64,000 nt of DNA from Gemmatimonadales bacterium. GTDB lineage: Bacteria > Gemmatimonadota > Gemmatimonadetes > Gemmatimonadales > GWC2-71-9. The position numbers and the translations under genes were made by a program. Below, one piece after another: positions 1-64,000 of this stretch (positions are counted from its first letter, which is position 1; each line of letters begins with the position of its first letter). The notes beneath the pieces were generated by a model. The model was not told where the DNA came from, did not search any database, and was given only the letters and a program-made list of their open reading frames with translations. The stretch lies in the NCBI GenBank assembly GCA_046260395.1, contig JBHEPH010000009.1, positions 5,520 through 69,519 of the forward strand. The letters are read 5' to 3'.

Positions 1-1261
1 CGACCATCGGGTACCGGTACAGTTGCGTAAAGCCGACGGCGCCGATGAATTCCCGTCCATCCGGTGAGATCACATAGTCGCCGAGCGAAGGCAGCACCCC
101 GGCCACCAGCGTGGCGGCGGTGTCGTGGAGGGCCAGTCGCATGGTGCGGTTCTCGCCGTCCGCAGCGGAGGAGGTGAAGAGCAGGGTGCTCCCGTCTGGC
201 GACAGGGCCAGTTGCCGCTGGAGCCCAGTCGCCACCCCGCCCAGTGTCGGCAGGGGAATCGAGAGCCGCGATGGCGGGCCCGCGTTCCCAGCCGGACGGG
301 GGCGGAGCCAACCCCACGCCGCGACCGCGGCCGTCAGGAGGAGGGCGACGCCCAGGAGGGCCGGTTGGGCTGATGGCCAGATGGCCCGATGACTGGCGGC
401 GGCGTTCCGGCCCCCTGACCCCCTCGCCCTTTGGCCTTCCCCACCCAGCGCCGCACTGAACTCCGCCGCCGAGGCAAACCGGTCGGCCGGCAGCTTGGCC
501 AGGGCGATCAGCACCGCGTCCTCCACCGCCGCCGGGATCGTCTTCCGCCGCATCGTCGGCGGCCGAGGATCCTCGGTGATCACCTGCGCCACGATCGCCT
601 GCGCCGTCGAGCCGGTGAAAGGTGGGTCGCCGGTCAGCATCTCGTAGGTCACACACCCCAAGGCGTACACATCGGAGCGGGCGGTGATGTCCCGTTCGCC
701 CATCGCCTGTTCAGGACTCATGTAGTGCGGCGTACCCAGGCTCATTCCCGTCTCGGTCATCCGGCTGCCGCCGGCGTCGCTGGCCGCCAGCGCGATGCCG
801 AAATCGGCCACCAGCGCCTGGCCGTCGTGGAGCAGGATGTTCTCGGGCTTGATGTCGCGGTGGATCACCCCATGCCGGTGGGCGTAGTCCAGGGCACTGG
901 CCACCTCGCGACTGATGCGGACGGCATCGTCAATCGAGAGTTGTTTCTCACGGGTGAGGCGGTCGCGCAGCGTCTCACCGGCCACGAAGGGCATGACGTA
1001 GAAGACGGTGCCGTCCACGGTGCCCGAATCGAAGAGCGGCAGGATGTGGGGATGCTGCAGGTTGGCGGTGGTCTTGATCTCGTGGAGGAACCGCTCGGCG
1101 CCGATGACCGCCGCGAGTTCGGGCCGCAGCACCTTGAGCGCCACCTGGCGGTCGTGCTTCAGGTCGTGGGCCAGATAGACCGTGGCCATGCCGCCAGCCC
1201 CAAGCTCGCGCTCGAGGCGGTAGCGGTCGGACAGGCTTGCCCTGAGGCGCGCAAGGCTCAT
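1..1261 (-). CDS. Receptor-type Ser/Thr protein kinase K1 (kinase-TM-TolB-like propeller), 3' end runs off the window
   Basis: Not in the ORF track because there is no stop in the window. Manual translation from ATG 1261 gives MSLARLRASLSDRYRLERELGAGGMATVYLAHDLKHDRQVALK...HRDIKPEN...DFG...GTPHYMSPEQ, then TM ALLGVALLLTAAVAAWGW, then LALSPDG/ISPDG repeats. Confidence 0.93.
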   Translation of the reverse strand, partial: MSLARLRASLSDRYRLERELGAGGMATVYLAHDLKHDRQVALKVLRPELAAVIGAERFLHEIKTTANLQHPHILPLFDSGTVDGTVFYVMPFVAGETLRDRLTREKQLSIDDAVRISREVASALDYAHRHGVIHRDIKPENILLHDGQALVADFGIALAASDAGGSRMTETGMSLGTPHYMSPEQAMGERDITARSDVYALGCVTYEMLTGDPPFTGSTAQAIVAQVITEDPRPPTMRRKTIPAAVEDAVLIALAKLPADRFASAAEFSAALGGEGQRARGSGGRNAAASHRAIWPSAQPALLGVALLLTAAVAAWGWLRPRPAGNAGPPSRLSIPLPTLGGVATGLQRQLALSPDGSTLLFTSSAADGENRTMRLALHDTAATLVAGVLPSLGDYVISPDGREFIGAVGFTQLYRYPMV

Positions 1262-1493
1262 GGCCTGGGTTCCAATTCGTGCAGCGCCGAAGGGGCGGTT
1301 GGGAGGCGAGCGGGGGTCTCGGGCAGAAATGGGCCTTGTCCGGGCGAGCCAGGAGCCTGATCAGGGAACACCGGAAGGTACCTCGCCAGCCGGTCGCGCG
1401 ACAACCAGGGCCCGCCGTTCTGGGCCCCGGCTAACATCGGTCATGGGCCAGCGTCTCCGCTGGAGCAGGCTTGATACCCCGGACCGGAGCGAC

Positions 1494-2447
1494 ATGATGT
1501 CCCCCTGGCATTGGCTGGCACACTCTTCCCTCGCGGTGGCTGCGGTGGCCGCGGCAACGGCATGCGGTTCCCTCGAGGACGTCAACGGCCCCGATCCGGT
1601 GGACGCCCCGCTCGGCGCTGACGCCGTCCAACCCTTCCCCATGGACCGCGGTGACGACGGCGCCACTACCCCCGGCAGCTACAAGGGACTCTGGCTCAGG
1701 CTGGTCAACAACGGTGCGCCGATCGTGACGGCGGTGGATGGCATCATTGGCGTGGTCTGCATCGGGATGAGCAACGCCAACCAGGAATGCGGCGATTTCA
1801 TTGCCCGGCGGAATGGTGAATACGCCGCGGCGATCAACCCGGCGGTCCGGGTGGTGAACTGTGCCGTGGGCAGCCACGCCATCGAGCGGTGGATCGACCC
1901 GGCCTTTGACGGCACCCTGTGGGATGCCTGCATCACCACGCGCCTTCCCGCGGCCGGAGTGCGGCTGGACCAGGTGCGGGTGATCTACCACAAGGCGGCC
2001 AACCAGTTCACCACCGGGGCAGGTGGTGTGCCGCTCCCCATGTATCCCGCCGCCGGCAGCGACTACCAGAACTTTCTTGGCAACCTGAGCCAGTTCGCGG
2101 CCCGGGTGAACGCGGAGTTTCCGGCGGTGCAGGCGGTGTACACCAGCTCCCGCAGCTACGGCGGCTTCGCGGGCAGCGCCAATCGGGGAGAGCCGCTGAG
2201 CTATGAGGAGGGCCACGCCCTCAACAGCTGGCTGCGCGCCAACCCCTCGGTGGCCGAGGTCTGGTACGGGTGGGGGCCCTATCTGTGGGCCCCGGCGTGC
2301 GACACCGGGATCACCAACAAGGGCGGCGTCTGCTATGATCGGCAGGACTACGTGGCGGACGGAGTGCATCCCGCTCCACCTGGGCGCGCCAAGATGAGCG
2401 CCCTGTTGCACGCACGGCTGCTGCGGGAGGCGTGGTATCGGCGCTGA
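1494..2447 (+). CDS. Lipoprotein, SGNH-hydrolase-like
   Basis: Lipobox-like AAATAC, block-I-like IGMSN and C-terminal ADGVHP (DxxH). GGAG precedes ATG 1494. An alternative leaderless start lies at 1443 after TAACAT. Confidence 0.65.
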   Translation: MMSPWHWLAHSSLAVAAVAAATACGSLEDVNGPDPVDAPLGADAVQPFPMDRGDDGATTPGSYKGLWLRLVNNGAPIVTAVDGIIGVVCIGMSNANQECGDFIARRNGEYAAAINPAVRVVNCAVGSHAIERWIDPAFDGTLWDACITTRLPAAGVRLDQVRVIYHKAANQFTTGAGGVPLPMYPAAGSDYQNFLGNLSQFAARVNAEFPAVQAVYTSSRSYGGFAGSANRGEPLSYEEGHALNSWLRANPSVAEVWYGWGPYLWAPACDTGITNKGGVCYDRQDYVADGVHPAPPGRAKMSALLHARLLREAWYRR

Positions 2448-2469
2448 GCCGACAGGGGCGCGTGCCGCG

Positions 2470-2501
2470 GCAGCCCGGCAGCCCAGCAGCCCAGCAGCCC
2501 A
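2470..2501. repeat. Octamer tandem repeat (GCAGCCCR)x4
   Basis: gcagcccg gcagccca gcagccca gcagccca just downstream of the SGNH-like gene. Confidence 0.7.
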
Positions 2502-2787
2502 CCACGCAATCACGCGCTCGCACGCGGTGCCACGGGGAAGAGATTTCTGCATCCCGGGAGGCCAACAATCACGGTCCCTCGAAGGGTGGAGTACTGTCTC
2601 GTTCCCCTGATCGATCGACAAACGGGTGTGTCCCACTCAGATTTTATTCGTCCCTCTAGGTGGGACCAACGACGGTCCGGAACGAAGCTTTTGCGCACGC
2701 CCATCGGCGTGAAGGCGGAGTGAGGCCACCGGTCCGGCCACCATCGTTCGCACCGACAACTCGAATCTGGAAAGAGACAGCTTTATT

Positions 2788-4833
2788 ATGCCGCGACTCC
2801 ATCGTTTGCTCCCGGGAGGGCTTGCCCTCGCGCTCATTGCGTCATCGGCGACCGTGCTGTCGGGCCAGGGCGTCCGCTTCACCCTCGCGCCATCCGCGGA
2901 ATACATCTGGTGGGACGACGCGCTCCCGATCAAGGATTACACCCTCATCGGCGCGCGCGCGGGCGCTGACTTCGGCCGGCTGATCGGCGTGACCGCCTGG
3001 TATCACCGTGGCACCGACATCCCGGTGATGCTGTCCACGACGAGCCTGCGCAGCTCCGGCGCGCCGTTCGCCAACACCACCACTGATGTCGAGACCTATG
3101 GCACCAATCTCGAGTTCAAGCTCGGCGCCGGTCGCATCGTGCCGTTTGTCCACGGTGGTGCCGGCGTGATCCGGTTCCGACCGGCAGGGGCTCCGCACAG
3201 CGAGCAGGTGAACTACCGCTATGGCGGCGGGATCCAGTACGACGTGGCGCGCAACATCCGTGCGACGGTCCTGGTGGAGGATTCCCGGTTCCGCCTGGCA
3301 CCGGAGGCGCTGTCGGCCCAAACCCCCGATGCCCGGAGTGAGAACCCCAACGCCACCCGCAGAAACTGGACCGCCTCCGCCGCCCTCGGCTTTGCCCTGG
3401 GCGGATCGCGGTACGGCCCGACGGCCGGCGCCGACCAGTGGTCGTTTGCGTCCATCCCGATCGAGCCGTTTGTCGGCCGGCTCGACTTTGACGATGACAA
3501 CCTGCGGCGGCAGACCGTCGCCGGCGTGCGGGCCGGGGTGGACTTTGGCAACTACGTGGGCCTGCGCGGCGTGTACTGGCAGGGCCGCAGCGACGGCCTC
3601 GGCACGCGCCAGCCGATCCAGGGCTACGGCGCCGAGGCACAGTTCAACCTGAACGCGAGCCTGGGCCTGGCGCCGTTCCTCGTCGCGGGTGTCCAGCGCA
3701 TTGACTACCAGGAGGACTATCGCGACGCCCTTGGTCTGATGCGCGAGGACGAGAACGCGCTCGTGGTCGGCGGTGGAGTCGGGGTGCGTCTCACCGACAA
3801 CTTCCGGCTCAACGTGGCGGCTCGTGACTACATCCGCAGCAGCCGCGACTTCGAGGATATTGCCAGCGTGGACAACCTGACGCACAACTGGATGCTGAGC
3901 GCCGGATTGGCCTTCAACCTGGGTCGCTCGCGCGATCGCGCCGACGACGACACCCCGCAGGCACGGGAGCGGATGGTGGAGCGGGAGCGCGACGAGGCCG
4001 ACCGGGAGCCGCGGGACGCGGCGATGCCGCGGATGCGTCGCGGCGAGGCGATGGACACCATGCGCGGACGGATCATCATGCTGCCGGTGCCTGAATCCGG
4101 CGAGTTGTATGTCCGGTATGGCCAGGCCTCCACCAGCCTGATCGAGCGCCTCTCCCAGGGGGACAGCCTGTTGGGGCGCCAGACGGCCACCCTGTCGGAT
4201 GCCGACATTGACCGGATCGTCCGCCGGCTCTCCGACCACATTGACCGCATCCTTGAGCAGCGCCTCCAGCGGATGCAGATGCCGCCGGCACAGCAGCAGC
4301 GCACCCCGGTGCAGCCGCCACCGCCCCCCGCTCCAGCGGCCGCCGCGACGCCGCGGGCACCCGCGCCAGGGGCCGCCACGCCGCCGCCGCAGGTCCACAC
4401 GCCCGCCGATACCGGTCGCAGGTTTGATGGGGTGGCCGCGTATGTCGCCGGGTTCGATGCGCTGGTGCTCGGCGTGCAACTGGATGCCGGTTCCGTCTTC
4501 GGCCTGGAGGCGCTGCGGTTCGTGCCAGAGTTTGCCGTCGGCCTGGCGGGCGACAAGTCGGTGCTCTTCGCGGCCGGCGCAGAGTATCGCTTTGGGATGC
4601 TGCAGGTGAGTGAATCCGTCCGGTTGCGGCCCCACGCCCGGTTGAGCCTGGGGCTGCTGGCTGCCGGTGGCGACACCGATTCGCAGTTCGGGCCGAACTT
4701 CGCCTACGGCGTCACCTTCGCGCCCAGGGACGGCACCGCTATGGACCGCAAGCCGCGCCTGTTCGTGGAACACCAGGGGATCAGCTTCTTCGACCAGAAC
4801 CGGTTGGCGGGCGGGCTGCGCTGGACGTTCTGA
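2788..4833 (+). CDS. Outer-membrane beta-barrel protein with multiple (probably three) small barrel domains and a Pro-rich linker
   Basis: Signal peptide. Amphipathic strands such as PFVHGGAGV..YGGGIQY and PFLVAGV..GGGVGV..LSAGLAF. Pro/Ala linker and C-terminal GGLRWTF (terminal Phe). Confidence 0.75.
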   Translation: MPRLHRLLPGGLALALIASSATVLSGQGVRFTLAPSAEYIWWDDALPIKDYTLIGARAGADFGRLIGVTAWYHRGTDIPVMLSTTSLRSSGAPFANTTTDVETYGTNLEFKLGAGRIVPFVHGGAGVIRFRPAGAPHSEQVNYRYGGGIQYDVARNIRATVLVEDSRFRLAPEALSAQTPDARSENPNATRRNWTASAALGFALGGSRYGPTAGADQWSFASIPIEPFVGRLDFDDDNLRRQTVAGVRAGVDFGNYVGLRGVYWQGRSDGLGTRQPIQGYGAEAQFNLNASLGLAPFLVAGVQRIDYQEDYRDALGLMREDENALVVGGGVGVRLTDNFRLNVAARDYIRSSRDFEDIASVDNLTHNWMLSAGLAFNLGRSRDRADDDTPQARERMVERERDEADREPRDAAMPRMRRGEAMDTMRGRIIMLPVPESGELYVRYGQASTSLIERLSQGDSLLGRQTATLSDADIDRIVRRLSDHIDRILEQRLQRMQMPPAQQQRTPVQPPPPPAPAAAATPRAPAPGAATPPPQVHTPADTGRRFDGVAAYVAGFDALVLGVQLDAGSVFGLEALRFVPEFAVGLAGDKSVLFAAGAEYRFGMLQVSESVRLRPHARLSLGLLAAGGDTDSQFGPNFAYGVTFAPRDGTAMDRKPRLFVEHQGISFFDQNRLAGGLRWTF

Positions 4834-4843
4834 ACCCTCCCAT

Positions 4844-4863
4844 CCGGCGGCGCCAGCCGCCGG
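4844..4863. terminator. GC-rich hairpin between convergent genes (possible terminator)
   Basis: ccggcggc-gcca-gccgccgg, an 8-bp stem with no U-tract. Confidence 0.3.
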
Positions 4864-4911
4864 TCAGGCCCTCGTCCCGGGAGGGCGCTCCTCGTGGCGC
4901 GGGGGGGCTGC

Positions 4912-7587
4912 TTATCGGGGCACGCTCCGCCGCAACTCCTCGAAGAAGTTCTCGACCACGATCAGGCGGTCCATCCGATCAGGGCCCGGGAAGCGGACCA
5001 TCACGAACCGCTGGTCGTCCGGCGCAATGGCATACTGCTGATGGGCGGCGCTGGTCAGGTACCGGGGCAGCGGAAAGAGCGCCTTCCGCTCCCCGGGTAC
5101 AAAGGGGGGGCCGGTCCTGACCGCCATCACCATCTGCTCGGCGGGGGAGCCAGTGGTGCGGTAGAACAACTCTCGTCCGGAGTGCGCCCAGACCGGTTCC
5201 TGGCCGCCCTGCGCTGAGATCTGCCAACGGCCGTCGCCGGTATTCGGAAACGGGCGGACATACACCTCGGAGGTGCCCGATTCGTCGGAGACGTAGGCAA
5301 GCCAGCGGCCGTCGGGTGACAACGCCGGCGAGGTCTCGTAGGCGGGAGTCGCGATGAGCACGATCGACGAGTCCGTCCCCAGTCGGCGGGCATAGAGATC
5401 TGCCTCACCCACGAACAACCCGGTGCGGTAGACCAGCCACACCCCGTCGCGGGAGAAGGTCACTTCATCGACCGGACGTTCAACGTCGAGCAGGAGCGAC
5501 GCCGGCCGGCTGCCATCCGCGGGCTGCTGGTAGAGATCGCGATTGTCGGCGCGTTCAGACGCGAAGGCAACCGATCGGCCCGCCGGCAACCACGCGGGCC
5601 TCACATTGTTCCTGCCTTCGGTGGTGAGCTTCGATAACGGCCCCTGACCAAGTTCCTTAATCCAGATGTGGGACACGAGTTCGCGAATGCTTACCGCCAG
5701 CCGGAGGCCGTCAGGCGACAAGGCCGGGTCTGCCACCAGGCCCGTCCATTCGGGCGCGACCGGCGTGGCCGATCCGTCCCGACCCACCCACACCACCTCC
5801 TGCGTTCCCCCTTTTCCCACACCACCCGCTGCATACCAGAGGGATCCGGTGGCCGACACGGTCAGATCCACGGCCCCGCCCCCGAAGCGGACCCCAACAC
5901 CCTGTGCCAACGCGACTGGATTGCCGGTGAGTTCCATCCGGTCCTGGTCGAACGGCACGCCCATGAGCGTCCCATCCGCCGTGGCATACACGAGGTGGCC
6001 GGATCCGGCATAGCGGGCAAATATCCCGCGGACGAGGGCGCGGTGCCTTCCGGTGGCCACGTCGAGCACCGCGATCTCGTCGGTTTCCCCGCCCATGGCC
6101 CCAGGACCGCCGCGACTGACGGTGACGAGCACCCCCTTCCCGTTGGGAAGGGCGTCGGGCCACGCGTGCTGCAGCTCGGCCCCCGTCGAGTCCACCTGGC
6201 CGATCGATTCCGCCGGGCCGCCGATCTCGCGGACGCGCATCAGGGGGCCGACACCGAGCTGATCGTAGTAGATGAAGCCGTCATACCCCCAGGAAATGCC
6301 CGGTGCCCCGACGGCGGAGTCGGTGATGGAGACCGGAGCACCACCAGCCAGGGACACCACCCTGATCGTTCCATTGGAGGCCCGGTCCATGAAGGCGATC
6401 CGGGTACCGTCCGGGGAGAAGGCCGGGTTGATGGCGCCGTCGGTGCCGGGCACGGCCGTCGCATCGAGCTGGTCGCGCGAGCGCACGAAGAGCCGCGTGC
6501 TCCGTTCCGAGTCTCCGACGTACACGAGCCGCGATCCATCGGGTGAGATCGCGAGCCGCGACCAGGGGGTGCCGGCCAGCCCCTGGCCCGGGGCCAGCTC
6601 GACGTGATAGCGGGCTACCGGTTGCACGGGCGTGGGGCGCCTGATAGCCCAGAGCAGCGCGGCCGCCAACAGGAGCGCAGCGACCAGCGCCGGGACTGCG
6701 GCGCGGTGCCGCCAGCCACCAGCCGGGCCCACGTGACCCTCGCTCGGCACGCCCCCGGCGCGGAATAGTGGATTCGCCAGCGCCTCGGCAAAGGCCCGGG
6801 CGGTCTCGAACCGGTCGGCCGGCAGCCGTTCCACCGCCTTGGCCACTGCGGCCGCCACGTTTGGCGGGACGGATTTCCGCATTTTCGTGACCGGTGCCGC
6901 CTCCTCCGTCACGATCTTCATGATGATCTGTTGGGCCGAGGCCCCGGTGTGCGGCGGGTTGCCGGTCAGCATCTCGTACAGCACGCTGCCCAACGAATAG
7001 ATGTCCGAGCGCGCCGAGATCTCCTTTTCGGCGGTGGCCTGCTCCGGTGACATGTAATGCGGGGTCCCGAGCGACAGGCCGGTTTCGGTCATCCGCCCAC
7101 CGGCGGCGGCGCTCAGGGCCAGCGCGATGCCGAAGTCGGCGACCATCGGGCGGCCCTCGTGGAGCAGGATGTTCTCGGGCTTGATGTCGCGGTGGATCAC
7201 ACCCTGGCGGTGGGCGTAGTCGAGGGCGTCCGCCACCGCGACGGTGATCTTGACCGCCTCATCAATGCCGAGCTGGGTCTCACGGTCCAGCTTCGATCGC
7301 AGCGTCTCGCCCTGGATATAGGGCATGACGTAATAGAGGAACCCGTCGGCGGTCCCCGAATCAAAGAGAGGGAGAATGTGCGGATGCTGCAGTGCCGCCG
7401 TGGTGGTGATCTCCTGCACGAACCGCTCGGCGCCGAGCACGGCGGCGAGTTCGGGCTTCAAGACTTTCACCGCCACCCTGCGCTTGTGCTTGAGGTCCTC
7501 GGCCAGATACACCGTGGCCATGCCGCCCTGGCCGAGCTCGCGCTCGATGCGGTAGCGGTCGGCGAGGGCCTCGTGAAGTCGTGTCAT
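4912..7587 (-). CDS. Receptor-type Ser/Thr protein kinase K2 (kinase-TM-TolB/PD40 propeller)
   Basis: GQGGMATVY, VAVK, HRDIKPEN, DFG and GTPHYMSPEQ motifs, a TM helix and many SPDG repeats. Confidence 0.96.
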   Translation of the reverse strand: MTRLHEALADRYRIERELGQGGMATVYLAEDLKHKRRVAVKVLKPELAAVLGAERFVQEITTTAALQHPHILPLFDSGTADGFLYYVMPYIQGETLRSKLDRETQLGIDEAVKITVAVADALDYAHRQGVIHRDIKPENILLHEGRPMVADFGIALALSAAAGGRMTETGLSLGTPHYMSPEQATAEKEISARSDIYSLGSVLYEMLTGNPPHTGASAQQIIMKIVTEEAAPVTKMRKSVPPNVAAAVAKAVERLPADRFETARAFAEALANPLFRAGGVPSEGHVGPAGGWRHRAAVPALVAALLLAAALLWAIRRPTPVQPVARYHVELAPGQGLAGTPWSRLAISPDGSRLVYVGDSERSTRLFVRSRDQLDATAVPGTDGAINPAFSPDGTRIAFMDRASNGTIRVVSLAGGAPVSITDSAVGAPGISWGYDGFIYYDQLGVGPLMRVREIGGPAESIGQVDSTGAELQHAWPDALPNGKGVLVTVSRGGPGAMGGETDEIAVLDVATGRHRALVRGIFARYAGSGHLVYATADGTLMGVPFDQDRMELTGNPVALAQGVGVRFGGGAVDLTVSATGSLWYAAGGVGKGGTQEVVWVGRDGSATPVAPEWTGLVADPALSPDGLRLAVSIRELVSHIWIKELGQGPLSKLTTEGRNNVRPAWLPAGRSVAFASERADNRDLYQQPADGSRPASLLLDVERPVDEVTFSRDGVWLVYRTGLFVGEADLYARRLGTDSSIVLIATPAYETSPALSPDGRWLAYVSDESGTSEVYVRPFPNTGDGRWQISAQGGQEPVWAHSGRELFYRTTGSPAEQMVMAVRTGPPFVPGERKALFPLPRYLTSAAHQQYAIAPDDQRFVMVRFPGPDRMDRLIVVENFFEELRRSVPR

Positions 7588-7595
7588 CGGGGCAG

Positions 7596-8357
7596 CTACT
7601 CGGCCCGACGCGCGTCGAGGCGGAGCGCCTCCAACTCGCGGCGCAGCGGGGCCCAGTACGCCCGATCCTCGGCCATGATCGCGGCCTGTTCCGCGGCGAG
7701 CGCCGCCTCAACATCCTGCCCGCGCAGCAGCGCCTGCACCGCCGGGCGCAACGACCGCTCGGCGGCGTCCGGACAGCGGGCCACGAGTTCCGCGAGGAAG
7801 GCCGGCGAGCGGAGCTCCGCCAGCCAGAACGACACCTGGGCCTCGGTGATGTCGCCATCGCGGGCGGCGGCGTACGAGGCGTCCACCAGGCGCCGGAGCA
7901 TCGGCCAATCCTTGTCGCGTTGGGTCTTCTTGGCCGCCACGAGGTCTTCCAGCGCCAGGACCTCGACCAGCACCTCCTCACCGCCCTCCGGATCTGGAAG
8001 GGCGATGGTGGTGCGGCGTTCCCAGAGCACGGGGAAGGGATCCACGCCGCGGAGCCGGCTCATGATGTCCACCCGCAACGGCGCCGCCGTGTCGTCCGGA
8101 ATGCGGAAATGCACCGCATGCCCGCGCTCGAGGTATTGCACCTCAAATGGTGGCACGGCGATCACGGTCGCGTGGAGCGCATCCAGGGCGGCGATGAGCG
8201 CGGGGAGCGCCGGCGGCGTGGCCAGCACCGCCAGGTCCAGGTCGCGGCTATACTCGGCTGCGCCGTACAACACGCACGCCTGTCCCCCCATCAACAGGGC
8301 GCGCGCGTCGCTCCTCCGGATCGTAGAAAGGACTCGCAGGATCTGGGTCGGGATCAC
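7596..8357 (-). CDS. Nucleotidyltransferase (AbiEii/DUF6036-like, pol-beta superfamily), NTase-1
   Basis: MGGQA...SRDLDL (GG..DxD) and C-terminal DLVAAKKTQRDKD motif. Confidence 0.8.
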   Translation of the reverse strand: MIPTQILRVLSTIRRSDARALLMGGQACVLYGAAEYSRDLDLAVLATPPALPALIAALDALHATVIAVPPFEVQYLERGHAVHFRIPDDTAAPLRVDIMSRLRGVDPFPVLWERRTTIALPDPEGGEEVLVEVLALEDLVAAKKTQRDKDWPMLRRLVDASYAAARDGDITEAQVSFWLAELRSPAFLAELVARCPDAAERSLRPAVQALLRGQDVEAALAAEQAAIMAEDRAYWAPLRRELEALRLDARRAE

Positions 8358-8508
8358 TGGTCCCCCCGAGCAGGTGATGCCACGCGGCCAGCCGGACGGA
8401 TTCGGCCCATCGCTGTTGCGGTGTCAGGCGCATCCAGGCGGCGGCTTCCTCGCCGTAGAGCTCGTCGAGGGTGACCCGCGGCCAGGAGGGGTCGAGGCGG
8501 ACCGTCAT
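8248..8508 (-). CDS. Small partner protein of NTase-1 (putative antitoxin)
   Basis: 86 aa, LTPQQRWAES motif. TATCTT -10 box 5 nt before the ATG. Overlaps the NTase-1 start by 110 nt. Confidence 0.65.
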   Translation of the reverse strand: MTVRLDPSWPRVTLDELYGEEAAAWMRLTPQQRWAESVRLAAWHHLLGGTSDPDPDPASPFYDPEERRARPVDGGTGVRVVRRSRV

Positions 8509-8593
8509 GCCGGAAGATAGTCGCACCCCCGAGGCGGAGCGGGATCTCGATCAATGAGGCCTCTCAGGGATTCCGCAAGCCAACACCATGCCG

Positions 8594-9496
8594 CTACGGG
8601 TCCCGGACGGCTCGCAGGAAAAGCTGGTCCCCCGGCACCCCGCGAAACTCGATCGCAGCGGCCCGTGCACCACTCTCGGCCACCTCGATGACCATCTCCT
8701 GCGCCTGCCCGACGACCTCACCGTCGTAGACCATCATCCACCCGTAGGTCTCCACCCCGCGCGGCACCAGGACCCAGGTCGTGCCGTCGAACCAGTCCGG
8801 CGCGTTGCCGCCCTCGACGCGCCAGGCCAGGATCCCGTCGGCCCAGCTGATCACGATGCGCTCAAACAGGAAGGGCCCCTTCCGGAACTCGGCTGGGACA
8901 TCATAGGTGCCAACCAGCGGCCGAGCCACCTGCTCGGCCACCTGCAGATTGATCTCCCCGGCACTCAGCCGCAGCTCGAAGTCCACCGCCTTGTCGGCCC
9001 AGGCCATCTGCACCCGGGAACGCCAGCCGCGGATTTCGTTGATGGACCAGGTCAGTGTCTCCACCGGCTCGATGGTCCTGGCCGTCAGGCGAAAGTGATA
9101 TTGCTCGGCGGTAGAATCGGGGTGGGCAGTATGAAAGAGCCCGGCCCTCGGGTCGAGGATCAGGGACCACTGGTCATCGGCGCGAGGTACCATCCAGACC
9201 GAGTACCGACCGGCCGGCACCGGGGTGCCGTCAATCCGGAAGTCGCGGTCCACTCGCAACACCGTGGCCATGTTGGCGCCCGGGGTCCAGTTCTTTCCCC
9301 AGGGGAGCTGGGTGCCGTACATCACCCGCCCCCGCAGGCTGGGCCGCGATCCGGTAATGCCGATCGTGTCGCCATCCACGATCTGGGTCACGGCAAAGTT
9401 TTCGCTGGCCCGCAGTTGCGCCATGGCCGTGACCGGGACCGCCGCGACCACGGCACCGACGAGGAGAACACTCGACCACCACTCAGTACCGCGCAT
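8594..9496 (-). CDS. DUF2911-family secreted protein with C-terminal extension
   Basis: Signal peptide. SRPSLRGR..LPWGKNWTPGAN..VPAGRYSVW matches the DUF2911 pattern. Confidence 0.8.
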   Translation of the reverse strand: MRGTEWWSSVLLVGAVVAAVPVTAMAQLRASENFAVTQIVDGDTIGITGSRPSLRGRVMYGTQLPWGKNWTPGANMATVLRVDRDFRIDGTPVPAGRYSVWMVPRADDQWSLILDPRAGLFHTAHPDSTAEQYHFRLTARTIEPVETLTWSINEIRGWRSRVQMAWADKAVDFELRLSAGEINLQVAEQVARPLVGTYDVPAEFRKGPFLFERIVISWADGILAWRVEGGNAPDWFDGTTWVLVPRGVETYGWMMVYDGEVVGQAQEMVIEVAESGARAAAIEFRGVPGDQLFLRAVRDP

Positions 9497-9914
9497 CCAC
9501 AGCCTCCCGGATCTGGGCCAGGGTGCGTCCCCGACCGTGCAGTCGTACGACGAACGAGCCGAGCCCGATGCAGATCGGGCACCACTTGCTCATGGAGTTG
9601 TCACCCTCGAAGCAGGTGAGCAGCGAGTAGAACCCCGGCAGCTCGGCGCAGCCACAGCTGCAGCGGATGCCGTCAATGATGTGCGGGACTTTGCGCACCG
9701 CATCGAAGAGCGCGATGAGTTCCTCGTCGCCACCGAGCTGGTCGGCCTTCAGCACCTTGTCGGCGGTGTAGTTGGGGCGCGGCTCGGGGTGCTTGGTGTG
9801 CCAGCGGGCGGCGCCCACCATACCCCGCAGCGGAGGCGGCAGGAGGCTGGCACCCGCGGCCGTGGCCAGCAGCGTGAGCAGGGCCCGTCGGGTGGTGCGG
9901 GGAACAGGGTGCAC
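9483..9914 (-). CDS. PCYCGC-motif-like Cys-rich protein with Tat signal
   Basis: TRRALL twin-arginine signal and RCSCGC...SLLTCF...CPIC. Confidence 0.75.
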   Translation of the reverse strand: MHPVPRTTRRALLTLLATAAGASLLPPPLRGMVGAARWHTKHPEPRPNYTADKVLKADQLGGDEELIALFDAVRKVPHIIDGIRCSCGCAELPGFYSLLTCFEGDNSMSKWCPICIGLGSFVVRLHGRGRTLAQIREAVDARY

Positions 9915-9983
9915 GATAGCAAGCTCCCGGAGGGGGTGGATTCAATGATAGTCGCGTCGCGGGGGGCTGGCCCGCCCTGCCAG

Positions 9984-12650
9984 CTACCGAGGCCCAAACC
10001 GCGCCTGAATCTCCTCAAACCAGTTGAAGATCACGTTCAGCTCCCCGGACGCTCCCGCCGAGCTGCGGATCATCAGGAACCGACCGTCCTCCGCCACATC
10101 GTAGAATCGGCGGAAAACCCCCGTCATGGCGGCCATGTCCGTGAAGAGGATCTCCGGATTCTGGGCGGCGAAGCCGGACGATGTCGTTACTCCGACCGCC
10201 ACCACTTCTCCCCGGTCCGTGCGGTAGAAGAGCTCCCGCCCGTCCCGGCTCCAGAGTGGTTCACGCCCACCACCCACCGACACCTGCCACCGTGCCGACG
10301 CCACCTCCGGAAACGGCCGCACATAGACCTCGGCCACACCCGACTCCTCCGAGGTATAGGCGAGCCAGCGCGAGTCCGGCGACAAGACCGGGGCATACAT
10401 GTCGGCCGGACCATCGAGCAACATCCGCATGGCGGTGTCCACACCGATCTCCTGGACCAGGAGCTTGCGCGTACCGCCCCCCGAGCCGAAGGTCCGCCCG
10501 ATCAGCCAGCGACCATCCGGGGAAAAATCCACCTCATCCATCCGGCCGGGCCAGGTCGCCAGGAGGCTGGCGGTGCTGCCGCCATCGGCCCGCTGGACCC
10601 AGGCCTGCCGGCCACCGCCCTCGGCATCGGAGAGGAACGCGATCCGCTGGCCATCGGGGGACCAGACGGGGCGATCGCTGGCCCCTCCGGAAAATGTCAG
10701 CCGTGTGAAGGGCCCGGTGGGCAGCGACTTGATCCAGATCTGGGTCCCCTCAGAGGTGGCATTGGGGATGGCCACGCGGCGGCCATCGGGGGAGAGCGCG
10801 ATTCCCTCGGTAGGGTCGACCGTCCACGCGGAATCGATGACGCTGGACTCGCCCCCTCGAGTGACCCAGGTGGGATACGAGCGGCCCATGCCCAGCGCGG
10901 TCTGATAGACGAGCGTGCCCGTTTCGGACACGGCGAATTGCGCCGCGCCGCTCGTGTTGTCCATGGGAATCCCTTCCAGCACCACGGAGGGACGCCCGGT
11001 AACCCGCAAGCGGTCGGCATCGAAGGGGAGGAGGTGAACCCGCCCGTCCACGGTCGCGAAGAGCACGTGCCCCGTTCGCAGGTACCGCGCGAAGCCACCC
11101 ACTCCGATGGTATCCATCGTTCCGGTGGAAAAATCCAGTACACCGATCATGTTCTGCCCGGGCCCGCCGCGCCACAACTGGACAATGGCGCCTTTTCCAT
11201 TCGGCAGGACATCCACGAAATCGTGCTCGGTCACGCCCGGAATCGTGGAATCGATGGTCGAGACGATCGTCACCTCGCCGCCGGCCGATGGCACCCGCCC
11301 GAGCCGGCTGTCAATCCGGGTGAAGTAGATCATCCCGTCCTCGGTCCAGTCGCCACCCCAGGGCTCCGTATTCCCGGCCACGATCGTCTGCACCGTACCG
11401 CCCGTCGCGGGAATGGCCTTGAGGCTTCCCTGTACGCTCCGACCAATAAAGAAGCCAATCGTTTCACCGTCGGGAGAAAAGAACGGCGCCTGGGCGCCCT
11501 CCGTCCCCGCCAGGAAACGCGGGGTGGATTCGGCGAAATCGCGCACCACGATCCCCGGGAGGCCACCCGTTCCGCCGATCCAGGCCACCCGCCTGCCATC
11601 CGGGGAGATCGCCAGGCGCAGCGTGCCCACCGCCCGCAATCCCAGGCTGTCCGGGATGGTCATGGTCACCCGAACGACCTGGCCCGACGTGGCGGCGGGG
11701 CGTTTGAGCAGGAAGCCGAGCAGCGCCCCCGCCGCCAGCAGGATCAGCCCGGCCAGGGTCAGGACCCCGGTGCCGAGCCCGCGCACCGCAGGCCCAGCTC
11801 CAGCATGATGCCTGGACCCCGACCCCGGTGTGTTCAATGCCGCGGCAAACTCGGCGGCGCTGCCAAACCGGTCCGCGGGGAGTTTCTCGAGGGCCGTCAG
11901 TACCGCGGATTCGACATGCGGCGGCACCGTGCGCCGCTGCAGCGTCACCCCGCGGGGGGACTCGGTCATCACCCGCGCCACGATGGCCTGGGCGGTGGGA
12001 CCCGTGAACGGCGGCTCTCCCGTGAGCATCTCGTAGAGCACGCAGCCGAGGGCGTAGATGTCGGTGCGGGCGTCAATCTCGCGCGCGCCCATCGCCTGCT
12101 CGGGGGACATATAGTGCGGGGTACCGAGACTCATGCCGGTTTCGGTCATCCGGGTGCCGCCGGTGGTGGTGGCGGCGAGGGCGATGCCAAAGTCGGCCAC
12201 CAGGGCCTGACCGTCGTGCAACAGGATATTCTCGGGCTTGATGTCGCGGTGGATGACGCCCTTGCGGTGGGCGTAATCGAGTGCGCTGGCCACTTCGGTG
12301 GCCAGGCGCACCGCTTCCGCGACGGGCAGCTGCTTTTCATGCGCGATGCGATCGCGGAGCGTCTCGCCCTCCACGAACGGCATGGCGTAGAACACCGTGC
12401 CCTCGACGACGCCCGAATCGAACAGTGGCAGGATATGTGGATGCTGGAGGTTGGCGGTGGTCTTGATCTCGGCCAGGAACCGCTCCGCGCCGATGACGGC
12501 GGAGAGTTCGGGGCGCAGCACCTTGATGGCGACCTGGCGGTCATGCTTGAGGTCCTGAGCCAGGTAGACGGTGGCCATGCCGCCCTGGCCGAGTTCGCGC
12601 TCGATCCGGTAGCGGTCGGCGAGGCTTGCCCCGAGCGATTCAAAGGACAT
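9984..12650 (-). CDS. Receptor-type Ser/Thr protein kinase K3
   Basis: All Hanks motifs, TM LTLAGLILLAAGALLGFLL and SPDG propeller repeats. Confidence 0.96.
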   Translation of the reverse strand: MSFESLGASLADRYRIERELGQGGMATVYLAQDLKHDRQVAIKVLRPELSAVIGAERFLAEIKTTANLQHPHILPLFDSGVVEGTVFYAMPFVEGETLRDRIAHEKQLPVAEAVRLATEVASALDYAHRKGVIHRDIKPENILLHDGQALVADFGIALAATTTGGTRMTETGMSLGTPHYMSPEQAMGAREIDARTDIYALGCVLYEMLTGEPPFTGPTAQAIVARVMTESPRGVTLQRRTVPPHVESAVLTALEKLPADRFGSAAEFAAALNTPGSGSRHHAGAGPAVRGLGTGVLTLAGLILLAAGALLGFLLKRPAATSGQVVRVTMTIPDSLGLRAVGTLRLAISPDGRRVAWIGGTGGLPGIVVRDFAESTPRFLAGTEGAQAPFFSPDGETIGFFIGRSVQGSLKAIPATGGTVQTIVAGNTEPWGGDWTEDGMIYFTRIDSRLGRVPSAGGEVTIVSTIDSTIPGVTEHDFVDVLPNGKGAIVQLWRGGPGQNMIGVLDFSTGTMDTIGVGGFARYLRTGHVLFATVDGRVHLLPFDADRLRVTGRPSVVLEGIPMDNTSGAAQFAVSETGTLVYQTALGMGRSYPTWVTRGGESSVIDSAWTVDPTEGIALSPDGRRVAIPNATSEGTQIWIKSLPTGPFTRLTFSGGASDRPVWSPDGQRIAFLSDAEGGGRQAWVQRADGGSTASLLATWPGRMDEVDFSPDGRWLIGRTFGSGGGTRKLLVQEIGVDTAMRMLLDGPADMYAPVLSPDSRWLAYTSEESGVAEVYVRPFPEVASARWQVSVGGGREPLWSRDGRELFYRTDRGEVVAVGVTTSSGFAAQNPEILFTDMAAMTGVFRRFYDVAEDGRFLMIRSSAGASGELNVIFNWFEEIQARFGPR

Positions 12651-12713
12651 GGCTTGCCCCGGTGTCGTGGGAACTAGCCGAGTGGACGGCGGTGAGGCGT
12701 TCGAGGACGGCGG

Positions 12714-15388
12714 TCATGGTTTCGCCTTGGCCTTCAACTCCTCAATCCAGTTCTCGACCACCACGATCGCGGCCTCCCGGCCGGGATCTCCGCCGACCAG
12801 ACGCGCCATGAGGAACCGGCCATCGCGGGCGACGTCCCACGGCGCGTAGTACAGCGCCTCCGCACCCAGCAGTTCCTCGCGAACGCGGAACAAGACCTCA
12901 GGCGCGCCGACCACGAGGGCCGCGCCCGCGGCGACCGGCGCGGCCATCATATGGCGACTGGAACTCAGGTAGAAGAGTTGCCGTCCGTCACGCGACCAGA
13001 CCGGGGCGAGCCCACCACCGCTGGAGACCTGGGCCTTGCCCGCATCGGTGCCGGGGAACGGCCGCACGAACACCTCCGTCTGGCCGGTCTCATCGGACTG
13101 GTAGGCCATCCACCGGCCATCGGGGGAGAACGCCATCGCCATTTCGTCGAAGTCCGTCGCGAGCACTGGGCGTGGTGTCGAATCGGCACCGATGCGCACG
13201 CCGGTGATGTTGCGCCCACCGGCCACCTGGCCGACCGAGCCCTGGCGGAGGACGATCCACCGGTTGTCCGGCGTGATCAGGCCCTCATCGATGATGCCCT
13301 CCACCAGCAGGGAATCCGCCCCCGACCCATCCGCCCGACGCCAGTACAGTCCACTCGGGCGGCGATCTGACCGGAAGGTGACGTAGCGACTGTCGGCGGT
13401 CCACCGGGGCCGCGAGTCCGAGAAGGGATCGAAAGTGACTCGGTACGGTGCCCCCCTCGGCAGCGGCTTGACCCAGATATCATCACCCAAGCTGGTGGCA
13501 AGCCCGATCGCGACCCGGGATCCGTCCGGAGAGAGCGCCCACCCGTGGTTGTTGGCGGTGGCGGTCAATTGGAAGGTCCAGGCGGTGTCCACCGGTGTCT
13601 CCCGTCCGACCTGATCCACCCAGACCATCTCGAAGGTCCGACCGGTGATGTTTCCCTCTCCGACCACCATGACGAGCGTGCCGGCGGCCGACACGCGGAG
13701 CAACTGGTTTCCGGCGTTGACAGCGAGCTGCTCACCGAGTGGGACGGGCGTTCCCGCGACCTCGAGGCGACCCACGTCGAACGGGACGGCGAACAACGCT
13801 CCGTCACCGCTGGTGTAGATGAGATGCCCCGTCGGCACAAAGGCCCCCTCGAAGGCGTCCCGCAGCAGCGGGTGAGCGCTGTCGGTCTCGAGGTCGAGCG
13901 CCCAGAGCTGGCCCTCGACACAACCGGGCAGACAGGAAAGGAAGATCACGCCACGCGCACCGGGCAGCGCCGTAGGGAGCATGGAGACCAACGAATCGGA
14001 CTGCCAAACCACCGACGCCGTGCTGGCCTCGGCCGACACCCGCATCAGCCCCCTCGCGCCCCGCATCGGATAGATGATGGAGCCGTCGGCGAGCCAGGTC
14101 ACGCCGAACTGACTGGCGACGTCGGTGCTGGACACCAAAATCGCCGAGCCTCCCACCACGGGAATCTTGTTGAGCCGACCGTTGAGGATGAAGGCGATCC
14201 ACTCCCCGTCCGGCGACAAGGTGAAGCTCTGGGTTCCGGTGGTGCCAAGGATGGGGGTGGCGGTGTAGCTGTCGCGACGCTTGATCCAGAGTTGGTTGCC
14301 GGCTTCGCCGGGCCCGAGGTACACCAGGAACGAGCCATCAGGGGAAGGAGTCGCCGCTCCGCTGCCCAGCACCGGCGCCTGGGAGGCGGGAAGGGCCAGG
14401 CCGTAGCGGATGACGGGGGGGGTGGGCACCGGGCGGAGCCAACCCCAACCCGCGACTGCCGCGGTGAGGAGGAGAACGGCGCCCAGGAGGGCGGGTTGGC
14501 CTGGCGGCCGGAGAGCCCGGTGCCCGGCGGCGACTCGCCGGGCTGCAAGCCCCGTGCCCGGCCCGCCCTCTCCGGCCAGCGCGGCGCTGAACTCTGCGGC
14601 ACTCGCAAACCGATCCGCCGGCAACTTGGCCAGGGCGGTGAGCACCGCATCCTCCACGGCCGGCGGGATCGTCTTTCGCCGCATCGTTGGCGGCCGGGGA
14701 TCTTCGGTGATCACCTGGGCCACGATGGCCTGTGCCGTCGAGCCGGTGAACGGCGGATCGCCGGTCAGCATTTCATAAGTCACGCAGCCCAGGGCATACA
14801 CATCGGAGCGGGCGGTGATCTCGCGTTCGCCCATTGCCTGTTCGGGGCTCATGTAGTGGGGGTGCCGAGGCTCATCCCCGTCTCGGTCATCCGGGAGCCG
14901 GCACTGGTCGCGGCCAGCGCAATACCGAAATCGGCCACCAGCGCGCTGCCATCGTGCAGCAGAATGTTCTCGGGCTTGATGTCCCGATGAATCACTCCAT
15001 GGCGGTGGGCGTAATCGAGAGCGCTGGCGATTTCCCGCGCGATGCGAACGGATTCGTCAATCGGGAGCTGCTTCTCGCGAGTCAGGCGGTCGCGGAGCGA
15101 CTCGCCCTCGACGTACGGCATGACATAGTAGAGGAATGCCCCCGCCACCCCGCTGTCGTGCAGCGGCAGGATGTGCGGATGCTGCAGATTGGCGGTGGTC
15201 TTGATCTCGGCCAGGAATCGCTCGGCGCCGATCACCGCGGCGAGCTCGGGCCGCAGCACCTTGAGAGCCACCTGGCGGTCGTGCTTGAGGTCTTGAGCCA
15301 GGTAGACGGTGGCCATGCCGCCCTGGCCGAGCTCGCGCTCGATCCGGTAGCGGTCGGACAGGCTTGCCCCGAGGGCCTCAATTCCCAT
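12714..15388 (-). pseudogene. Receptor-type Ser/Thr protein kinase K4, split by a 1-nt deletion in a G5 run (real frameshift or sequencing error)
   Basis: ORF 14849..15388 ends ..SLGTPTT and ORF 12714..14852 begins MSPEQ. Paralogues read GTPHYMSPEQ, and one extra G at 14858-14862 restores the frame. Confidence 0.85.
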
Positions 15389-15426
15389 GGCAGATACCCT
15401 GATCTGGATGGCCCGAGGGGGCCGCG
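15345..15426. repeat. Direct repeat copy 1 (K4 leader and first codons)
   Basis: 75/82 identical to 16994..17075 by manual alignment. Confidence 0.92.
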
Positions 15427-15439
15427 GTGAGGCACTCGT

Positions 15440-15961
15440 TCACGGCGGGAAGATCGCGTCGACGGCGCGCCGAAACGACGGCGGGTCGATCGCTGGAAAG
15501 CGATACAACTGAGGTTCCAGCAGGGCAAACTGGCGCCGCACTTCCGTCGTCTCGATCAGCCCTCGGTTGCGCATCGCGTCCACATCCGCCAGGTCACGGG
15601 CATGCCCCCGTTCGATCTTGGCCAGGGCCTGGGCCGTGAAGTCATAGTGGTGAAAAGTGACCCGCCCGATGCGCACGATGACCGGGCTGCGCTCCTCCCA
15701 CCCCGCGGGGACGGGAATGAACTGGTCCGGCGACGCAAGCTCGACGTTCAGCCGGAGCCGCTCCTTGAGGACCGGAATCGCCCGGAGCATGGCGTCGGAT
15801 TCGGGACGCATTACGAGGTCAACATCAATCGTCGTCGGGCGCCATCCGATCAGGACCGCCGAGGTGCCGCCGACGAGATAGACATCGGTTTCCGCGGTGG
15901 CCTCGCGCGCCAAGGCCGCGAGGAAGGCCTCAATTCGGGACTGATCCGCTACCTCGCGCAT
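15440..15961 (-). CDS. DUF6036-like nucleotidyltransferase, NTase-2
   Basis: VYLVGGTSAVLIGWRPTTIDVDL and ALAKIERGHARDLADV motifs. Confidence 0.82.
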   Translation of the reverse strand: MREVADQSRIEAFLAALAREATAETDVYLVGGTSAVLIGWRPTTIDVDLVMRPESDAMLRAIPVLKERLRLNVELASPDQFIPVPAGWEERSPVIVRIGRVTFHHYDFTAQALAKIERGHARDLADVDAMRNRGLIETTEVRRQFALLEPQLYRFPAIDPPSFRRAVDAIFPP

Positions 15962-16221
15962 GCGCTGGCACGCTGGAAGCTCACCAGTCGGCGCAGGAGC
16001 GCATTGTAGCGGGCGTGGGCCCCGGCCCCGTGCCGCTCCGCCAGGAGCCGATAGAGCCGGAGTTCCGGGTCCACCAAGGGCTCGGGCACGACGAACCCCA
16101 GCGTACGCAGACCCGGCGCGCCGAGCGAGACGAGGAGTGCCTCGATGGTTTCGGCACGTTCGTCGAGGTCGCGCAGACCCCGCTCCACGAGTTCGCCTCC
16201 CGGCAGTCCGTCCGGTGTCAT
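15949..16221 (-). CDS. Small helical partner protein of NTase-2 (putative antitoxin)
   Basis: 90 aa, LPGGELVERGLRDL...AHARYNALLRRLVSF. TAGATT -10 box 7 nt before ATG 16221. Overlaps NTase-2 by 13 nt. Confidence 0.7.
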   Translation of the reverse strand: MTPDGLPGGELVERGLRDLDERAETIEALLVSLGAPGLRTLGFVVPEPLVDPELRLYRLLAERHGAGAHARYNALLRRLVSFQRASACAR

Positions 16222-16303
16222 GGGTTCGAATCTATCGTCCCCCGACGGGTTCGGCCAGCCGAGACGCACGCTCGCGCCGCGGTGCCGAGGCGCTCGATGG
16301 TGG

Positions 16304-16693
16304 TCATGCGGGAAGCACCTCGATGTCGTACTGGCGGAACTGCCCATCCGCACTGATGATCGGCACCCCTTCCACCTGAGCCTGGGCCACCAGCAGCCGG
16401 TCGAAGGGGTCGCGATGGTGCTCGGGCAGCTCGGCGACGTGGAGCGCGTGTCGATGATGGATGGGCAACGGGGTGACGCTGGTGTGGACCATCATGCGCG
16501 GGATGTATTTCGCGGGGGATTCGGGGAGCTGGAGCTTGCCGAGTCCATGCTTGATGGCGATCTCCCACGCACTCACCGCGGAGAACAACAGTTCATTGTC
16601 CGCCGCGACGAGCAGCGACCGGCTTTCGACTGAAAGCCGGTCGGGCGCCGCCAGCATCCAGAGCCAGACCTGGGTGTCGAGGAGGACTCTCAC
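16304..16693 (-). CDS. vapC: VapC PIN-domain toxin
   Basis: LLDTQVWLW, SAVSAWEIAIK, HHRDPFDRLLVAQA and IISAD motifs. Confidence 0.95.
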   Translation of the reverse strand: MRVLLDTQVWLWMLAAPDRLSVESRSLLVAADNELLFSAVSAWEIAIKHGLGKLQLPESPAKYIPRMMVHTSVTPLPIHHRHALHVAELPEHHRDPFDRLLVAQAQVEGVPIISADGQFRQYDIEVLPA

Positions 16694-16935
16694 TGCGCGA
16701 ACGCATCGAGGAGATCCGGCGGGAGCGCGTCGAAGTCGTCGGCGATTTGCACCGTGCCCCGCTCACTGCCGAGCGGTCGTTCGGTCCCGGGTGCGAGGAT
16801 GGGGACCAATCGGGCGACCGGGACACCCGCCCGGGCGATGATGACCTCCTCGCCATCGGCCGTCTGCTCGAGCAGCTTCGAGAGATTGGTCTTGGCCTCG
16901 TGCACGTTGTAGGTCCGGGAGGCGGGATGTTTCAT
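16690..16935 (-). CDS. Phd/YefM-family antitoxin
   Basis: NVHEAKTNLSKLLE..GEEVIIARAGVPVARLVP. 4-nt overlap with vapC. Confidence 0.95.
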   Translation of the reverse strand: MKHPASRTYNVHEAKTNLSKLLEQTADGEEVIIARAGVPVARLVPILAPGTERPLGSERGTVQIADDFDALPPDLLDAFAQ

Positions 16936-16941
16936 GGTTTC

Positions 16942-16970
16942 AACTTAGCTAAGGACGCGGGCTAAGTCAA
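16942..16970 (-). promoter_or_regulatory. Sigma70-type promoter with inverted-repeat operator of phd-vapC (leaderless)
   Basis: TTGACT-17 bp-TAAGTT, 6 nt before the ATG. ACTTAGC/GCTAAGT inverted repeat and CTTAGCTAAG palindrome overlap it. Confidence 0.7.
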
Positions 16971-17037
16971 GCTTCTGGGTCCCGCGCCCGAGGCGGTAGC
17001 GGTCGGAGAGGCTTGCCCCGATGGCCTCAATTCCCAT
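16945..17037 (-). pseudogene. Truncated kinase 5' remnant (30-aa mini-ORF MGIEAIGASLSDRYRLGRG...)
   Basis: First 16 codons match K4 MGIEALGASLSDRYRI at 14 of 16 residues, then the ORF runs into the TA promoter. Confidence 0.8.
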
Positions 17038-17075
17038 GGCAGATGCCCCGAACAGAATGGCCCGAGGGGGCCGCG
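16994..17075. repeat. Direct repeat copy 2 (kinase leader and first codons)
   Basis: Matches 15345..15426 at an offset of 1649 bp. Confidence 0.92.
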
Positions 17076-17094
17076 CCCAGGCGCGATGGGAGCG

Positions 17095-19794
17095 TCACTG
17101 CCGCGCCCGGAGCGTGCCCAGGAAATTCTGGATCAGCACCAGTTCGGTGGCCGTCGAGTCGCTGCGCGCGGCACTCCAGAGCCGCAGGAAGCGCTGGTCA
17201 TCCAGCCCGACTTCATAGAGCGGCATGACCCCGATCGCGTGGAGCAGTTGACGTCGTCCGATCGACAGCGCCGGGTCGGTCCGGATCTCGACCGCCATGA
17301 ACCCGTTGGAGAGGTTCAGGAAGAAGAGTTCCTTGCCGGTGCGCGACCACCGGGGATTGTACCCTCCGTCGAGCGAGACTTGCCACTCGCCCCGGTTCAC
17401 GTCGGGGAAGGGGCGGATATACACCTCGATCCGCCCCGACTCTTCCGAAGCATAGGCGAGCCACCTGCCGTCCGGGGAGAGGGCCGGCATTCCCTCGTAG
17501 GCGGGGCCCTCGAGCAGGGGGATCATTGCCGTGTCAATGCCGGGCTGGAACGCCAGGAGGTCCCCACCACCACCCGAAATCCCCATGGTTCCCACGACCA
17601 CCCATCCGTCCCGGCTGGAGACGGCTGCCGACGCAACGCCCCGTGGATCGGTCAGGAGGGGCTCGGGCGAACCGGTACCGTCGGCGCGGAGCCGGAATAG
17701 CTGGAACCGCAGGTTCGGATCGTCGGGCGGTGCGGAGGCATAGACGATGGACTGGCCATCGGCGGTCCACGCGGCCTGCCTGTTGACACGGGTGAAGGTC
17801 AACTTGGAAACCGGACCGTCGTCCAGGTCCTTGACCCAGATGTCGCTGGCGCCTCCGGGCCCGGCAATATTGGAGCCGATCGTGAGGGCGAGCCGCTTTC
17901 CGTCCGGCGAGAGCGCCCAATCCTGGATCGTTTCCGGCGGGATGTCCCAGCCCGGGTCGACCAACGTTGCGCTGCCATCCCGGCGGACCCAGGAGGGCCG
18001 CTGCCCGCCCTGCACCGTGGAACTCACGTAGAGGAGATCCCCCGTGGGGGCGAGCGCCAGGTCCACGCCGCCGAACCCGGCAACCCCCAACCCCTCTACG
18101 ATCGGGGTCGGGGACCCGGTGAACTCCATCCGGTCCTGGTCAAAGGGGGCCGCCAGCATCACCCCGTCGGCGCTCACATACACCAGGTGGCCGGTCGGCG
18201 TGTACCGGGCCACCAGACCGGGGACCAGGACCCGGGACTCGCGGGTGACGAGGTCAATCACCTTGAGGAGGTAGCTCCGGGTGGACTCGCCCGCCCGGCG
18301 TGAGCGGTACACCAGGCCCTTGCCGTTGGGGAGCGGCTCGGGCCAGGCGAAGCCGACCTCTCCGTTCGCGACATCGAGGGCCACCACCACCTCGCGGTCA
18401 CTCCCGTCTCCTCGCACCCGGTCCAGGCTGTTGCCGGCGTCGAAGTAGACCCAGTCGTCCTTGCTCCAGGCCACCCCGCCACCGATCACGGCACTGTCTG
18501 CCAGGGTCACCGCCGGGGCCCCGTTGATCGCCACCACGCGGACGGTGAACGGACCGGTCCCGAGGAAGGCGATCCGGCTCCCGTCCGGAGAAAAGCTCGG
18601 CGACATCCCCCCTTCGGTGCCCGGCAGCGCCGTAGCCTCGAGCTGCCCGAAGGGCCGGAGCAGGAGCATTGGCCTGCCGGTTTCGTCCACGCCGGCGTAG
18701 ACGAACCCCGAGCCATCCGGGGCCAGGGCAAGGCGATTGATGCCCAACGGGCTCAGTGGATTACTGCGGGCGAAGGCCAGGCTCAGGCGCCGGACCGGTG
18801 CCTCAGGGGCTGGACGGGTGGCGAACCAGGCGGCGGCCAAGGTGGCGACCAGGGCCACACTCGCCATGGCCAGAGTGAGCGGATTCCAGGGCGAGCGAGA
18901 TGCCCCTCGCCCAACGCTGGTACCGGTCATCCCTTGGACCGTGAAGGCGGTGTTGCCCAACGCCTCGGCGAACTCCGCGGCGGTGGCAAAGCGGTCCGCC
19001 GGGAGCCGCTCCAGCGCCCTGTGGATCGCGGCCGCCACATGATCCGGCACCGAACTCCTCGCCTTGGTGACCAGCGGTGCCGTCTCGGTCAGGATCTTGG
19101 CCACGATGGCCTGGGCGGAATTCCCGGTGAACGGCGGAGACCCGGTGAGCATCTCGTAGAGCATGGCGCCGAGCGAGTAGATGTCGCTGCGGGCAGTGAT
19201 CTCCCGGTCGCCCATCGCCTGCTCGGGGCTCATGTATGAAGGGGTGCCAACCGAGAGTCCGGTGCCGGTGAGCCGGGTGCCGCCGGCCTCACGAATGGCC
19301 AGTGCGATCCCGAAGTCGGCGACCATCGCCTGCCCATCATGGAGCAGGACGTTCTCGGGCTTGATGTCGCGGTGGATCACCCCATGACGGTGGGCGTAGT
19401 CCAGCGCTGCCGCCACACTGCGGGTCAATTCGACCGCCTCCTTGACGCTGAGTTCCTTCTCGCGCTGGAGCTTGTCGCGCAGGGTGTCACCCTGCACAAA
19501 GGGCATGACATAATAGAGAAAGCGGGAGCCCTCCCCTTCGCCGGCCTGGGCGATACCGGAGTCAAAGAGCGGCAGGATGTGGGGGTGCTGCAGGTTGGCG
19601 GTGACCTCGATTTCCTTGAGGAACCGCTCGGCACCAATCATCGCGGCCAGCTCGGCGGCCAGGACCTTGACGGCCACCTTGCGGTTGTGGCGCAGGTCGT
19701 GGGCCAGGTAGACGGTGGCCATGCCCCCCTGGCCGATTTCCCGTTCGATCCGGTAGCGGTCGGCCAGGCTCGCCGCCAGGCGTTCGAGAATCAT
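17095..19794 (-). CDS. Receptor-type Ser/Thr protein kinase K5
   Basis: Start MILERLAASLADRY chosen by paralogue alignment. Hanks motifs, TM helix and SPDG repeats. Confidence 0.95.
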   Translation of the reverse strand: MILERLAASLADRYRIEREIGQGGMATVYLAHDLRHNRKVAVKVLAAELAAMIGAERFLKEIEVTANLQHPHILPLFDSGIAQAGEGEGSRFLYYVMPFVQGDTLRDKLQREKELSVKEAVELTRSVAAALDYAHRHGVIHRDIKPENVLLHDGQAMVADFGIALAIREAGGTRLTGTGLSVGTPSYMSPEQAMGDREITARSDIYSLGAMLYEMLTGSPPFTGNSAQAIVAKILTETAPLVTKARSSVPDHVAAAIHRALERLPADRFATAAEFAEALGNTAFTVQGMTGTSVGRGASRSPWNPLTLAMASVALVATLAAAWFATRPAPEAPVRRLSLAFARSNPLSPLGINRLALAPDGSGFVYAGVDETGRPMLLLRPFGQLEATALPGTEGGMSPSFSPDGSRIAFLGTGPFTVRVVAINGAPAVTLADSAVIGGGVAWSKDDWVYFDAGNSLDRVRGDGSDREVVVALDVANGEVGFAWPEPLPNGKGLVYRSRRAGESTRSYLLKVIDLVTRESRVLVPGLVARYTPTGHLVYVSADGVMLAAPFDQDRMEFTGSPTPIVEGLGVAGFGGVDLALAPTGDLLYVSSTVQGGQRPSWVRRDGSATLVDPGWDIPPETIQDWALSPDGKRLALTIGSNIAGPGGASDIWVKDLDDGPVSKLTFTRVNRQAAWTADGQSIVYASAPPDDPNLRFQLFRLRADGTGSPEPLLTDPRGVASAAVSSRDGWVVVGTMGISGGGGDLLAFQPGIDTAMIPLLEGPAYEGMPALSPDGRWLAYASEESGRIEVYIRPFPDVNRGEWQVSLDGGYNPRWSRTGKELFFLNLSNGFMAVEIRTDPALSIGRRQLLHAIGVMPLYEVGLDDQRFLRLWSAARSDSTATELVLIQNFLGTLRARQ

Positions 19795-19944
19795 CGCAGG
19801 GCCTGGCGGACGGCACCAGCGGTGGATGTGCCGAAACACGGCTCCAGCGGATGGTTCACGTGATCTCCAGCAAGGGAGGCCCCTGAAGATGGCGCGCGGG
19901 GGTCGCCCGCGATAGCCCCCGCCCCGCGAGCCGGCCGGTGGCCA

Positions 19945-21228
19945 TCATCGCACGATCGCTGCGTAGACCAGGGTGTTGAACCGCGTGGAGAGGTTGGGTC
20001 CAGTGGGGCGGATCATGTTGGTGTAGATCTGTGCCACCAGTCCCTCCGCCGGGTCGGCCCAGTAGCTCGTGGCAAAGGCCCCACCCCAGCTGAACGACCC
20101 CCGCGTCCGCGGCGAGAGATGATCGTTGCTCGCCGTCTCGAGCCCGAAGCCGAGCCCCACCTCACTGGGCAGCGTTGGCAGCTGCTCGGTCAGCATCATC
20201 TCCACCGTCTTCGGGCTGAGCAGGCGTACTCCGTTGAACTCACCCTTGTTGAGGAAGAGCTGGAGGAAGCGGGCGTAGTCCTGGATCGTGGAGGAAAGCC
20301 CCGCCCCGCCGGAGAAATAGGTGCCATGGAGCCGCGGATAGTTGGGGTTGACACCATCGAAGACCTGGCTCTGCATTGGCACCGCCCGCCCACTCTGGCC
20401 ATCATGCAGGGTCACCAGCCGTTCGTGCCGATCGGGGGGCAGGTAGAACCAGGTGTCGCGCATGCCGAGTGGGTCAAAGATCCTGGTGCGGAGGAACTGG
20501 TCGAACGGCATCCCGGAGATCACCTCCACGAAATACCCGAGGAGGTCGAACGAAAGGCTGTAGATGCTGGCCTCGCCGGGCCGGCCGCGGAGTGGCAGGC
20601 CGCCGAGGATCCGCATCTTCTCGCCGATGGTGTGGGTGTCGTTGCCGATTCCGCTTGGCACCCCTGCCTTGGCATAGATAGCCCGGAAGTTCTCGCTGCC
20701 GATCCCGGCGTAGTCGAGGCCCGAGGTATGGGTCAGGAGCTGCCGGATGGTGATCTCCCGGCCGGCCGGCTCCGCATCGAAGGTCGTGTCCACCGCCCGG
20801 AAGGTGGTGAGCACCCGCGGACGGGCAAATTCGGGGAGGTAGCGGGAGACGGGATCATCGAGCTGGAAGTGGCCCTCCTCCCAGAGCATCATCACCGCCA
20901 GCGCGGTGATGGCCTTGGACTGGGAGGCGATCCGGAAGATATCGTCGCGCTGCATCGGCACCCGGGTGCCAAGGTCGCGGACCCCGTACGCCTTGTGGAG
21001 CACGACCTGCCCCTGCCGCGAAATGAACACGACCGCGCCCGGGATGGCACCGGCGGCGATCGCCTCGTTCACCATCGAGTCGATACGGGCCAGCCGTGCC
21101 GCGGAGAAGCCGGCGGCGGCGGCACTGGCGGCCGCCGGGAAGGCGGCACGATCCTGGGCCGATGCCGCCACCACCGGGGTGGCGAGCAGCAACAGGCCGA
21201 GCAGGGCGGAATGGGCAGTGCGGCGCAT
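19945..21228 (-). CDS. Secreted serine hydrolase, beta-lactamase class C / esterase family VIII-like
   Basis: Signal peptide, FRIASQSK (SxxK), LLTHTSG, YS and WGG motifs. Confidence 0.92.
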   Translation of the reverse strand: MRRTAHSALLGLLLLATPVVAASAQDRAAFPAAASAAAAGFSAARLARIDSMVNEAIAAGAIPGAVVFISRQGQVVLHKAYGVRDLGTRVPMQRDDIFRIASQSKAITALAVMMLWEEGHFQLDDPVSRYLPEFARPRVLTTFRAVDTTFDAEPAGREITIRQLLTHTSGLDYAGIGSENFRAIYAKAGVPSGIGNDTHTIGEKMRILGGLPLRGRPGEASIYSLSFDLLGYFVEVISGMPFDQFLRTRIFDPLGMRDTWFYLPPDRHERLVTLHDGQSGRAVPMQSQVFDGVNPNYPRLHGTYFSGGAGLSSTIQDYARFLQLFLNKGEFNGVRLLSPKTVEMMLTEQLPTLPSEVGLGFGLETASNDHLSPRTRGSFSWGGAFATSYWADPAEGLVAQIYTNMIRPTGPNLSTRFNTLVYAAIVR

Positions 21229-21276
21229 AGAGTGACCCTCCTGGGTTCACTGAGCTGGGAGCTTCCTAATCCTGGG

Positions 21277-22569
21277 TCACCGGTTCGCGGCGATCACGGT
21301 ATTGAGCAGGACATCGGCCCCGCGAATCACATCCGCAGCGTGGGTAAACTCCCGGGGCGAGTGGCTGATGCCTCCCACGCTGGGCACGAAGATCATCCCC
21401 ATCGGGGCAATAAGCGCCAGCTGCTGGGCGTCATGGCCCGCCCCGCTCGGCATTGGCTGCCGGGAGAGTCCCAGTCCTTCGGCACTGCCGGCGATCCACT
21501 CCATCACCCCCGCGTCGGCCAGGGCCGGCGCGCTGCTGGTGACCGACTTGACGCTGAACTCGGTCCGGGTGGCGACGCCAATCTCCTGGCCCAGCCGCTC
21601 GAAGGTTGCCGCGAAGCGGGTCAGCTTGGCGGGATCGAGATCGCGGAGGTCCACACTCAGCACCACCTGGCCGGGAATGACATTCCGGGTATTCGGCTCC
21701 GCCACCAGCCGCCCCACCGTGGCCACCTGCCGCCCCGGCTCGGCACGGATCGCCTCATTGACCGCGACGATGAACCGGGCCGCCGCGAGCATCGCATCCT
21801 GGCGCTGGTCCATCGGGGTGGTACCGGCGTGGTTGGCGAACCCGGTGATGGTCACCTCGATGAACCGCAGCCCGATGATGCCCTGCACCACTCCAATCTG
21901 CAACCCAGCCTGTTCGAGCAGTCCCCCCTGCTCAATGTGCAGCTCGATGTAGCAGGCGGCGCTCCCCTTGGCACGGACCGACTCTTGCAGCCGCGCCACG
22001 TTGCCGCCCACGATGCCGATCCCTTCTCGGTTCGTCTTCCCCGAGCGGGCCACACTGTCCAGGTCCACGGAATCGAACGCCCCGACGGCGAGCTTGCTGC
22101 CGATCAGCCCGCCCTCCTCATTGGCCCAGACCACGACTTCCACCGGGTGCCGCAACCGGATGCCCTGCTCCCGAAGCGACCGCGCCACCTCGATGGCGCC
22201 GAAGGAGCCGACCGGCCCGTCAAAGTTGCCGCCGTCGGTTACCGAGTCCACATGGGACCCGATCACGATCGGCGGCAGCGACGGGTCGCTGCCCGGCAGG
22301 CGCCCGGCGATGTTGCCGGCGGCGTCGATGCTCGGCCCCAGGCCCGCCTGGCGGAAGAGATCCAGGGTAAAAGCCCGGCCGGCCAGGTCGGCGTCGGAAT
22401 AGGCAACCCGGTTGATGCCACCGGCGGTGCGGCCGATGGTGTCGAACTGCGCCAGCCAGCTGTTGAGTCGCGCGCCGTTGACGTGGAGCGGAGCCTGGTG
22501 CGGCGCGCGGAGGATCAAGGGCACCGCCGCGAGGGCGGCAGCCTGGCCGAGGAAGGCGCGTCGTTTCAT
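21277..22569 (-). CDS. Zn-dependent M20 hydrolase (N-carbamoyl-L-amino-acid/allantoate amidohydrolase family) with Tat signal
   Basis: MKRRAFL, GSHVDSV..GGNFDG, NEEG, ELHIEQG, NHAGTTPM and SGAGHDA motifs. Confidence 0.93.
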   Translation of the reverse strand: MKRRAFLGQAAALAAVPLILRAPHQAPLHVNGARLNSWLAQFDTIGRTAGGINRVAYSDADLAGRAFTLDLFRQAGLGPSIDAAGNIAGRLPGSDPSLPPIVIGSHVDSVTDGGNFDGPVGSFGAIEVARSLREQGIRLRHPVEVVVWANEEGGLIGSKLAVGAFDSVDLDSVARSGKTNREGIGIVGGNVARLQESVRAKGSAACYIELHIEQGGLLEQAGLQIGVVQGIIGLRFIEVTITGFANHAGTTPMDQRQDAMLAAARFIVAVNEAIRAEPGRQVATVGRLVAEPNTRNVIPGQVVLSVDLRDLDPAKLTRFAATFERLGQEIGVATRTEFSVKSVTSSAPALADAGVMEWIAGSAEGLGLSRQPMPSGAGHDAQQLALIAPMGMIFVPSVGGISHSPREFTHAADVIRGADVLLNTVIAANR

Positions 22570-25271
22570 GGCCGCCCCGCTGCGCGCCACGTGCGCCGGG
22601 CCTCGTTCACCCAGTCAACCGCGATCAGCGCACCACCTGACCGCTGCGCCGGCGTCACCATCACAAAGGTCGTGCCGTCCGGTGAGAGATCGAATGCCGC
22701 GCCCGGCAACAGGCCCCGGATAGCGCTGCGGCGCGCGACGTTCAGGCGCGGGGACGTGGTCAACTCGATGACGCTCATGCCCGCCGCCGAGCGGTAGTAC
22801 AGCGTTCGGCTGTCGGGACCCCAGACAGGCGGAGAATCGAGACTGATCGTGCTCGACACCATCATCGTCGACGAATCCCGCAGCGAGCGCACCCACACTT
22901 CATAGGTCGAGCGATCAACAAAGCAGATCCATTCTCCATCGGGCGAGATGCGTACGTATTCGGGTCGCATCCTGGCACTGGCCATCACGAGTGTATCGAC
23001 GCGCATCGTAGTGCCGAGCGACACCCTGAGGAGCGCACCGGCGACGGGTGAAGTACGGTCACCCGTTCGCACGATGATCGTTTGTCCGTCTGCGGCGATA
23101 TCTGCAGCATATGGAGCGCCGTCGAGCGCGATCAGTCGCGAGGCCGGTGCGCTTCCGTCCAACCAGTGCGAGTGCAGTTCGAATCCGTCGCCGATGGCCT
23201 TGAGGTACATGAGTCGTTGGTCACCGGGAAACCACGACGGTTGCGCGACATCGTTGTTCGATGTGAGTCGGGTTTCCACGCCGCTGGCCAGGTCAATCGT
23301 CCATAAATCCGACGTGGTCACGCGCCATTGCCCTGTGGTTCCGCCGTTGACGCTCACGCCGACTGCCACCATTCGGCCATCTCGCGAGAATCGTGGCGCG
23401 CCCACGAACGGCGCGCCCTTGTGGAGCGTGCGCACGCGACCGGCCATGTCAACGAGGTCCAGCGTCGCGAGCGCCGCAGCCCCGGCAGGCCGATACACCA
23501 GCACACCGGAGCCTGACAGCGCGACACCTGTCCCGGGGGCACCGTATCCGACCCGGGTGCCAAGGCGCACCGCTTCACCGCGAACGCGCATCGCAATAGG
23601 GTCGAGCTCGACTGCCATGAGCGTTCCGTCGCTCTGCGCATAGACCAGGTGATCCTCGATCATCGCCAGTGCGCCGTGTCCGGTCAGGTCAGTCCGCACA
23701 CGCTTGCCATCGGTCAGCCGGTACAGAGCCAGCGTGGGCTCATCGCCGGTGGCGGTGTAGCTGCCGTAGACGACGACATCGCTGCCGGGCAGTACTAACG
23801 GCCGCCGCTGTCGGACTTCCCTGGCCGCGGTGTCCCTTGGAATCGCCAGTTGGGCACGGCCCCCCGACGCCTCCACACGCTGCATCCCGTCGTCGTTCCC
23901 GATCTGCTCGATGAGGATAAGGGTGTCCGAACTCCAGGCGAGCCCCGCGCTCAGGCCGTCGATTGTCGTCACGGTGCTCACATCGCCGCCGCCGACTGGC
24001 ACCTTCTTCACCACCCGCAACTCGGTGATGAACGCAATCCACTTTCCGTCCGCCGAGAACGCCGCGTTCGCTCCATTCTCGGTCCCGGCCAACGGCCGCG
24101 CCGTGGCCGCATCGAGGGTGCGGACCCAGAGTTGCATGCCCGTGCTATCGGTCGCAGCCCGAAACACGACACTCCGGCCGTCCGGTGAGACGGCGAATGG
24201 TCGGGAGAACGACAGGTCGACGCGGAGGGATGGATCGTCGGTAAGCCCGAACCGGATGGGCGCTCGGTCCGTCGCGGAGTTGGCGGAGCTCACTCCGGTC
24301 GGGCCGCGGGCCGCGAGCACGGCCAGCGCAGCGCCGAGCAGCACAGCCAGCAAGCCGGTCGCAATCGTGGCGCGCTTCCAGGCATGGGTCGCGTCGGTGC
24401 TCATGACGGCTGGCGTGCCTGCTGCCCGGAACGTGAAGCCGGGGTTGCCCAGCGCCTCGGCAAATTCCCTGGCGCTGGCGAATCGATCCGCGGGGAGCTT
24501 CTCCAGCGCCTTCGCCACGGCGCCCGCCACATTCGGCGGCACCGCCTTGCGGAGTTTCGTGACCGGCGCCGCTTCCTCCGTCACGATCTTCATGATGATC
24601 TGCTGCGCCGACGCGCCGACATGCGGCGGGCTGCCGGTCAGCATCTCGTACAACACGCTACCCAGCGAGTACACGTCCGAACGCGCCGAGATCTCCTTCT
24701 CGGCGGTGGCCTGCTCGGGGCTCATGTAGTGCGGGGTGCCGAGTGAGAGGCCGGTTTCCGTCATCCGGCCCCCGGCCGCCGCGCTCACGGCCAGCGCGAT
24801 GCCGAAATCCGCCACCATCGGGCGGCCGTCGTGCAGCAGGATGTTCTCGGGCTTGATGTCGCGATGGATCACGCCGTGCTGGTGGGCGTAGTGGAGCGCG
24901 CTGGCCACGTCACTGGCGATCCGGACGGACTGCTCGATGCCGAGCTGGGTGTCGCGGTCGAGCTTGGATCGCAATGTCTCGCCGTCGATGAATGGCATCA
25001 CGTAGTACAGGAACCCGTCGGCCTCCCCGCTGTCGAACAACGGCAGGATGTGCGGATGCTGCAGCGCCGCCGTGGTCGTGATCTCCTGCACGAATCGCTC
25101 GGCACCCAGCACGGCGGCGAGTTCGGGCTTCAGCACCTTCACCGCTACGCGGCGCCTGTGCTTCAAGTCCTCGGCGAGGTACACCGTGGCCATGCCGCCC
25201 TGGCCGAGCTCGCGCTCGAGGCGGTAGCTACGGCTAAGGGCGGCGGCAAGGCGGTCGGGGGAGTTGCTCAC
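22566..25271 (-). CDS. Receptor-type Ser/Thr protein kinase K6
   Basis: GTG start at 25271 (SNSPDRLAAALSRSYRLERELG). Hanks motifs, TM helix and propeller. Stop overlaps the M20 hydrolase ATG. Confidence 0.95.
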   Translation of the reverse strand: MSNSPDRLAAALSRSYRLERELGQGGMATVYLAEDLKHRRRVAVKVLKPELAAVLGAERFVQEITTTAALQHPHILPLFDSGEADGFLYYVMPFIDGETLRSKLDRDTQLGIEQSVRIASDVASALHYAHQHGVIHRDIKPENILLHDGRPMVADFGIALAVSAAAGGRMTETGLSLGTPHYMSPEQATAEKEISARSDVYSLGSVLYEMLTGSPPHVGASAQQIIMKIVTEEAAPVTKLRKAVPPNVAGAVAKALEKLPADRFASAREFAEALGNPGFTFRAAGTPAVMSTDATHAWKRATIATGLLAVLLGAALAVLAARGPTGVSSANSATDRAPIRFGLTDDPSLRVDLSFSRPFAVSPDGRSVVFRAATDSTGMQLWVRTLDAATARPLAGTENGANAAFSADGKWIAFITELRVVKKVPVGGGDVSTVTTIDGLSAGLAWSSDTLILIEQIGNDDGMQRVEASGGRAQLAIPRDTAAREVRQRRPLVLPGSDVVVYGSYTATGDEPTLALYRLTDGKRVRTDLTGHGALAMIEDHLVYAQSDGTLMAVELDPIAMRVRGEAVRLGTRVGYGAPGTGVALSGSGVLVYRPAGAAALATLDLVDMAGRVRTLHKGAPFVGAPRFSRDGRMVAVGVSVNGGTTGQWRVTTSDLWTIDLASGVETRLTSNNDVAQPSWFPGDQRLMYLKAIGDGFELHSHWLDGSAPASRLIALDGAPYAADIAADGQTIIVRTGDRTSPVAGALLRVSLGTTMRVDTLVMASARMRPEYVRISPDGEWICFVDRSTYEVWVRSLRDSSTMMVSSTISLDSPPVWGPDSRTLYYRSAAGMSVIELTTSPRLNVARRSAIRGLLPGAAFDLSPDGTTFVMVTPAQRSGGALIAVDWVNEARRTWRAAGRP

Positions 25272-25275
25272 TGGG

Positions 25276-25719
25276 TCACGCGCCCAGCGACCGGATGTCA
25301 TCGAGGTCCCGCGGGCGACCGGCGGCGCGCTTGTTTCGGATGAACTCGGCCCGCCCGATGAACGCCACCGGCACCTCGAAGAGTGTTCCATCCAGTCGCC
25401 CTTCCCACGCCTCCGCGAAGCCGACGCCGCTGATTCCGGTCAACAGGTCGATTCGGTAGGGCGGGAGGCCGAGCTGGATGACCTGGTCGGGGCGCACCAA
25501 GTCGGATTCCGTGAGGGACAACGACTCCAGCGGGGCGCCGAATCTCGTGAGCGCGGCCCAGACCCGCGCAGCATTAGGGGCCGTGGGTTCCACCCACAGG
25601 TCCAGGTCTCCGGTCATCCGCGGTACCCCGTGCGCCGCCAGGGCATGTGCGCCGACCACAAGGAACCGGGCTTGGGCCTCAACGAGGGCCGCCAGCAGGT
25701 CGCGGAAGTCGGCAATCAC
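25276..25719 (-). CDS. Nucleotidyltransferase (DUF6036/AbiEii-like), NTase-3
   Basis: FLVVGAHALAAHGVPRMTGDLDLWV and FIRNKRAAGRPRDLDD. GTG start overlaps the upstream stop. Confidence 0.85.
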   Translation of the reverse strand: MIADFRDLLAALVEAQARFLVVGAHALAAHGVPRMTGDLDLWVEPTAPNAARVWAALTRFGAPLESLSLTESDLVRPDQVIQLGLPPYRIDLLTGISGVGFAEAWEGRLDGTLFEVPVAFIGRAEFIRNKRAAGRPRDLDDIRSLGA

Positions 25720-25931
25720 AGGCTGTCCGGGTGGTCGGCCAGGGTCGCGAGCCGGATGGGCATGGTGGCCCGCGAATAGACCGGGAGGGGGCGGCCCGCC
25801 AGGCGCCACCCCTCCTCGGACAGCGCCGCCACCGCCGCAACGCGCTCGGCGACACTCCCCCCCATCCTCGGATCCCCGGCCTCGGGGCTTGCCAGGGGGA
25901 CCGTTCGGACAGTCATCCGCGCAGGATCCAT
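25716..25931 (-). CDS. Small partner protein of NTase-3 (putative antitoxin)
   Basis: 71 aa, SVAERVAAV..GWRLAGRPLPVYSR. GTGA coupling to NTase-3 and an upstream TATCTT box. Confidence 0.7.
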   Translation of the reverse strand: MDPARMTVRTVPLASPEAGDPRMGGSVAERVAAVAALSEEGWRLAGRPLPVYSRATMPIRLATLADHPDSL

Positions 25932-25989
25932 GATCTGACCAAGATACGGGAAATCACCAAGCAGGGCTATCGAGTGACACCGTCACAAC

Positions 25990-28900
25990 CTACCGCCGCA
26001 CCGGCGGCGCCGGGCGCCCCGGCAGCGTCTTGGGGTTGGCCGCCATGAGGCGCAGGACTTCCTGCACTCCCCGCTCCAGCTGCGGATCGCCGCCCCGGAT
26101 GACCGCCACCGGGTCCTGCTCCACCTCGATGTCCGGGTCCACGCCGTACCCCTCGATGATCCACTCGCCGGTGACGCTGTTGAAGCCGAATTCGGGAACG
26201 TTCACCACCCCACCGTCCACCAGGTTGCCGCGATTGGTGATCCCGATGACCCCGCCCCAGGACCGCTTGCCGATCAGGGGACCCAGCCCCGCCTGGCGGA
26301 ACATCGCCGGGAAGATGTCACCATCCGAGGCGGAGTTTTCGTCCAGCAGCGTCACCATTGAGCCGTGGAACACCGCGCCCCTGGGGTATGCGGTCGGATA
26401 ATCATCATTGCGCGAGAACCCGGTGGCCAGCAGCTCACGGCCGAGCCGGTCAATGAGCATGGACGACACATTGCCGCCCCCGTTGGCCCGCACGTCAATG
26501 ACCAGCCCCTCCTTGAGCACCTGCGGGTAATACCACTTGATGAACTCCCTAATTCCCTCGGCGCCCATGTTCGGGACATGCAGGTAGCCCACCCGCCCGC
26601 CAGTCAGCTCCTCCACACGGCGCCGGTTGCCCTCGACCCAGTCCAGGTAGATCAGGTCCGACTCGCTGGCGGTGGGGACGAAGGTGACCTCTCGGGCCCC
26701 CTGCATCGAGGGGGAACCGTTCACGGTGAGCCGCACCGGCCGGTCGGCCTTGTGGCGCAGCAGTCGATAGGGATCGTCATCGGGGCGCAGCTCCTCGCCA
26801 TCAATGGCCAGGAGATAGTCGCCCACAGAGACATCCACGCCGACCTCAGTCAAGGGTGAACGGTAGTTCGATTCCTCGTTGTGTCCGGGGAAGAGCCGGG
26901 TGATTCGATAGCGGTTGCTCGCGGGCTCGAGCGCGAATCGCGCGCCAGGCAGTGCCACCTGCGGCCGCGCCGGGCGGTCCCAGTCGCCGTCAGCGATGTA
27001 GGCATGCTGCACCGCGAGCTCGGCGATCATCTCCGAAATGACGTAGTTCAGGTCGGAGCGGTGGGCGACATGCGCCAACAGCGGACGGTACTGGTCCCGC
27101 AGTGCCTCCCAGTCGTAGCCGTGCATGTTCTCGACGTAGAAGAAGTCGCGGTAGCGGCGCCAGACCTCGTCGAATATCTGGGTCCACTCCTCCCGCGGCA
27201 CCCGGTCTACAAACATCCCGGCCGTAGACACCGTCTTCTTCGAGGCCGCGTTGTTGGGCTTGGCGTCGTAGAGCGCGAAAGCATTCCCTTCGCGCACCAG
27301 GATCTTCGCGCCGTCCTGCGAGGTCGCCCAGCCGTTGGCGTTCTCGGCCAATCGAGACTCCTTCCGGTCTGCCAGGGCGTAGATCCGGAGCGAATTCGGC
27401 GTTTCGGGCGCCCGGCCATAGTACCCGGCGCTCCCCACCCCATAGATCAGGTGGCCCTTGATGGCCGACAGACCGCCATAGTTGTCCGCAGGCAGTGGCA
27501 CCAGCGTGGCGCGCGTGGCGATCCCCTCGAAATCGATCCGGAGTGGGTCGGCGGCAGCCGGTGTGGCCGGTGCGGCGGCTGGGGTGCTCGGCTTGACCTC
27601 GTCGCTGCGGGGCGGGAACGGATGGGGCACGCCGGTCCGCAGCGACAGCGCGTAGATCCGCGTCGTCCGGTTCCCGGCAAAGTTCCACTCGACGTTGGAG
27701 AGCTGCGGGGCGTACTCTCGGTCGCTCAGGTAATAGAGGTAGTCGCCCGAGGGATCCCACGCAGGATTGCGCTCGCCGAAGAATCCATTGGTCACCTGGC
27801 GCGCACGGCCATCCGCCGCACTCCAGATATGGAGGGCACGCACGCCGCGCGGGTCCGCCAGGCTGAAGGCCAGGTGGTTGCCCCGCGGTGACCAGACATA
27901 GTCGAACACCTGCCCCCGCGGATCATCGGCGATTTCGATCACTCGGCGCCCATCAAGCGTCAACACGTACAGTTTGCCGTCCTTGTCGCTGAACGCGATG
28001 CGCGAGCCCTCGGCTGACCAGATCGGCCGGTACCGCATGGCCCGTCCACCTCGCGTAAGCTGCTCGGGCTCGCCGCGTCCGTCCTGGTTGAGGAGGTAAA
28101 GTTCTTCCTCGCCAGAGCGATCCGAGATGAAGACGACCCGGGTGCCGTCGGGTGACCACGCGGCCGCCTTGTCGTGGGCCCCGGAGCTGGCAGTCAGGTT
28201 GCGGGTGGGGCCATTCTCGACGGGCACGGTAAACAGATCACCTCGGGCATTGACCAGCGCCCGCTCGCCGCCGGGGCTCAGGGCAAACCCCCCGGCCTGG
28301 CCGCCAACCGCCACGCGAGATGGCCGCTCGTGAAGCCCATCGTGGGGCACCGTCACCCGGATCACCGAGCTTTGCCCGGTCCGGGTGTCGAGGAGCTGGA
28401 GCTCGCCGCCGAGCTCGTAGATGATCCGCCCGGTGGCGGGGTCGGCGCTCGGCCAGCGCACGTCCCAGGTCGTGCTGCGGGTCACCTGGCGCGTCTCGCC
28501 GCTGCGGGTGTCGTGGGCGTAGAGGTTGAAGGTCCCGCCCTCATCCGAGTTGTAATAGACGACGTCGCCGATCCACATCGCATCCCGCTGGGCGCGTGTC
28601 TGCGCCGGGATGCGGGTGGCGACGTTCGCCGCCAGATCGAAGATCACCAGCCGGTTGACCTGGCCGCCGGCGTAGCGCTTCTCAGAGCGGAAGTCCCGGA
28701 ACAGCGGAGAATAGACGATGCGGCGCCCATCCGGGGAGAAGGCACCCGAACCCGCCTGTGGCATTGGCAGCGCGGTGGCCGGGCCGCCAGCCGCCGGTAC
28801 CGTGTAGAGCTTCGCCGAGGGGAGCGTCCAAGCGTCCCGGAAGGAGCGGAACAGGATCCGCTGGCCGTCGGGGCTCCAGCCATACACCTGATGGTCATAG

Positions 28901-29262
28901 CCCCACCGCTCCGCGAGCGGCCCGCGGGCGGGGTAGAAGGTGAGCTGCTTCGGCACGCCGCCGGTGGCCGGCATGACGTAGACCTGCTCATCGCCGTCAT
29001 ACTGGCCCGTAAAGGCGATGGAGTGGCCGTCCGGTGAAAAGTTGGCGAAGAGTTCCAGGCCGGGGTGCGCGGTCAGTCGAACCGCCGTCCCACCGGCCAC
29101 CGAGGCGGTCCACAGGTCGCCCGCATAGGTAAAGGCGATCCGGTCGCCGTGTACGGCAGGAAACCGCAGGAGCTTCGTCTGGGCCGAGAGGACGCCGGCC
29201 GGGCAGAGGACGAGAAGCGCCGCCAGGAGCAGCGCTGGCCGGAATGGAGAGCAGTCACGCAT
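25990..29262 (-). CDS. Tricorn protease (S41, propellers + PDZ)
   Basis: LLRFPA..IAFTYAGDLW, WRRYRDFFY, GYLHVPNM, IDVRANGGG, SASDGD and GKRSWGGVIG motifs. Confidence 0.96.
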   Translation of the reverse strand: MRDCSPFRPALLLAALLVLCPAGVLSAQTKLLRFPAVHGDRIAFTYAGDLWTASVAGGTAVRLTAHPGLELFANFSPDGHSIAFTGQYDGDEQVYVMPATGGVPKQLTFYPARGPLAERWGYDHQVYGWSPDGQRILFRSFRDAWTLPSAKLYTVPAAGGPATALPMPQAGSGAFSPDGRRIVYSPLFRDFRSEKRYAGGQVNRLVIFDLAANVATRIPAQTRAQRDAMWIGDVVYYNSDEGGTFNLYAHDTRSGETRQVTRSTTWDVRWPSADPATGRIIYELGGELQLLDTRTGQSSVIRVTVPHDGLHERPSRVAVGGQAGGFALSPGGERALVNARGDLFTVPVENGPTRNLTASSGAHDKAAAWSPDGTRVVFISDRSGEEELYLLNQDGRGEPEQLTRGGRAMRYRPIWSAEGSRIAFSDKDGKLYVLTLDGRRVIEIADDPRGQVFDYVWSPRGNHLAFSLADPRGVRALHIWSAADGRARQVTNGFFGERNPAWDPSGDYLYYLSDREYAPQLSNVEWNFAGNRTTRIYALSLRTGVPHPFPPRSDEVKPSTPAAAPATPAAADPLRIDFEGIATRATLVPLPADNYGGLSAIKGHLIYGVGSAGYYGRAPETPNSLRIYALADRKESRLAENANGWATSQDGAKILVREGNAFALYDAKPNNAASKKTVSTAGMFVDRVPREEWTQIFDEVWRRYRDFFYVENMHGYDWEALRDQYRPLLAHVAHRSDLNYVISEMIAELAVQHAYIADGDWDRPARPQVALPGARFALEPASNRYRITRLFPGHNEESNYRSPLTEVGVDVSVGDYLLAIDGEELRPDDDPYRLLRHKADRPVRLTVNGSPSMQGAREVTFVPTASESDLIYLDWVEGNRRRVEELTGGRVGYLHVPNMGAEGIREFIKWYYPQVLKEGLVIDVRANGGGNVSSMLIDRLGRELLATGFSRNDDYPTAYPRGAVFHGSMVTLLDENSASDGDIFPAMFRQAGLGPLIGKRSWGGVIGITNRGNLVDGGVVNVPEFGFNSVTGEWIIEGYGVDPDIEVEQDPVAVIRGGDPQLERGVQEVLRLMAANPKTLPGRPAPPVRR

Positions 29263-29349
29263 GGGTTTCACGTCCTGGGCAGGGTGGAACGGCGGAAGCA
29301 GCACTACACTGAAAACGAGCCAGCAAAGGGAACAACCAAGGATACTTCG

Positions 29350-30657
29350 TCAGGCCAGTGCCTTCAACGCTGCGGCCAGCCGCTCGGCGTCCTGCGGCGT
29401 GTTGTAGAGCGCGGGGGTCACCCGGATACAGTCGCCTTTCGCCACCCCGGTGCGCCACACGGTAAAGACCTGGTGTTCATCGAAGAGGCGCTGCACCAGC
29501 GCCTGGTTTCCCTCGCGGGTGCCGTCGCCGTGGAGGCGGAAGGAACTGATGGCCGCCACGAGGTCGATATCATCCGGAGTCAGGACATCAATGCCGGGTG
29601 TGCCGCGCACGGCATCCACCCAGACATCCCGGAGGTAACGGACCCGCGCCGCCTTGTACGCCGAGCCGATGGAATCGTGGAAGTCCAGTGCGGCAGGGAC
29701 GGTCAGGATCGTCGCAAAGTTGGTGGTGCCGGTGTGCATCCGGCTCTGGATCCGGTCCAGCGGGCCCTCGTCGCCCAGCATCCGGTCGATGTCGGGCAGC
29801 CGGCTCGCCTTGATGACCATCGCCCCGACACCGACCGGCGCGCCGAGCCACTTGTGCAAGTTGAGGCCCACGAAGTCGGCACCGATGTCATCGAGGGTGA
29901 TGTCGCACTGGCCGAAGGAGTGGGCGGCATCCACGATGGTGTCGGCACCCCGCTCCCTCGCCATCGCCACGATCTCCTTCGTGGGGATGATCAGCCCGGT
30001 CTTGTTGTTGAGGTGGGTCAACAGCAGCAGCCGCACCCGCGGGTTGGCCCGCAGCGCCGCGTCGTAGGCGGCCAGGATGTTGTCGCGGGTGGCGGGCTCC
30101 GGCAGGTCGAACTTCACCACCGAAGCGTCGCGCAGTTCCACCAGGGCGTTCATGGCGAGCTGCATCGCGTCGTAGTCGAGGTCGGCGTACATCACCTGGT
30201 CGCCGGGGCGGAGCTTGTTGTACTGCACGATGAGCCGCTGCAATGCCTCGGTGGCGTTGCGGGTGAATACCACCTCGCCGGGTTGGGCGCCGAGGAAACT
30301 GGCCGTCCGATCACGCGCAGCCCCGGAGGCCTCACCCCAGGCGCGGCGGGCGAAGAACGAACTCTCGTAATTCACCCGGTCCACCTGACGGTGGTCCTCG
30401 GCCAGGACCGGTGCCGCCATCATGCCGAAGTAGCCGGCCTCGAGGTTGGTGTACTCCGCGGGAACGCGGTAGTACGCCGCCACCTGGCGCCAGTAGGACT
30501 CGTCCTGCGCCACGACATCCGGCGAGCCGTTGGGCCGGTTGAGCGGGGGAAGTTCACCCGCGGATGCCGGGTCGCGCGGGTCGGCGCAGCGCGCGGTGGC
30601 CAGGGCCAGGCCGGCGACACCGGTGGTGCCGAGGAAGGCGCGGCGGGAGAGGGTCAT
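29350..30657 (-). CDS. Class V PLP-dependent aminotransferase (isopenicillin-N-epimerase/desulfurase-like) with Tat signal
   Basis: LSRRAFLG, TRNATEAL, VDAAHSFG and NLHKWLGAP motifs. Confidence 0.92.
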   Translation of the reverse strand: MTLSRRAFLGTTGVAGLALATARCADPRDPASAGELPPLNRPNGSPDVVAQDESYWRQVAAYYRVPAEYTNLEAGYFGMMAAPVLAEDHRQVDRVNYESSFFARRAWGEASGAARDRTASFLGAQPGEVVFTRNATEALQRLIVQYNKLRPGDQVMYADLDYDAMQLAMNALVELRDASVVKFDLPEPATRDNILAAYDAALRANPRVRLLLLTHLNNKTGLIIPTKEIVAMARERGADTIVDAAHSFGQCDITLDDIGADFVGLNLHKWLGAPVGVGAMVIKASRLPDIDRMLGDEGPLDRIQSRMHTGTTNFATILTVPAALDFHDSIGSAYKAARVRYLRDVWVDAVRGTPGIDVLTPDDIDLVAAISSFRLHGDGTREGNQALVQRLFDEHQVFTVWRTGVAKGDCIRVTPALYNTPQDAERLAAALKALA

Positions 30658-30676
30658 GGCAGGGTCTTCTCCAAGC

Positions 30677-31816
30677 TCAGGAGCGCGCGAAGCGACTCAG
30701 TGTGAATGGTGCCAGGTCAAACGCCGGGGGGCGGTCCATCGCCAGGTCCGCCAGGATCTCCCCGATGGCGGGAGCAAACTTGAAGCCGTGCCCCGAGCAG
30801 GGGCTGGCCAGCAGCACTGCCGGGCAGTCGGGGTGTCGGTCGAGAATGAAATGCTCGTCCGGCGTGTTGGTATACATGCAAACCTGGGCATCGGTGATCC
30901 CACCGGACAATGCTGGCAGGGCAGACTCAAGAAAGGCCAGGCACGGCTCCGAGTCCGATTCGGAGACTACCCGGTCGAGCTTCTCAGCGGTCGTCACCGC
31001 ACCGCCCTGATGCTGGGCCACCTTGGGCCCGTCGCCCAGGTCAGGGAAGCCGTACCAGAGTGGGCCCTCACGGGTTTCCCAGAGCCAGACCGGCATTGTT
31101 GATGGCAGGAAGATGGCAGGATCTCCTGATGGCCGCATCCAGAACATCACCTGGCGCTGCACCAGGAGCGGCAGCCGTATGCCGGGCAGCTCCGTTGCCA
31201 TCCAGGCGCCGGTGGCCAGCACCAGTCGACGCGCCGAATATTCACCCCTCGCCGTTTGCACCAGCACCCCGTCTCCCGCCGGCTCCCAGGAGAGCACCGG
31301 TTCGTCGTAGTGCAGTTCAGCGCCCTCGCCGGAGGCCGCCGCCAGCATCGCCGCAATGGCGGCCTCGGGTGCGAGCACCCCGGCACGCGGCTCCAGCACG
31401 CCGACCAATGCATCGTCGGGCTGCAGTGCGGGGAAGCGGCGGCGCACGTCGGCCGCGGTGAGCACCTCGTACGGCACCGCGTGGGCGCGGGCGCTCGCGA
31501 TGGCGCCCGCCACCAGCGCCCCGTCCTCGGGACCGATCACCAGCCCGCCGGTGCGCTGCAGGAGTGGGCTGCCGGACCTTTGCTCGAGCACACTCCACAG
31601 TTCGTAGGCGCGGCGCACGATCGGCACATAGGCGGGGCTCTCCCAGTACGCCTCGCGAATGATCCGGCTGCGACCGGTGGAACTGCCGAGACTGTGAGGA
31701 GGGCGGAACCGGTCGAAGCCGATGACCCGTTGCCCGCGGCTGGCGAGCTGCCAAGCCGCGGCGCTACCCATGGCGCCGAGACCGGCGATGGCGATGTCGA
31801 ACGGAGGCGGGTGCAT
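30677..31816 (-). CDS. solA: N-methyl-L-tryptophan oxidase / monomeric sarcosine oxidase
   Basis: GLGAMGSA, GSSTGRSRIIR, CMYTNTPDEHF and CSGHGFKF motifs. Confidence 0.9.
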   Translation of the reverse strand: MHPPPFDIAIAGLGAMGSAAAWQLASRGQRVIGFDRFRPPHSLGSSTGRSRIIREAYWESPAYVPIVRRAYELWSVLEQRSGSPLLQRTGGLVIGPEDGALVAGAIASARAHAVPYEVLTAADVRRRFPALQPDDALVGVLEPRAGVLAPEAAIAAMLAAASGEGAELHYDEPVLSWEPAGDGVLVQTARGEYSARRLVLATGAWMATELPGIRLPLLVQRQVMFWMRPSGDPAIFLPSTMPVWLWETREGPLWYGFPDLGDGPKVAQHQGGAVTTAEKLDRVVSESDSEPCLAFLESALPALSGGITDAQVCMYTNTPDEHFILDRHPDCPAVLLASPCSGHGFKFAPAIGEILADLAMDRPPAFDLAPFTLSRFARS

Positions 31817-32244
31817 CAGGCTAGCGGGTGCCGCCACCGCAGCGACGGAAACCGCGCGTAGTCGCGATCGGTGGTCACGAACTCACACCCCTGCTCGATG
31901 GCCAGGCCCGCCAGCCAGGCGTCGGGGACCAGGTTGCCCTTTGCGCCCGCTTCCCGGCACAGCTTCGTGAAAATCTCCCAGTGTCGCGACCCGGGTGCCA
32001 CCGGAACGGCATTGGGTCGGCTGCGAAACGCCTCGACAAAGGCCAGCGCGGCCTCGATGGGCGCGGGCGGGTGGAACACCCGCGGGTGGGTCACGATCCG
32101 CAGAAAGCCGCTCAGGATCTGATCGGACACCGCATACGCTTCGTCTGATGAGACCAATGCCTCCAACCAGGTGCGATGCTCGGCATGCCCGGTGACATCC
32201 TCCCGAAAGGCGTATACCAGCACATTCACGTCAACGAGGCGCAT
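31816..32244 (-). CDS. vapC: VapC PIN-domain toxin (mycobacterial-like)
   Basis: LVDVNVLVYA, FLRIVTHPR, GNLVPDAWLA and TTDRDYARF motifs. Confidence 0.93.
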   Translation of the reverse strand: MRLVDVNVLVYAFREDVTGHAEHRTWLEALVSSDEAYAVSDQILSGFLRIVTHPRVFHPPAPIEAALAFVEAFRSRPNAVPVAPGSRHWEIFTKLCREAGAKGNLVPDAWLAGLAIEQGCEFVTTDRDYARFPSLRWRHPLA

Positions 32245-32536
32245 CGCCGGCGTCCATCAGGTCCAGGAGGCCGGCGGTGTCGTCCAGATCCACGCCGGGT
32301 TGCAGCCCCTGCCCCGCGAAGGTGGGAAGCGGCTGCACCACCACCCCTGGCGGTTCGGCCCGTCGCGTCTGTGACTCGAGAGCCGCCAGCCCCCTGCGCA
32401 GGACATCCGACTTGGTGGCCTCCAGCCGTTCGGCCAGCCGCTCGAGCCGCTCGCGGTCGGCGGGATCGAGGTAGACCTGGACTGGTTCCGCAACCCGCTT
32501 CGGTGGTGGGTTCCGCCGCTCATGATTATATGTCAT
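32231..32536 (-). CDS. Ribbon-helix-helix (CopG-like) antitoxin
   Basis: VQVYLD..RLERLA..TKSDVLRRGL and C-terminal GLQPGVDLDD. Overlaps vapC. Confidence 0.85.
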   Translation of the reverse strand: MTYNHERRNPPPKRVAEPVQVYLDPADRERLERLAERLEATKSDVLRRGLAALESQTRRAEPPGVVVQPLPTFAGQGLQPGVDLDDTAGLLDLMDAGDAPR

Positions 32537-32548
32537 GATGTCATGATA
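32520..32548 (-). promoter_or_regulatory. Putative operator and -10 box of the RHH-vapC operon
   Basis: Three TCATGA palindromes (32520, 32533, 32541) and TATCAT 6 nt before ATG 32536. Confidence 0.6.
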
Positions 32549-32591
32549 GCCACTGACACCTTGCCCAGCAACCCCTGACCAAACCTACTGG

Positions 32592-32620
32592 TTGACAGGC
32601 GTCGCACCGCCTCGTACAAT
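32592..32620 (+). promoter_or_regulatory. Near-consensus sigma70 promoter
   Basis: TTGACA-17 bp-TACAAT upstream of the PQQ dehydrogenase. Confidence 0.75.
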
Positions 32621-32745
32621 CGCGAGGCATCTGTCCCCGAGACTCGCCCAGCATCTCCGGCTCACCGCCGCCTGCCTCTCCGTCCACCCTGCCGAGACCA
32701 CGCACGCGCAGGCAACAGTTCCACGCGCGATGAAAGTGAGTTTCC

Positions 32746-34821
32746 ATGCGTCACGTTATCCGGATCCTGTTCACCTGCTGGCTTGTTATTGCGGCCTGCA
32801 GCGCTCCCGTTGATCGTGTGGTAGACGACGCAGCAATCGCTGGCCTCGACCAGGGCGGCAACTGGCTGGCCTTCGGCCGGGCCTATGACGAGCAGCGATT
32901 CAGCCCGCTCGATGCGATCAACGAGTCCACCATCGCCCAGCTCGGCGTGGCCTGGCACTCCGACCTGCCCAACGACCGCACCCTCTACGGCACCCCGCTC
33001 GTCGTGGACGGCATCATGTACTACGAGGGAAGCTACAACGTCCTGCGTGCCGTGAATGCCACCACCGGGGAGCAGCTCTGGGAATACAACCCCCAGGTCA
33101 TCGAGCACGCCGGCGACCGGCTGCGCATCATGTGGGACGTCAGCCGCGGGATCGCCTTTTACGAGGGACGGGTGTACCTGGCCACCGGAGACGGTCGGTT
33201 AATCGCCGTGGATGCCGCCACGGGCCGGGAAGTGTGGAGCACCCTGACCGTGGACCCCGCGAAGCCGCTGGTCATCAGCGGGGCTCCCAAGGCGTTCCGC
33301 GGGCTGGTGGTGATCGGCAATGGCGGCACGGAGTGGGGCGCCATCCGCGGCTACCTGGACGCCTATGATGCCAGGACAGGCGAGCGGGTCTGGCGCTGGC
33401 ACACCGTTCCCGGCAACCCCGCCGATGGCTTCGAGAACGACGCAATGGCCATGGCCGCCGAGACCTGGACCGGCGAGTGGTGGAAGTTCGGCGGCGGTGG
33501 CACGGTCTGGCACGGTATTACCTACGACCCTGACTTCGACCAGGTGCTGATCGGCACCGGCAACGGAACGCCCTGGAACCAGCGGATCCGCAGCCCCGGT
33601 GGCGGCGACAACCTCTTCCTCTCCTCCGTCGTGGCGCTTGATGCCACCACCGGTACCTATAAGTGGCACTACCAGAACACCCCGGGAGAAACCTGGGACT
33701 ACAACTCCAACATGGACATAGTCCTGGCTGATCTCACCATCGATGGACGCCAGGTCAAGGCCGCGATGCATGCGCCGAAGAATGGCTTCTTCTATGTGAT
33801 AGACCGAGCCGACGGCCGTTTGCTCTCAGCCGAGCCGTATACCGAGGTCACCTGGGCGACGCATGTTGACATGGCCACCGGCCGGCCGGTGGAAGTGCCC
33901 GAGGCGCGGTATGCCGACGCGCCGGCGCTGGTGTTTCCGTCCGCGCTCGGTGGCCACAGCTGGCACGCGATGTCGTTCAACCCCGGCACCGGTTTCGTCT
34001 ACATCCCAGTGATCGAGCTGGCCGGCGGCTACGGCGAGGAGACGATCAACGTCGAGACGTGGCAATCTCCGACCGACTTCCGGTTCGAGACCGGCACCGA
34101 TCCAGGGATCACGGACGTGCCGGAGGACGCCGGCAGCGGCTCGCTCAAGGCGTGGGATCCGGTGGCCCAGCAGGTGGCGTGGGTGGTCGAGAAGCCCGGA
34201 ATCTGGAGTGCCGGTACGCTTACCACTGCCGGCAATCTCGTCTTCCAGGGCCAGGGCGATGGCTACCTGGTGGCGCACCGTGCCACGGATGGAGCGGTAC
34301 TTTGGAGCGCCAACCTGGGGCTGGGCATCTCCGCGCCGCCGATCACCTACGCGGTGGACGGCCGGCAGTACGTGGCGATCCTGGTCGGCTGGGGCGGCGC
34401 GGGGGCGGCGTTCATGGGATCGCTGGCGGCCAAGCACGGCTGGGCCTACAAGGCGCAGCCGCGTCGCCTCGTGGTCTTTGCGCTCGGCGGTGACGTCGCC
34501 CTGCCGGCCGCGCCGCCGCCCGTGGTCCCCACCCCGATCCCGAACGGGGACTTCGTGCTCGATCAGGGCCGGGCCGCCGCCGGCGCTGCGGTCTACGCCT
34601 CGAGTTGCACGATGTGCCACGGCTCGGGAGCGGTCTCCGGTGGCACGGCCCCGGACCTTCGCGCCTCCTCGCTGGTGCTCTCGCGGTCCACCTTCGAGGA
34701 CGTGGTGGTGCGAGGCAGCCTGCGTGCCAACGGGATGTCAAATTTCCCCAACCTGAGCCCCGACGAGGTGGAGAACATCCGGCACTACATCCGCAGCATG
34801 GCGAGCCCGCTGCGGGAGTAG
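32746..34821 (+). CDS. PQQ-dependent quinohemoprotein dehydrogenase (type II ADH-like) with C-terminal cytochrome c
   Basis: TPLVVDGIMY, GGGGTVW, YQNTPGETWDY, APKNGFFY and CTMCH motifs. Lipoprotein-like signal. Confidence 0.93.
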   Translation: MRHVIRILFTCWLVIAACSAPVDRVVDDAAIAGLDQGGNWLAFGRAYDEQRFSPLDAINESTIAQLGVAWHSDLPNDRTLYGTPLVVDGIMYYEGSYNVLRAVNATTGEQLWEYNPQVIEHAGDRLRIMWDVSRGIAFYEGRVYLATGDGRLIAVDAATGREVWSTLTVDPAKPLVISGAPKAFRGLVVIGNGGTEWGAIRGYLDAYDARTGERVWRWHTVPGNPADGFENDAMAMAAETWTGEWWKFGGGGTVWHGITYDPDFDQVLIGTGNGTPWNQRIRSPGGGDNLFLSSVVALDATTGTYKWHYQNTPGETWDYNSNMDIVLADLTIDGRQVKAAMHAPKNGFFYVIDRADGRLLSAEPYTEVTWATHVDMATGRPVEVPEARYADAPALVFPSALGGHSWHAMSFNPGTGFVYIPVIELAGGYGEETINVETWQSPTDFRFETGTDPGITDVPEDAGSGSLKAWDPVAQQVAWVVEKPGIWSAGTLTTAGNLVFQGQGDGYLVAHRATDGAVLWSANLGLGISAPPITYAVDGRQYVAILVGWGGAGAAFMGSLAAKHGWAYKAQPRRLVVFALGGDVALPAAPPPVVPTPIPNGDFVLDQGRAAAGAAVYASSCTMCHGSGAVSGGTAPDLRASSLVLSRSTFEDVVVRGSLRANGMSNFPNLSPDEVENIRHYIRSMASPLRE

Positions 34822-34842
34822 CGCCGGCAACCGGCACCGGGT

Positions 34843-36657
<1,815 letters not shown>

Positions 36658-36709
36658 TCATGGCGTACCCTATGGATCGCCATCCGCCCTCCACCTGGAG
36701 CCCGACGCG

Positions 36710-38269
36710 ATGCCCCGCTCGATCCTGCCCGCCTTGGCACTGGTCACCGCCTGCCTTCTTGCCCCCTGGCATCCCGCCGCGGCCCAGGTGCCCGCGCTCG
36801 AGATCTCCCAGATTTCCATCGCCACCCTTCAGGAGGGCTTCCGGACCGGCTCCCTCACCTGCCGGGCCGTGGTCGTCGCCTCGCTGGCCAGAATCGAGGC
36901 CCATGACAAGCGCGGCGCCGCGCTGAATGCCATCATCCTCAGCAACCCCGAGGCGCTTGGCATCGCGGACTCCCTGGACCGGCGCTTCCGCAGCACCGGG
37001 ACCGCCGGTCCGCTGCACTGCGTGCCGGTCATCGTCAAGGACAACTTCAACACCGCCGGCCTGCAGACCGCCGCAGGCTCGCTCTCCCTTGCGGGATTCA
37101 TTCCCGACCACGATGCCTTCCAGGTGGCAAGGCTCAAGGCGGCCGGGGCCATCGTGCTGGCCAAGTCGAACATGGCGGAGTTTGCGTTCAGCCCCCTCGA
37201 GACGGTCGGTTCGCTGCTGCCGGGGTACACCCGGAATCCGTACGACCAGACCCGCGTCACCGCCGGGTCGAGCGGCGGCACGGCGGCGGGCGTGGCCGCG
37301 GGGTACGGCACCGTCGGACTGGGCTCCGACACTGGCAACTCGATCCGTGGGCCCTCTGCCCACCAGGCCCTGGTCGGGATCCGCTCCACCATGGGTCTGA
37401 CCAGCCGGGGAGGCGTGATTCCGCTCAGCCTGGCGGCGGACATTGCCGGGCCGATGGCGCGGAGCGTGGCGGATGCGGTGGCGGTCTTCCAGGTCATCGC
37501 CGGGAGTGATCCAGCCGACCCGGTCACCGCCACGGCGGACGCGCGCCTGGATCCGGACTATGCCCGGCACCTGCGAGGAGACGGCCTGCGGGGGGCCCGA
37601 ATCGCGGTCCTCAACCAGGCCTGGGAGCGTCCGACCGCCGATCCCGAAGTCCGCACGGTGTTCCAACGCGCCGTGGGCGACCTGCGCCTTGCCGGCGCCA
37701 CGGTCCTCGACTCGATGCCGCTGCCAGGATATGACTCGCTGCTCCGCACGGCCCGGGGATGCAACCGCTTCCGCCACGACCTAGAGGCGTTCCTGGCCAC
37801 CCAGCCCGCCCCGCCGGTCAGGACGGTTGCCGAGATCCTTGAGTCGCGCCGCTTCCACCCCTCGGTGGAGGCGCGCCTCCAGGCATCGCAGGCCGTGGAT
37901 TCCACACCAGACGCGAATCCAGGCTGCCAGGCGCGCGCGCAGTTTGCCGCGGCGCTGGGGGATCTGGTGACCCGGGTGATGGATTCGCTGGGGCTTGATG
38001 CGCTGGTGTATCCAACCTGGAGCAATCCACCGCGCCTGATCGGCGACCTGAACACGCCGCACGGTGACAACAGCCAGATCTTTGCCCCCGCCACGGGATT
38101 CCCCGCCGTGACGGTGCCGATGGGATGGCTGCGGGACGGATCCCTGCCCGCGGGGATGACCTTCTTCGGCCGCGCCTGGAGCGAGCCGGTGCTGTTCCGG
38201 CTCAGCTACGCCTTCGAGCAGGCCACCCGTCACTGGAAACCGCCTGCGGCAACGCCGCCGCTGCGGTAG
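36710..38269 (+). CDS. Secreted amidase (amidase signature family)
   Basis: PVIVKDN, TAGSSGG and GSDTGNSIRGP motifs, with a signal peptide. Confidence 0.95.
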   Translation: MPRSILPALALVTACLLAPWHPAAAQVPALEISQISIATLQEGFRTGSLTCRAVVVASLARIEAHDKRGAALNAIILSNPEALGIADSLDRRFRSTGTAGPLHCVPVIVKDNFNTAGLQTAAGSLSLAGFIPDHDAFQVARLKAAGAIVLAKSNMAEFAFSPLETVGSLLPGYTRNPYDQTRVTAGSSGGTAAGVAAGYGTVGLGSDTGNSIRGPSAHQALVGIRSTMGLTSRGGVIPLSLAADIAGPMARSVADAVAVFQVIAGSDPADPVTATADARLDPDYARHLRGDGLRGARIAVLNQAWERPTADPEVRTVFQRAVGDLRLAGATVLDSMPLPGYDSLLRTARGCNRFRHDLEAFLATQPAPPVRTVAEILESRRFHPSVEARLQASQAVDSTPDANPGCQARAQFAAALGDLVTRVMDSLGLDALVYPTWSNPPRLIGDLNTPHGDNSQIFAPATGFPAVTVPMGWLRDGSLPAGMTFFGRAWSEPVLFRLSYAFEQATRHWKPPAATPPLR

Positions 38270-38397
38270 GCGGCGAGCCGGCGCAGGAAACGGGAAACCG
38301 TTTGTGTCGGGTCCGCCCGAGGTTCCGCGCATACCGGACACAGGCGCCTGAGCCTGCTCCACTGGGGAGCGGGGACGGCACCAGACAGGAGCAGTTC

Positions 38398-40002
38398 ATG
38401 CACGCGTCTCTCTTCTTGCTCGCCATCCTCGGTGCCCCCGGCGACACCGTCCCCCTCTACACCAACCTCGGCGATCACCAGTACACCATCACGACCGCCG
38501 TGCCCAAGGCCCAGGCCTACTTCAACCAGGGATTGCGCCTCTATTACGCCTTCAACCACGCCGAGGCGATCCGCGCCTTCCGCGAGGCCCAGCGGCAGGA
38601 CCCCACCTGCGGCATGTGCTTCTGGGGCGAGGCGCTGGCGTGGGGGCCGAATATCAACCTGCCGATGGACGACGCGGCCGGGGCCACTGCCCACCAGGCC
38701 ATCAGCCGGGCGGTGGCGCTGCGCAACCAGGGCTCGAGGCTGGAGCGGGATCTGATCGTTGCCCTCGCGGCACGGTATGCCCCGACTCCGCTCATCAACC
38801 GCTCCCCGCTCGACTCGGCCTGGGCGCGGGCGCTGGCGGACATCGTCCGTTCTTCTCCAGGGGATATCGAAGCCGGGGTGCTCTACGCCGAGGCGCTGAT
38901 GACCCTCCGCCCGTGGAACTACTGGACGGCGGAAGGCACGCTGCAGCCCGGCATGGCGCAGGCCATCGCCCAGCTCGAGGGGGCCCTGGCGCGCAACCCG
39001 AGCCACCCCGGGGCCTGCCACTTCTTCATTCATGCGGTGGAGGCAGTGCAGCCCGAGCGGGCGGTGGAATGCGCCGAGCGGCTGGCAGAGCTGATGCCTG
39101 GGGCGGGACACCTGGTGCACATGCCCGGGCACATCTACATCCGGGTGGGCCGCTACCTCGATGCCATCCGTGCCAACGAGCATGCGGTGCATGCCGACGA
39201 GACCTACATCCGCGACCAGCAGCCCGGCGTCGGCGTCTACACCGCCGGCTATTACCCGCACAACTACGACTTCATGGCCTTCGCCGCCGCGATGGCGGGA
39301 CGCCGCGCCCAGTCGCTCGCTGCTGCCGACCGGCTGGCGGAGTTGGCGGCGCCGATGATGGCGGAAGCAGGGATGATGTTCACCCAGCATCACTGGTCCC
39401 GTCGTCTGCAGCTGCGGGTACGTTTCGAGCGCTGGGAGGAGATCCTGGACACGCCGGTTCCCGCAGTCGAACTGGCCCATGCCCGCGCCATGTGGCACTA
39501 CGCACGGGGCCGTGCTTTGGTGGCGGCGGGGAGGCTGGACGAGGCCCGCGCCGACCTGGCCGAGCTCCAGGCTGCCTGCGAGAACCCCGACCTGCAGGGT
39601 GCCCGTCTGGAGTTCAACGAATCAGACGCGATCCTGCGCATCGCCGCGCTGGTGCTGGGCGGCAGGATCGAGGCCGCCGCCGGTCGCCACGAGGCGGCGA
39701 TCACGTTGCTGCAGCACGCCGCCCGCGCCGAGGATGCCCTGAGTTACGGTGAGCCGCCAGACTGGACCGTACCGGTGCGCCACGATCTCGGCGCCGTGCT
39801 GCTGGCCGCCGGCCGTGCGGCGGAGGCGGAGGAGGCCTTCCGCTCCGACCTCCGCCGCTTCCCCGCCAACGGCTGGGCGCTGGCGGGGCTGGTCGAGGCG
39901 CTGGAGGCGCGGGGAGAGGGATCGGCCGCCCGCGAGGTTCGCGCCGAGCTGGAGCGGGTGGCCGCTAGTGCCGATACGCCCATGAGGAGCGCGAAGCACT
40001 AG
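38398..40002 (+). CDS. Secreted TPR-like helical repeat protein
   Basis: AQAYFNQGL..YAFNHAEA, HPGACHFFIH, HLVHMPGHIY and NGWAL. AGGAG RBS before ATG 38398. Confidence 0.85.
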   Translation: MHASLFLLAILGAPGDTVPLYTNLGDHQYTITTAVPKAQAYFNQGLRLYYAFNHAEAIRAFREAQRQDPTCGMCFWGEALAWGPNINLPMDDAAGATAHQAISRAVALRNQGSRLERDLIVALAARYAPTPLINRSPLDSAWARALADIVRSSPGDIEAGVLYAEALMTLRPWNYWTAEGTLQPGMAQAIAQLEGALARNPSHPGACHFFIHAVEAVQPERAVECAERLAELMPGAGHLVHMPGHIYIRVGRYLDAIRANEHAVHADETYIRDQQPGVGVYTAGYYPHNYDFMAFAAAMAGRRAQSLAAADRLAELAAPMMAEAGMMFTQHHWSRRLQLRVRFERWEEILDTPVPAVELAHARAMWHYARGRALVAAGRLDEARADLAELQAACENPDLQGARLEFNESDAILRIAALVLGGRIEAAAGRHEAAITLLQHAARAEDALSYGEPPDWTVPVRHDLGAVLLAAGRAAEAEEAFRSDLRRFPANGWALAGLVEALEARGEGSAAREVRAELERVAASADTPMRSAKH

Positions 40003-40029
40003 CGAAATGTGAAGACGGACGGGGCCTCG

Positions 40030-40971
40030 CTACGGGGCCTCGACCGTGAACTCCTGGTAGAGCGGTGTCTGGGCGGAGCGTTCACTGATCCAGGCGTACC
40101 GTCCGGGCTCGAGATTGACCGTGAAGTATGCTGTCGCTCCCATGGGCATTTCATGGGTGCCGCCCAGGAACTGGAACGGCATGACGCCATCGTGGGTCGA
40201 GACCAGGCCACCTGGCTGGCTCCAGTCCATCCACGCGGTTACCGCGGCGATCGCCACGTCGTCCGTGAGGCGAACGAGGTGGACATCGTTGCCCAGAAGC
40301 GGGGGCTCCGGCTCGGCAAAGGTCACCGCAACCGTGTGCCGGCCCGGGGTGAGTGTTCCTTCGATCCCGAACCCCTCGTTCGTGAGCTGCATCGTCACGG
40401 TTGCTGCGCCGGGCGCGGCGGCAGTGGAGCGCCCCGCGGTGACGGTCAGCCCTTTCATCATCCCCATCACGGAATGAAACCTGCCTTCAGCTGACTTGAC
40501 ATAACATTCGATGGCGTAGTTACCTGGCTCCAGCTCGAGCGTGACCTCGGAAGTTCCGCCGGGAGACACCAGGCCGGGTCCACCCATCATGACGACCTCG
40601 CCGTACCAGGCCGGCAAATTCGCCAGCGCCGCGAAACCACTGTCCATTTGTCCCGCATTGATCAGGTCCATGGCCTGCTGAAATACCGGGCCCACTTCCG
40701 CGATACTGTGCTCCACCGTCCTCCCCTCCGGCAACCGCTGCAGCAGGGCAAAGTGGACAGCGGGTGATGCGTTGACCAGGCGGACGGTATTCCAGCCCGC
40801 GCTGATGGTATCCGTACTCGCCTCGAACACATGCTGGTTCGCTGTGGCATCATAACTGGCCGTGAGTTCAAGGCTGGGCGTCGCGGGGCTCTCAACCTCC
40901 CCGGGACCGCACGCCGCCTGCATGAGGATCGCGGCGGCCGCGATGAGGCGGACGATGGGGGAATTGTGCAT
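40030..40971 (-). CDS. Lipoprotein with two cupredoxin-like domains
   Basis: Lipobox MQAAC, LEPGNYAIECYVK..GRFHSVMGM (C..H..M) and a second repeat LEPGRYAW. AGGAG RBS. Confidence 0.7.
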   Translation of the reverse strand: MHNSPIVRLIAAAAILMQAACGPGEVESPATPSLELTASYDATANQHVFEASTDTISAGWNTVRLVNASPAVHFALLQRLPEGRTVEHSIAEVGPVFQQAMDLINAGQMDSGFAALANLPAWYGEVVMMGGPGLVSPGGTSEVTLELEPGNYAIECYVKSAEGRFHSVMGMMKGLTVTAGRSTAAAPGAATVTMQLTNEGFGIEGTLTPGRHTVAVTFAEPEPPLLGNDVHLVRLTDDVAIAAVTAWMDWSQPGGLVSTHDGVMPFQFLGGTHEMPMGATAYFTVNLEPGRYAWISERSAQTPLYQEFTVEAP

Positions 40972-41096
40972 GAAAAAATCTCCTGATTGCCTGAGCGCGC
41001 GGAGGCGGGCTGCGCGCTGCGATTCATGGAAGTCGTGGCTGGCGGTGTGGAATGCAGCCACCTGGCAGATAGACACGCCCAAGGGACGCGCCCCTT

Positions 41097-41138
41097 GGGA
41101 GCATACGGCCTGCCGCGGCGCTTGTAAACCCCGATGGA
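41097..41138 (-). promoter_or_regulatory. Duplicated promoter-like element, copy 1 (TTTACA-17-TATGCT)
   Basis: 38/42 identical to 47695..47736. Confidence 0.75.
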
Positions 41139-41151
41139 CTGCCCTGCTGGA

Positions 41152-41619
41152 CTACCGCCGCAGTGCCGCGATCCCCGCCGCGGCGATCTGTTCATCCTGC
41201 GCGCTGGTGACGCCGCTGACACCCACCGCACCGATGACGGTTCCCCCCACGTCGATCGGCAATCCGCCCTGCAACGCAGTGATCCCGTCCACGCTCAGGA
41301 AGGCCAGGTTTCCAGCGGCGAGCCCCTCGGCCAGTGCCCTGGTGGGGCGCCGCAGGCGGGCGGCGGTGCGCGCCTTGCCCTGGGCGATGTCAATGCTGCC
41401 CAGGTGCGCCCCATCCAATCGGCGGAAGGCCAGCAGGTCGCCGTGGGCGTCCACGATGGCGATGGAGACGTTCCAGTTGTTGCGCGCCGCCTCGGCTTCG
41501 GCGGCGTTCATCATCGCCTTCACCGCCTCCAGCGTGAGGACCGGGCGCTCGGCGAGCTGGGCGTGAGCCAGGCCGGGCCCGATGGCCAGGCCGGTCAGGA
41601 GCAGAAGGAAGCATCGCAT
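41152..41619 (-). CDS. GlcG/HbpS-family heme-binding protein, secreted
   Basis: VSIAIVDAHG, IAQGKARTA and GGLPI..IGAVGVSG..DEQIA motifs. Confidence 0.92.
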   Translation of the reverse strand: MRCFLLLLTGLAIGPGLAHAQLAERPVLTLEAVKAMMNAAEAEAARNNWNVSIAIVDAHGDLLAFRRLDGAHLGSIDIAQGKARTAARLRRPTRALAEGLAAGNLAFLSVDGITALQGGLPIDVGGTVIGAVGVSGVTSAQDEQIAAAGIAALRR

Positions 41620-41701
41620 TTGAGTCTCCGGGAGTGGGTGGGCGCAGGCTCGGGCAGGACGAATCCGCCCCGAGGGACCCTTCGAGTGTACGAAACCGCC
41701 G

Positions 41702-44380
41702 TCACCGGCCTGGAGCCTTGAGCTGTTGCCGAAGCTCCCGGAACCAGTTGAGCGTGATGAGGAAGCGCGCCGTGGCGGGATCGCCCTGGTCGGTCGAGGC
41801 GTCACTCGCGAAAATCGGAACGACAACCACGAACCGGGTGCCGTCGGGGTGCAGGTCCCAGTTGCCAATGCCGTCAATGTCCCCGATATACATCACCTCG
41901 GGTGTGCCGAAACGTCCCTCGGGCGCTCGGGTGACTCGGGCGCGGTAGATCGTGTCGATGCGGGCGTCCCCGCCCGCGTGTGACCACCAGAGGAAACCGC
42001 CGTCACGCGACCAGCGCGGCGAGGCGCTCTGGCCAAGGGTGATTCGCCATTTGTTCTCCGGCACCGGAAATTCGCGCACGAAGATCTCCGGGACCCCCCG
42101 TTCGGAGGATACCAACGCCGCCAGCCGGCCGTTGGTCGAGATCTGAGCATCAGACTCGCTCCAGGGAGCGTTCAGGTAGGGCCGCGGCGGTGCCTGGCCC
42201 GTGGGGTCCCACATCAGTAGATCAATGTTGTCCTGCTCACGATGGTTCAGCAGGATCAGGTCATCCCGCGGCCACGACGCCGGCCACTGGTTCCCTCCCA
42301 TCACCAACAGCTCGGTGGCCGGCCCGCTGCCGTCGGCCGGGACCACCCAGAGGTCCTCGCGGCTGTCGGGAGAGAGTCGGTTGAACACCAACCGACTCCC
42401 GTCGGGCGACCAGGCCGGGTCGTCATTGTCCCCCTCGGGGGTGAGCTCGAGGATGGTGCCGGTCACGATGTCCACCGTGAAGATCGCGCTCTGACCATTG
42501 CGGCCGTCCACCGGCATCTCATAGGCAATGCGCCGCCCATCCGGGGCGAAGCGCGGGGCCGCGCGACGCCCCGGAGGCAGGCGCAGCGTATCCGCTGCGG
42601 CCCCAGGCGTCACCACAACCATGAGGTTGGTGGCGCTGGTGGCGAAGGCCGCGGCCGGCGCGTCGTGGAGCACCAGCGTGCCGTTTCGAGCCACCGAGTA
42701 GCCGCGGGCCGACAGTGTGGCGCCCACTCGTGAAGCAAGTACCACGGGCGCGCCGATCGGCCTCGCGGCCTCGCGGTCAAATCGCACCGCCGCGAGCGCT
42801 CCCGACTCGCTGGTGAAGAGCAGTTTGTCCCCGTCCACCAACGAGACGTACCCCCCGCGCAAGCCGAGGCGCTGCACTGTGTCGGCCACGAAGTCGCGAA
42901 AGGAAAGGTCCCAGTTCTCGCTGAAAAGGACACCGGAGCCATCAGGCAGCAGGAAGGGCATCCGGCCCGTCACCCCCGCCAGCAGTTCCGGCGTCCCGCC
43001 CCCAGCTCCGATTCGGAAGGTTCCTTGGGGCGAACTGAAGACGATCCATTCATCGGTTCCCCAGTGCGGGGAGGAGGGGCTGATCGCCCCGCGGGGCACC
43101 AGGGTGATGGCACCACCCCCCGAGACCGACACCTTCACCAGCTCACTCGTGGTGTTGCGCCGGAAGACGATCCACTCCCCGTCAGGCGAGAACGAGGGGG
43201 TGGTGCCGTTTTCCGTGCCCGGAATCTTGGCGAACGCCACGTCGCCCTCGAGACGCCGGAGGTAGATCGCCTGTTCGCCGTTGACCTGGCCGGCCACGGC
43301 CAGCAGACTCCCATCCGGCGAGACCACGACGTGCCGGGGGGACGGGTCCACGGCGCCGAGGTTCACGTCGAGCCGTACCAGCGGGGGCTCGGGCGCGCGG
43401 CGCAGCCATCCCGCGATGGCCGCGGTCGCCAGCACCGCGGCCACACCCCAGGGCAGCCAGGTCCGCCGGACGTCCGCGGCAGTCATCCCCCCCGCCACGG
43501 TGGCGTACGCCGTCGCCCCGTAGGTGAAACCCGGACTGGCCAGCGCCTCCGCGAAGGCGCGGGCGGTGTCGAACCGATCGGCCGGCAGCTTCTCCAGCGC
43601 CTGCGCCAGTGCCGCGGCGACGTGCGGCGGCACGTTGCGGCGCAGCTCCGTCACCGGCCGCGCGCGGTCGGTGATGATCTTCATGATCACCGCCTGCGCG
43701 GATCCGCCGGTGTGGGGCGGCTCGCCGGCGAGCATCTCAAAGAGCACGGTGGCGAGCGAGTAGACATCGGAGCGGGCGCTGATGTCCTTGTCGGCGGTGG
43801 CCTGCTCGGGGCTCATGTAGTGCGGGGTGCCCAAGCTGAGCCCTGTCTCGGTCATCCGGCCGCCCGCCGCGGCACTCACCGCCAGGGCAATCCCGAAGTC
43901 CATCACCATCGCCCGCCCGTCGTGCAGCAGGATGTTCTCGGGTTTGATGTCGCGGTGGATGACGCCGTGGCGGTGGGCATAGTCGAGCGCATCGGCCACT
44001 TCCCGCGTGATCCGCACCGCCTCGGCCACACCGAGCTGGGTCTGCCGGTTGAGCCGGTCGCGGATCGTCTCGCCCTCGATGAAGGGCATGACGTAGAACA
44101 TGTAGGGGCCGGAGTGGTCCGGCCCGTACACGGAGCCCGAGTCGAACAGCGGCAGGATGTGCGGGTGGCTCAGCGCCGCCGTGGTCTTGATCTCCTGCAC
44201 AAACCGCTCGGCGCCGAGCACCGCCGCGAGGTCCGGCTTGAGCACCTTGATGGCCACCTGGCGGTCATGCTTGATGTCTTCGGCGAGGTACACCGTAGCC
44301 ATCCCGCCCTGGCCGAGCTCGCGCTCGAGGCGGTAGCGGTCGGAAAGGGCGGCGGTGAGGCGGTCCAGTGGGGCACTCAC
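41702..44380 (-). CDS. Receptor-type Ser/Thr protein kinase K7
   Basis: Hanks motifs, TM LPWGVAAVLATAAIAGWL and propeller repeats. GTGA overlap with K8. Confidence 0.95.
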   Translation of the reverse strand: MSAPLDRLTAALSDRYRLERELGQGGMATVYLAEDIKHDRQVAIKVLKPDLAAVLGAERFVQEIKTTAALSHPHILPLFDSGSVYGPDHSGPYMFYVMPFIEGETIRDRLNRQTQLGVAEAVRITREVADALDYAHRHGVIHRDIKPENILLHDGRAMVMDFGIALAVSAAAGGRMTETGLSLGTPHYMSPEQATADKDISARSDVYSLATVLFEMLAGEPPHTGGSAQAVIMKIITDRARPVTELRRNVPPHVAAALAQALEKLPADRFDTARAFAEALASPGFTYGATAYATVAGGMTAADVRRTWLPWGVAAVLATAAIAGWLRRAPEPPLVRLDVNLGAVDPSPRHVVVSPDGSLLAVAGQVNGEQAIYLRRLEGDVAFAKIPGTENGTTPSFSPDGEWIVFRRNTTSELVKVSVSGGGAITLVPRGAISPSSPHWGTDEWIVFSSPQGTFRIGAGGGTPELLAGVTGRMPFLLPDGSGVLFSENWDLSFRDFVADTVQRLGLRGGYVSLVDGDKLLFTSESGALAAVRFDREAARPIGAPVVLASRVGATLSARGYSVARNGTLVLHDAPAAAFATSATNLMVVVTPGAAADTLRLPPGRRAAPRFAPDGRRIAYEMPVDGRNGQSAIFTVDIVTGTILELTPEGDNDDPAWSPDGSRLVFNRLSPDSREDLWVVPADGSGPATELLVMGGNQWPASWPRDDLILLNHREQDNIDLLMWDPTGQAPPRPYLNAPWSESDAQISTNGRLAALVSSERGVPEIFVREFPVPENKWRITLGQSASPRWSRDGGFLWWSHAGGDARIDTIYRARVTRAPEGRFGTPEVMYIGDIDGIGNWDLHPDGTRFVVVVPIFASDASTDQGDPATARFLITLNWFRELRQQLKAPGR

Positions 44381-46986
44381 TTGTTGGCCTCAGCCACCGC
44401 TCGCTTCATCCGCTCTACCCAGTTGGGGATGACCCGCAGATAGGGGGCTGGCCTCTGCGGCGCCCCTTGGACATAGACCACCCGCCCCTCGGGTGTCAGC
44501 GCAAACGATTGTCCCGGCGTGCTGACTAATCGGGGCGCATCGAACCAGTGCGCGGCGGTGGCGCCGGGCGGGTCTCCGCCTGCACGCACCAGAACGCGGT
44601 GGAAGGCGGTCGGACTGCCGTATTCGGGGTACACGAACTCACTCGGGGAAAGCCACTGCGCGCCTTCCATCGAGCCCGGGGCGACCTGGGTACGACGGCC
44701 GGTACGGGGGAGCGCCTCCACCCACAACTCACTGATAGTGCTCGAATTGTAGGCGACCCATCGCCCATCCGGCGAGACCGTAACGAACGAGGCGTTACTC
44801 ACCAGTGTATCAACGGTCAGCGGCCGTTCCTTGACGTGCAGCGCCATGGCAATCCCAGTCCCCCACTCCACCCCGACCAGACGTCCATCGGCCAGCCAGC
44901 GGAAGCCCTCGAACGTGCCATTGGACCATGGCAGGGCCTGGGGCAGCCCCACCGCGTCGGGAGAGCTCAGGAAGAGCGAACCCCGGGTCTGAATCAGGAT
45001 CTCGTCGCCGCCGGGACTCCAGACTGGCTGGCTGATCTCCAATTCCCGGGACACGACCTGGTGCCTGCCGGTCGGCAGGTCATAGATCCGCAGTTGCTGG
45101 CCGTCGAGTACCTCGACGACGGCAGCCAATCGCCTGCCATCTGGGCTCAAGCTGAAGCGGAGAAATGCCTCCTGCCCGAACGGCAGTGTGTCCAGCGACT
45201 GGTCGGTGGCGCTGACCAAATGGCCGATGGCTTTATCGCTCCCCATCGCGTAGACCAGTGTCCCTGATGCGGCAATGTCATAGGTGCCCGCTCCGGTATA
45301 CGCCTGCCGGTCAAGCCCGGATAGCATCCGAACCGGCCGCCCGACGCGCCCGGACACCAGATCAACCGGGGCGGCAAAGAGGTCGCCGCCCACCGACAGG
45401 TAGGTCAGGTAGCGACCCTCAATCAGCCGAAAATGCGACCCGACGACCCGCGCCGAATCGGGGCCCAAGGTCCAGAGTGGCAGAAAGGTTGTACTGTCTG
45501 CGGGATCCACCCGGTACGCGGTCTTGACGCCACCACCACCGCAGAGCAGCAGCTCTGAGTCAGGCAACCCTGACGGGAGGATGCAGTATGTAATGCGTCG
45601 GCTGACAGCAGATCCGCCCCCCGGATCGAGCCATCGAGCCAGGATCCCGTCGCCCTCCACCAGCAGGAGCCGGCCATCGGGCAACCAGTCCAGGCTGGCC
45701 GAGGCCCGTCCCTGGGCGAGGACTGTTCCGCGCCCCCCACCCACCGGCATCACCTCCACAGTCCAACTCGCGTCTCCCCCTCGCAGGAACGCAACCTGGG
45801 TTCCATCGAGTGAAATCCTGGGGTGGCGGGCGTTCTCCGACCCAGCGATCCGGCGTGAGGTGGCGTCCAGCAGACTGCGGTACCAGAGGCCCCCACCTTC
45901 CTCGTTGACCACCTCATACACCACGAAGTCTCCGGCAGGGGACACGGAAAACGGCGAGTACCTGTCTCCCCGCATCTCCGCGCCGTCCGGGAGACCAACG
46001 TCATACTCGGACGGCCCGATGCCATCGGCAGGCTTGAGCAGCGCCCACGTCACCGCGGCCACGGCAACGATGGCCACTATCGCAAAGAGCGGTCCAGGCA
46101 CACCGGTAGTGGCTGAGGGCCCCGCGGCTGACGCCATCCTCCTTCTGGTGAAGGTGGGGTTGGTCAACGACTCGGCGAACTCCCGCGCCGTCCCGAACCG
46201 ATCCGCCGGCAACTTCTCCAGCGCCTGCGCCACCGCCGCCGCCACGTGCTCCGGCACCGCCTTCCGCAGCTTCGAAACCGGCGCCGCCTCCTCCGTCACG
46301 ATCTTCATGATGATCTGCTGCGCCGTGGCCCCGGTGTGCGGCGGGTTCCCCGTCAGCATCTCGTACAGCACACAGCCCAGCGAGTAGATATCCGAGCGTC
46401 CGGTAATCTCCCGCTCCGCCGTGGCCTGCTCCGGGCTCATGTAGTGCGGCGTGCCGAGACTGAGGCCGGTCTCGGTCATCCGGCCCCCCGCCGCCGCACT
46501 CACCGCCAGGGCGATGCCGAAGTCCGCCACCGTCGCCCGGCCGTCGTGCAGCAGGATGTTCTCCGGCTTGATGTCGCGGTGGATCACCCCGTGCCGGTGG
46601 GCATAGTCCAGCGCGTCCGCCACCTCGCGAGCAATGCGGACCGCCTCATCAATGCCGAGTTGTGTTTCGCGGTCCAGTTTGCTCCGCAGCGTCTCGCCCT
46701 GGACGAACGGCATGACATAGTAGAGGAAGCCGTCGGCCGCGCCCGAATCGAACAGCGGCAGGATGTGGGGGTGCTGGAGGGCCGCGGTGGTCTTGATCTC
46801 AGTGATGAAACGCTCGGCGCCCAGGACCGCCGCCAGGTCCGGCTTGAGGACCTTGATCGCCACCCGACGGTCATGCTTGAGGTCCTGGGCCAGGTACACG
46901 GTGGCCATGCCGCCCGCACCGAGCTCGCGCTCGAGGCGGTAGCCTGGACTGAGGGCGCTCACGAGGCGGGCCGGCAGATCCGTCAT
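44377..46986 (-). CDS. Receptor-type Ser/Thr protein kinase K8
   Basis: Start MTDLPARLVSALSPGYRLERELG. Hanks motifs, TM helix and a divergent propeller. Confidence 0.95.
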   Translation of the reverse strand: MTDLPARLVSALSPGYRLERELGAGGMATVYLAQDLKHDRRVAIKVLKPDLAAVLGAERFITEIKTTAALQHPHILPLFDSGAADGFLYYVMPFVQGETLRSKLDRETQLGIDEAVRIAREVADALDYAHRHGVIHRDIKPENILLHDGRATVADFGIALAVSAAAGGRMTETGLSLGTPHYMSPEQATAEREITGRSDIYSLGCVLYEMLTGNPPHTGATAQQIIMKIVTEEAAPVSKLRKAVPEHVAAAVAQALEKLPADRFGTAREFAESLTNPTFTRRRMASAAGPSATTGVPGPLFAIVAIVAVAAVTWALLKPADGIGPSEYDVGLPDGAEMRGDRYSPFSVSPAGDFVVYEVVNEEGGGLWYRSLLDATSRRIAGSENARHPRISLDGTQVAFLRGGDASWTVEVMPVGGGRGTVLAQGRASASLDWLPDGRLLLVEGDGILARWLDPGGGSAVSRRITYCILPSGLPDSELLLCGGGGVKTAYRVDPADSTTFLPLWTLGPDSARVVGSHFRLIEGRYLTYLSVGGDLFAAPVDLVSGRVGRPVRMLSGLDRQAYTGAGTYDIAASGTLVYAMGSDKAIGHLVSATDQSLDTLPFGQEAFLRFSLSPDGRRLAAVVEVLDGQQLRIYDLPTGRHQVVSRELEISQPVWSPGGDEILIQTRGSLFLSSPDAVGLPQALPWSNGTFEGFRWLADGRLVGVEWGTGIAMALHVKERPLTVDTLVSNASFVTVSPDGRWVAYNSSTISELWVEALPRTGRRTQVAPGSMEGAQWLSPSEFVYPEYGSPTAFHRVLVRAGGDPPGATAAHWFDAPRLVSTPGQSFALTPEGRVVYVQGAPQRPAPYLRVIPNWVERMKRAVAEANK

Positions 46987-47115
46987 TGGATTCCGGAGAG
47001 GGAGACCATCGAAGTTACGATCCGGCGGCACCAGGCGCCAGATAGTGCTGCACGGCCATCGCCGAAGTGACGGTCAGCACACCGCCTGCAGTCCCCGTGC
47101 AACGGCTGAGCGGGG

Positions 47116-47565
47116 CTAGCCTCCGGCCACTGACAGCAAGCCGGCAGTCAACGCCCCGCGACGACCCTCGCATTCGTCCCCAATCAGGTGGAACTGCCAC
47201 CCGTCGTCCGTCCGCGCCACGTGATAGTGCCCGTTGATCGGCGCGTCGTTGGCGCGGCAAGCGTAGGGCCCCGCCTCATCATGGAAGATGACTTCCTCCA
47301 GGGTCGGACGTGCCACGTGCGTCCGTACGTGGAGTTCGCCATTCTGGGTGAACTCCGCCCAGTCGTCAGCCCCCAGGACCACGCGCAGCACCACCGGGCC
47401 GTCCGGGCCCTGGGTGGTAAGGTTGTACGAACCACTGGGCAGGAGGTGCGCCGGCGGTGCGGGAGCCTCCTCAGGGACCTCCGCCCCTTCCTCAGCGGCC
47501 GGAGTGCAGGCGAACGCCAGCAGCGCAAGGGACACGGTGGCCACCAGTGTCGGAACACGTTTCAT
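47116..47565 (-). CDS. Hypothetical lipoprotein
   Basis: Lipobox LAFAC, AGGAG RBS and two further Cys. Confidence 0.75.
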   Translation of the reverse strand: MKRVPTLVATVSLALLAFACTPAAEEGAEVPEEAPAPPAHLLPSGSYNLTTQGPDGPVVLRVVLGADDWAEFTQNGELHVRTHVARPTLEEVIFHDEAGPYACRANDAPINGHYHVARTDDGWQFHLIGDECEGRRGALTAGLLSVAGG

Positions 47566-47694
47566 GGCGTTGCTCCTGTCAGCGGGAAAGTGACCTTCAC
47601 CCTGCCTCAGCAGGGCACGGAGGGTGTCCTATACCCAGTACACGGTCTGCCGTGTGCACGAGCGCCGAATCACCGGCGCGGCTGGTGGCCTTCG

Positions 47695-47736
47695 GGGAGC
47701 ATACGGCCTGCCGCGGCTCGGGTAAACCCCAATGGA
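47695..47736 (-). promoter_or_regulatory. Duplicated promoter-like element, copy 2 (TTTACC-17-TATGCT)
   Basis: 38/42 identical to 41097..41138. Confidence 0.75.
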
Positions 47737-47737
47737 A

Positions 47738-49420
47738 TCAGGGCCACCTTGGCGCCCGATGCGTCTCCCGCCCGCCCATCACCGTCAGCAGCACCTCGGC
47801 GTCCAGGAGCCCCGACAGCGGACCGCTGAAGATGTCCGTGGAGAGGACGACGAAATCGGCCAGTTTGCCGGGCGCAAGCGTCCCCAGCTCATGCTCGCGG
47901 ACCGCGGCGTACGCGGAGCCCCAGGTGTAATGCCGGAGGGCCGCTTCGACGGAGATCCGCTCGTCGGGATACCATCCTCCCGGTGGGATTCCATCCGGAA
48001 GCTGCCGGGTGACCGCGGTGTAGATCCCCAGCAACGGGCTGATCGGAAAGACCGGGTAGTCGCTGCCGAAGGCCTGGATGGCACCGGCATCGTCCAGCGA
48101 CCGGAAGGGCATCGCCCGTGCGGCGCGCTCCGGTCCGAGCTTCGGCGCATAATTCGTGAGCGTCGTGGCATCAGGTGTCACGAAGATCGCCTGGGTGGAG
48201 GCCACCACGCCCAGCGCCGCGAAGCGGGGGAGGTCCAAGGGCGCCGGCACCTCCAGGTGCTCCACGCGGTGCCGGCGCTCCCCGGGGCCGCTGACGCGCT
48301 GCGCGTACTCAAACGCATCCAAGGCCATGCGGATGGCGCGGTCCCCGATGGCGTGCAACTGAACCTGGATGCCGCCGGAATGGTACCGGGCCACGGTGCG
48401 GTTGAGTTCCTCCTGCTCCCACATTGGGATCCCGGAGCCCTCTCCGGTTGCGAACGGCGCCAGCATGGCGGCGGTCCCACCGTCCACCGTGCCGTCCAGC
48501 ATGCCTTTCGCCACACCGTAGCGCAGGTAGGGCCCCTGATGCGCCCGGTGCTGGTACAGGTAGCGAGTGATGACCGAGTCGTGCGCCGCCGCGGAGAACG
48601 GCACGGCGATACGCACGCGCAGGAGCATGGAATCCGCCTCGACGGCGCGGTTCAGTGCCTGGGTGAGCGCGTCGCTCGGCGCGTTGGCCACCTGCACCGC
48701 CGTCAACCCAAGCGCGGCCATCCGGTGCATCTCAGCCATGAAACCCGCGTACACCTCATCAATGCCAGGGGGCGGGATCAATCGGCTCACCAGGCGCATG
48801 GCCGCGCCTTCCTTGAGAAGACCAGTGGGCGCGCCGTCCGCGTCACGGCCAATCTCCCCACCGGCGGGGTCCGGCGTTGTGGACATGACCTCCGCCAGCG
48901 CCAGCGCCGCTGTGTTCGCCAGGGCCAGGTGGCCGTCACGGTCGGTGATCAGCACCGGCCGATCGGGGAAGGCGGCATCGAGGAAACGTCGGTGCGGGCG
49001 TTGCTCAGGGAAGGCTACCGGTGTCCAGCCGCGGCCGGTGAGCCAGGCGTCAGCAGGGAGATCTTCCGCGAACGCCTGGAGGCGCGCGACGATCTCCTCG
49101 GGTCCGGCCGCATCCGTCAGATCCGCGGTCCGCCGAGCGGGAAAGTGCATGTGCGCATCATGGAAGCCCGGCACGACGCGACGGCCGCCGAGATCTTCGA
49201 TCAACGTGTTTCGCCCGCGAAGGGTGCGGACCTCGGCGTCCGTGCCGACCGCCACGATCCGGTCCCCCGTGATGGCCAGCGCCTGTACCTCAGGGTTGGC
49301 CGAGTCGCCAGTCCAGACGCGACCGTTGTGGAGGATGCGGTCCGGGCCGTCGCCGGTGGGGCCGCAGGCGGCCAGCAGCAGGACTCCAAAGTACGCTGCG
49401 GCTGGGATAAAGCGGTGCAT
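47738..49420 (-). CDS. Amidohydrolase-3 (YtcJ-like) lipoprotein
   Basis: LLAAC, VPGFHDAHMH, LHAIGDRA, RHRVEH, FGSDYP and GKLADFVVL motifs. Confidence 0.94.
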   Translation of the reverse strand: MHRFIPAAAYFGVLLLAACGPTGDGPDRILHNGRVWTGDSANPEVQALAITGDRIVAVGTDAEVRTLRGRNTLIEDLGGRRVVPGFHDAHMHFPARRTADLTDAAGPEEIVARLQAFAEDLPADAWLTGRGWTPVAFPEQRPHRRFLDAAFPDRPVLITDRDGHLALANTAALALAEVMSTTPDPAGGEIGRDADGAPTGLLKEGAAMRLVSRLIPPPGIDEVYAGFMAEMHRMAALGLTAVQVANAPSDALTQALNRAVEADSMLLRVRIAVPFSAAAHDSVITRYLYQHRAHQGPYLRYGVAKGMLDGTVDGGTAAMLAPFATGEGSGIPMWEQEELNRTVARYHSGGIQVQLHAIGDRAIRMALDAFEYAQRVSGPGERRHRVEHLEVPAPLDLPRFAALGVVASTQAIFVTPDATTLTNYAPKLGPERAARAMPFRSLDDAGAIQAFGSDYPVFPISPLLGIYTAVTRQLPDGIPPGGWYPDERISVEAALRHYTWGSAYAAVREHELGTLAPGKLADFVVLSTDIFSGPLSGLLDAEVLLTVMGGRETHRAPRWP

Positions 49421-49542
49421 GCGCCTATTCCGTCACGAAGTGTCCCATGCACTCCCGGGCGGGAATACATGGGACAGGTTATCGCCTCGGCGCTGTCATG
49501 TAAAGCGGCACCGCCCGGGATGCCACTCCGAGCCGGCTCAGG

Positions 49543-49959
49543 TCACATCCAGCCGACCTGTTTGAGGCTGTGGACGTCGTTCCAGATCTTGGTCATGTGG
49601 CGGATCCGGTCACCCTCGAACTGCATGGCGTAGACGTAGTCGGCCTCGACCGCGCGGCCGGTCGCCGGCACCGGGCCATGGTCCCCAGTGTGGGTTCCGC
49701 GGAAGACGGCAAACCCCAGCGCGATCTTGCGCGCCTCGTCCACGGCAAACGCCTTGAGCTCGTAGCGGGCGTCCGGCACCGGGGTGAACATCCCCTTCAT
49801 CCACTCCGTATAGGCCTCGAGGGTGGTCACGTCCGTCAGTGCGTCGGCCTGAGCGGAGAAGGTGGCCCCGGGGTGACAGAACTCCCGGCACACCTCCCAG
49901 CCCTTTCCCGTCTCGCAGGCATCGAAAAACCGTTCGGCGGTTGATTGCAGCGTGCTCAT
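49543..49959 (-). CDS. SnoaL-like/NTF2-fold (ester cyclase-like) protein
   Basis: FFDACETGKGW, GTHTG..GPVPATGR and IRHMTKIWND. AAGGAG RBS. Confidence 0.88.
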   Translation of the reverse strand: MSTLQSTAERFFDACETGKGWEVCREFCHPGATFSAQADALTDVTTLEAYTEWMKGMFTPVPDARYELKAFAVDEARKIALGFAVFRGTHTGDHGPVPATGRAVEADYVYAMQFEGDRIRHMTKIWNDVHSLKQVGWM

Positions 49960-50144
49960 GTGGCAACTCCTTTGAAGGCGTCCAGTCCATATCGAGACAC
50001 ACGAAACCCGGCCGAAGGCCCGGTTCGTGGGATGGTACCGCCTGGATCGGGTGATGTAAAGTCGCTCCAGGAACCATGCAGCACTCCGGCCGGCGGCTAT
50101 TGCGACACGTGCCACCGACCGGAATCCTGCTCAACCCCCTTCGG

Positions 50145-51626
50145 TCACCGCGGCAGCCATGCGGGGAACGCCTTCTCCGTGCCATCAGCCGTCCGCTGAG
50201 CCACGCGCCACGGACCCTCTCCGGTGAACGCGGTGAACACCTCGTAGACACCGGTGGCAGTCGGGCGCGCCAGGAAGGCGATCTGCGACCCGTCCGGCGA
50301 CCAGGCCGGTGCCATCGCCTGGGCCGGACTACTCACCAGAACGCTCACGCTCCCAGTGCCGACATGCACGCGGCTGAGGCGGGCAAAAAAGCCGATTCGC
50401 ACGAAAGCAATCCAGTCCCCGTCTGGCGACCAGGCCGGCTGCATGTCGATGACCTCGCCGCTGGTATGCTGGCGAGCCCCCGTGCCATCGGGCCGAATCG
50501 ACCAGATGTGCCCAATGCCTGACTTCTCCCGTGTATAGGCAATCCAGTTGCTGCCCGGTGACCAGGTTGGGTGGTTGAGGTTCACATCCGCCTCGACCGG
50601 GGTGACCGGTCTCCGCTCAGTGCCATCGGGGCGCATCACCCAGATACGCCCCGGCTCGCCCGGCTCGGCGTGCCGGAAGGCGATGTACTCCCCATCGGGA
50701 CTCCACGCGGGCGCAGCCTCCTGGGCATGGTCGAACATGATGTCCGTCCCGGAAAGCATCGTCACCACGCCGGTGGCCCGGTCGAGAACGTGGACCTTCC
50801 AGGCACCCGACCAGTTCAACCTGACGAAGGCAATCCTGCTACCATCGGGTGAGGCCGTCGGGCGGGAACCCGTCACGTTGCCCGGCGCCAGCATCGCGAC
50901 CGTGCGCAGGGGGTCGCGCGGATCCACCGTCCCGAGCACCGGGGGCGCGCCGGGCACACCGCCCCACATGTTGAAAACCAGGTCGTGTGACAACGTGCTC
51001 GTAACCTGCACCGTCGCGGACGCCTCCTTGCCATGTACGCGAACGGTGACGACCGCCGTCCCGGGTCGGAGCGCCGTGGCCAGCCCGAGCGCGCCGACCG
51101 TGACGATCTCCGGATGGCTCGACGACCAGTGCATGCCGAGCCCGTTCACCGGCGCACCGGCTGGGGTGCGCGGAGTGGCGACAAACCCGTGGCTCTTACC
51201 CTCGATCAGGTCCAGTGCGAGGACATCCAGGTCAACGCGGTCCACAATGACCGGACCGGCAGGGGCATTCACGGTGATCACGCCCTGCCCCGACTTGCCT
51301 CCGATCGTGGCAGTGATCGTTGCGACGCCTTGGTCAACTGCCGTGACGGTCCCGTTCGCCGACACGGTGGCGACCGCCGGAGCGTTGCTGCTCCACGCCA
51401 CTGCCGCCGCGGGAAGCGAAGCACCCTGCGCATCCCTGGGAATGGCAATCAGGAGCTGGGTCTGCCCGGGAGTCAGGGCCCCTTGATCGGGACTCACCTG
51501 CACCGACGCCACGGCGACGGGCGGTGGTGGTGGCGGCGGTGGGCCGACGGTGTCGTCGGTGCTGCAGCTTGCGAGCGAGAGACTGAGCAGAGCTGCGGTG
51601 GTGGACCATCGAACGACGTCGTGCAT
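50145..51626 (-). CDS. Lipoprotein with two Big_2 Ig-like domains and a TolB/PD40 propeller
   Basis: SLASC lipobox, WSSNAPAVATVS and WSSSHPEIVTV, and repeated PAWSPDG. Confidence 0.9.
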   Translation of the reverse strand: MHDVVRWSTTAALLSLSLASCSTDDTVGPPPPPPPPVAVASVQVSPDQGALTPGQTQLLIAIPRDAQGASLPAAAVAWSSNAPAVATVSANGTVTAVDQGVATITATIGGKSGQGVITVNAPAGPVIVDRVDLDVLALDLIEGKSHGFVATPRTPAGAPVNGLGMHWSSSHPEIVTVGALGLATALRPGTAVVTVRVHGKEASATVQVTSTLSHDLVFNMWGGVPGAPPVLGTVDPRDPLRTVAMLAPGNVTGSRPTASPDGSRIAFVRLNWSGAWKVHVLDRATGVVTMLSGTDIMFDHAQEAAPAWSPDGEYIAFRHAEPGEPGRIWVMRPDGTERRPVTPVEADVNLNHPTWSPGSNWIAYTREKSGIGHIWSIRPDGTGARQHTSGEVIDMQPAWSPDGDWIAFVRIGFFARLSRVHVGTGSVSVLVSSPAQAMAPAWSPDGSQIAFLARPTATGVYEVFTAFTGEGPWRVAQRTADGTEKAFPAWLPR

Positions 51627-51672
51627 GGGTAGTTCCTCCGAGAATGGGTTGGCGGATGAAGGGATGAGAAGG

Positions 51673-52563
51673 TCAGCGGTTCCGTGACAGCCAGACCGGG
51701 GCCTGGTCACGCACGGTGTTGTGGGTCAGGCGGCGGGGCTGCGCCCCCTCGGGTGTGATGGTGTGGATCTCGAGTTCCCCATGGCGATCGGTCGCGAAGG
51801 CGATCCGGCGCCCGTCGGGGCTCCACGCGGGCCGGCGCTCGATGCCCGAAAGTGCGACTCGACGCTCAGTTCCACTTCGCAGCTCACGGACGACAAGGTC
51901 GACAGCCCCGTTCTCGAACTGCCGTACGAAGACCAGCCGGCGACCGTCGGGCGACCAGGCGGGCTCCCGATCGCCGGCACCAGCCTCCGTCACCCGGGTG
52001 AGTCCGCTGCCATCGGGAGCGACAGTCCAGATCCGGAAGTGACCGTCCCGGTTGCTTGCGAAGGCGATCCGCGACCCGTCGGGGCTCCAGGCCGGGGCCA
52101 TCGCGCCGGCGATGACCCGGCGCGGCCGGAGGTTGAGACGCTCGTTGACCCGGGTCGGCCCGACCCAGACCTCGGGAGTGCCACCGGCGCCGAGCCGGAC
52201 GAAGGCGAGGCGCGACCCGTCGGGCGAGAACGAGGGCATATGGTCGTCCACGTCAGCCGGGCTCCAGCGATTCAGCTCCTCGCCATCGGGGGTGGCCAGC
52301 CAGAGCGACTGCCTACCATCCGAGGGCCGCATGAAGGCAACCCTGCCGTCCGAGGCCGTGGCCGGATGGAAGGCCGCCACCCCGGGCGGCAGGAACCGGC
52401 TGGGCTGGCCCGACGCCTCGGGGAGGATCCACAGCTCTGGCAGCTCGCCGACCTCGCTCTGGAAGAGGAGGTCCGTACGGGTGGTGGTAGTGATTCCGGC
52501 GAGCGCCCAGGTCGTCAGCCCAGTGGCCATGGCCGCAATCAGCCAGGTGGAGCGAGGTAGCAT
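51673..52563 (-). CDS. Stand-alone TolB/PD40 beta-propeller protein
   Basis: N-terminal hydrophobic segment and repeated PAWSPDG-RIAF. Start uncertain (52563, 52590 or 52608). Confidence 0.85.
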   Translation of the reverse strand: MLPRSTWLIAAMATGLTTWALAGITTTTRTDLLFQSEVGELPELWILPEASGQPSRFLPPGVAAFHPATASDGRVAFMRPSDGRQSLWLATPDGEELNRWSPADVDDHMPSFSPDGSRLAFVRLGAGGTPEVWVGPTRVNERLNLRPRRVIAGAMAPAWSPDGSRIAFASNRDGHFRIWTVAPDGSGLTRVTEAGAGDREPAWSPDGRRLVFVRQFENGAVDLVVRELRSGTERRVALSGIERRPAWSPDGRRIAFATDRHGELEIHTITPEGAQPRRLTHNTVRDQAPVWLSRNR

Positions 52564-52712
52564 CTGTGGACTCCCGTCACCAGATTTCATGGCGGACGCC
52601 TGCGGCAACTCGGTGCGTCCAGTGAACGGGGCGGAATCTGGGCGACGCCCTCACCCAGGTCTCATCGGAGGGAGCTCATCTGAGCGAGCCGCAGTCTCAA
52701 AACCTCAAAACA

Positions 52713-55622
52713 GTGCAGGACAACGACTTCCACCTCATCACTATGGGGCGGCTGGCGTTGCGTGTGCCCCTCGGGAGCGTCGTCAGCGAGGAGGAACTCG
52801 GCCCGCACCGGCAGAAGCTGGCGCTCCTGGCCGTGCTGGCGATGAGCAAGCGGCCCCTGTCCAGGGACCAGCTGGTGGGGATGTTCTGGGGGGACCAGCC
52901 GGACGAGCGCGCCCGGCACTCACTGAGCAACGCGCTGTCGTTCCTGCGCCGGGTGCTCGGCCGCGAGGCCATCCGGCGCCACCGCGACGAGGTGGTCCTG
53001 GATCCCGGGATCCCACTCCGAGTGGATGCTCGCGAGTTCGAGGAGGCGGTTGCCGGCGGTCGCTTCAGCGAAGCGCTCGCCTGCCACCCGGGCCCGTTCC
53101 TGGACGGTGTGTACATCGGCGGTGCGGGGGAGTTTGAGCGCTGGGCCGAAGGGGAACGCAATCGCCTCGAGGGACTCTTCCTTCGCGCCTGCGAGGGTGC
53201 ATTCGCCCAACTCGCCGCGGCCCAGGACTGGGCCGATGCGGAGGACGTGGCCCGGCGGTGGCTCGATGCCGCCCCGCTCTCGGGGCAGGCCGCCGCCGCC
53301 CTCCTCGACGCGATCACCGCCCGAGGCGGCCGCGATGCCGACCAGCGCGCCCTCGAGACCTACGACCGCCTGGTCACTCGACTCGGGGAGGAGTACCACC
53401 GCCGTCCCGACCGCGTGGTCATGGACCGCGCCCGCGCCATAGTGGAGCGGCTGCGCGCTACCGATGCCACCGGCGAGTTTCGCGTGCCGACATGGGCACT
53501 GGAGGCTCCGGGTGACTTCCCGGAATCCGAAGTGAAGGCATCACCACCGGCGGCACCCGGTGGGACACCCGCGCCCTTGCCGGCCGCGGAGCCCGCCGTG
53601 CGCCGTTTCCCCTGGCGGTATGGGCTCGTGGCCGCCGCCGCCCTCGTCCTGGCCTGGGGCTGGTGGTCGGGTCGGGAGACGACCGCTGTGACCCCGGCTG
53701 GGCCGCCGGTCGTGGCGATAGGCCCGGTACGCGCGCCCTCGGACAGCGCCGGCACCTGGCTCGGCGAGGGCATGACCCAGATGCTCTCGGCGCGGCTGGC
53801 ACGCAGCACGATGGTGGAAGTGGTCTCGCCGGAACGGATGCGCGAACTGCTGCCGGCCGCCGCGACACTCTCACAGGTGCTCGACGCGGCCCGGCGCGCT
53901 GGAGCCCAGTGGGTGGTCTCGGGTGGCATCACCCGCGCCGAGCAAGGCTATGTGATGGACGTCAACGTCCACGCAGTGGCTGACGGTCGACTCGTGTCCC
54001 TGAACACCGTGACCGGCACCGATCCGATCCGCCTCGCTGACCGAGTGGCGGTGCTGGTGATGGTGGCGGCCGGAACCAGTCCCGAGGGCCCCAGCCTGGC
54101 CGAGGTGGAAACGGCGAATCCGCTGGCGTACGAGGCTTACGTCCGGTTCCTCCGGGCCTCGAACCAGGAGCGCACGGCCGACGCGCTTGCGGCGCTCGAC
54201 GAGGCCATCGCCCTCGACTCGGGGTTCGTCACCGCGCTGCGGGAGCGGGCCTCGCTGGCCTTTCCAACCGCCGACGTGGCGCTGTTGACGACACTGCTCG
54301 ACGCCTTCCGGCGTCACGAGCATCGGGCCACTGAGTTTGATCGCCTCTACCTGGCGGCACAGACCGCCTTCTTCGCCGGCGAGCACGACCGGGCGCGGGC
54401 GCTCGCCCGCCAGCTGGTGGAGCGGTACCCGCGCGACCCCCGCTCGTACGAACTGTCGCACGAGATCCTGATCGCGCACGGCCGGTGGTCGGAGGCCGAG
54501 GAGCTCCTGTTGCGACTGCTGGCGCTGGACTCCGCGGCGACCAGCCTTGGCACGGGGCCGTGCGTCCCATGTGCCTCCCTCGGGCGGCTCTCCTACCTCC
54601 GCCTTGCGCGGGCAGACCTTCCCGGGGCGGAGGCCGCGGCCCGGCGGTATACCGAGCTGGCGCCGGGGGTGGCGCAGGGCTGGGATCACCTCTCCATCGT
54701 ACTGGCGGCCAGGGGGCGGTATGCGGAGGCCCTCGCCGTCGCGGCGCACCTCGCGGAGCTGGGCGACGAAGGGATGATACGAGCCCGGCGCCAGCGGACC
54801 CGGGTGCTGATCATGATGCGCGACTGGCGCGCCGCGGACTCTTCAGTACGGGCGCTGCGACGGGATGCCGTGCAGGGAACGTTGGGGACCGCGCTGGATC
54901 TCTCGGCGATCCTGGCGCGCGAACGCGGCCAGCACCGCGCCGCCGTCGCGGCGCTCGACTCGATGGCCGTGGCGGGCACCCCGGGGGCGCTGCAGATGAT
55001 CGCCGGACACAGCCTGGCAACGATCGGCCAGTTCGCCGCCGCGCGCCAGCGATATCCTGGTACCCCACCCTCCCCGACGCCGCCCGGGGCGCCGGAGGTG
55101 CGCTCGGCAAGCCTGGTGGGTGACCAGACACGCGGGTTCAGCTGGCACCGGGCGCTGGAAGCCGATGCACTCGCGGCGTCGGGCGACACCTTCCGCGTAC
55201 GAGTCATCGCCGACAGCCTGGAACTGCTCAGCGGCCGCAGCTACTACGGACGCGACTGGCTGCTGCATCGCCACGTTCGGGGGCTGCTTCTGGCGCGGGC
55301 CGGCCGGCACGAGGACGCGATCACTGAGTTCAAGGCCTCCTACTGGAGTGCCCTCGGGTTCAACCGCTCGCTCGCCGAGCAGGCGCGATCGGAGCTCGCC
55401 GTGGGACGACCTCACGACGCACTGGCGGCGCTCCGGCGAGCCTACATCCTCCCGCTCGACGGGATGGGCCGATACCAGCCACGCACCGAACTTGACTGGC
55501 TCATGGCACAGGTATTCCGCGCCGCGGGGCAGGCCGACAGCGCCGCAACGTATGAGCGCTGGGTACGCGACGCATGGAGGGAGGCGGATCCGGAGATCCG
55601 GGCGCGGCTCGGTCCGGGTTGA
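52713..55622 (+). CDS. Membrane-anchored SARP/BTAD transcriptional regulator with TolB-N-like and TPR domains
   Basis: LSRDQLVGMFW..ARHSLSNALSFLRR, RVDAREF, GPFLDG..FERW, TM YGLVAAAALVLAWGWW and TPRs. Confidence 0.9.
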   Translation: MQDNDFHLITMGRLALRVPLGSVVSEEELGPHRQKLALLAVLAMSKRPLSRDQLVGMFWGDQPDERARHSLSNALSFLRRVLGREAIRRHRDEVVLDPGIPLRVDAREFEEAVAGGRFSEALACHPGPFLDGVYIGGAGEFERWAEGERNRLEGLFLRACEGAFAQLAAAQDWADAEDVARRWLDAAPLSGQAAAALLDAITARGGRDADQRALETYDRLVTRLGEEYHRRPDRVVMDRARAIVERLRATDATGEFRVPTWALEAPGDFPESEVKASPPAAPGGTPAPLPAAEPAVRRFPWRYGLVAAAALVLAWGWWSGRETTAVTPAGPPVVAIGPVRAPSDSAGTWLGEGMTQMLSARLARSTMVEVVSPERMRELLPAAATLSQVLDAARRAGAQWVVSGGITRAEQGYVMDVNVHAVADGRLVSLNTVTGTDPIRLADRVAVLVMVAAGTSPEGPSLAEVETANPLAYEAYVRFLRASNQERTADALAALDEAIALDSGFVTALRERASLAFPTADVALLTTLLDAFRRHEHRATEFDRLYLAAQTAFFAGEHDRARALARQLVERYPRDPRSYELSHEILIAHGRWSEAEELLLRLLALDSAATSLGTGPCVPCASLGRLSYLRLARADLPGAEAAARRYTELAPGVAQGWDHLSIVLAARGRYAEALAVAAHLAELGDEGMIRARRQRTRVLIMMRDWRAADSSVRALRRDAVQGTLGTALDLSAILARERGQHRAAVAALDSMAVAGTPGALQMIAGHSLATIGQFAAARQRYPGTPPSPTPPGAPEVRSASLVGDQTRGFSWHRALEADALAASGDTFRVRVIADSLELLSGRSYYGRDWLLHRHVRGLLLARAGRHEDAITEFKASYWSALGFNRSLAEQARSELAVGRPHDALAALRRAYILPLDGMGRYQPRTELDWLMAQVFRAAGQADSAATYERWVRDAWREADPEIRARLGPG

Positions 55623-55683
55623 TGAGGGTGGCCGTTATCGGGGTCGCCACACGCGGCCCCAGCCAGCGAAACTTGGTTCCGCC

Positions 55684-56148
55684 TCAGGTCCGCCTGAAGG
55701 TCGCCTCGACCGCCAGCATTTCCTGACCGTCGGGTGTGATGTTGTACATCCGCATCGTGAACTGCCCGTCCACCGCCGGCACCAGCACGATGCGCCACCC
55801 CCAGGGCGGCCCCTCCGGCGCGCCATAGGAGCCGAGCACCGACAAGGCGCCGTCCGCATTGATCCCCCCACGGAAGTGCATGAGCCCGGCGGCCGTGTGG
55901 AACGAATCCACCCAGGTCACCGCATCCTGCTCGGCGGTGGTGGTCTGGTGCACGATGAGCATCGTCCCGGCGTGCGGGGTGCCCTCGTGACTCCAGGTGT
56001 ACTGGAGCAGCGTCGCGGCGCCTTGCGCCGTCGGCGCCACCGTGACCGTGGACGGGGAGACAAACCCGGCCTCACCCGGCCTGAACCAGAGATGGTTAGT
56101 TCCGGTCCATGCCCCAACCAGCCCAGCCAGCAGCTCCGCGATTCCCAT
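55684..56148 (-). CDS. DUF1579-like hypothetical protein
   Basis: LVGAWTG, TWVDSFH and WGWRI..MYNITPDGQE motifs. Confidence 0.75.
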   Translation of the reverse strand: MGIAELLAGLVGAWTGTNHLWFRPGEAGFVSPSTVTVAPTAQGAATLLQYTWSHEGTPHAGTMLIVHQTTTAEQDAVTWVDSFHTAAGLMHFRGGINADGALSVLGSYGAPEGPPWGWRIVLVPAVDGQFTMRMYNITPDGQEMLAVEATFRRT

Positions 56149-56183
56149 TGGCGCTCCCCGGTGTGCCTGCGTGACAACGCCGT

Positions 56184-56239
56184 GTTCCTACTTCCCCGTT
56201 CCCCGTTCCCTGCTCCCTGCTCACTGCTCACCGCTCACT
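56184..56239. repeat. Heptamer tandem repeat, 8 drifting units (GTTCCCC to GCTCACT)
   Basis: gttccta cttcccc gttcccc gttccct gctccct gctcact gctcacc gctcact. Confidence 0.8.
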
Positions 56240-56242
56240 TCC

Positions 56243-56665
56243 CTACTCCACCACCATCGTGAAGTGATACGCCCCCACATGCATCAGCCGCCGGAAGTAG
56301 AACCGGTGGGCGCCGAACCGTTGCACGCCGCTGTCCAGTTCCAGGCGGGAACACCCCGCCTCCCGGGCGCGCACCAGGAGCCAGTCGAACAGCTCGTCAC
56401 CATACCCCTGGGACCGGTACTCCTCGTCAGTGACCAGGTCGTCCACGTAGAGGTGCCGTCCGCGCACCAGCATCTCCTGCACGCGAAAGCCGGCCACCGA
56501 GCGTACCGCTCCTTGCACCGCCAGATACGCCAGCCGGTACCCGGTGCCCTGCTGGCGGCGCACCTGGACCACAAATTCTTCCTCCTCCAGATGCGGCCGC
56601 AGTTGCGACATGACCGGGAAGCAGCGCCGGATCTCCGCCTCGGTCTCCGCCAGCTTGATATCCAT
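56243..56665 (-). CDS. GNAT-family N-acetyltransferase
   Basis: LYVDDLVT..RSQGYG and LDSGVQRFGAHRFY. Alternative GTG start at 56680. Confidence 0.93.
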   Translation of the reverse strand: MDIKLAETEAEIRRCFPVMSQLRPHLEEEEFVVQVRRQQGTGYRLAYLAVQGAVRSVAGFRVQEMLVRGRHLYVDDLVTDEEYRSQGYGDELFDWLLVRAREAGCSRLELDSGVQRFGAHRFYFRRLMHVGAYHFTMVVE

Positions 56666-56676
56666 CGTCGCGTTCC

Positions 56677-57261
56677 TCACCCGTTGTAGACCGGCCCACC
56701 CTGGGCCATGTACCGTGCCAGCACGGCGCGCGCCTCGTCCTGCCGGACGTTGCGGGTGAAGGTCACGCCGCGTTCCTCGACATAGGCATATGACTCGGGA
56801 AACACCGGCCCCTCATCGAACCCGAGTGCCAAGGCATCTTCCCGCGAGGCGCCACAGACCACCCGCCGCACCCCGCTCCAGAGCACGCCACCCAGGCACA
56901 TGGCGCAGGGCTCACAGCTGGTGACGAGCTCGTGCCCCGGTCCATCGGGCTGGTCGAGCGAGAACGCGCCCACCGCCGCCTCCGCCACCATGAACGCCAC
57001 CATCTCCGCGTGCAGGCAGCTGTTCTGGTGCCGCAGCACCGCGTTGACGCCGACCCCCACGAGGCGGCCCGTCCCAACCTCGAAGATCGCGGCGCCGAAC
57101 GGCCCGCCCGTGCCACGGACGACATTCTCCCGGGCCAGCATGATCACCAGGGCCATCGTTTCGTCGTCGCTGGCCCAGATGCGTGACGGGTCCACGACCT
57201 CGTCGATCCAAGCCGGGAGCTCGACGCGAATCTCGCGTGGCCAGGGGGGCGCTGTTGCCAT
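56677..57261 (-). CDS. Zn-dependent nucleoside/guanine deaminase-family protein
   Basis: GGPFGAAIF, HAE and SCEPCAMC. Real start is ATG 57261 inside the long track ORF. Confidence 0.92.
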   Translation of the reverse strand: MATAPPWPREIRVELPAWIDEVVDPSRIWASDDETMALVIMLARENVVRGTGGPFGAAIFEVGTGRLVGVGVNAVLRHQNSCLHAEMVAFMVAEAAVGAFSLDQPDGPGHELVTSCEPCAMCLGGVLWSGVRRVVCGASREDALALGFDEGPVFPESYAYVEERGVTFTRNVRQDEARAVLARYMAQGGPVYNG

Positions 57262-57264
57262 CGA

Positions 57265-57303
57265 GGAAGTGTAGCGGCCCCCCGGCCCGCCCGCTACACT
57301 TCC
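57265..57303. promoter_or_regulatory. 13-bp inverted repeat carrying two divergent -10 boxes
   Basis: GGAAGTGTAGCGG-N13-CCGCTACACTTCC. TACACT lies 6 nt before each ATG. Confidence 0.7.
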
Positions 57304-57306
57304 ACC

Positions 57307-58551
57307 ATGCCCCCTCACACCACGCGGCGCTTTGCGGGACCAGCCCTGGTCTGCCTGCTGCTCGTGCATGCCGCATGCGGTGCACCAGCCGGGCCCTCGC
57401 AACCCCCACCACCTCCCCCTCCCCCTCCGCCGCCGGCTGCGCCGGCTTCCCTCACGGCCGTCGCCGGGATGGGCCAGGCGGCACCGGCGGGCACCGCCCT
57501 CGGCTCGCCGGTCACGGTCGTGGTGGCGGATCGTGACGGACAGCTGCTGGGTGGTCGTCCGGTCCAGTTCACGGTGACCAGCGGCGGCGGGTGGACGGTG
57601 GATGAACAGGTCGTCACCCAGAGCGATGGGCGGGCCACGACCATTTGGTACCTGGGTCCATCCCCGGGTGCAACTCAGCAACTCCAGGCCACCGTCGGCA
57701 CGCTCTCCGCGCTCGTCAGCGCCACCGCGACTTCGCTGGTCAGCGGTACCACCTACCTCGGGCACCTGGGGTTCATCGAGTTCATTGCCGGCGACGGATC
57801 CGTCGTCCTGAGCGCCGCCCATGGCGGCTCCCTCACGCCGCCGGAGATTCCCGACCGCACCGTGGGGACCACCGTCACCGACGCCAACACCGACCCCCTC
57901 GCCCGCGCAATGGCAACGGCCCTGCACACCGAGACCGGCGAGCGCCCGCACCTCGTGATCGTGCGCCTCAGGCGCACCAAGCTCGACGCCAACCGGGAGG
58001 TGATCGAGGCGGCCCAGGGCAATCCGCTCGCCGTGCGGGCATGGCGGGAGTACCACGGCTTCATTGAGGCCGCGAAGGTGGCGGCTGCCGCAGCGGGCCC
58101 CCGCCCCTTCTATCTGGACATCCACGGCCACGGCCACGCCATCCAGCGGCTGGAATTGGGGTACCTGCTCGCGGCGAACGACTTCTCCAAACCCGATGCC
58201 GAACTGAACAGCGGTCCCTATGCCTCCCAGAGCAGCATCCGCAGTCTGGCTACCGCGTCCAGCACACCCTTCGCGGAACTGCTTCGGGGGCCCACGAGTC
58301 TGGGCGGCCGTTTCGCCACCGAGGGGTATCCGTCCGTTCCCAGCCCGGCGATTCCCTCCCCGGGAGCAGACCCGTACTTCAATGGTGGCTACAGTACCGC
58401 CAGACACGGCAGCCGGAGCGGCGGGCCGGTCAACGGGGTCCAACTCGAGGCGAATTTCACCGGGGTGCGGGACACCGACGCCAACCGGCAATTATTTGCC
58501 GCGGCGGCGGCCAGGGTCATCGCCGGGTTTCTGGCCGGGGGACAACAGTAG
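57307..58551 (+). CDS. Lipoprotein with Ig-like domain and N-formylglutamate-amidohydrolase-like (Zn-carboxypeptidase fold) domain
   Basis: HAAC lipobox, poly-Pro, Ig-like region, SAAHGG, RTKLDANR, LDIHGH, YFNGGY and VQLE. Confidence 0.8.
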   Translation: MPPHTTRRFAGPALVCLLLVHAACGAPAGPSQPPPPPPPPPPPAAPASLTAVAGMGQAAPAGTALGSPVTVVVADRDGQLLGGRPVQFTVTSGGGWTVDEQVVTQSDGRATTIWYLGPSPGATQQLQATVGTLSALVSATATSLVSGTTYLGHLGFIEFIAGDGSVVLSAAHGGSLTPPEIPDRTVGTTVTDANTDPLARAMATALHTETGERPHLVIVRLRRTKLDANREVIEAAQGNPLAVRAWREYHGFIEAAKVAAAAAGPRPFYLDIHGHGHAIQRLELGYLLAANDFSKPDAELNSGPYASQSSIRSLATASSTPFAELLRGPTSLGGRFATEGYPSVPSPAIPSPGADPYFNGGYSTARHGSRSGGPVNGVQLEANFTGVRDTDANRQLFAAAAARVIAGFLAGGQQ

Positions 58552-58599
58552 GGAACGGGGAACGGCGAACGGGGAACGGGGAACAGGGAATGGGGAGCA
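58551..58599. repeat. Heptamer tandem repeat (GGGAACG-like)x7
   Basis: gggaacg gggaacg gcgaacg gggaacg gggaaca gggaatg gggagca. Confidence 0.85.
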
Positions 58600-58616
58600 G
58601 GGCGCGGGCTTTCTCC

Positions 58617-58640
58617 GGGCGAGGCATGCCTCGCCCCTAC
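58617..58640 (-). repeat. GTAG-type REP-like palindrome
   Basis: Minus strand reads GTAG-GGGCGAGGCATGCCTCGCCC, a perfect 20-bp palindrome, between convergent genes. Confidence 0.7.
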
Positions 58641-58657
58641 TTCTCACTGCTCACTTC

Positions 58658-59191
58658 TCACTGGCCCAGATACCGCTCCCGCAGGATCCGCAGGTGATGC
58701 CCCGCATGTCCGGCGATGGTCCAGGCGATCGCCCGCGCCGAGGCAGGCTGGTTGCTCGCCGTGCCACGGCGCGCGGCGGCATCCGGCGTCAGCGACGCCA
58801 GCAGTGACAGCGTCGCCCGCCGCACGGTGGCAAACTCTTCCGCCAGATCCGCAAGCGTCCGGCCCGCGGCGCCGCTTTCCGGCGTGTAGGCATTCTCATC
58901 GAACCCCGGCAGGGGGGTTGCATCCCCCCGGGCGATCCGCAACGCCCGGTAGGCGAAGATCCGCTCGGCGTCATTCATGTGGCCGATCACCTCCTTGATC
59001 GTCCACTTGCCCTCTGCGTAGGCAAGGTCCCCCTGGGCTTCGACCAGCGAACCGCAGAGGACCAGCATTTCATCCAGCTGGTGCGTCAGGGTCTCCAGCA
59101 GGTCCCCATCCGGCACCCCACTGATATACCCGGCGTAGAACGGCGCGTACTCATCATCCCCGGGGCGCGGAAAGCTCTCGGCGGGCATCAT
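58658..59191 (-). CDS. DinB-family protein
   Basis: YAEGKWTIKEVIGHMNDAERIFAYR, LPGFDEN and GHAGHH motifs. Confidence 0.92.
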   Translation of the reverse strand: MMPAESFPRPGDDEYAPFYAGYISGVPDGDLLETLTHQLDEMLVLCGSLVEAQGDLAYAEGKWTIKEVIGHMNDAERIFAYRALRIARGDATPLPGFDENAYTPESGAAGRTLADLAEEFATVRRATLSLLASLTPDAAARRGTASNQPASARAIAWTIAGHAGHHLRILRERYLGQ

Positions 59192-62019
59192 TCCTCCGGT
59201 CTGGAAGATTCAGGGTACAGCGTCACCCGGACATGCCGGGCAGGGTTGAGGTAGCGTCGGGCCGCGTCGCGGACGCCCTCCGGCGCCAGTGCTCGTATCA
59301 GTCGCTCCTGCTGGGCCAGCGCTGCGGCCACCGACTCACCCTCGCGCGCTGTGGCCTCGAGCAGGGTGAGCCAGAACCGATTCTCGCGCATCGCCACCTC
59401 GCGCTCGCGCAGCCGCGTCTCGGTGATCCGCGCCACCTCGTCCGCCGCGGCCCCGTCCTGCTTGAGCCGCTCGATCTCCTCGAAGACGACACCGGCCAGG
59501 CTGTCCACCCGTGCCGGGTCGGCGCCGTACTGAATCGTGAACGAGTACTCCTCCCGCGGGTAACGGCTGGTGCTTGCCCCCACCGACACGCCGTAGGTGC
59601 CGCCGAGCGCCTCCCGGAGCGCGTCGCGCAGGCGCACCGTCAGCACCTCGCGCACCGCATCGAGCGCGAAGCGCTCGGCGCGGGTGTACGCGATCGGGCC
59701 GTGGAAGATGATGCTGGTCTGGCTCCGGGGCTCGATGCCGCGGTACACCTGGCGCTCCACCACGCCGTCGGGGCGATGTATGCCGAGATCGCGCCAGCCG
59801 CCCGCGTGCGAGTCACCAGGCAGCCCGCCAATCCATCGGGCCACCAACGGCCGGAGCGTCTCCGGATCCACGCGGCCCACGAACAGAAAGGTCATCCCCG
59901 CCGCGTTCGCGAAGCGATCGCGGTAGAAGGCGATCGCCTCGCCGAGGTCCAGCTCTGGCAGCCGGTCGGCGGTGATCGGCAGGGAGAGCGGATGGTGCTG
60001 GCCCAGCACGACCTGCAGGGTGTCCTGGAACGCCGCCTCAGGGCTGGTACCGCGGTTTTCGATGAAGGCTCGCACCTGGCCGGCAAAGGCCTGAAAGGCG
60101 GTGGTATCGGCGCGCGGCTCGGTGCTGTAGAGCCAGAGCAACTGGAAGAACTCCTCCAGATCGTCAGGCGCCACGGAGCCACTGAACCCCTGGTCGATCA
60201 TTCCAATGCTCGGGGTGATCTCCGCCGTGCTGCCGGCCAGCACCTTCTGCAGGTCGGTGGCGCTGAAACGCCCCACGCCGCCCTGCATCGGCACCACGGC
60301 GGCAAACTGGTGACTGAGCCGCTCCGGGGTGTCACTGCGCGACAGTCCGCCCAGGCTGAATGCGGTCATCAGGACCTGGTCATCACGGAAGGCGGTCGGC
60401 TTGACGAGCACCCGGGCACCGTTTGAAAGCGTCCAGTCATGGATGCCGAGGGCGGTGTCCACCACCTCGCGCACGATGTGCCCACCGGTCGGGGGCACGG
60501 CCACCAACGGCGCGTCATCGACCGCCTCGGTGTAGGCGGCCAGCTCGGTGGCGCGCACCGCGGCAAACAACGCCAGCAGCTCGGCTGCTTCGGGGGGAGC
60601 ACGGTCCGGCTTTTCCGGCGCACCAACCAGCACGACCGGTGTCCCCGGCAGCACCTGCTCCCGCGCGGCGGTGTTCACCTCGTCCAGCGAGATGACCGGC
60701 AGCAGCTGCTGGGTGGCCTGGTACCGCCACTCGATGGACGGTGCCGAGTGCCCCAGCAGGAAGTGGTTGACGTAGGCCCCCGCGAACTCCGCATGCTGGC
60801 GCTGGGCCCGCTCGGTGTGCATCCGCTCCACGCCGCGCAGCATGTCCGCCCGGGCGCGGTCCAGCTCACCCGGCGTGAGTCCGTGGCGCCGCAGCCGCTC
60901 CGCCTCGACGAGCAGCGCCTCCATGCCGCGCACGGCGCCGCCCTCGGGAACCACCGCACTCAGGGCCCAGGCATCGGCGGTGGCCACCAGCGGGGTGCGC
61001 CCGCCGCCCGCGCCCAGGAACGGCGGGTCCGCCTGCTGCGCGAGTTCACCGTACCGGCTGTTGAGCGCCCGGGCCACGATCTGGTTCACGAGAGACTGGC
61101 GCCATTCCCCCACCGTTCGGCTGACCTGGACGGGCAGCAGGGTAAGAATGCCGACCGAAGTCGTCTGGGCCTCCGGATCGGTGGCAATGGCCGTGCGCGG
61201 AGCCGACGCGGGTTCGACGGGAAAGGCGGGACGCACCGTGGGACTGGCCGGCTGGGCCAGGCGCCCGAAGTGTTCCCGAATCAGCGCCTCGATCGCCGCG
61301 GGGTCGAAGTCGCCCACCGCCACGACGGCCATGAGGTCCGGCCGGTACCAGTCCTGGTAGAAGCGGACCAGCGAGGCGGAATCGGCGCGCTGCAGGGACT
61401 CCAGTGTGCCGATCGGCAGCCTGGTGGCGTAGCGGGACTCCCCGAAGATCGCCGGCCACTGGGCATCCTGGATGCGCTGGTCGGCGCCGCGGCGGCTGCG
61501 CCATTCCTCGATCACGACGCCGCGCTCGCGCTCCACCTCTTCCTGCTCGAATCGAATCCCGTGGGCCCAGTCCTCCAGGATCTGAAAGGCGGTGCGCACC
61601 ACCGGCGCGCTGTCGGTGGGCACCTGCAGCAGGTAGACCGTCTCGTCAAAACTGGTGTAGGCATTCAGGTCGGCACCGAACCGCATGCCGATCGATTCGA
61701 GGTACCGGATCAGCGCCTGCTTCTCGAAGTGGCGCGTGCCATTGAACGCCATGTGCTCGACGTAGTGCGCCAAGCCGAGCTGGCTGTCCGTTTCAAGCAC
61801 GGAGCCGGCACGGATGACCAGGCGCAGCTCCGCGCGGTTGACCGGTCGGCCGTTCTGGCGGATGTAATAGGTCAGGCCGTTCGGCAGCACGCCGGTGACG
61901 ACCGCCGGATCGAGCGGGATGGGTGCGGCGGCGTCCTGCCCGGGCAGGGGAGCCGCGATGACGACCATCAGCGCCGCCGCCCACGTCGTGGCCCGCCGGA
62001 ACTGGCTCGCCGCAGTCAT
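59188..62019 (-). CDS. M16 (PqqL/insulinase-like) zinc protease, secreted
   Basis: LPNGLTYY, GLAHYVEHMAFNG, NAYTSFDET and LREALGGTYG motifs. Confidence 0.95.
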   Translation of the reverse strand: MTAASQFRRATTWAAALMVVIAAPLPGQDAAAPIPLDPAVVTGVLPNGLTYYIRQNGRPVNRAELRLVIRAGSVLETDSQLGLAHYVEHMAFNGTRHFEKQALIRYLESIGMRFGADLNAYTSFDETVYLLQVPTDSAPVVRTAFQILEDWAHGIRFEQEEVERERGVVIEEWRSRRGADQRIQDAQWPAIFGESRYATRLPIGTLESLQRADSASLVRFYQDWYRPDLMAVVAVGDFDPAAIEALIREHFGRLAQPASPTVRPAFPVEPASAPRTAIATDPEAQTTSVGILTLLPVQVSRTVGEWRQSLVNQIVARALNSRYGELAQQADPPFLGAGGGRTPLVATADAWALSAVVPEGGAVRGMEALLVEAERLRRHGLTPGELDRARADMLRGVERMHTERAQRQHAEFAGAYVNHFLLGHSAPSIEWRYQATQQLLPVISLDEVNTAAREQVLPGTPVVLVGAPEKPDRAPPEAAELLALFAAVRATELAAYTEAVDDAPLVAVPPTGGHIVREVVDTALGIHDWTLSNGARVLVKPTAFRDDQVLMTAFSLGGLSRSDTPERLSHQFAAVVPMQGGVGRFSATDLQKVLAGSTAEITPSIGMIDQGFSGSVAPDDLEEFFQLLWLYSTEPRADTTAFQAFAGQVRAFIENRGTSPEAAFQDTLQVVLGQHHPLSLPITADRLPELDLGEAIAFYRDRFANAAGMTFLFVGRVDPETLRPLVARWIGGLPGDSHAGGWRDLGIHRPDGVVERQVYRGIEPRSQTSIIFHGPIAYTRAERFALDAVREVLTVRLRDALREALGGTYGVSVGASTSRYPREEYSFTIQYGADPARVDSLAGVVFEEIERLKQDGAAADEVARITETRLREREVAMRENRFWLTLLEATAREGESVAAALAQQERLIRALAPEGVRDAARRYLNPARHVRVTLYPESSRPEE

Positions 62020-62528
62020 TCCGCGAGCCCCTGTGCCGCCTCCAGCGCCTCTCGCTCGCTGTCCTCCCGCCAAAGCGACCAGGCCAGCAGCATCGCGCCG
62101 CAGCAGACGCCGATATCTGCCACATTGAAGGTGTAGAACCGGGTGGCCCCGATGCCGATGTCAATGAAGTCCACCACACCGTGTGGCGAGCGGAGCCGGT
62201 CGTAGAGATTGCCCGCAGCGCCCCCCATCACCAGCCCGAGGGCCACCACCTTGAGCCTATCGGCGGGGGAGGCCTGGACCAGCAACCAGCCGAGCATGGC
62301 CATGATCCCCAGGCCAACGACGGTAAAGAAGACGCGGGAATGCTCGCCGACCGACATCCCCAGCGCGGCGCCGGGGTTGTAAGCCAGCGTGAAACGCACC
62401 ACCTCACCCACCACCTCGTGGGGCACGTACGGCACCGCGAGGTGGGTCTCGACCAGTTCCTTAGTGGTGCAGTCGGTCAGGAGCAGCACCAGGAACAGCG
62501 GGGCGAAGAGGCGCAGTTTCTGGTTCAT
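62016..62528 (-). CDS. lspA: Lipoprotein signal peptidase II
   Basis: NPGAALG, GGAAGNLYDR, VVDFID and FNVAD motifs. Confidence 0.96.
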   Translation of the reverse strand: MNQKLRLFAPLFLVLLLTDCTTKELVETHLAVPYVPHEVVGEVVRFTLAYNPGAALGMSVGEHSRVFFTVVGLGIMAMLGWLLVQASPADRLKVVALGLVMGGAAGNLYDRLRSPHGVVDFIDIGIGATRFYTFNVADIGVCCGAMLLAWSLWREDSEREALEAAQGLAE

Positions 62529-64000
62529 GGCCTGGGTGGATAGACGATGCCGAGCTGCTCGAGATAGGTCCGATAGCGGGCCGGGTCGTAGTAGAACTGC
62601 CGCAGCTGATCCTTGTATCGGCCCATGATGCCGGCGTTGAACTCGACCGGCGGGTGGTCCTCGGCTCGCAGCAGGGAGACGTACTGCTGGTCCTTCGTCT
62701 GGACGTCGCGGAAATACGTCCAGGCGCTGGTCCCGAGCGCGGGCGTCCCCAGCAGGTCCAGCACGGTCATGGCCACGACCTTGGCTCCGGCCACCGCGCC
62801 CTTGTGGGCCACCGGGGTGGCACTGGCCACGCCGGCCGACCAGTGATGGCCGGGGCCCGCGCCCACGTTGGCGGGGTAGCGCAGGGTGACGGTGGGCACC
62901 ACCCAGGAGATGTCGCCAATGTCGTCGGAACCACCGCCGCGGTTCTGGTTGTCGGGCACCGGACCGCCGAGCTCGCCCACCTCGGTGCTCAGCCCCCGCG
63001 GGTCCTCGCTCCCCATCGAGCGCTGCAGTGCGCGGGCAAACGCCTGGTCCGCCTCATCCCACGTCGGCATCCCCACGCGGTCGATGTTCTTCTGCATCGC
63101 CTCGGCGATGGGGCGATTGAAATGCCGGGGCCAGGCGGTACCGAGGATGCGGATGCCGGTCAGCTCGGTGCCGGTCATGGCGGCGGCGGACTTGGCGATC
63201 GTCTCCCCGATGTCGAACAGCTCCTTGATGCGCGGGTAGGTTGTTTCGCGCAGGTAGTACCAGACCGAGGCGGTGCGCGGCACGACGTTCGGCTGGTCGC
63301 CGCCGTCGCGGATCACGTAGTGGATCCGAGTCTGCTGGCGCAGATGCTCACGCCGGAAGTTCCACGCCACGTTCATCAACTCCACGGCGTCCAACGCACT
63401 GCGCCCGCCCCAAGGTGCACCCGCCGAGTGGGCCGTTTCGCCGGTGAATGAGTATTCCACGCTCACGAGGCCCGTGCCGGCGGCCTCGCCCCAGGTGACC
63501 CCCATGCCGCTGGAGACGTGGGTGAAGATGACGGCGTCCACGTCCTTGAACACCCCGGCGCGCACGAAGTACGCCTTGCCGCCCAGGATCTCCTCGGCCA
63601 CCCCCGGCCAGACCAGCAGCGTGCCGGGGATGTTGTCGCGCTGCATCAGTTCCTTCAGAACGATCGCGGAGGCCACGATCTGGGGCATCCCGGTGTTGTG
63701 GCCTTCGCCGTGTCCGGGGCCGCCGGGCACGATCGGATCGTGGGTCACGATGCCGGGTTTCTGGGAGGACTGCGGGATCCCGTCAATGTCGGAGCCGAGC
63801 CCGATGACCGGCTTGCCGCTGCCCCAGGTGGCCGTCCACCCGGACGGCATGCCGGCCACGTTCTCGGTGATCGTGAAGCCGTGCTCGCGGAGAATGCCGG
63901 TCAGGTAGCGCTTGGTCTCATGCTCCTGGAAGCCGAGCTCGCTGAAGGAGAAGAGCATGTCCACGCCTTCCTGGATCATCTTGGCGCGGGCGTCGATCAT
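62525..64000 (-). CDS. M20 amidohydrolase, AbgB-like (5' end outside the window)
   Basis: SELGFQE, GHGEGHN, PGVAEE, AHSAGAPW.GRSALDA and GGSDDIGDISW motifs. Confidence 0.92.
   Translation of the reverse strand: MIDARAKMIQEGVDMLFSFSELGFQEHETKRYLTGILREHGFTITENVAGMPSGWTATWGSGKPVIGLGSDIDGIPQSSQKPGIVTHDPIVPGGPGHGEGHNTGMPQIVASAIVLKELMQRDNIPGTLLVWPGVAEEILGGKAYFVRAGVFKDVDAVIFTHVSSGMGVTWGEAAGTGLVSVEYSFTGETAHSAGAPWGGRSALDAVELMNVAWNFRREHLRQQTRIHYVIRDGGDQPNVVPRTASVWYYLRETTYPRIKELFDIGETIAKSAAAMTGTELTGIRILGTAWPRHFNRPIAEAMQKNIDRVGMPTWDEADQAFARALQRSMGSEDPRGLSTEVGELGGPVPDNQNRGGGSDDIGDISWVVPTVTLRYPANVGAGPGHHWSAGVASATPVAHKGAVAGAKVVAMTVLDLLGTPALGTSAWTYFRDVQTKDQQYVSLLRAEDHPPVEFNAGIMGRYKDQLRQFYYDPARYRTYLEQLGIVYPPRP

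Follow-up and report, generated by a model that had tools for sequence, protein, structure and literature searches.

A co-directional array of receptor-like serine/threonine kinase paralogues with interspersed toxin-antitoxin modules in a Gemmatimonadales bacterium

Kinase genes of the array and their products

The window, the whole stretch of 64,000 nucleotides that was analysed, lies on contig C203 of a 213-contig assembly with 88.5% completeness (genome G000). The host, a member of the Gemmatimonadota, is described as soil-type. Eight co-oriented Hanks kinase genes (K1 to K8) lie on the minus strand of the window, together with a ninth 5' remnant; the original prediction had listed the same set, and profile search and repeat alignment confirmed each place. 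K1 (2-1261) comprises the N-terminal 420 aa, with the kinase domain (Pkinase 168.9 bits), the TM helix and the start of the ectodomain; it runs past the window start, and its complete ORF was located in the contig at C203:4135-6780. K2 (4912-7587, 891 aa) and K3 (9984-12650, 888 aa) have Pkinase and PD40 matches and are followed by K4 (12714-15388), K5 (17095-19794) and K6 (22566-25301). The start of K7 (41702-44380) and the stop of K8 (44377-46986) share 4 nt, and the array ends on this side with K8. The eight copies align in register, which makes the repeat family unmistakable and beyond chance. K4 is a single gene in which a one-base frameshift, at about 14849-14852, interrupts the GTPHYMSPEQ motif; this may reflect either a pseudogene or an assembly error. 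Its N-terminal part scores 124.6 bits for Pkinase, and its C-terminal part has PD40 and a partial Pkinase match of 31.1 bits vs the cut-off of 31.7. In this genome the family amounts to 21 genes over C203, C158 and C188 at an arbitrary limit of 59%, the next match being at 58% on C159.

About 20 ordinary genes interleave with the window kinases, among them genes for a beta-lactamase-fold protein, an M20 peptidase, an aminotransferase, DAO, a PQQ dehydrogenase, ThiC and an amidase. The ORF at 25990-29304 was rejected as a kinase and encodes a tricorn-type protease, and the plus-strand ORF at 20119-22797 was rejected as a shadow ORF. A scan of positions 4800-20000 for the sigma-70 consensus returned no promoters.

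Each array gene encodes a Hanks kinase, predicted to be cytoplasmic, that is joined through one predicted membrane helix to a double PD40 beta-propeller, which would lie in the periplasm. Pkinase (PF00069) is above its cut-off in 7 of the 10 long window ORFs, with 149-173 bits for K1, K2, K3, K5, K6, K7 and K8. The catalytic motifs are present in the alignment as VAVKVL, HRDIKPENILL, ADFGIA and GTPHYMSPEQ, which are taken to be the VAxK lysine, the HRD loop, DFG and the activation-loop GT/SPE. In a scan that reports the top segment of each protein, the most hydrophobic 19-mer of all full-length copies falls at about aa 297-343, with the kinase start as aa 1 (mean hydropathy 1.5-2.6), and PD40 repeats (29-102 bits) lie downstream of it. 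In K2 the kinase spans aa 1-270, the hydrophobic helix about aa 297-315 and the double beta-propeller ectodomain aa 321-891. The AlphaFold model of K2 has an all-beta ectodomain (pLDDT 91) whose fold matches include the tandem-propeller proteins LRP6 E1E2 and Aip1, TolB (target TM 0.48-0.50) and tricorn. The receptor-like architecture proposed earlier is therefore supported by profiles, hydropathy and the K2 model.

PknD of Mycobacterium tuberculosis resembles this predicted layout: its Hanks kinase is linked by one membrane helix to a beta-propeller sensor outside the cytoplasm. Unlike PknD, which has a single NHL-type propeller and is encoded by one gene, the genes described here have a double PD40 propeller and occur as more than 20 arrayed paralogues. 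The NCBIfam PknD model matches the kinase domain only (152 bits vs a cut-off of 839); these proteins are not PknD equivalogs.

Toxin-antitoxin modules and insertions at kinase starts

Five toxin-antitoxin (TA) or TA-like modules lie on the minus strand among the kinases, as originally predicted, and two of them are canonical type II pairs. The Phd-PIN pair (16304-16935) consists of Phd at 16690-16935 and PIN at 16304-16693 with a 4-nt overlap (PIN 58.5 bits, PhdYeFM 41.6 bits, TIGR01552), and its orthologues in the same-genus genome G001 are 88% and 81% identical in aa. The RHH-VapC pair (31816-32536; RHH 32231-32536, VapC 31816-32244) matches PIN, RHH_1 and TIGR00028 (140.8 bits), and its G001 orthologues are 85% and 81% identical. 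In the window this pair is upstream of the DAO oxidoreductase gene; in G001 some 70 nt separate its end (370330) from the start of the kinase gene downstream (370403). Another PIN toxin gene, with an adjacent upstream antitoxin gene, is found at C188 3440-4164.

The other three modules are TA-like and contain nucleotidyltransferase-fold genes. The gene at 7596-8357 ends 8 nt before the K2 start, shares a G-x-D-x-D motif with two other window genes and has a small ORF upstream, in frame from about 8507. It matches AbiEii at E = 0.0014, which is below the cut-off, and has no PADLOC or NCBIfam match. The module at 15440-16353 pairs a DUF6036 nucleotidyltransferase (15440-15961, E = 1e-5) with a small partner ORF within 15949-16353. 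The third (25276-25931) abuts the K6 start and consists of a gene at 25276-25809, assigned by motif alignment and matching no Pfam family, and a small upstream ORF at 25716-25931. AbiEii scores are 19.0 bits for the 7596-8357 gene and 20.6 bits for a C158 gene vs a cut-off of 22.5, and the partners match no AbiEi family and PADLOC gave no match; these two genes are thus filed only as putative nucleotidyltransferase-fold, TA-like genes. A further candidate at 47116-47565 was rejected as a TA module and is a lipoprotein-like ORF.

The nucleotidyltransferase-fold modules are directly upstream of K2, K4 and K6, and Phd-PIN is upstream of the DUF6036 pair. For a module that lies in the array, a place immediately before a kinase gene is within what chance would give (roughly p = 0.1, hand estimate). 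PIN/ParE toxins are enriched in the arrays of three genomes, with 4 of 14 inside the array in G000 (0.36 expected), 3 of 14 in G001 (0.33 expected) and 3 of 7 in the relative G015 (0.05 expected), although these counts are not independent, two pairs being orthologous between G000 and G001. The enrichment inside the arrays is about tenfold in three of the five genomes; the arrays of the other two, G013 (0 of 3) and G014 (0 of 5), have no PIN or ParE match. TA hot spots also occur outside the G001 array, at C1:3-6 kb and C1:106-107 kb.

The ninth kinase remnant (16983-17082, minus strand) consists of 17-18 kinase codons (MGIEAIGASLSDRYRL...) preceded by 45 nt in which a GC hairpin lies (17059-17072). 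Its profile score is 22.6 vs a control maximum of 15.1. The remnant and the region of the K4 start (15334-15433) are direct repeats with 87% identity, and the two bracket a 1.55-kb TA insert. Cassettes between two kinases have a direct repeat of the kinase 5' end on either side, and paralogous empty sites exist at C188 6912/6915 and C203 140/143. These empty sites show that the cassettes are insertions; TA cassettes, like other foreign genes, were inserted secondarily where kinase genes start. Repeat-bracketed cassettes between kinases are a new observation of this analysis.

Arrays in relatives and divergence of the kinase and ectodomain modules

The co-directional kinase array is typical of Gemmatimonadota and not peculiar to this genome. 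All 21 of the related genomes gave matches, and G001, a 10-contig assembly, has one contiguous 93-kb array with 25 plus-strand kinase-domain matches at 312171-405265, including 23 full-length copies of 755-995 aa. At least two kinases occur in 29 of the 35 Gemmatimonadota loci of at least 15 kb, all co-oriented in 24 of the 29, so the array organisation is not the unusual part that it was predicted to be. The gap is at most 12 nt at 71 of the 171 kinase-kinase junctions, and many array junctions are 4-nt stop/start overlaps. Comparison of the locus across relatives agreed with the predicted plasticity: between congeners the synteny of the array is not stable. Flanking genes of G000 and G001 are 74-95% identical and differ in order, and G001 has a match of at least 66% for only 6 of 17 ectodomains. 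The old, very divergent ectodomains and the differing repertoires of the congeners fit birth and death of copies.

Among 16 full-length genes (120 pairs), kinase-domain identity averages 73.7% in aa (range 59-96%), and ectodomain identity averages 24% (range 14-90%). The strong divergence of the propellers was thus correctly foreseen; the kinase domains are not near-identical as claimed, with a median nucleotide identity of 70%, and the longest exact run per pair has a median length of 26 nt and reaches 99 nt at most. The predicted incongruence of separate kinase and propeller trees was found in both directions by AU tests, for which clades were picked after inspection of the trees. Ectodomain clades were rejected on the kinase alignment (p = 0.001, 3e-8, 5e-7 and 0.03) apart from one (0.076), and kinase clades were rejected on the ectodomain alignment (p = 0.03 and 0.004).

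Comparison with G001 gives the same picture at the level of single genes. The kinase domain is non-orthologous in 4 of the 6 genes with a clear ectodomain orthologue, and K5 is the sole window copy in which kinase and ectodomain point to one G001 orthologue. C158_4250 and its G001 partner are 83% identical in the ectodomain and only 69% in the kinase domain (rank 13 of its kinase matches), and the kinase of the neighbouring gene matches at 96%. In windowed identity profiles the switch between kinase and ectodomain is sharp and falls at aa 256-285; in the genes with a non-orthologous kinase domain it was placed at aa 265-275, where the kinase domain ends. An amino-acid incompatibility test, implemented as a custom script, gave 0 of 2000 permutations for the kinase domain and 834 of 2000 for the ectodomain; within kinase group II it was marginal (98 of 2000), and third codon positions alone gave no signal (875 of 1000). 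These results support an exchange or conversion of the kinase module (roughly aa 1-270) among array members, such that its history is decoupled from that of the ectodomain. Since kinase synonymous divergence (median pS 0.46, lowest 0.24) is close to the between-species level (0.39-0.58), this recombination looks mostly old and not ongoing.

The proposal that recombination through the kinase DNA diversifies the receptor repertoire is thus borne out only in the decoupling of kinase and ectodomain; the kinase DNA is about 70% identical, exchange is mostly old and ectodomain mosaicism is absent. Recombination re-assorts or homogenises the kinase module and is not the source of the ectodomain diversity, in which no mosaic signal was seen. 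In one paralogous pair, C158:12643-15275 and the next kinase domain are 89% and 86.5% identical in nt to C188, forming an 'ectodomain plus next kinase' unit. None is apparent by eye between G000 and G001 neighbours.

Comparison with known systems and interpretation of the array

The array is a variant of known tandem kinase expansions. PMC11032199, which cites Perez et al. 2008, describes how membrane-bound Hanks Ser/Thr kinases with repeat domains in the periplasm have expanded in a lineage-specific way in Myxobacteria and Planctomycetota, credits species-specific kinase clades to duplication and/or recombination and notes that some duplicates adjoin. In line with the layout predicted here, the proteins described there join a cytoplasmic Pkinase through one membrane span to a repeat or propeller domain in the periplasm. 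Unlike those expansions, the present family has a double PD40 propeller instead of WD40 or TPR, has most copies in one co-directional array of 20-25 genes conserved across an order, and is characterized by domain-level exchange found through orthologue comparison. Literature searches returned no description for Gemmatimonadota. The lpl cluster of Staphylococcus aureus, according to Tsuru and Kobayashi 2008 (PMC2568036), also consists of paralogues in tandem. Each of its ORFs has a conserved stretch at which homologous recombination takes place, and phylogenies within the ORF are incongruent, as found here on either side of the conserved part. In lpl this stretch is central, whereas here it is the whole 5' kinase domain, and the lpl evolutionary unit of two adjacent ORFs has its counterpart only in the C158/C188 pair. 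Sedentary chromosomal integrons, as described in PMC13108822, resemble the array in having TA pairs interspersed and enriched in a long co-directional cassette array. However, the arrays of G000, G001 and G015 are without an integrase (no tyrosine recombinase PF00589 on C203, C158, C188, G001 C3:312-405 kb or G015 C4:485-512 kb), the window at 1-48000 has no inverted repeats of at least 40 nt and no attC-like repeats, and the cassettes are bracketed by host-gene 5' repeats. An integron-like cassette array was therefore rejected.

The window is best explained, with a probability of roughly 0.7, as one end of a large array of receptor Ser/Thr kinase paralogues that is co-directional and in part operon-like, in which kinase modules were exchanged and cassettes were inserted at gene starts. 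A purely vertical history of duplication and divergence, with a slow catalytic domain and a fast sensor domain, could account for the positive correlation of kinase and ectodomain identities (Spearman 0.53) and for the low kinase pN, but it is already contradicted by the AU rejections in both directions, by the sharp identity step and by the mosaic signal in the kinase domain. The normally slow kinase domain of C158_4250 is also more diverged from its orthologue than the ectodomain (pN 0.208 vs 0.098), and such a history is highly improbable. There is next to no likelihood that the repeated kinases are an assembly or binning artefact of collapsed or mixed strains. Contigs C158, C188, C203 and C102 of the 213 all break within kinase genes, and C158 and C188 have an 89% identical gene in common; nevertheless, eight distinct copies on one 64-kb contig, 23 full-length copies in a contiguous 93 kb of the 10-contig congener and arrays at 29 of the 35 long loci, which come from many assemblies, already contradict it for the array itself. 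C158 and C188 may be paralogous or allelic and could originate from co-binned strains.

The role of the TA genes bears on two further explanations. The original model held that the repertoire is actively diversified by recombination through kinase DNA and that TA addiction, which kills cells in which segments are lost, limits the collapse of the array. In its favour, deletions are likely given the direct repeats of kinase DNA, a comparable role is described for TA cassettes of chromosomal integrons (PMC13108822), toxins are enriched in three arrays, and two TA pairs have been kept at 81-88% aa in the arrays of both congeners despite differing neighbours. This model is nonetheless unlikely, given the two arrays without PIN/ParE toxins, the G001 hot spots elsewhere, the non-independent toxin counts, the low kinase DNA identity with no ectodomain mosaicism, and the bracketing of the cassettes by repeats that would permit clean loss. 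A defence island, in which the kinases sense phage or stress together with adjacent abortive-infection-like nucleotidyltransferases and TA toxins, would agree with the TA and AbiEii/DUF6036-like genes that adjoin kinase starts, several with 4-nt overlaps, and with a DUF4143/AAA_14 ATPase in the array of a relative. The K2 kinase domain also has sub-threshold NCBIfam matches to MAD6 (175 bits vs a cut-off of 460) and PglW (91 vs 990), but these are limited to that domain and far under the cut-off. Since PADLOC matched 0 of 9 small or unknown proteins, the periplasmic propellers suggest extracellular ligands and the intervening genes are mostly housekeeping, a defence island is very unlikely.

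Under the preferred reading of an exchanging receptor kinase array, the kinase modules would be exchanged between neighbouring copies by homologous recombination or gene conversion. The TA cassettes would be selfish passengers, building up in a region that is plastic and rich in repeats, and may be co-transcribed with the downstream kinase, and the bracketing direct repeats would permit their clean excision. The different propellers may bind different periplasmic ligands, and the homogenised kinase modules would feed similar cytoplasmic targets.

The kinase array and its relatives

The window (C203:5520-69519, 68% G+C) has eight receptor kinase genes, K1-K8, all on the minus strand, and the original prediction of a set of co-oriented genes with a common architecture is essentially right. 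In each, the encoded Pkinase domain (149-173 bits) has its VAxK, HRD, DFG and GTPxYMSPEQ motifs intact and is followed by a hydrophobic helix near residue 300 and a PD40-repeat part of about 570 aa. K1 is truncated at the window edge, and a one-base frameshift within GTPHYMSPEQ splits K4. The plus-strand reading frame at 20119-22797 was rejected as a shadow ORF. The ectodomain is predicted to be a double propeller, since the K2 ectodomain, modelled with AlphaFold from 49 aligned relatives, is all-beta (pLDDT 91.0, pTM 0.76) and matches tandem-propeller proteins (LRP6 E1E2, Aip1), TolB and tricorn in a fold search. The search returned generic propellers with a low whole-model TM (0.26-0.36); therefore, no particular ligand can be inferred.

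Queried by tblastn with the K2 kinase domain, the assembly (3.2 Mb, 213 contigs, 88.5% complete) yields 56 matches. All 22 matches of at least 59% identity fall on three contigs, with 11 on C203 (10 genes), seven genes within 18.4 kb of C158 and four genes on C188; the next best match (58%) is on C159. The copies of each contig share one strand. Four contigs end inside kinase genes, so kinase-rich regions of such genomes are systematically under-assembled. Over the 120 pairs formed by 16 full-length genes, identity averages 73.7% (59-96%) in the kinase domain and 24.2% (14-90%) in the ectodomain. The kinase domains had been described as near-identical, which is too strong because median DNA identity across the first 990 nt is 70% and the longest exact run between copies is short (median 26 nt, maximum 99 nt).

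Matches occur in all 21 related genomes searched. Among the named relatives, Gemmatimonadota assemblies are the closest. The congener G001 (10 contigs) has 25 plus-strand kinase-domain matches at C3:312171-405265, 23 of them genes of 755-995 aa. The genes between the window kinases have orthologues within this array in a changed order: ThiC (95%), an aminotransferase (82%), M20 (79%), a beta-lactamase-fold protein (76%), an amidase (74%), and the toxin-antitoxin (TA) proteins PIN (88%), Phd (81%), VapC (85%) and RHH (81%). Among the 35 loci retrieved with a length of 15 kb or more, 29 have at least two kinases, all co-oriented in 24 of the 29. Among 171 junctions of consecutive co-oriented kinases, the gap is at most 12 nt in 71, 13-40 nt in 12, 41-149 nt in 23 and longer in 64; ATGA or GTGA overlaps occur at many junctions in the present assembly. 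With arrays widespread in relatives and gene order changed, these comparisons indicate that the array is a lineage trait, loosely syntenic yet rearranged. Its organisation, first regarded as unusual, is thus the norm. No description of Gemmatimonadota kinase arrays was found in the literature searched. The nearest described cases are the tandem kinase expansions of Myxobacteria and Planctomycetota (PMC11032199) and, in S. aureus, the cluster of lpl paralogues (PMC2568036).

Several further PD40 genes and array members were observed. A tricorn-type protease, not a kinase, sits within the array at 25990-29304 on the minus strand (PD40, Tricorn_C1, PDZ_Tricorn, Peptidase_S41). By tblastn, its propellers are 25-28% identical to sequence of the G001 array, and one match, 325074-326378, falls in a kinase ectodomain; the protease and the sensor domains may share ancestry. 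Just past the array, 50145-55622 adds to this PD40-rich neighbourhood a BTAD-TPR protein (weak TolB_N match) and two PD40 proteins that lack a kinase, one of which has Big_2 domains. A 42-nt direct repeat (90% identical; 41097-41138 and 47695-47736) encloses an HbpS-like gene, K7, K8 and a lipoprotein gene. A second broken kinase lies on C158 (locus L094, 16289-18394) in two pieces in different frames; 17591-18394 is the kinase C-half with the membrane helix, truncated by the contig end, and 16289-17512 is the remaining ectodomain, with a C-terminus resembling those of K8 and C203_140. In another member of that locus (6951-9392) a non-propeller C-terminal part, labelled TPR-type by eye from the alignment, replaces the PD40 propellers. 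Its orthologue in G001 is 88% identical, and another TPR-type kinase is present in L066, a locus of another Gemmatimonadales assembly.

Separate histories of kinase domain and ectodomain

Maximum-likelihood trees of the kinase domain and ectodomain were built for 15 genes, leaving out four genes cut by contig ends, both K4 halves, the broken C158_17591 and the TPR-type C158_6951. The separate trees called for by the original prediction are incongruent, with AU rejections both ways. The kinase alignment rejects the ectodomain clades {K2,K5} (p = 0.001), the same pair with C158_4250 (p = 3e-8), this group once K3 is also added (p = 5e-7) and {C203_140,K8} (p = 0.03); it does not reject {K6,K7} (p = 0.076). 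Conversely, the ectodomain alignment rejects the kinase clade {C158_1629,C158_4250} (p = 0.03) and the five-gene kinase group I (p = 0.004). These clades were picked after the trees were seen; therefore, independent evidence was sought in G001.

A clear G001 counterpart (66-88%) exists for six of 17 ectodomains; for the remaining 11, identity is only 26-49%. The kinase domain finds its best match in the same G001 gene for two of the six (K5 and the TPR-type gene) and in a different gene for four. For C158_4250 the G001 partner is 83% identical in the ectodomain and 69% in the kinase domain, where it ranks 13; for K8 both values are 72% and the kinase rank is 12. The partners of C158_12667 and C188_6912 rank 6 and 5. 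In C158_4250 the kinase domain, normally the slow part, has diverged twice as far as the ectodomain (pN 0.208 vs 0.098), and it shares 96% identity with the kinase domain of the neighbouring C158_1629. Sliding windows place a step from about 100% to about 30% identity at residues 256-285, and orthologous ectodomain identity picks up directly after the membrane helix.

A pairwise-incompatibility permutation test on amino acids (own script) gives 0/2000 permutations for the kinase domain and 834/2000 for the ectodomain. The nucleotide test has no signal at third codon positions alone; its all-site version (0/1000) may be inflated by within-codon linkage, so the amino-acid version is preferred. 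The flanking-gene orthologues of the two species have pS of 0.32-0.58 (0.39-0.58 for six non-TA genes), and the kinase paralogues have a median of 0.46 with lowest values of 0.24-0.33. These values indicate that some kinase exchanges are younger than the species split and most are old. Recombination had been predicted and is right in kind, but its tempo and effect were overstated.

Cassettes behind kinase 5' remnants

Every cassette between two kinases has a short kinase 5' remnant ahead of it, and the 5' end of the downstream kinase is intact. This bracketing is a new observation. In the window, the remnant at 16983-17082 (17-18 codons and 45 nt upstream) is an 87% identical repeat of 15334-15433, and the two enclose a 1.55-kb Phd-PIN-partner-DUF6036 insert. 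A GC-rich hairpin (GGCCC-CCTC-GGGCC; 17059-17072 and 15410-15423, minus strand) sits in the 45-nt element that immediately precedes both the K4 start and the remnant. C188 has a remnant of about 17 codons ahead of Phd-PIN. C158 has a 9-codon remnant ahead of a ParE/RelE pair, where the paralogous C188 segment is an uninterrupted junction, and a 22-codon remnant ahead of HTH-DUF6036, for which the empty junction is C203:140/143. The G001 Phd-PIN orthologue also has a decayed remnant; therefore, the remnant-Phd-PIN unit is older than the species split.

A remnant profile was scanned over 56 inter-kinase gaps of 150-6000 nt, a scan that left out the 9-codon remnant (too short) and the HTH junction (upstream gene broken). 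Fifteen gaps score above every reverse-strand control: eight short remnants (11-18 columns), one of 28 columns and six full N-termini of broken or fused genes. In relatives, the genes behind short remnants encode an IS200-like transposase, a DUF4143/AAA_14 ATPase, a TPR protein, an ECF sigma factor and an S9 peptidase. L066:5800-6550 has a 28-codon remnant, an opposite-strand IS200-like Y1 transposase gene and then an intact kinase. In the congener's array (L012:4537-6840; C3:364537-366840), a degenerate kinase N-terminus of about 33 residues is followed in frame by an S9 prolyl oligopeptidase that has PD40 repeats; the remnant is either fused to the peptidase gene or just upstream of it. An integron was rejected, as the arrays of this genome, G001 and G015 have no tyrosine recombinase and the window has no long inverted repeats. 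A diversity-generating mechanism was also rejected, with no reverse transcriptase among the genes domain-scanned.

The window TA set consists of Phd-PIN, RHH-VapC and three nucleotidyltransferase-fold pairs. Elsewhere in the array contigs there are four further TA or TA-like modules: on C158, a small ORF (RHH-like by eye, with no Pfam family) with ParE/RelE and an HTH protein with a DUF6036 nucleotidyltransferase; on C188, Phd-PIN; and on C203 (2899-3959), a TacA/ParD-like ORF with a nucleotidyltransferase-like ORF. NCBIfam names only Phd and VapC, and PADLOC has no match for nine small or unknown proteins. AbiE membership was rejected (score below cut-off), as was a TA module at 47116-47565, a lipoprotein-like ORF. 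Genome-wide PIN and ParE toxins were counted inside and outside arrays, with array spans set by hand and two TA pairs orthologous between this genome and G001. The arrays hold 4/14 toxins here (0.36 expected, binomial P 4e-4), 3/14 in G001 (0.33, P 0.004), which has further TA clusters outside its array, and 3/7 in G015 (0.05, P 1e-5). Toxins are thus enriched within these three arrays; the arrays of G013 (0/3) and G014 (0/5) hold none. A genome search for DUF6036 gave too few matches for a usable count and missed the window's own copy. The proposed stabilisation of the array by TA modules is a possibility.

A possible self-shuffling receptor locus

The array might be a self-shuffling receptor locus, a reading to which we give about one chance in five. 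Attachment would rely on homology, with the first 10-30 codons, which are conserved among the arrayed kinases, as the site. Passengers, both TA cassettes and others (IS200-like transposase, ATPase, sigma factor), would enter and move within the array between two direct kinase 5' copies, either by Campbell-type integration of circles or by gene conversion with the two copies as arms, and no dedicated recombinase would be needed. Each TA cassette would set its own AT-rich promoter/operator ahead of the following kinase gene, the start of which overlaps the stop codon of the toxin. Between 4800 and 20000 of the window, scans give 0 sigma-70 promoter-like sites (1.4 expected) and 6 terminator-like sites (5.5 expected), among them the hairpin copy at 17059-17072. 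With no sigma-70-like sites, the idea of a TA-borne promoter therefore draws only on AT-rich palindromic stretches read by eye. Cassette movement together with exchange of kinase modules would make the locus self-shuffling and, if this reading is true, a bacterial counterpart of plant receptor-kinase and NLR clusters.

Gemmatimonadota are abundant soil bacteria, and to our knowledge almost none of their signalling biology has been described. With the bracketed inserts one can test whether cassettes move via homology to a host gene family and not by their own recombinase, and also, directly, whether TA pairs guard repeat arrays against collapse. Most of a receptor repertoire of 20-25 members is in one locus, where the sensor halves vary between sister species and the copies have exchanged a common kinase half. 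This makes the array a natural system well suited to studying how new environmental inputs come to be linked to a single output pathway in bacterial evolution.

Follow-up and report, generated by a model that had tools for sequence, protein, structure and literature searches.

Ectopic gene conversion and unequal crossover occur in tandem arrays of paralogous genes. For the Gemmatimonadales locus described here, the likeness to these processes lies in 5' ends of mosaic type, in orthologous gene bodies that carry different leaders, in a sequence patch with homology on both sides and in gene stumps at reused breakpoints. The direction, timing and order of the events and the mechanism of the exchanges (conversion or crossover) are in this case inferred from four genomes.

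Chromosomal toxin-antitoxin (TA) "islets" that lack mobility genes and are spread through homologous recombination in their flanking genes are described in the accessible part of the report by Belot et al. (2026, PMC13617665). As far as this part goes, the islets resemble our locus in being small TA units without recombinase that are variably present in close relatives, with one module occurring in different neighbourhoods and several modules clustered in one variable region. Their flanks are given there as single-copy core genes. In contrast, the flanks at our locus are multi-copy paralogs; therefore the same homology is found at about 20 places in one genome, and gene stumps are left. For Microcystis, the available portion of Klemencic et al. 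(2021, PMC7935541) reports an orthocaspase gene adjoined by a TA pair between two direct repeats. According to this portion, both loci have a TA pair downstream of a signalling or protease gene, direct repeats of about 100-150 bp and no recombinase. The Microcystis repeats presented there are 152-bp long, identical and non-coding, whereas the repeats in our genome (G000) are 87% identical, represent the 5' end of a gene family and exist in three copies.

Kinase array and direct repeat

The window, i.e. the whole stretch of 64,000 nt that was analysed, belongs to contig C203 of G000, a Gemmatimonadales genome in which three contigs carry head-to-tail arrays of Ser/Thr-kinase/PD40 genes, about 20 in all and closely related to each other. 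Among 53 matches, 20 kinase N-termini on C203, C158 and C188 had an amino acid identity of at least 67%. A block of about 60 nt (..LSDRYRIERELGQGGMATVY..) is nearly identical across all paralogs, and a leader of the same kind was found for six G000 kinases. TA-like modules stand directly before array kinases in at least six cases in G000 and at least three in G001, often with overlapping stop and start codons. All window genes from K5 through K4 are located on the minus strand. The two kinases and the repeat copies are:

17095-19839, minus strand: K5, Ser/Thr kinase with PD40 beta-propeller domain, 914 aa (Pkinase E 8.5e-51; PD40 E 1.5e-19)
16983-17082, minus strand: copy B of the repeat, kinase leader and first 18-19 codons, a gene stump (ATG 17037; frame ends with TAA 16947-16945)
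15334-15433, minus strand: copy A of the repeat, K4 leader and first 18 codons (K4 ATG 15388)
12714-15388, minus strand: K4, kinase-PD40 gene in two frames, 179 aa and 712 aa (from ORFs and Pfam halves)

The original prediction had claimed an 82-bp direct repeat with 75 identical positions. It was reproduced at exactly the same coordinates (15345-15426 against 16994-17075; 91.46%, E 1.2e-24, blastn against the 3.2-Mb genome) and extends to 87 of 100 ungapped positions over the two full copies, for which repeat search and local alignment gave the same 100 columns. As likewise predicted, the upstream copy is an aborted kinase start joined to the phd upstream region. Its 19-codon start belongs to the reading frame MGIEAIGASLSDRYRLGRG..., whose TAA stands 9 nt ahead of the phd ATG. 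With nhmmer, copy B covered positions 5-55 of the kinase-5' profile (E 4.5e-5); the kinase core is absent downstream. K5 is the gene upstream of this stump. Orthologs of K5 were detected in L032 (74.7% of 897 aa) and G001 (73.7% of 894 aa), given as full-length or C-terminal identity; its paralogs reach 43% at most. The frameshift in K4 is due to a base missing from a C run near 14850-14857 (..GGCACCCCCACTACATGAGCC..), and a C-terminal ortholog with 75% identity is present on contig C136 of G002.

The same leader and start occur a third time in G000, on another contig (C158:283-369, kinase start C158:335). Over positions -38 to +45 relative to the start, copies A and B agree in 75 of 83 positions, and the C158 copy agrees with each of them in 73 of 83. 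Upstream of -38 the three copies are unrelated (7/19, 6/19 and 10/19). A degenerate pattern spanning all three gave no match in a collection of 185,579 species, and the kinase 5'-end family formed by K4, C158:335 and the copy B stump appears to be specific for G000. Campbell-type attL/attR repeats, expected to be each other's closest relatives, were rejected as a candidate on the equidistance of the C158 copy.

Genes between the repeat copies

The region between copies B and A contains the following features:

16942-16970, minus strand: putative phd promoter/operator region, TTGACT (16970-16965), 17 nt, TAAGTT (16947-16942) and repeated TTAGC motifs, as read from the sequence
16690-16935, minus strand: phd, Phd/YefM-family antitoxin, 81 aa (PF02604 E 1.1e-10; TIGR01552 E 5.9e-9)
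16304-16693, minus strand: vapC, PIN-domain toxin, 129 aa (PF01850 E 1.3e-15)
16278-16307, minus strand: remC, first 10 codons (MTTIERLGTA) of the kinase located after vapC in relatives (alignment with L032, G001, G002 and L030)
15949-16224, minus strand: small ORF, 91 aa, partner of the nucleotidyltransferase, without known family
15440-15961, minus strand: DUF6036 nucleotidyltransferase, 173 aa (PF19502 E 1e-5)

Thus all four genes placed there by the original prediction were located between the copies, and its description of the interval as free of recombinases agrees with our scan: the four ORFs match Phd, PIN, nothing and DUF6036, no integrase or recombinase was detected among them, and both flanks are kinases.

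The phd product scored 41.6 bits with PF02604 (cut-off 29.8) and 35.1 with TIGR01552 (20.8), the vapC product 58.5 bits with PF01850 (23.6). The acidic residues D6, E44, D98 and D116, which we take to be the catalytic PIN positions, are present in VapC. The antitoxin gene lies upstream, vapC start and phd stop have 4 nt in common in a two-gene operon layout, and the pairing is kept in 73 of the 80 related loci, counted as those with a phd match adjoining vapC. By domains, acidic residues and gene order, phd-vapC is a predicted member of the type II Phd/YefM-VapC toxin-antitoxin modules, with which it shares antitoxin-toxin order and overlap, both Pfam domains, the four conserved acidic residues and a palindromic upstream region. 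Unlike usual modules of this type, it sits within a tandem array of kinase paralogs, and the stop codon of vapC and the start codon of a kinase overlap in G001, G002, L032 and L030 (ATGA or GTGA). The hexamers upstream of phd may form a promoter-like region. The ATG follows the second of them by 6 nt, and the first reads TTGACT in 10 of the 14 homologous loci that were aligned and TTGCCT in the remaining four; sigma-70 criteria applied to this region found no site.

The remC start overlaps the vapC stop (ATGA), giving a second kinase-start stump of 30 nt. Similarity ends after about 30 nt in G000; L032, G001, G002 and L030 run on into ..LSDRYRIEREL... The DUF6036 gene, a single copy in G000, overlaps the small ORF by 13 nt, and its stop overlaps the GTG (GTGA) that heads the K4 leader. 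Its score is just over the threshold (25.8 against 23.6 bits). The 91-aa ORF had no match in Pfam, NCBIfam, PADLOC or PDB sequences. In G023 and G038 the pair occurs alone (nucleotidyltransferase 56-57%, small ORF 58% amino acid identity). Of the double TA cassette originally proposed, the phd-vapC half has the Phd and PIN domains; for the DUF6036 half the label is unproven, since only the pairing is conserved and the partner matches no antitoxin or toxin family.

The locus in related genomes

The phd-vapC genes of G001 and G002 are 83-86% identical to those of G000 on nucleotide level. Phd is 81% identical in both (64 aligned residues) and VapC 88-91% in G001, G002 and L030. In the four close relatives checked (G001, G002, L030 and L032), vapC is directly followed by a kinase start, and the small ORF and DUF6036 pair was not found at the phd-vapC locus. 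An attL/attR element moving as one unit was rejected on these occurrences, together with the pair standing alone in two genomes. The 1.65 kb between the repeats are two modules and not one unit, because the second stump separates the pair from vapC and the relatives have phd-vapC without the pair.

Directly before TTGACT, a degenerate ..SDRYRIE.. stump was found in G001 and G002 and likewise in L032. The junction of stump and phd is at the same kinase position in all three genomes, behind different kinases, and is therefore older than the present arrangement in G000. In L032 the stump is of another type; it follows the K5 ortholog, overlaps the K5 stop directly and matches the kinase start found after the K5 ortholog of G001. 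This G001 kinase is not K4. It is intact and directly follows the K5 ortholog without TA module, and its own ortholog is intact in G000 on contig C131 (80.4% of 734 aa). The stump of G001 together with its upstream kinase aligns with C158:9343-6890 of G000 (82.3% over 2484 nt), where the kinase is intact; in G001 the body of the ortholog of this kinase lies 55 kb away under another leader.

In a three-way alignment that also includes the stump of L032 and the kinase start of G001, copy B of G000 has about 58 nt extra of K4 type. This tract is bounded by ..GCGGCCC..TCG and GACCGCTACCG.. (GACCGCT..), both present in the L032 and G001 counterparts. An extra tract flanked by kinase 5' homology is, as judged from the alignment, what gene conversion between paralogs leaves behind. 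As donor, K4 and C158:335 qualify equally well, and the gain in G000 is assigned by parsimony with two comparators only, L032 and G001; L032 may instead have lost the 58 nt when nested repeats recombined. In copy B, the approximately 35 nt next to the K5 stop are about two-thirds identical to the L032 stump, but the orthology of the two is weakened by the shortness of this alignment and the likeness of all kinase 5' ends.

Kinase stumps were also found elsewhere. One of them (C188:4266-4219) precedes a second phd-vapC of G000, which is unrelated to the module of the window (Phd 30% amino acid identity, VapC without blastp match). Stumps with breakpoints at codons ~10-38 occur without TA genes as well. 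Examples are a 38-codon stump before a peptidase-like gene (G001:C3:364538) and a 23-codon stump before a DinB-like gene in L118. In general, kinase stumps appear to be common and not tied to toxin-antitoxin genes. The stumps before the two unrelated phd-vapC modules end at profile positions 55 and 54, which could indicate a preferred insertion site. General array turnover does not predict this shared end.

Proposed origin of the repeat

We consider it likely that the repeat derives from a lost kinase gene, of which the initial 19 codons are left in a fast-recombining array of kinase copies, and that it is not the footprint of a single mobile-cassette insertion. Copy B would be the leader and about 19 codons of a kinase whose body is gone, joined to the phd-vapC promoter region. 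This junction may have formed once, before G000, G001, G002 and L032 split, and later moved behind other upstream kinases by homologous recombination in the nearly identical block of the paralogs. In the G000 lineage, the stump behind K5 would then have gained the K4-type patch including a new ATG and MGIEA..., either by gene conversion or by exchange, the partner being one of the G000-specific three-copy family; it would be this patch that created the direct repeat of 82-100 nt. The small ORF and DUF6036 pair presumably arrived in a separate event, which may also have deleted the body of the kinase after vapC and left 30 nt of its start.

Alternative explanations

A complete K4-like paralog with leader could once have been present between K5 and phd-vapC in the G000 lineage and have decayed in place by one deletion from codon ~19 to the phd promoter. 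The repeat would then be plain paralogy without conversion. This agrees with leader plus gene as the duplication unit of the family, the leader kind common to six G000 kinases and three recent copies of the K4 5'-end subtype; furthermore, selection against deletions into an addictive TA module could have set the right end at the promoter. Nevertheless we regard such decay as rather unlikely. L032, G001 and G002 share the phd-side junction of G000, located at an identical kinase position, with other stump types, so an independent deletion in G000 would need to produce this junction anew, and the direct overlap of the L032 stump with the K5 stop leaves no space for an extra paralog.

The original prediction had offered duplication followed by deletion, which comes near to the picture given by the comparisons, or cargo integrating at a kinase 5' end, which is mostly unsupported. 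In the latter case, circular or linear DNA with phd-vapC, with or without the nucleotidyltransferase pair, and a kinase 5' piece would have recombined at the K4 5' end by a Campbell-type event or homology-facilitated illegitimate recombination, duplicating leader and first codons; the conserved 5' block would serve as a recombinase-free landing pad in the array. An insert bracketed by direct repeats without recombinase gene, the same phd-vapC behind different kinases in different species and the two unrelated modules behind stumps with nearly the same end are in line with integration. Spread of small TA islets by flank homologous recombination is also proposed for Photorhabdus in the accessible part of the 2026 report (PMC13617665). 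A crossover between copies A and B, with longest exact runs of 22, 19 and 14 nt, would formally leave K5-leader-K4, as had been stated. However, integration of a single cargo is doubtful: the stump junction is older than the present arrangement, the insert comprises two modules with a second stump between them, the third copy resembles copies A and B as much as these resemble each other, and the kinase that ancestrally adjoined K5 is a different one from K4. In addition, L110, the closest relative of the second module (C188), holds this module between two kinases without a stump, and the stumps beside non-TA genes in G001 and L118 already suggest a similar frequency there.

A wider version, which is equally improbable in our view, takes the first ~20-24 codons, up to the glycine-loop block, as a preferred recombinase-free docking site for small TA operons. 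Modules with a left stump and a right kinase start would hop among the ~20 paralogs by host recombination, with the array as integration platform, and the ATGA/GTGA overlaps would couple translation of toxin and kinase, so that TA module and sensor kinase form functional units.

Finally, a chimeric contig C203, misjoined within repeated kinase 5' sequence to an arrangement present in no cell, would fit a metagenome-assembled genome of 213 contigs with several ending inside kinase genes (C158:1, C203:1-128), the vapC/remC/small-ORF and nucleotidyltransferase/K4 junctions seen only in this assembly and the K4 frameshift in a homopolymer run, but is very unlikely, since the copies differ at 13 of 100 positions and would thus not be collapsed or bridged by an assembler, the independent assembly L032 reproduces the K5/stump/phd-vapC part, and remC continues in register after the vapC stop, which is also the case in four other genomes.

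Significance

Understood as the remains of a lost kinase gene, the locus is a scar that ordinary recombination of paralogs left beside an ordinary Phd-VapC module, and it reveals no new mobility mechanism. Its value is modest, as a worked example of TA modules without mobility genes that change neighbourhood inside a multi-copy gene family. Turnover of such an array leaves stumps and nested 5' duplications that resemble integration footprints. If the position of TA-like modules before array kinases is more than hitch-hiking, it would bear on the question why TA modules cluster in particular variable regions.

Results

The assembly of the source genome comprises 3.2 Mb in 213 contigs, and the window covers C203:5520-69519. 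K3, K4 and K5 are Ser/Thr kinase-PD40 paralogs of one array, and the minus strand is the coding strand of all genes at the locus.

Features of the locus (window coordinates)
19839-17095, minus strand: K5, kinase with PD40
17082-16983, minus strand: copy B of the repeat, a stump (leader and first codons of a kinase gene, body gone) behind K5; ATG at 17037
16935-16690, minus strand: phd (PF02604, TIGR01552)
16693-16304, minus strand: vapC, PIN
16224-15949, minus strand: small ORF, 91 aa, without family match
15961-15440, minus strand: nucleotidyltransferase, DUF6036, 173 aa
15433-15334, minus strand: copy A of the repeat, the K4 start
15388 (ATG) to 12714, minus strand: K4, split by a frameshift near 14850
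12650-9984, minus strand: K3

K4 is read in two frames of 179 aa and 712 aa. At the break (14846-14860) GGCACCCCCACTACATGAGCC is found in place of GTPHYMSPEQ of the paralogs, which fits one base lost from a C run; K4 is either a real pseudogene or affected by a homopolymer error of the assembly.

The repeat of 75/82 identical positions described in the original prediction (15345-15426 and 16994-17075) was recovered with an E-value of 1.2e-24 against the whole genome. Over 100 nt, copies A and B are identical at 87 positions without gaps. The aborted kinase start proposed for copy B was also confirmed: after MGIEAIGASLSDRYRLGRG the kinase frame is lost, and the reading frame ends with a TAA stop 9 nt upstream of the phd ATG. 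Copy B matches a profile built from kinase codons 1-24 at positions 5-55 (nhmmer, E 4.5e-5), and the kinase core was absent downstream of this match in the nhmmer profile search. Twenty kinase N-termini with at least 67% amino acid identity (of 53 matches, E<=1e-10) were found on contig C203, which contains the window, and on contigs C158 and C188 of the same genome. A third copy of this leader with start, located at C158:283-369, heads a kinase truncated by the contig end. The three copies are equidistant over -38 to +45 from the ATG (A-B 75/83, A-C 73/83, B-C 73/83) and unrelated upstream of -38 (7/19, 6/19 and 10/19). With a degenerate pattern for all three copies, 0 matches were obtained in a collection of 185,579 species, which may omit the source genome itself. 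The copies therefore form a young, lineage-specific family of kinase 5' ends with three members.

No RNA element was recognized in the kinase leader, as Rfam gave no match at E<=1 in 15200-17300. The GGCCC-CCTC-GGGCC hairpin of the leader folds no better than shuffled sequences (z -1.14, +0.70 and +0.62 for the three copies), and one terminator-like match was counted vs 0.9 expected. Since a sigma-70 promoter scan of 15250-17250 resulted in 0 sites, a phd promoter is suggested only by conservation of the upstream hexamer, which is TTGACT in 10 of 14 loci and TTGCCT in the other four.

The comparison with relatives revealed a stump before phd also in the two genomes of the same genus, G001 and G002, and in locus L032. 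The phd-vapC genes of G001 and G002 are 83% and 86% identical (nt) to those of the source genome; both genomes are without the pair of small ORF and nucleotidyltransferase (NTase pair). In both, a decayed ..SDRYRIE..-like stump abuts the conserved TTGACT upstream of phd, and the leaders preceding these stumps are dissimilar. L032 is among the four closest VapC relatives besides G001 and G002 in the 80 loci with VapC relatives. Its stump adjoins the C-terminus (..ELVLIQNFLATLRARK, then stop) of a K5 ortholog that shares 74.7% of 897 aa with K5. By eye, stumps were seen in four of 14 aligned loci, namely the source genome, L029 (taken as G002:C34), L032 and L033 (G001); an nhmmer search of the 80 loci at E<=0.01 detected a stump in only one. 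No stump was seen in the alignment of 14 loci for L030 and L031, which are equally close in VapC. The phd-vapC homolog of genome G016 has a non-kinase neighbourhood; no conclusion here draws on it. The junction of stump and phd is old.

The gene after vapC in L032, G001, G002 and L030 is a kinase gene or what is left of one, and its start codon overlaps the vapC stop (ATGA or GTGA). Just 30 nt of this kinase start are present in the assembled source genome (MTTIERLGTA, 16307-16278), joined by unrelated sequence to the small ORF. The NTase pair is single-copy in the source genome and is kept together in two other genera with 56-58% aa identity; the loci examined there contain no kinase. The 1.65 kb between the copies consist of two modules. 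The designation as a double toxin-antitoxin cassette holds for the families of phd-vapC. For the NTase pair it is unproven, because the small ORF matches no family and the DUF6036 match of the nucleotidyltransferase is just above threshold. Neither of the two had a relative among PDB sequences or a PADLOC family.

Orthology of the kinases was judged by their C-terminal sensor domains, in which paralogs are at most 43% and orthologs 66-75% identical. The G001 kinase upstream of phd-vapC and its stump align to C158:9343-6890 (82.3%, 2484 nt), which is an intact kinase in the source genome. In G001, the ortholog body of that C158 kinase has a different leader and sits at a distance of 55 kb (77.3%, 3503 nt). 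The K5 ortholog of G001 is directly followed by an intact kinase; its start VEPSRLAAALADRYRIEREL matches the L032 stump, and an intact ortholog is present in the source genome at C131:34488-32287 (80.4% of 734 aa). As the same module is found behind different kinases and orthologous bodies under other leaders, kinase bodies and 5' ends have changed partners on more than one occasion, and the joints lie in the conserved 5' block. The K4 ortholog of G002 is broken by contig ends; its probable 5' end (C332:451-2, 81.6% nt) is preceded by a CysK-like gene, and a similar leader is absent.

The sequence past the K5 stop was aligned for the source genome, L032 and G001. Over its first ~35 nt, copy B can be aligned to the start of the L032 stump and to the G001 kinase, with roughly two in three positions identical by manual count. 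Next follow ~58 extra nt in the source genome, bearing a new ATG and MGIEAIGASLS, and from GACCGCT.CCGC all three are alignable again. The K4 leader is a composite of the same kind: its initial GTG overlaps the stop of the nucleotidyltransferase gene, and from there it resembles a decayed ..LTAA.. kinase start. Gene conversion between paralogs would yield a K4-type patch with kinase 5' homology at either end, and we infer this origin for the patch in copy B. Alternatively, the 58 nt may have been lost in L032 instead of gained in the source genome.

The leaders of K3 (12650-12720, in the K4-K3 gap) and K4 (15389-15445) resemble older kinase starts in decay: the preceding stop is overlapped by an ATG or GTG, ..RLTA.. 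comes next, and the newer start lies ~60 nt on. The kinase-to-kinase gaps of the G001 array come in three size classes (5-14 nt, 62-63 nt and >700 nt). Leader build and gap classes fit nested partial 5'-end duplications.

Furthermore, the search for other kinase 5' remnants next to toxin-antitoxin genes, as proposed originally, was successful. The kinase 5' profile gave 34 matches in the source genome at E<=0.005, and in three cases the core of the kinase is missing. One of these is an artefact of a contig end, and the other two are copy B and C188:4266-4219. The C188 stump MTRLSGALSDRDRLEHQ is followed by TTGACT-17-TATGTT, then by a gene of the Phd family and one of the PIN family; the stop of the latter shares bases with a kinase ATG. 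This second module and the first phd-vapC are unrelated (phd 30% aa, no blastp match for vapC). Two kinases flank its closest relative, locus L110 (87%), where the spacer is only ~30 nt and no stump is present. The C188 module was not found in G001, G002 and 22 of 23 other relatives searched (E<=1e-15); the sole partial match was in genome G003 (146 nt, 75%). Its flanking kinases have no ortholog in G001 at E<=1e-60, and the best G002 match is 39%. A weak profile match at C131:35552 was rejected as a stump, since visual inspection suggested a piece of a PIN gene.

Remnants were also found at other genes. In G001 (C3:364538-364660, within locus L022) a stump of 38 codons, MSIDRLTATLADRFRIERELRKGGRATTYLAQDLKHD, precedes a gene for a secreted peptidase-like protein, and there is no toxin-antitoxin module. 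In L118, a locus of another Gemmatimonadota assembly, a stump of 23 codons (2431-2530) follows a relative of the second VapC and ends just past ..ERELGQ; a DinB-like gene is next. The post-vapC gene of G002 (L012, C34; 3289-4444) has 10 kinase codons (MTSLDRLTAA) joined to the C-terminal sensor region; the kinase domain has been lost by internal deletion. Thus, across the source genome, G001, G002 and L118 the breakpoints are at about codons 10, 10, 19-23, 19-23, 23 and 38.

Many array kinases are directly preceded by toxin-antitoxin-like pairs, and the toxin stop often overlaps the kinase start. By Pfam these are a small ORF with a weak AbiEii-like nucleotidyltransferase (window 7596-8526), an HTH protein and an antitoxin-like ORF with ParE (C158, L026, 15306-16137 and 12043-12538) and Phd with PIN (C188, L025, 3443-4164). 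By eye, a nucleotidyltransferase-like neighbour of the C158 HTH protein, a PIN fragment (C188, ~9607-9777) and two VapBC-like pairs (G001:C3:317579-318243 and 369613-370339) were added. Upstream of the C131 kinase (C131:34700-35650), a possible PIN-gene fragment and a nucleotidyltransferase/HEPN-like pair in opposite orientation were recognized by eye. In L009 (genome G005, C111, ~1500-2300) a nucleotidyltransferase-like ORF, DFVEMLSALRDAGADYLVVGAHALAAHG.., takes the place of the PIN gene as partner of a phd homolog (70% aa). This pairing suggests that antitoxin and toxin families swap partners.

Discussion

That the repeat is a footprint left by one cargo integrating at a kinase 5' end is not supported, given the third copy, the older junction and the two modules. 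It is conceivable, though improbable, that the kinase 5' end is a preferred docking site for small toxin-antitoxin modules; the best argument for this is that the two phd-side junctions coincide in kinase position. We regard another course of events as likely, with reasonable though not high confidence. An old kinase stump would have been fused to phd-vapC, the fused stump would then have been reshuffled and partly converted within the recombining paralog array, and the NTase pair would have come in by a separate event. The repeat is of an ordinary kind, and its interest is modest.
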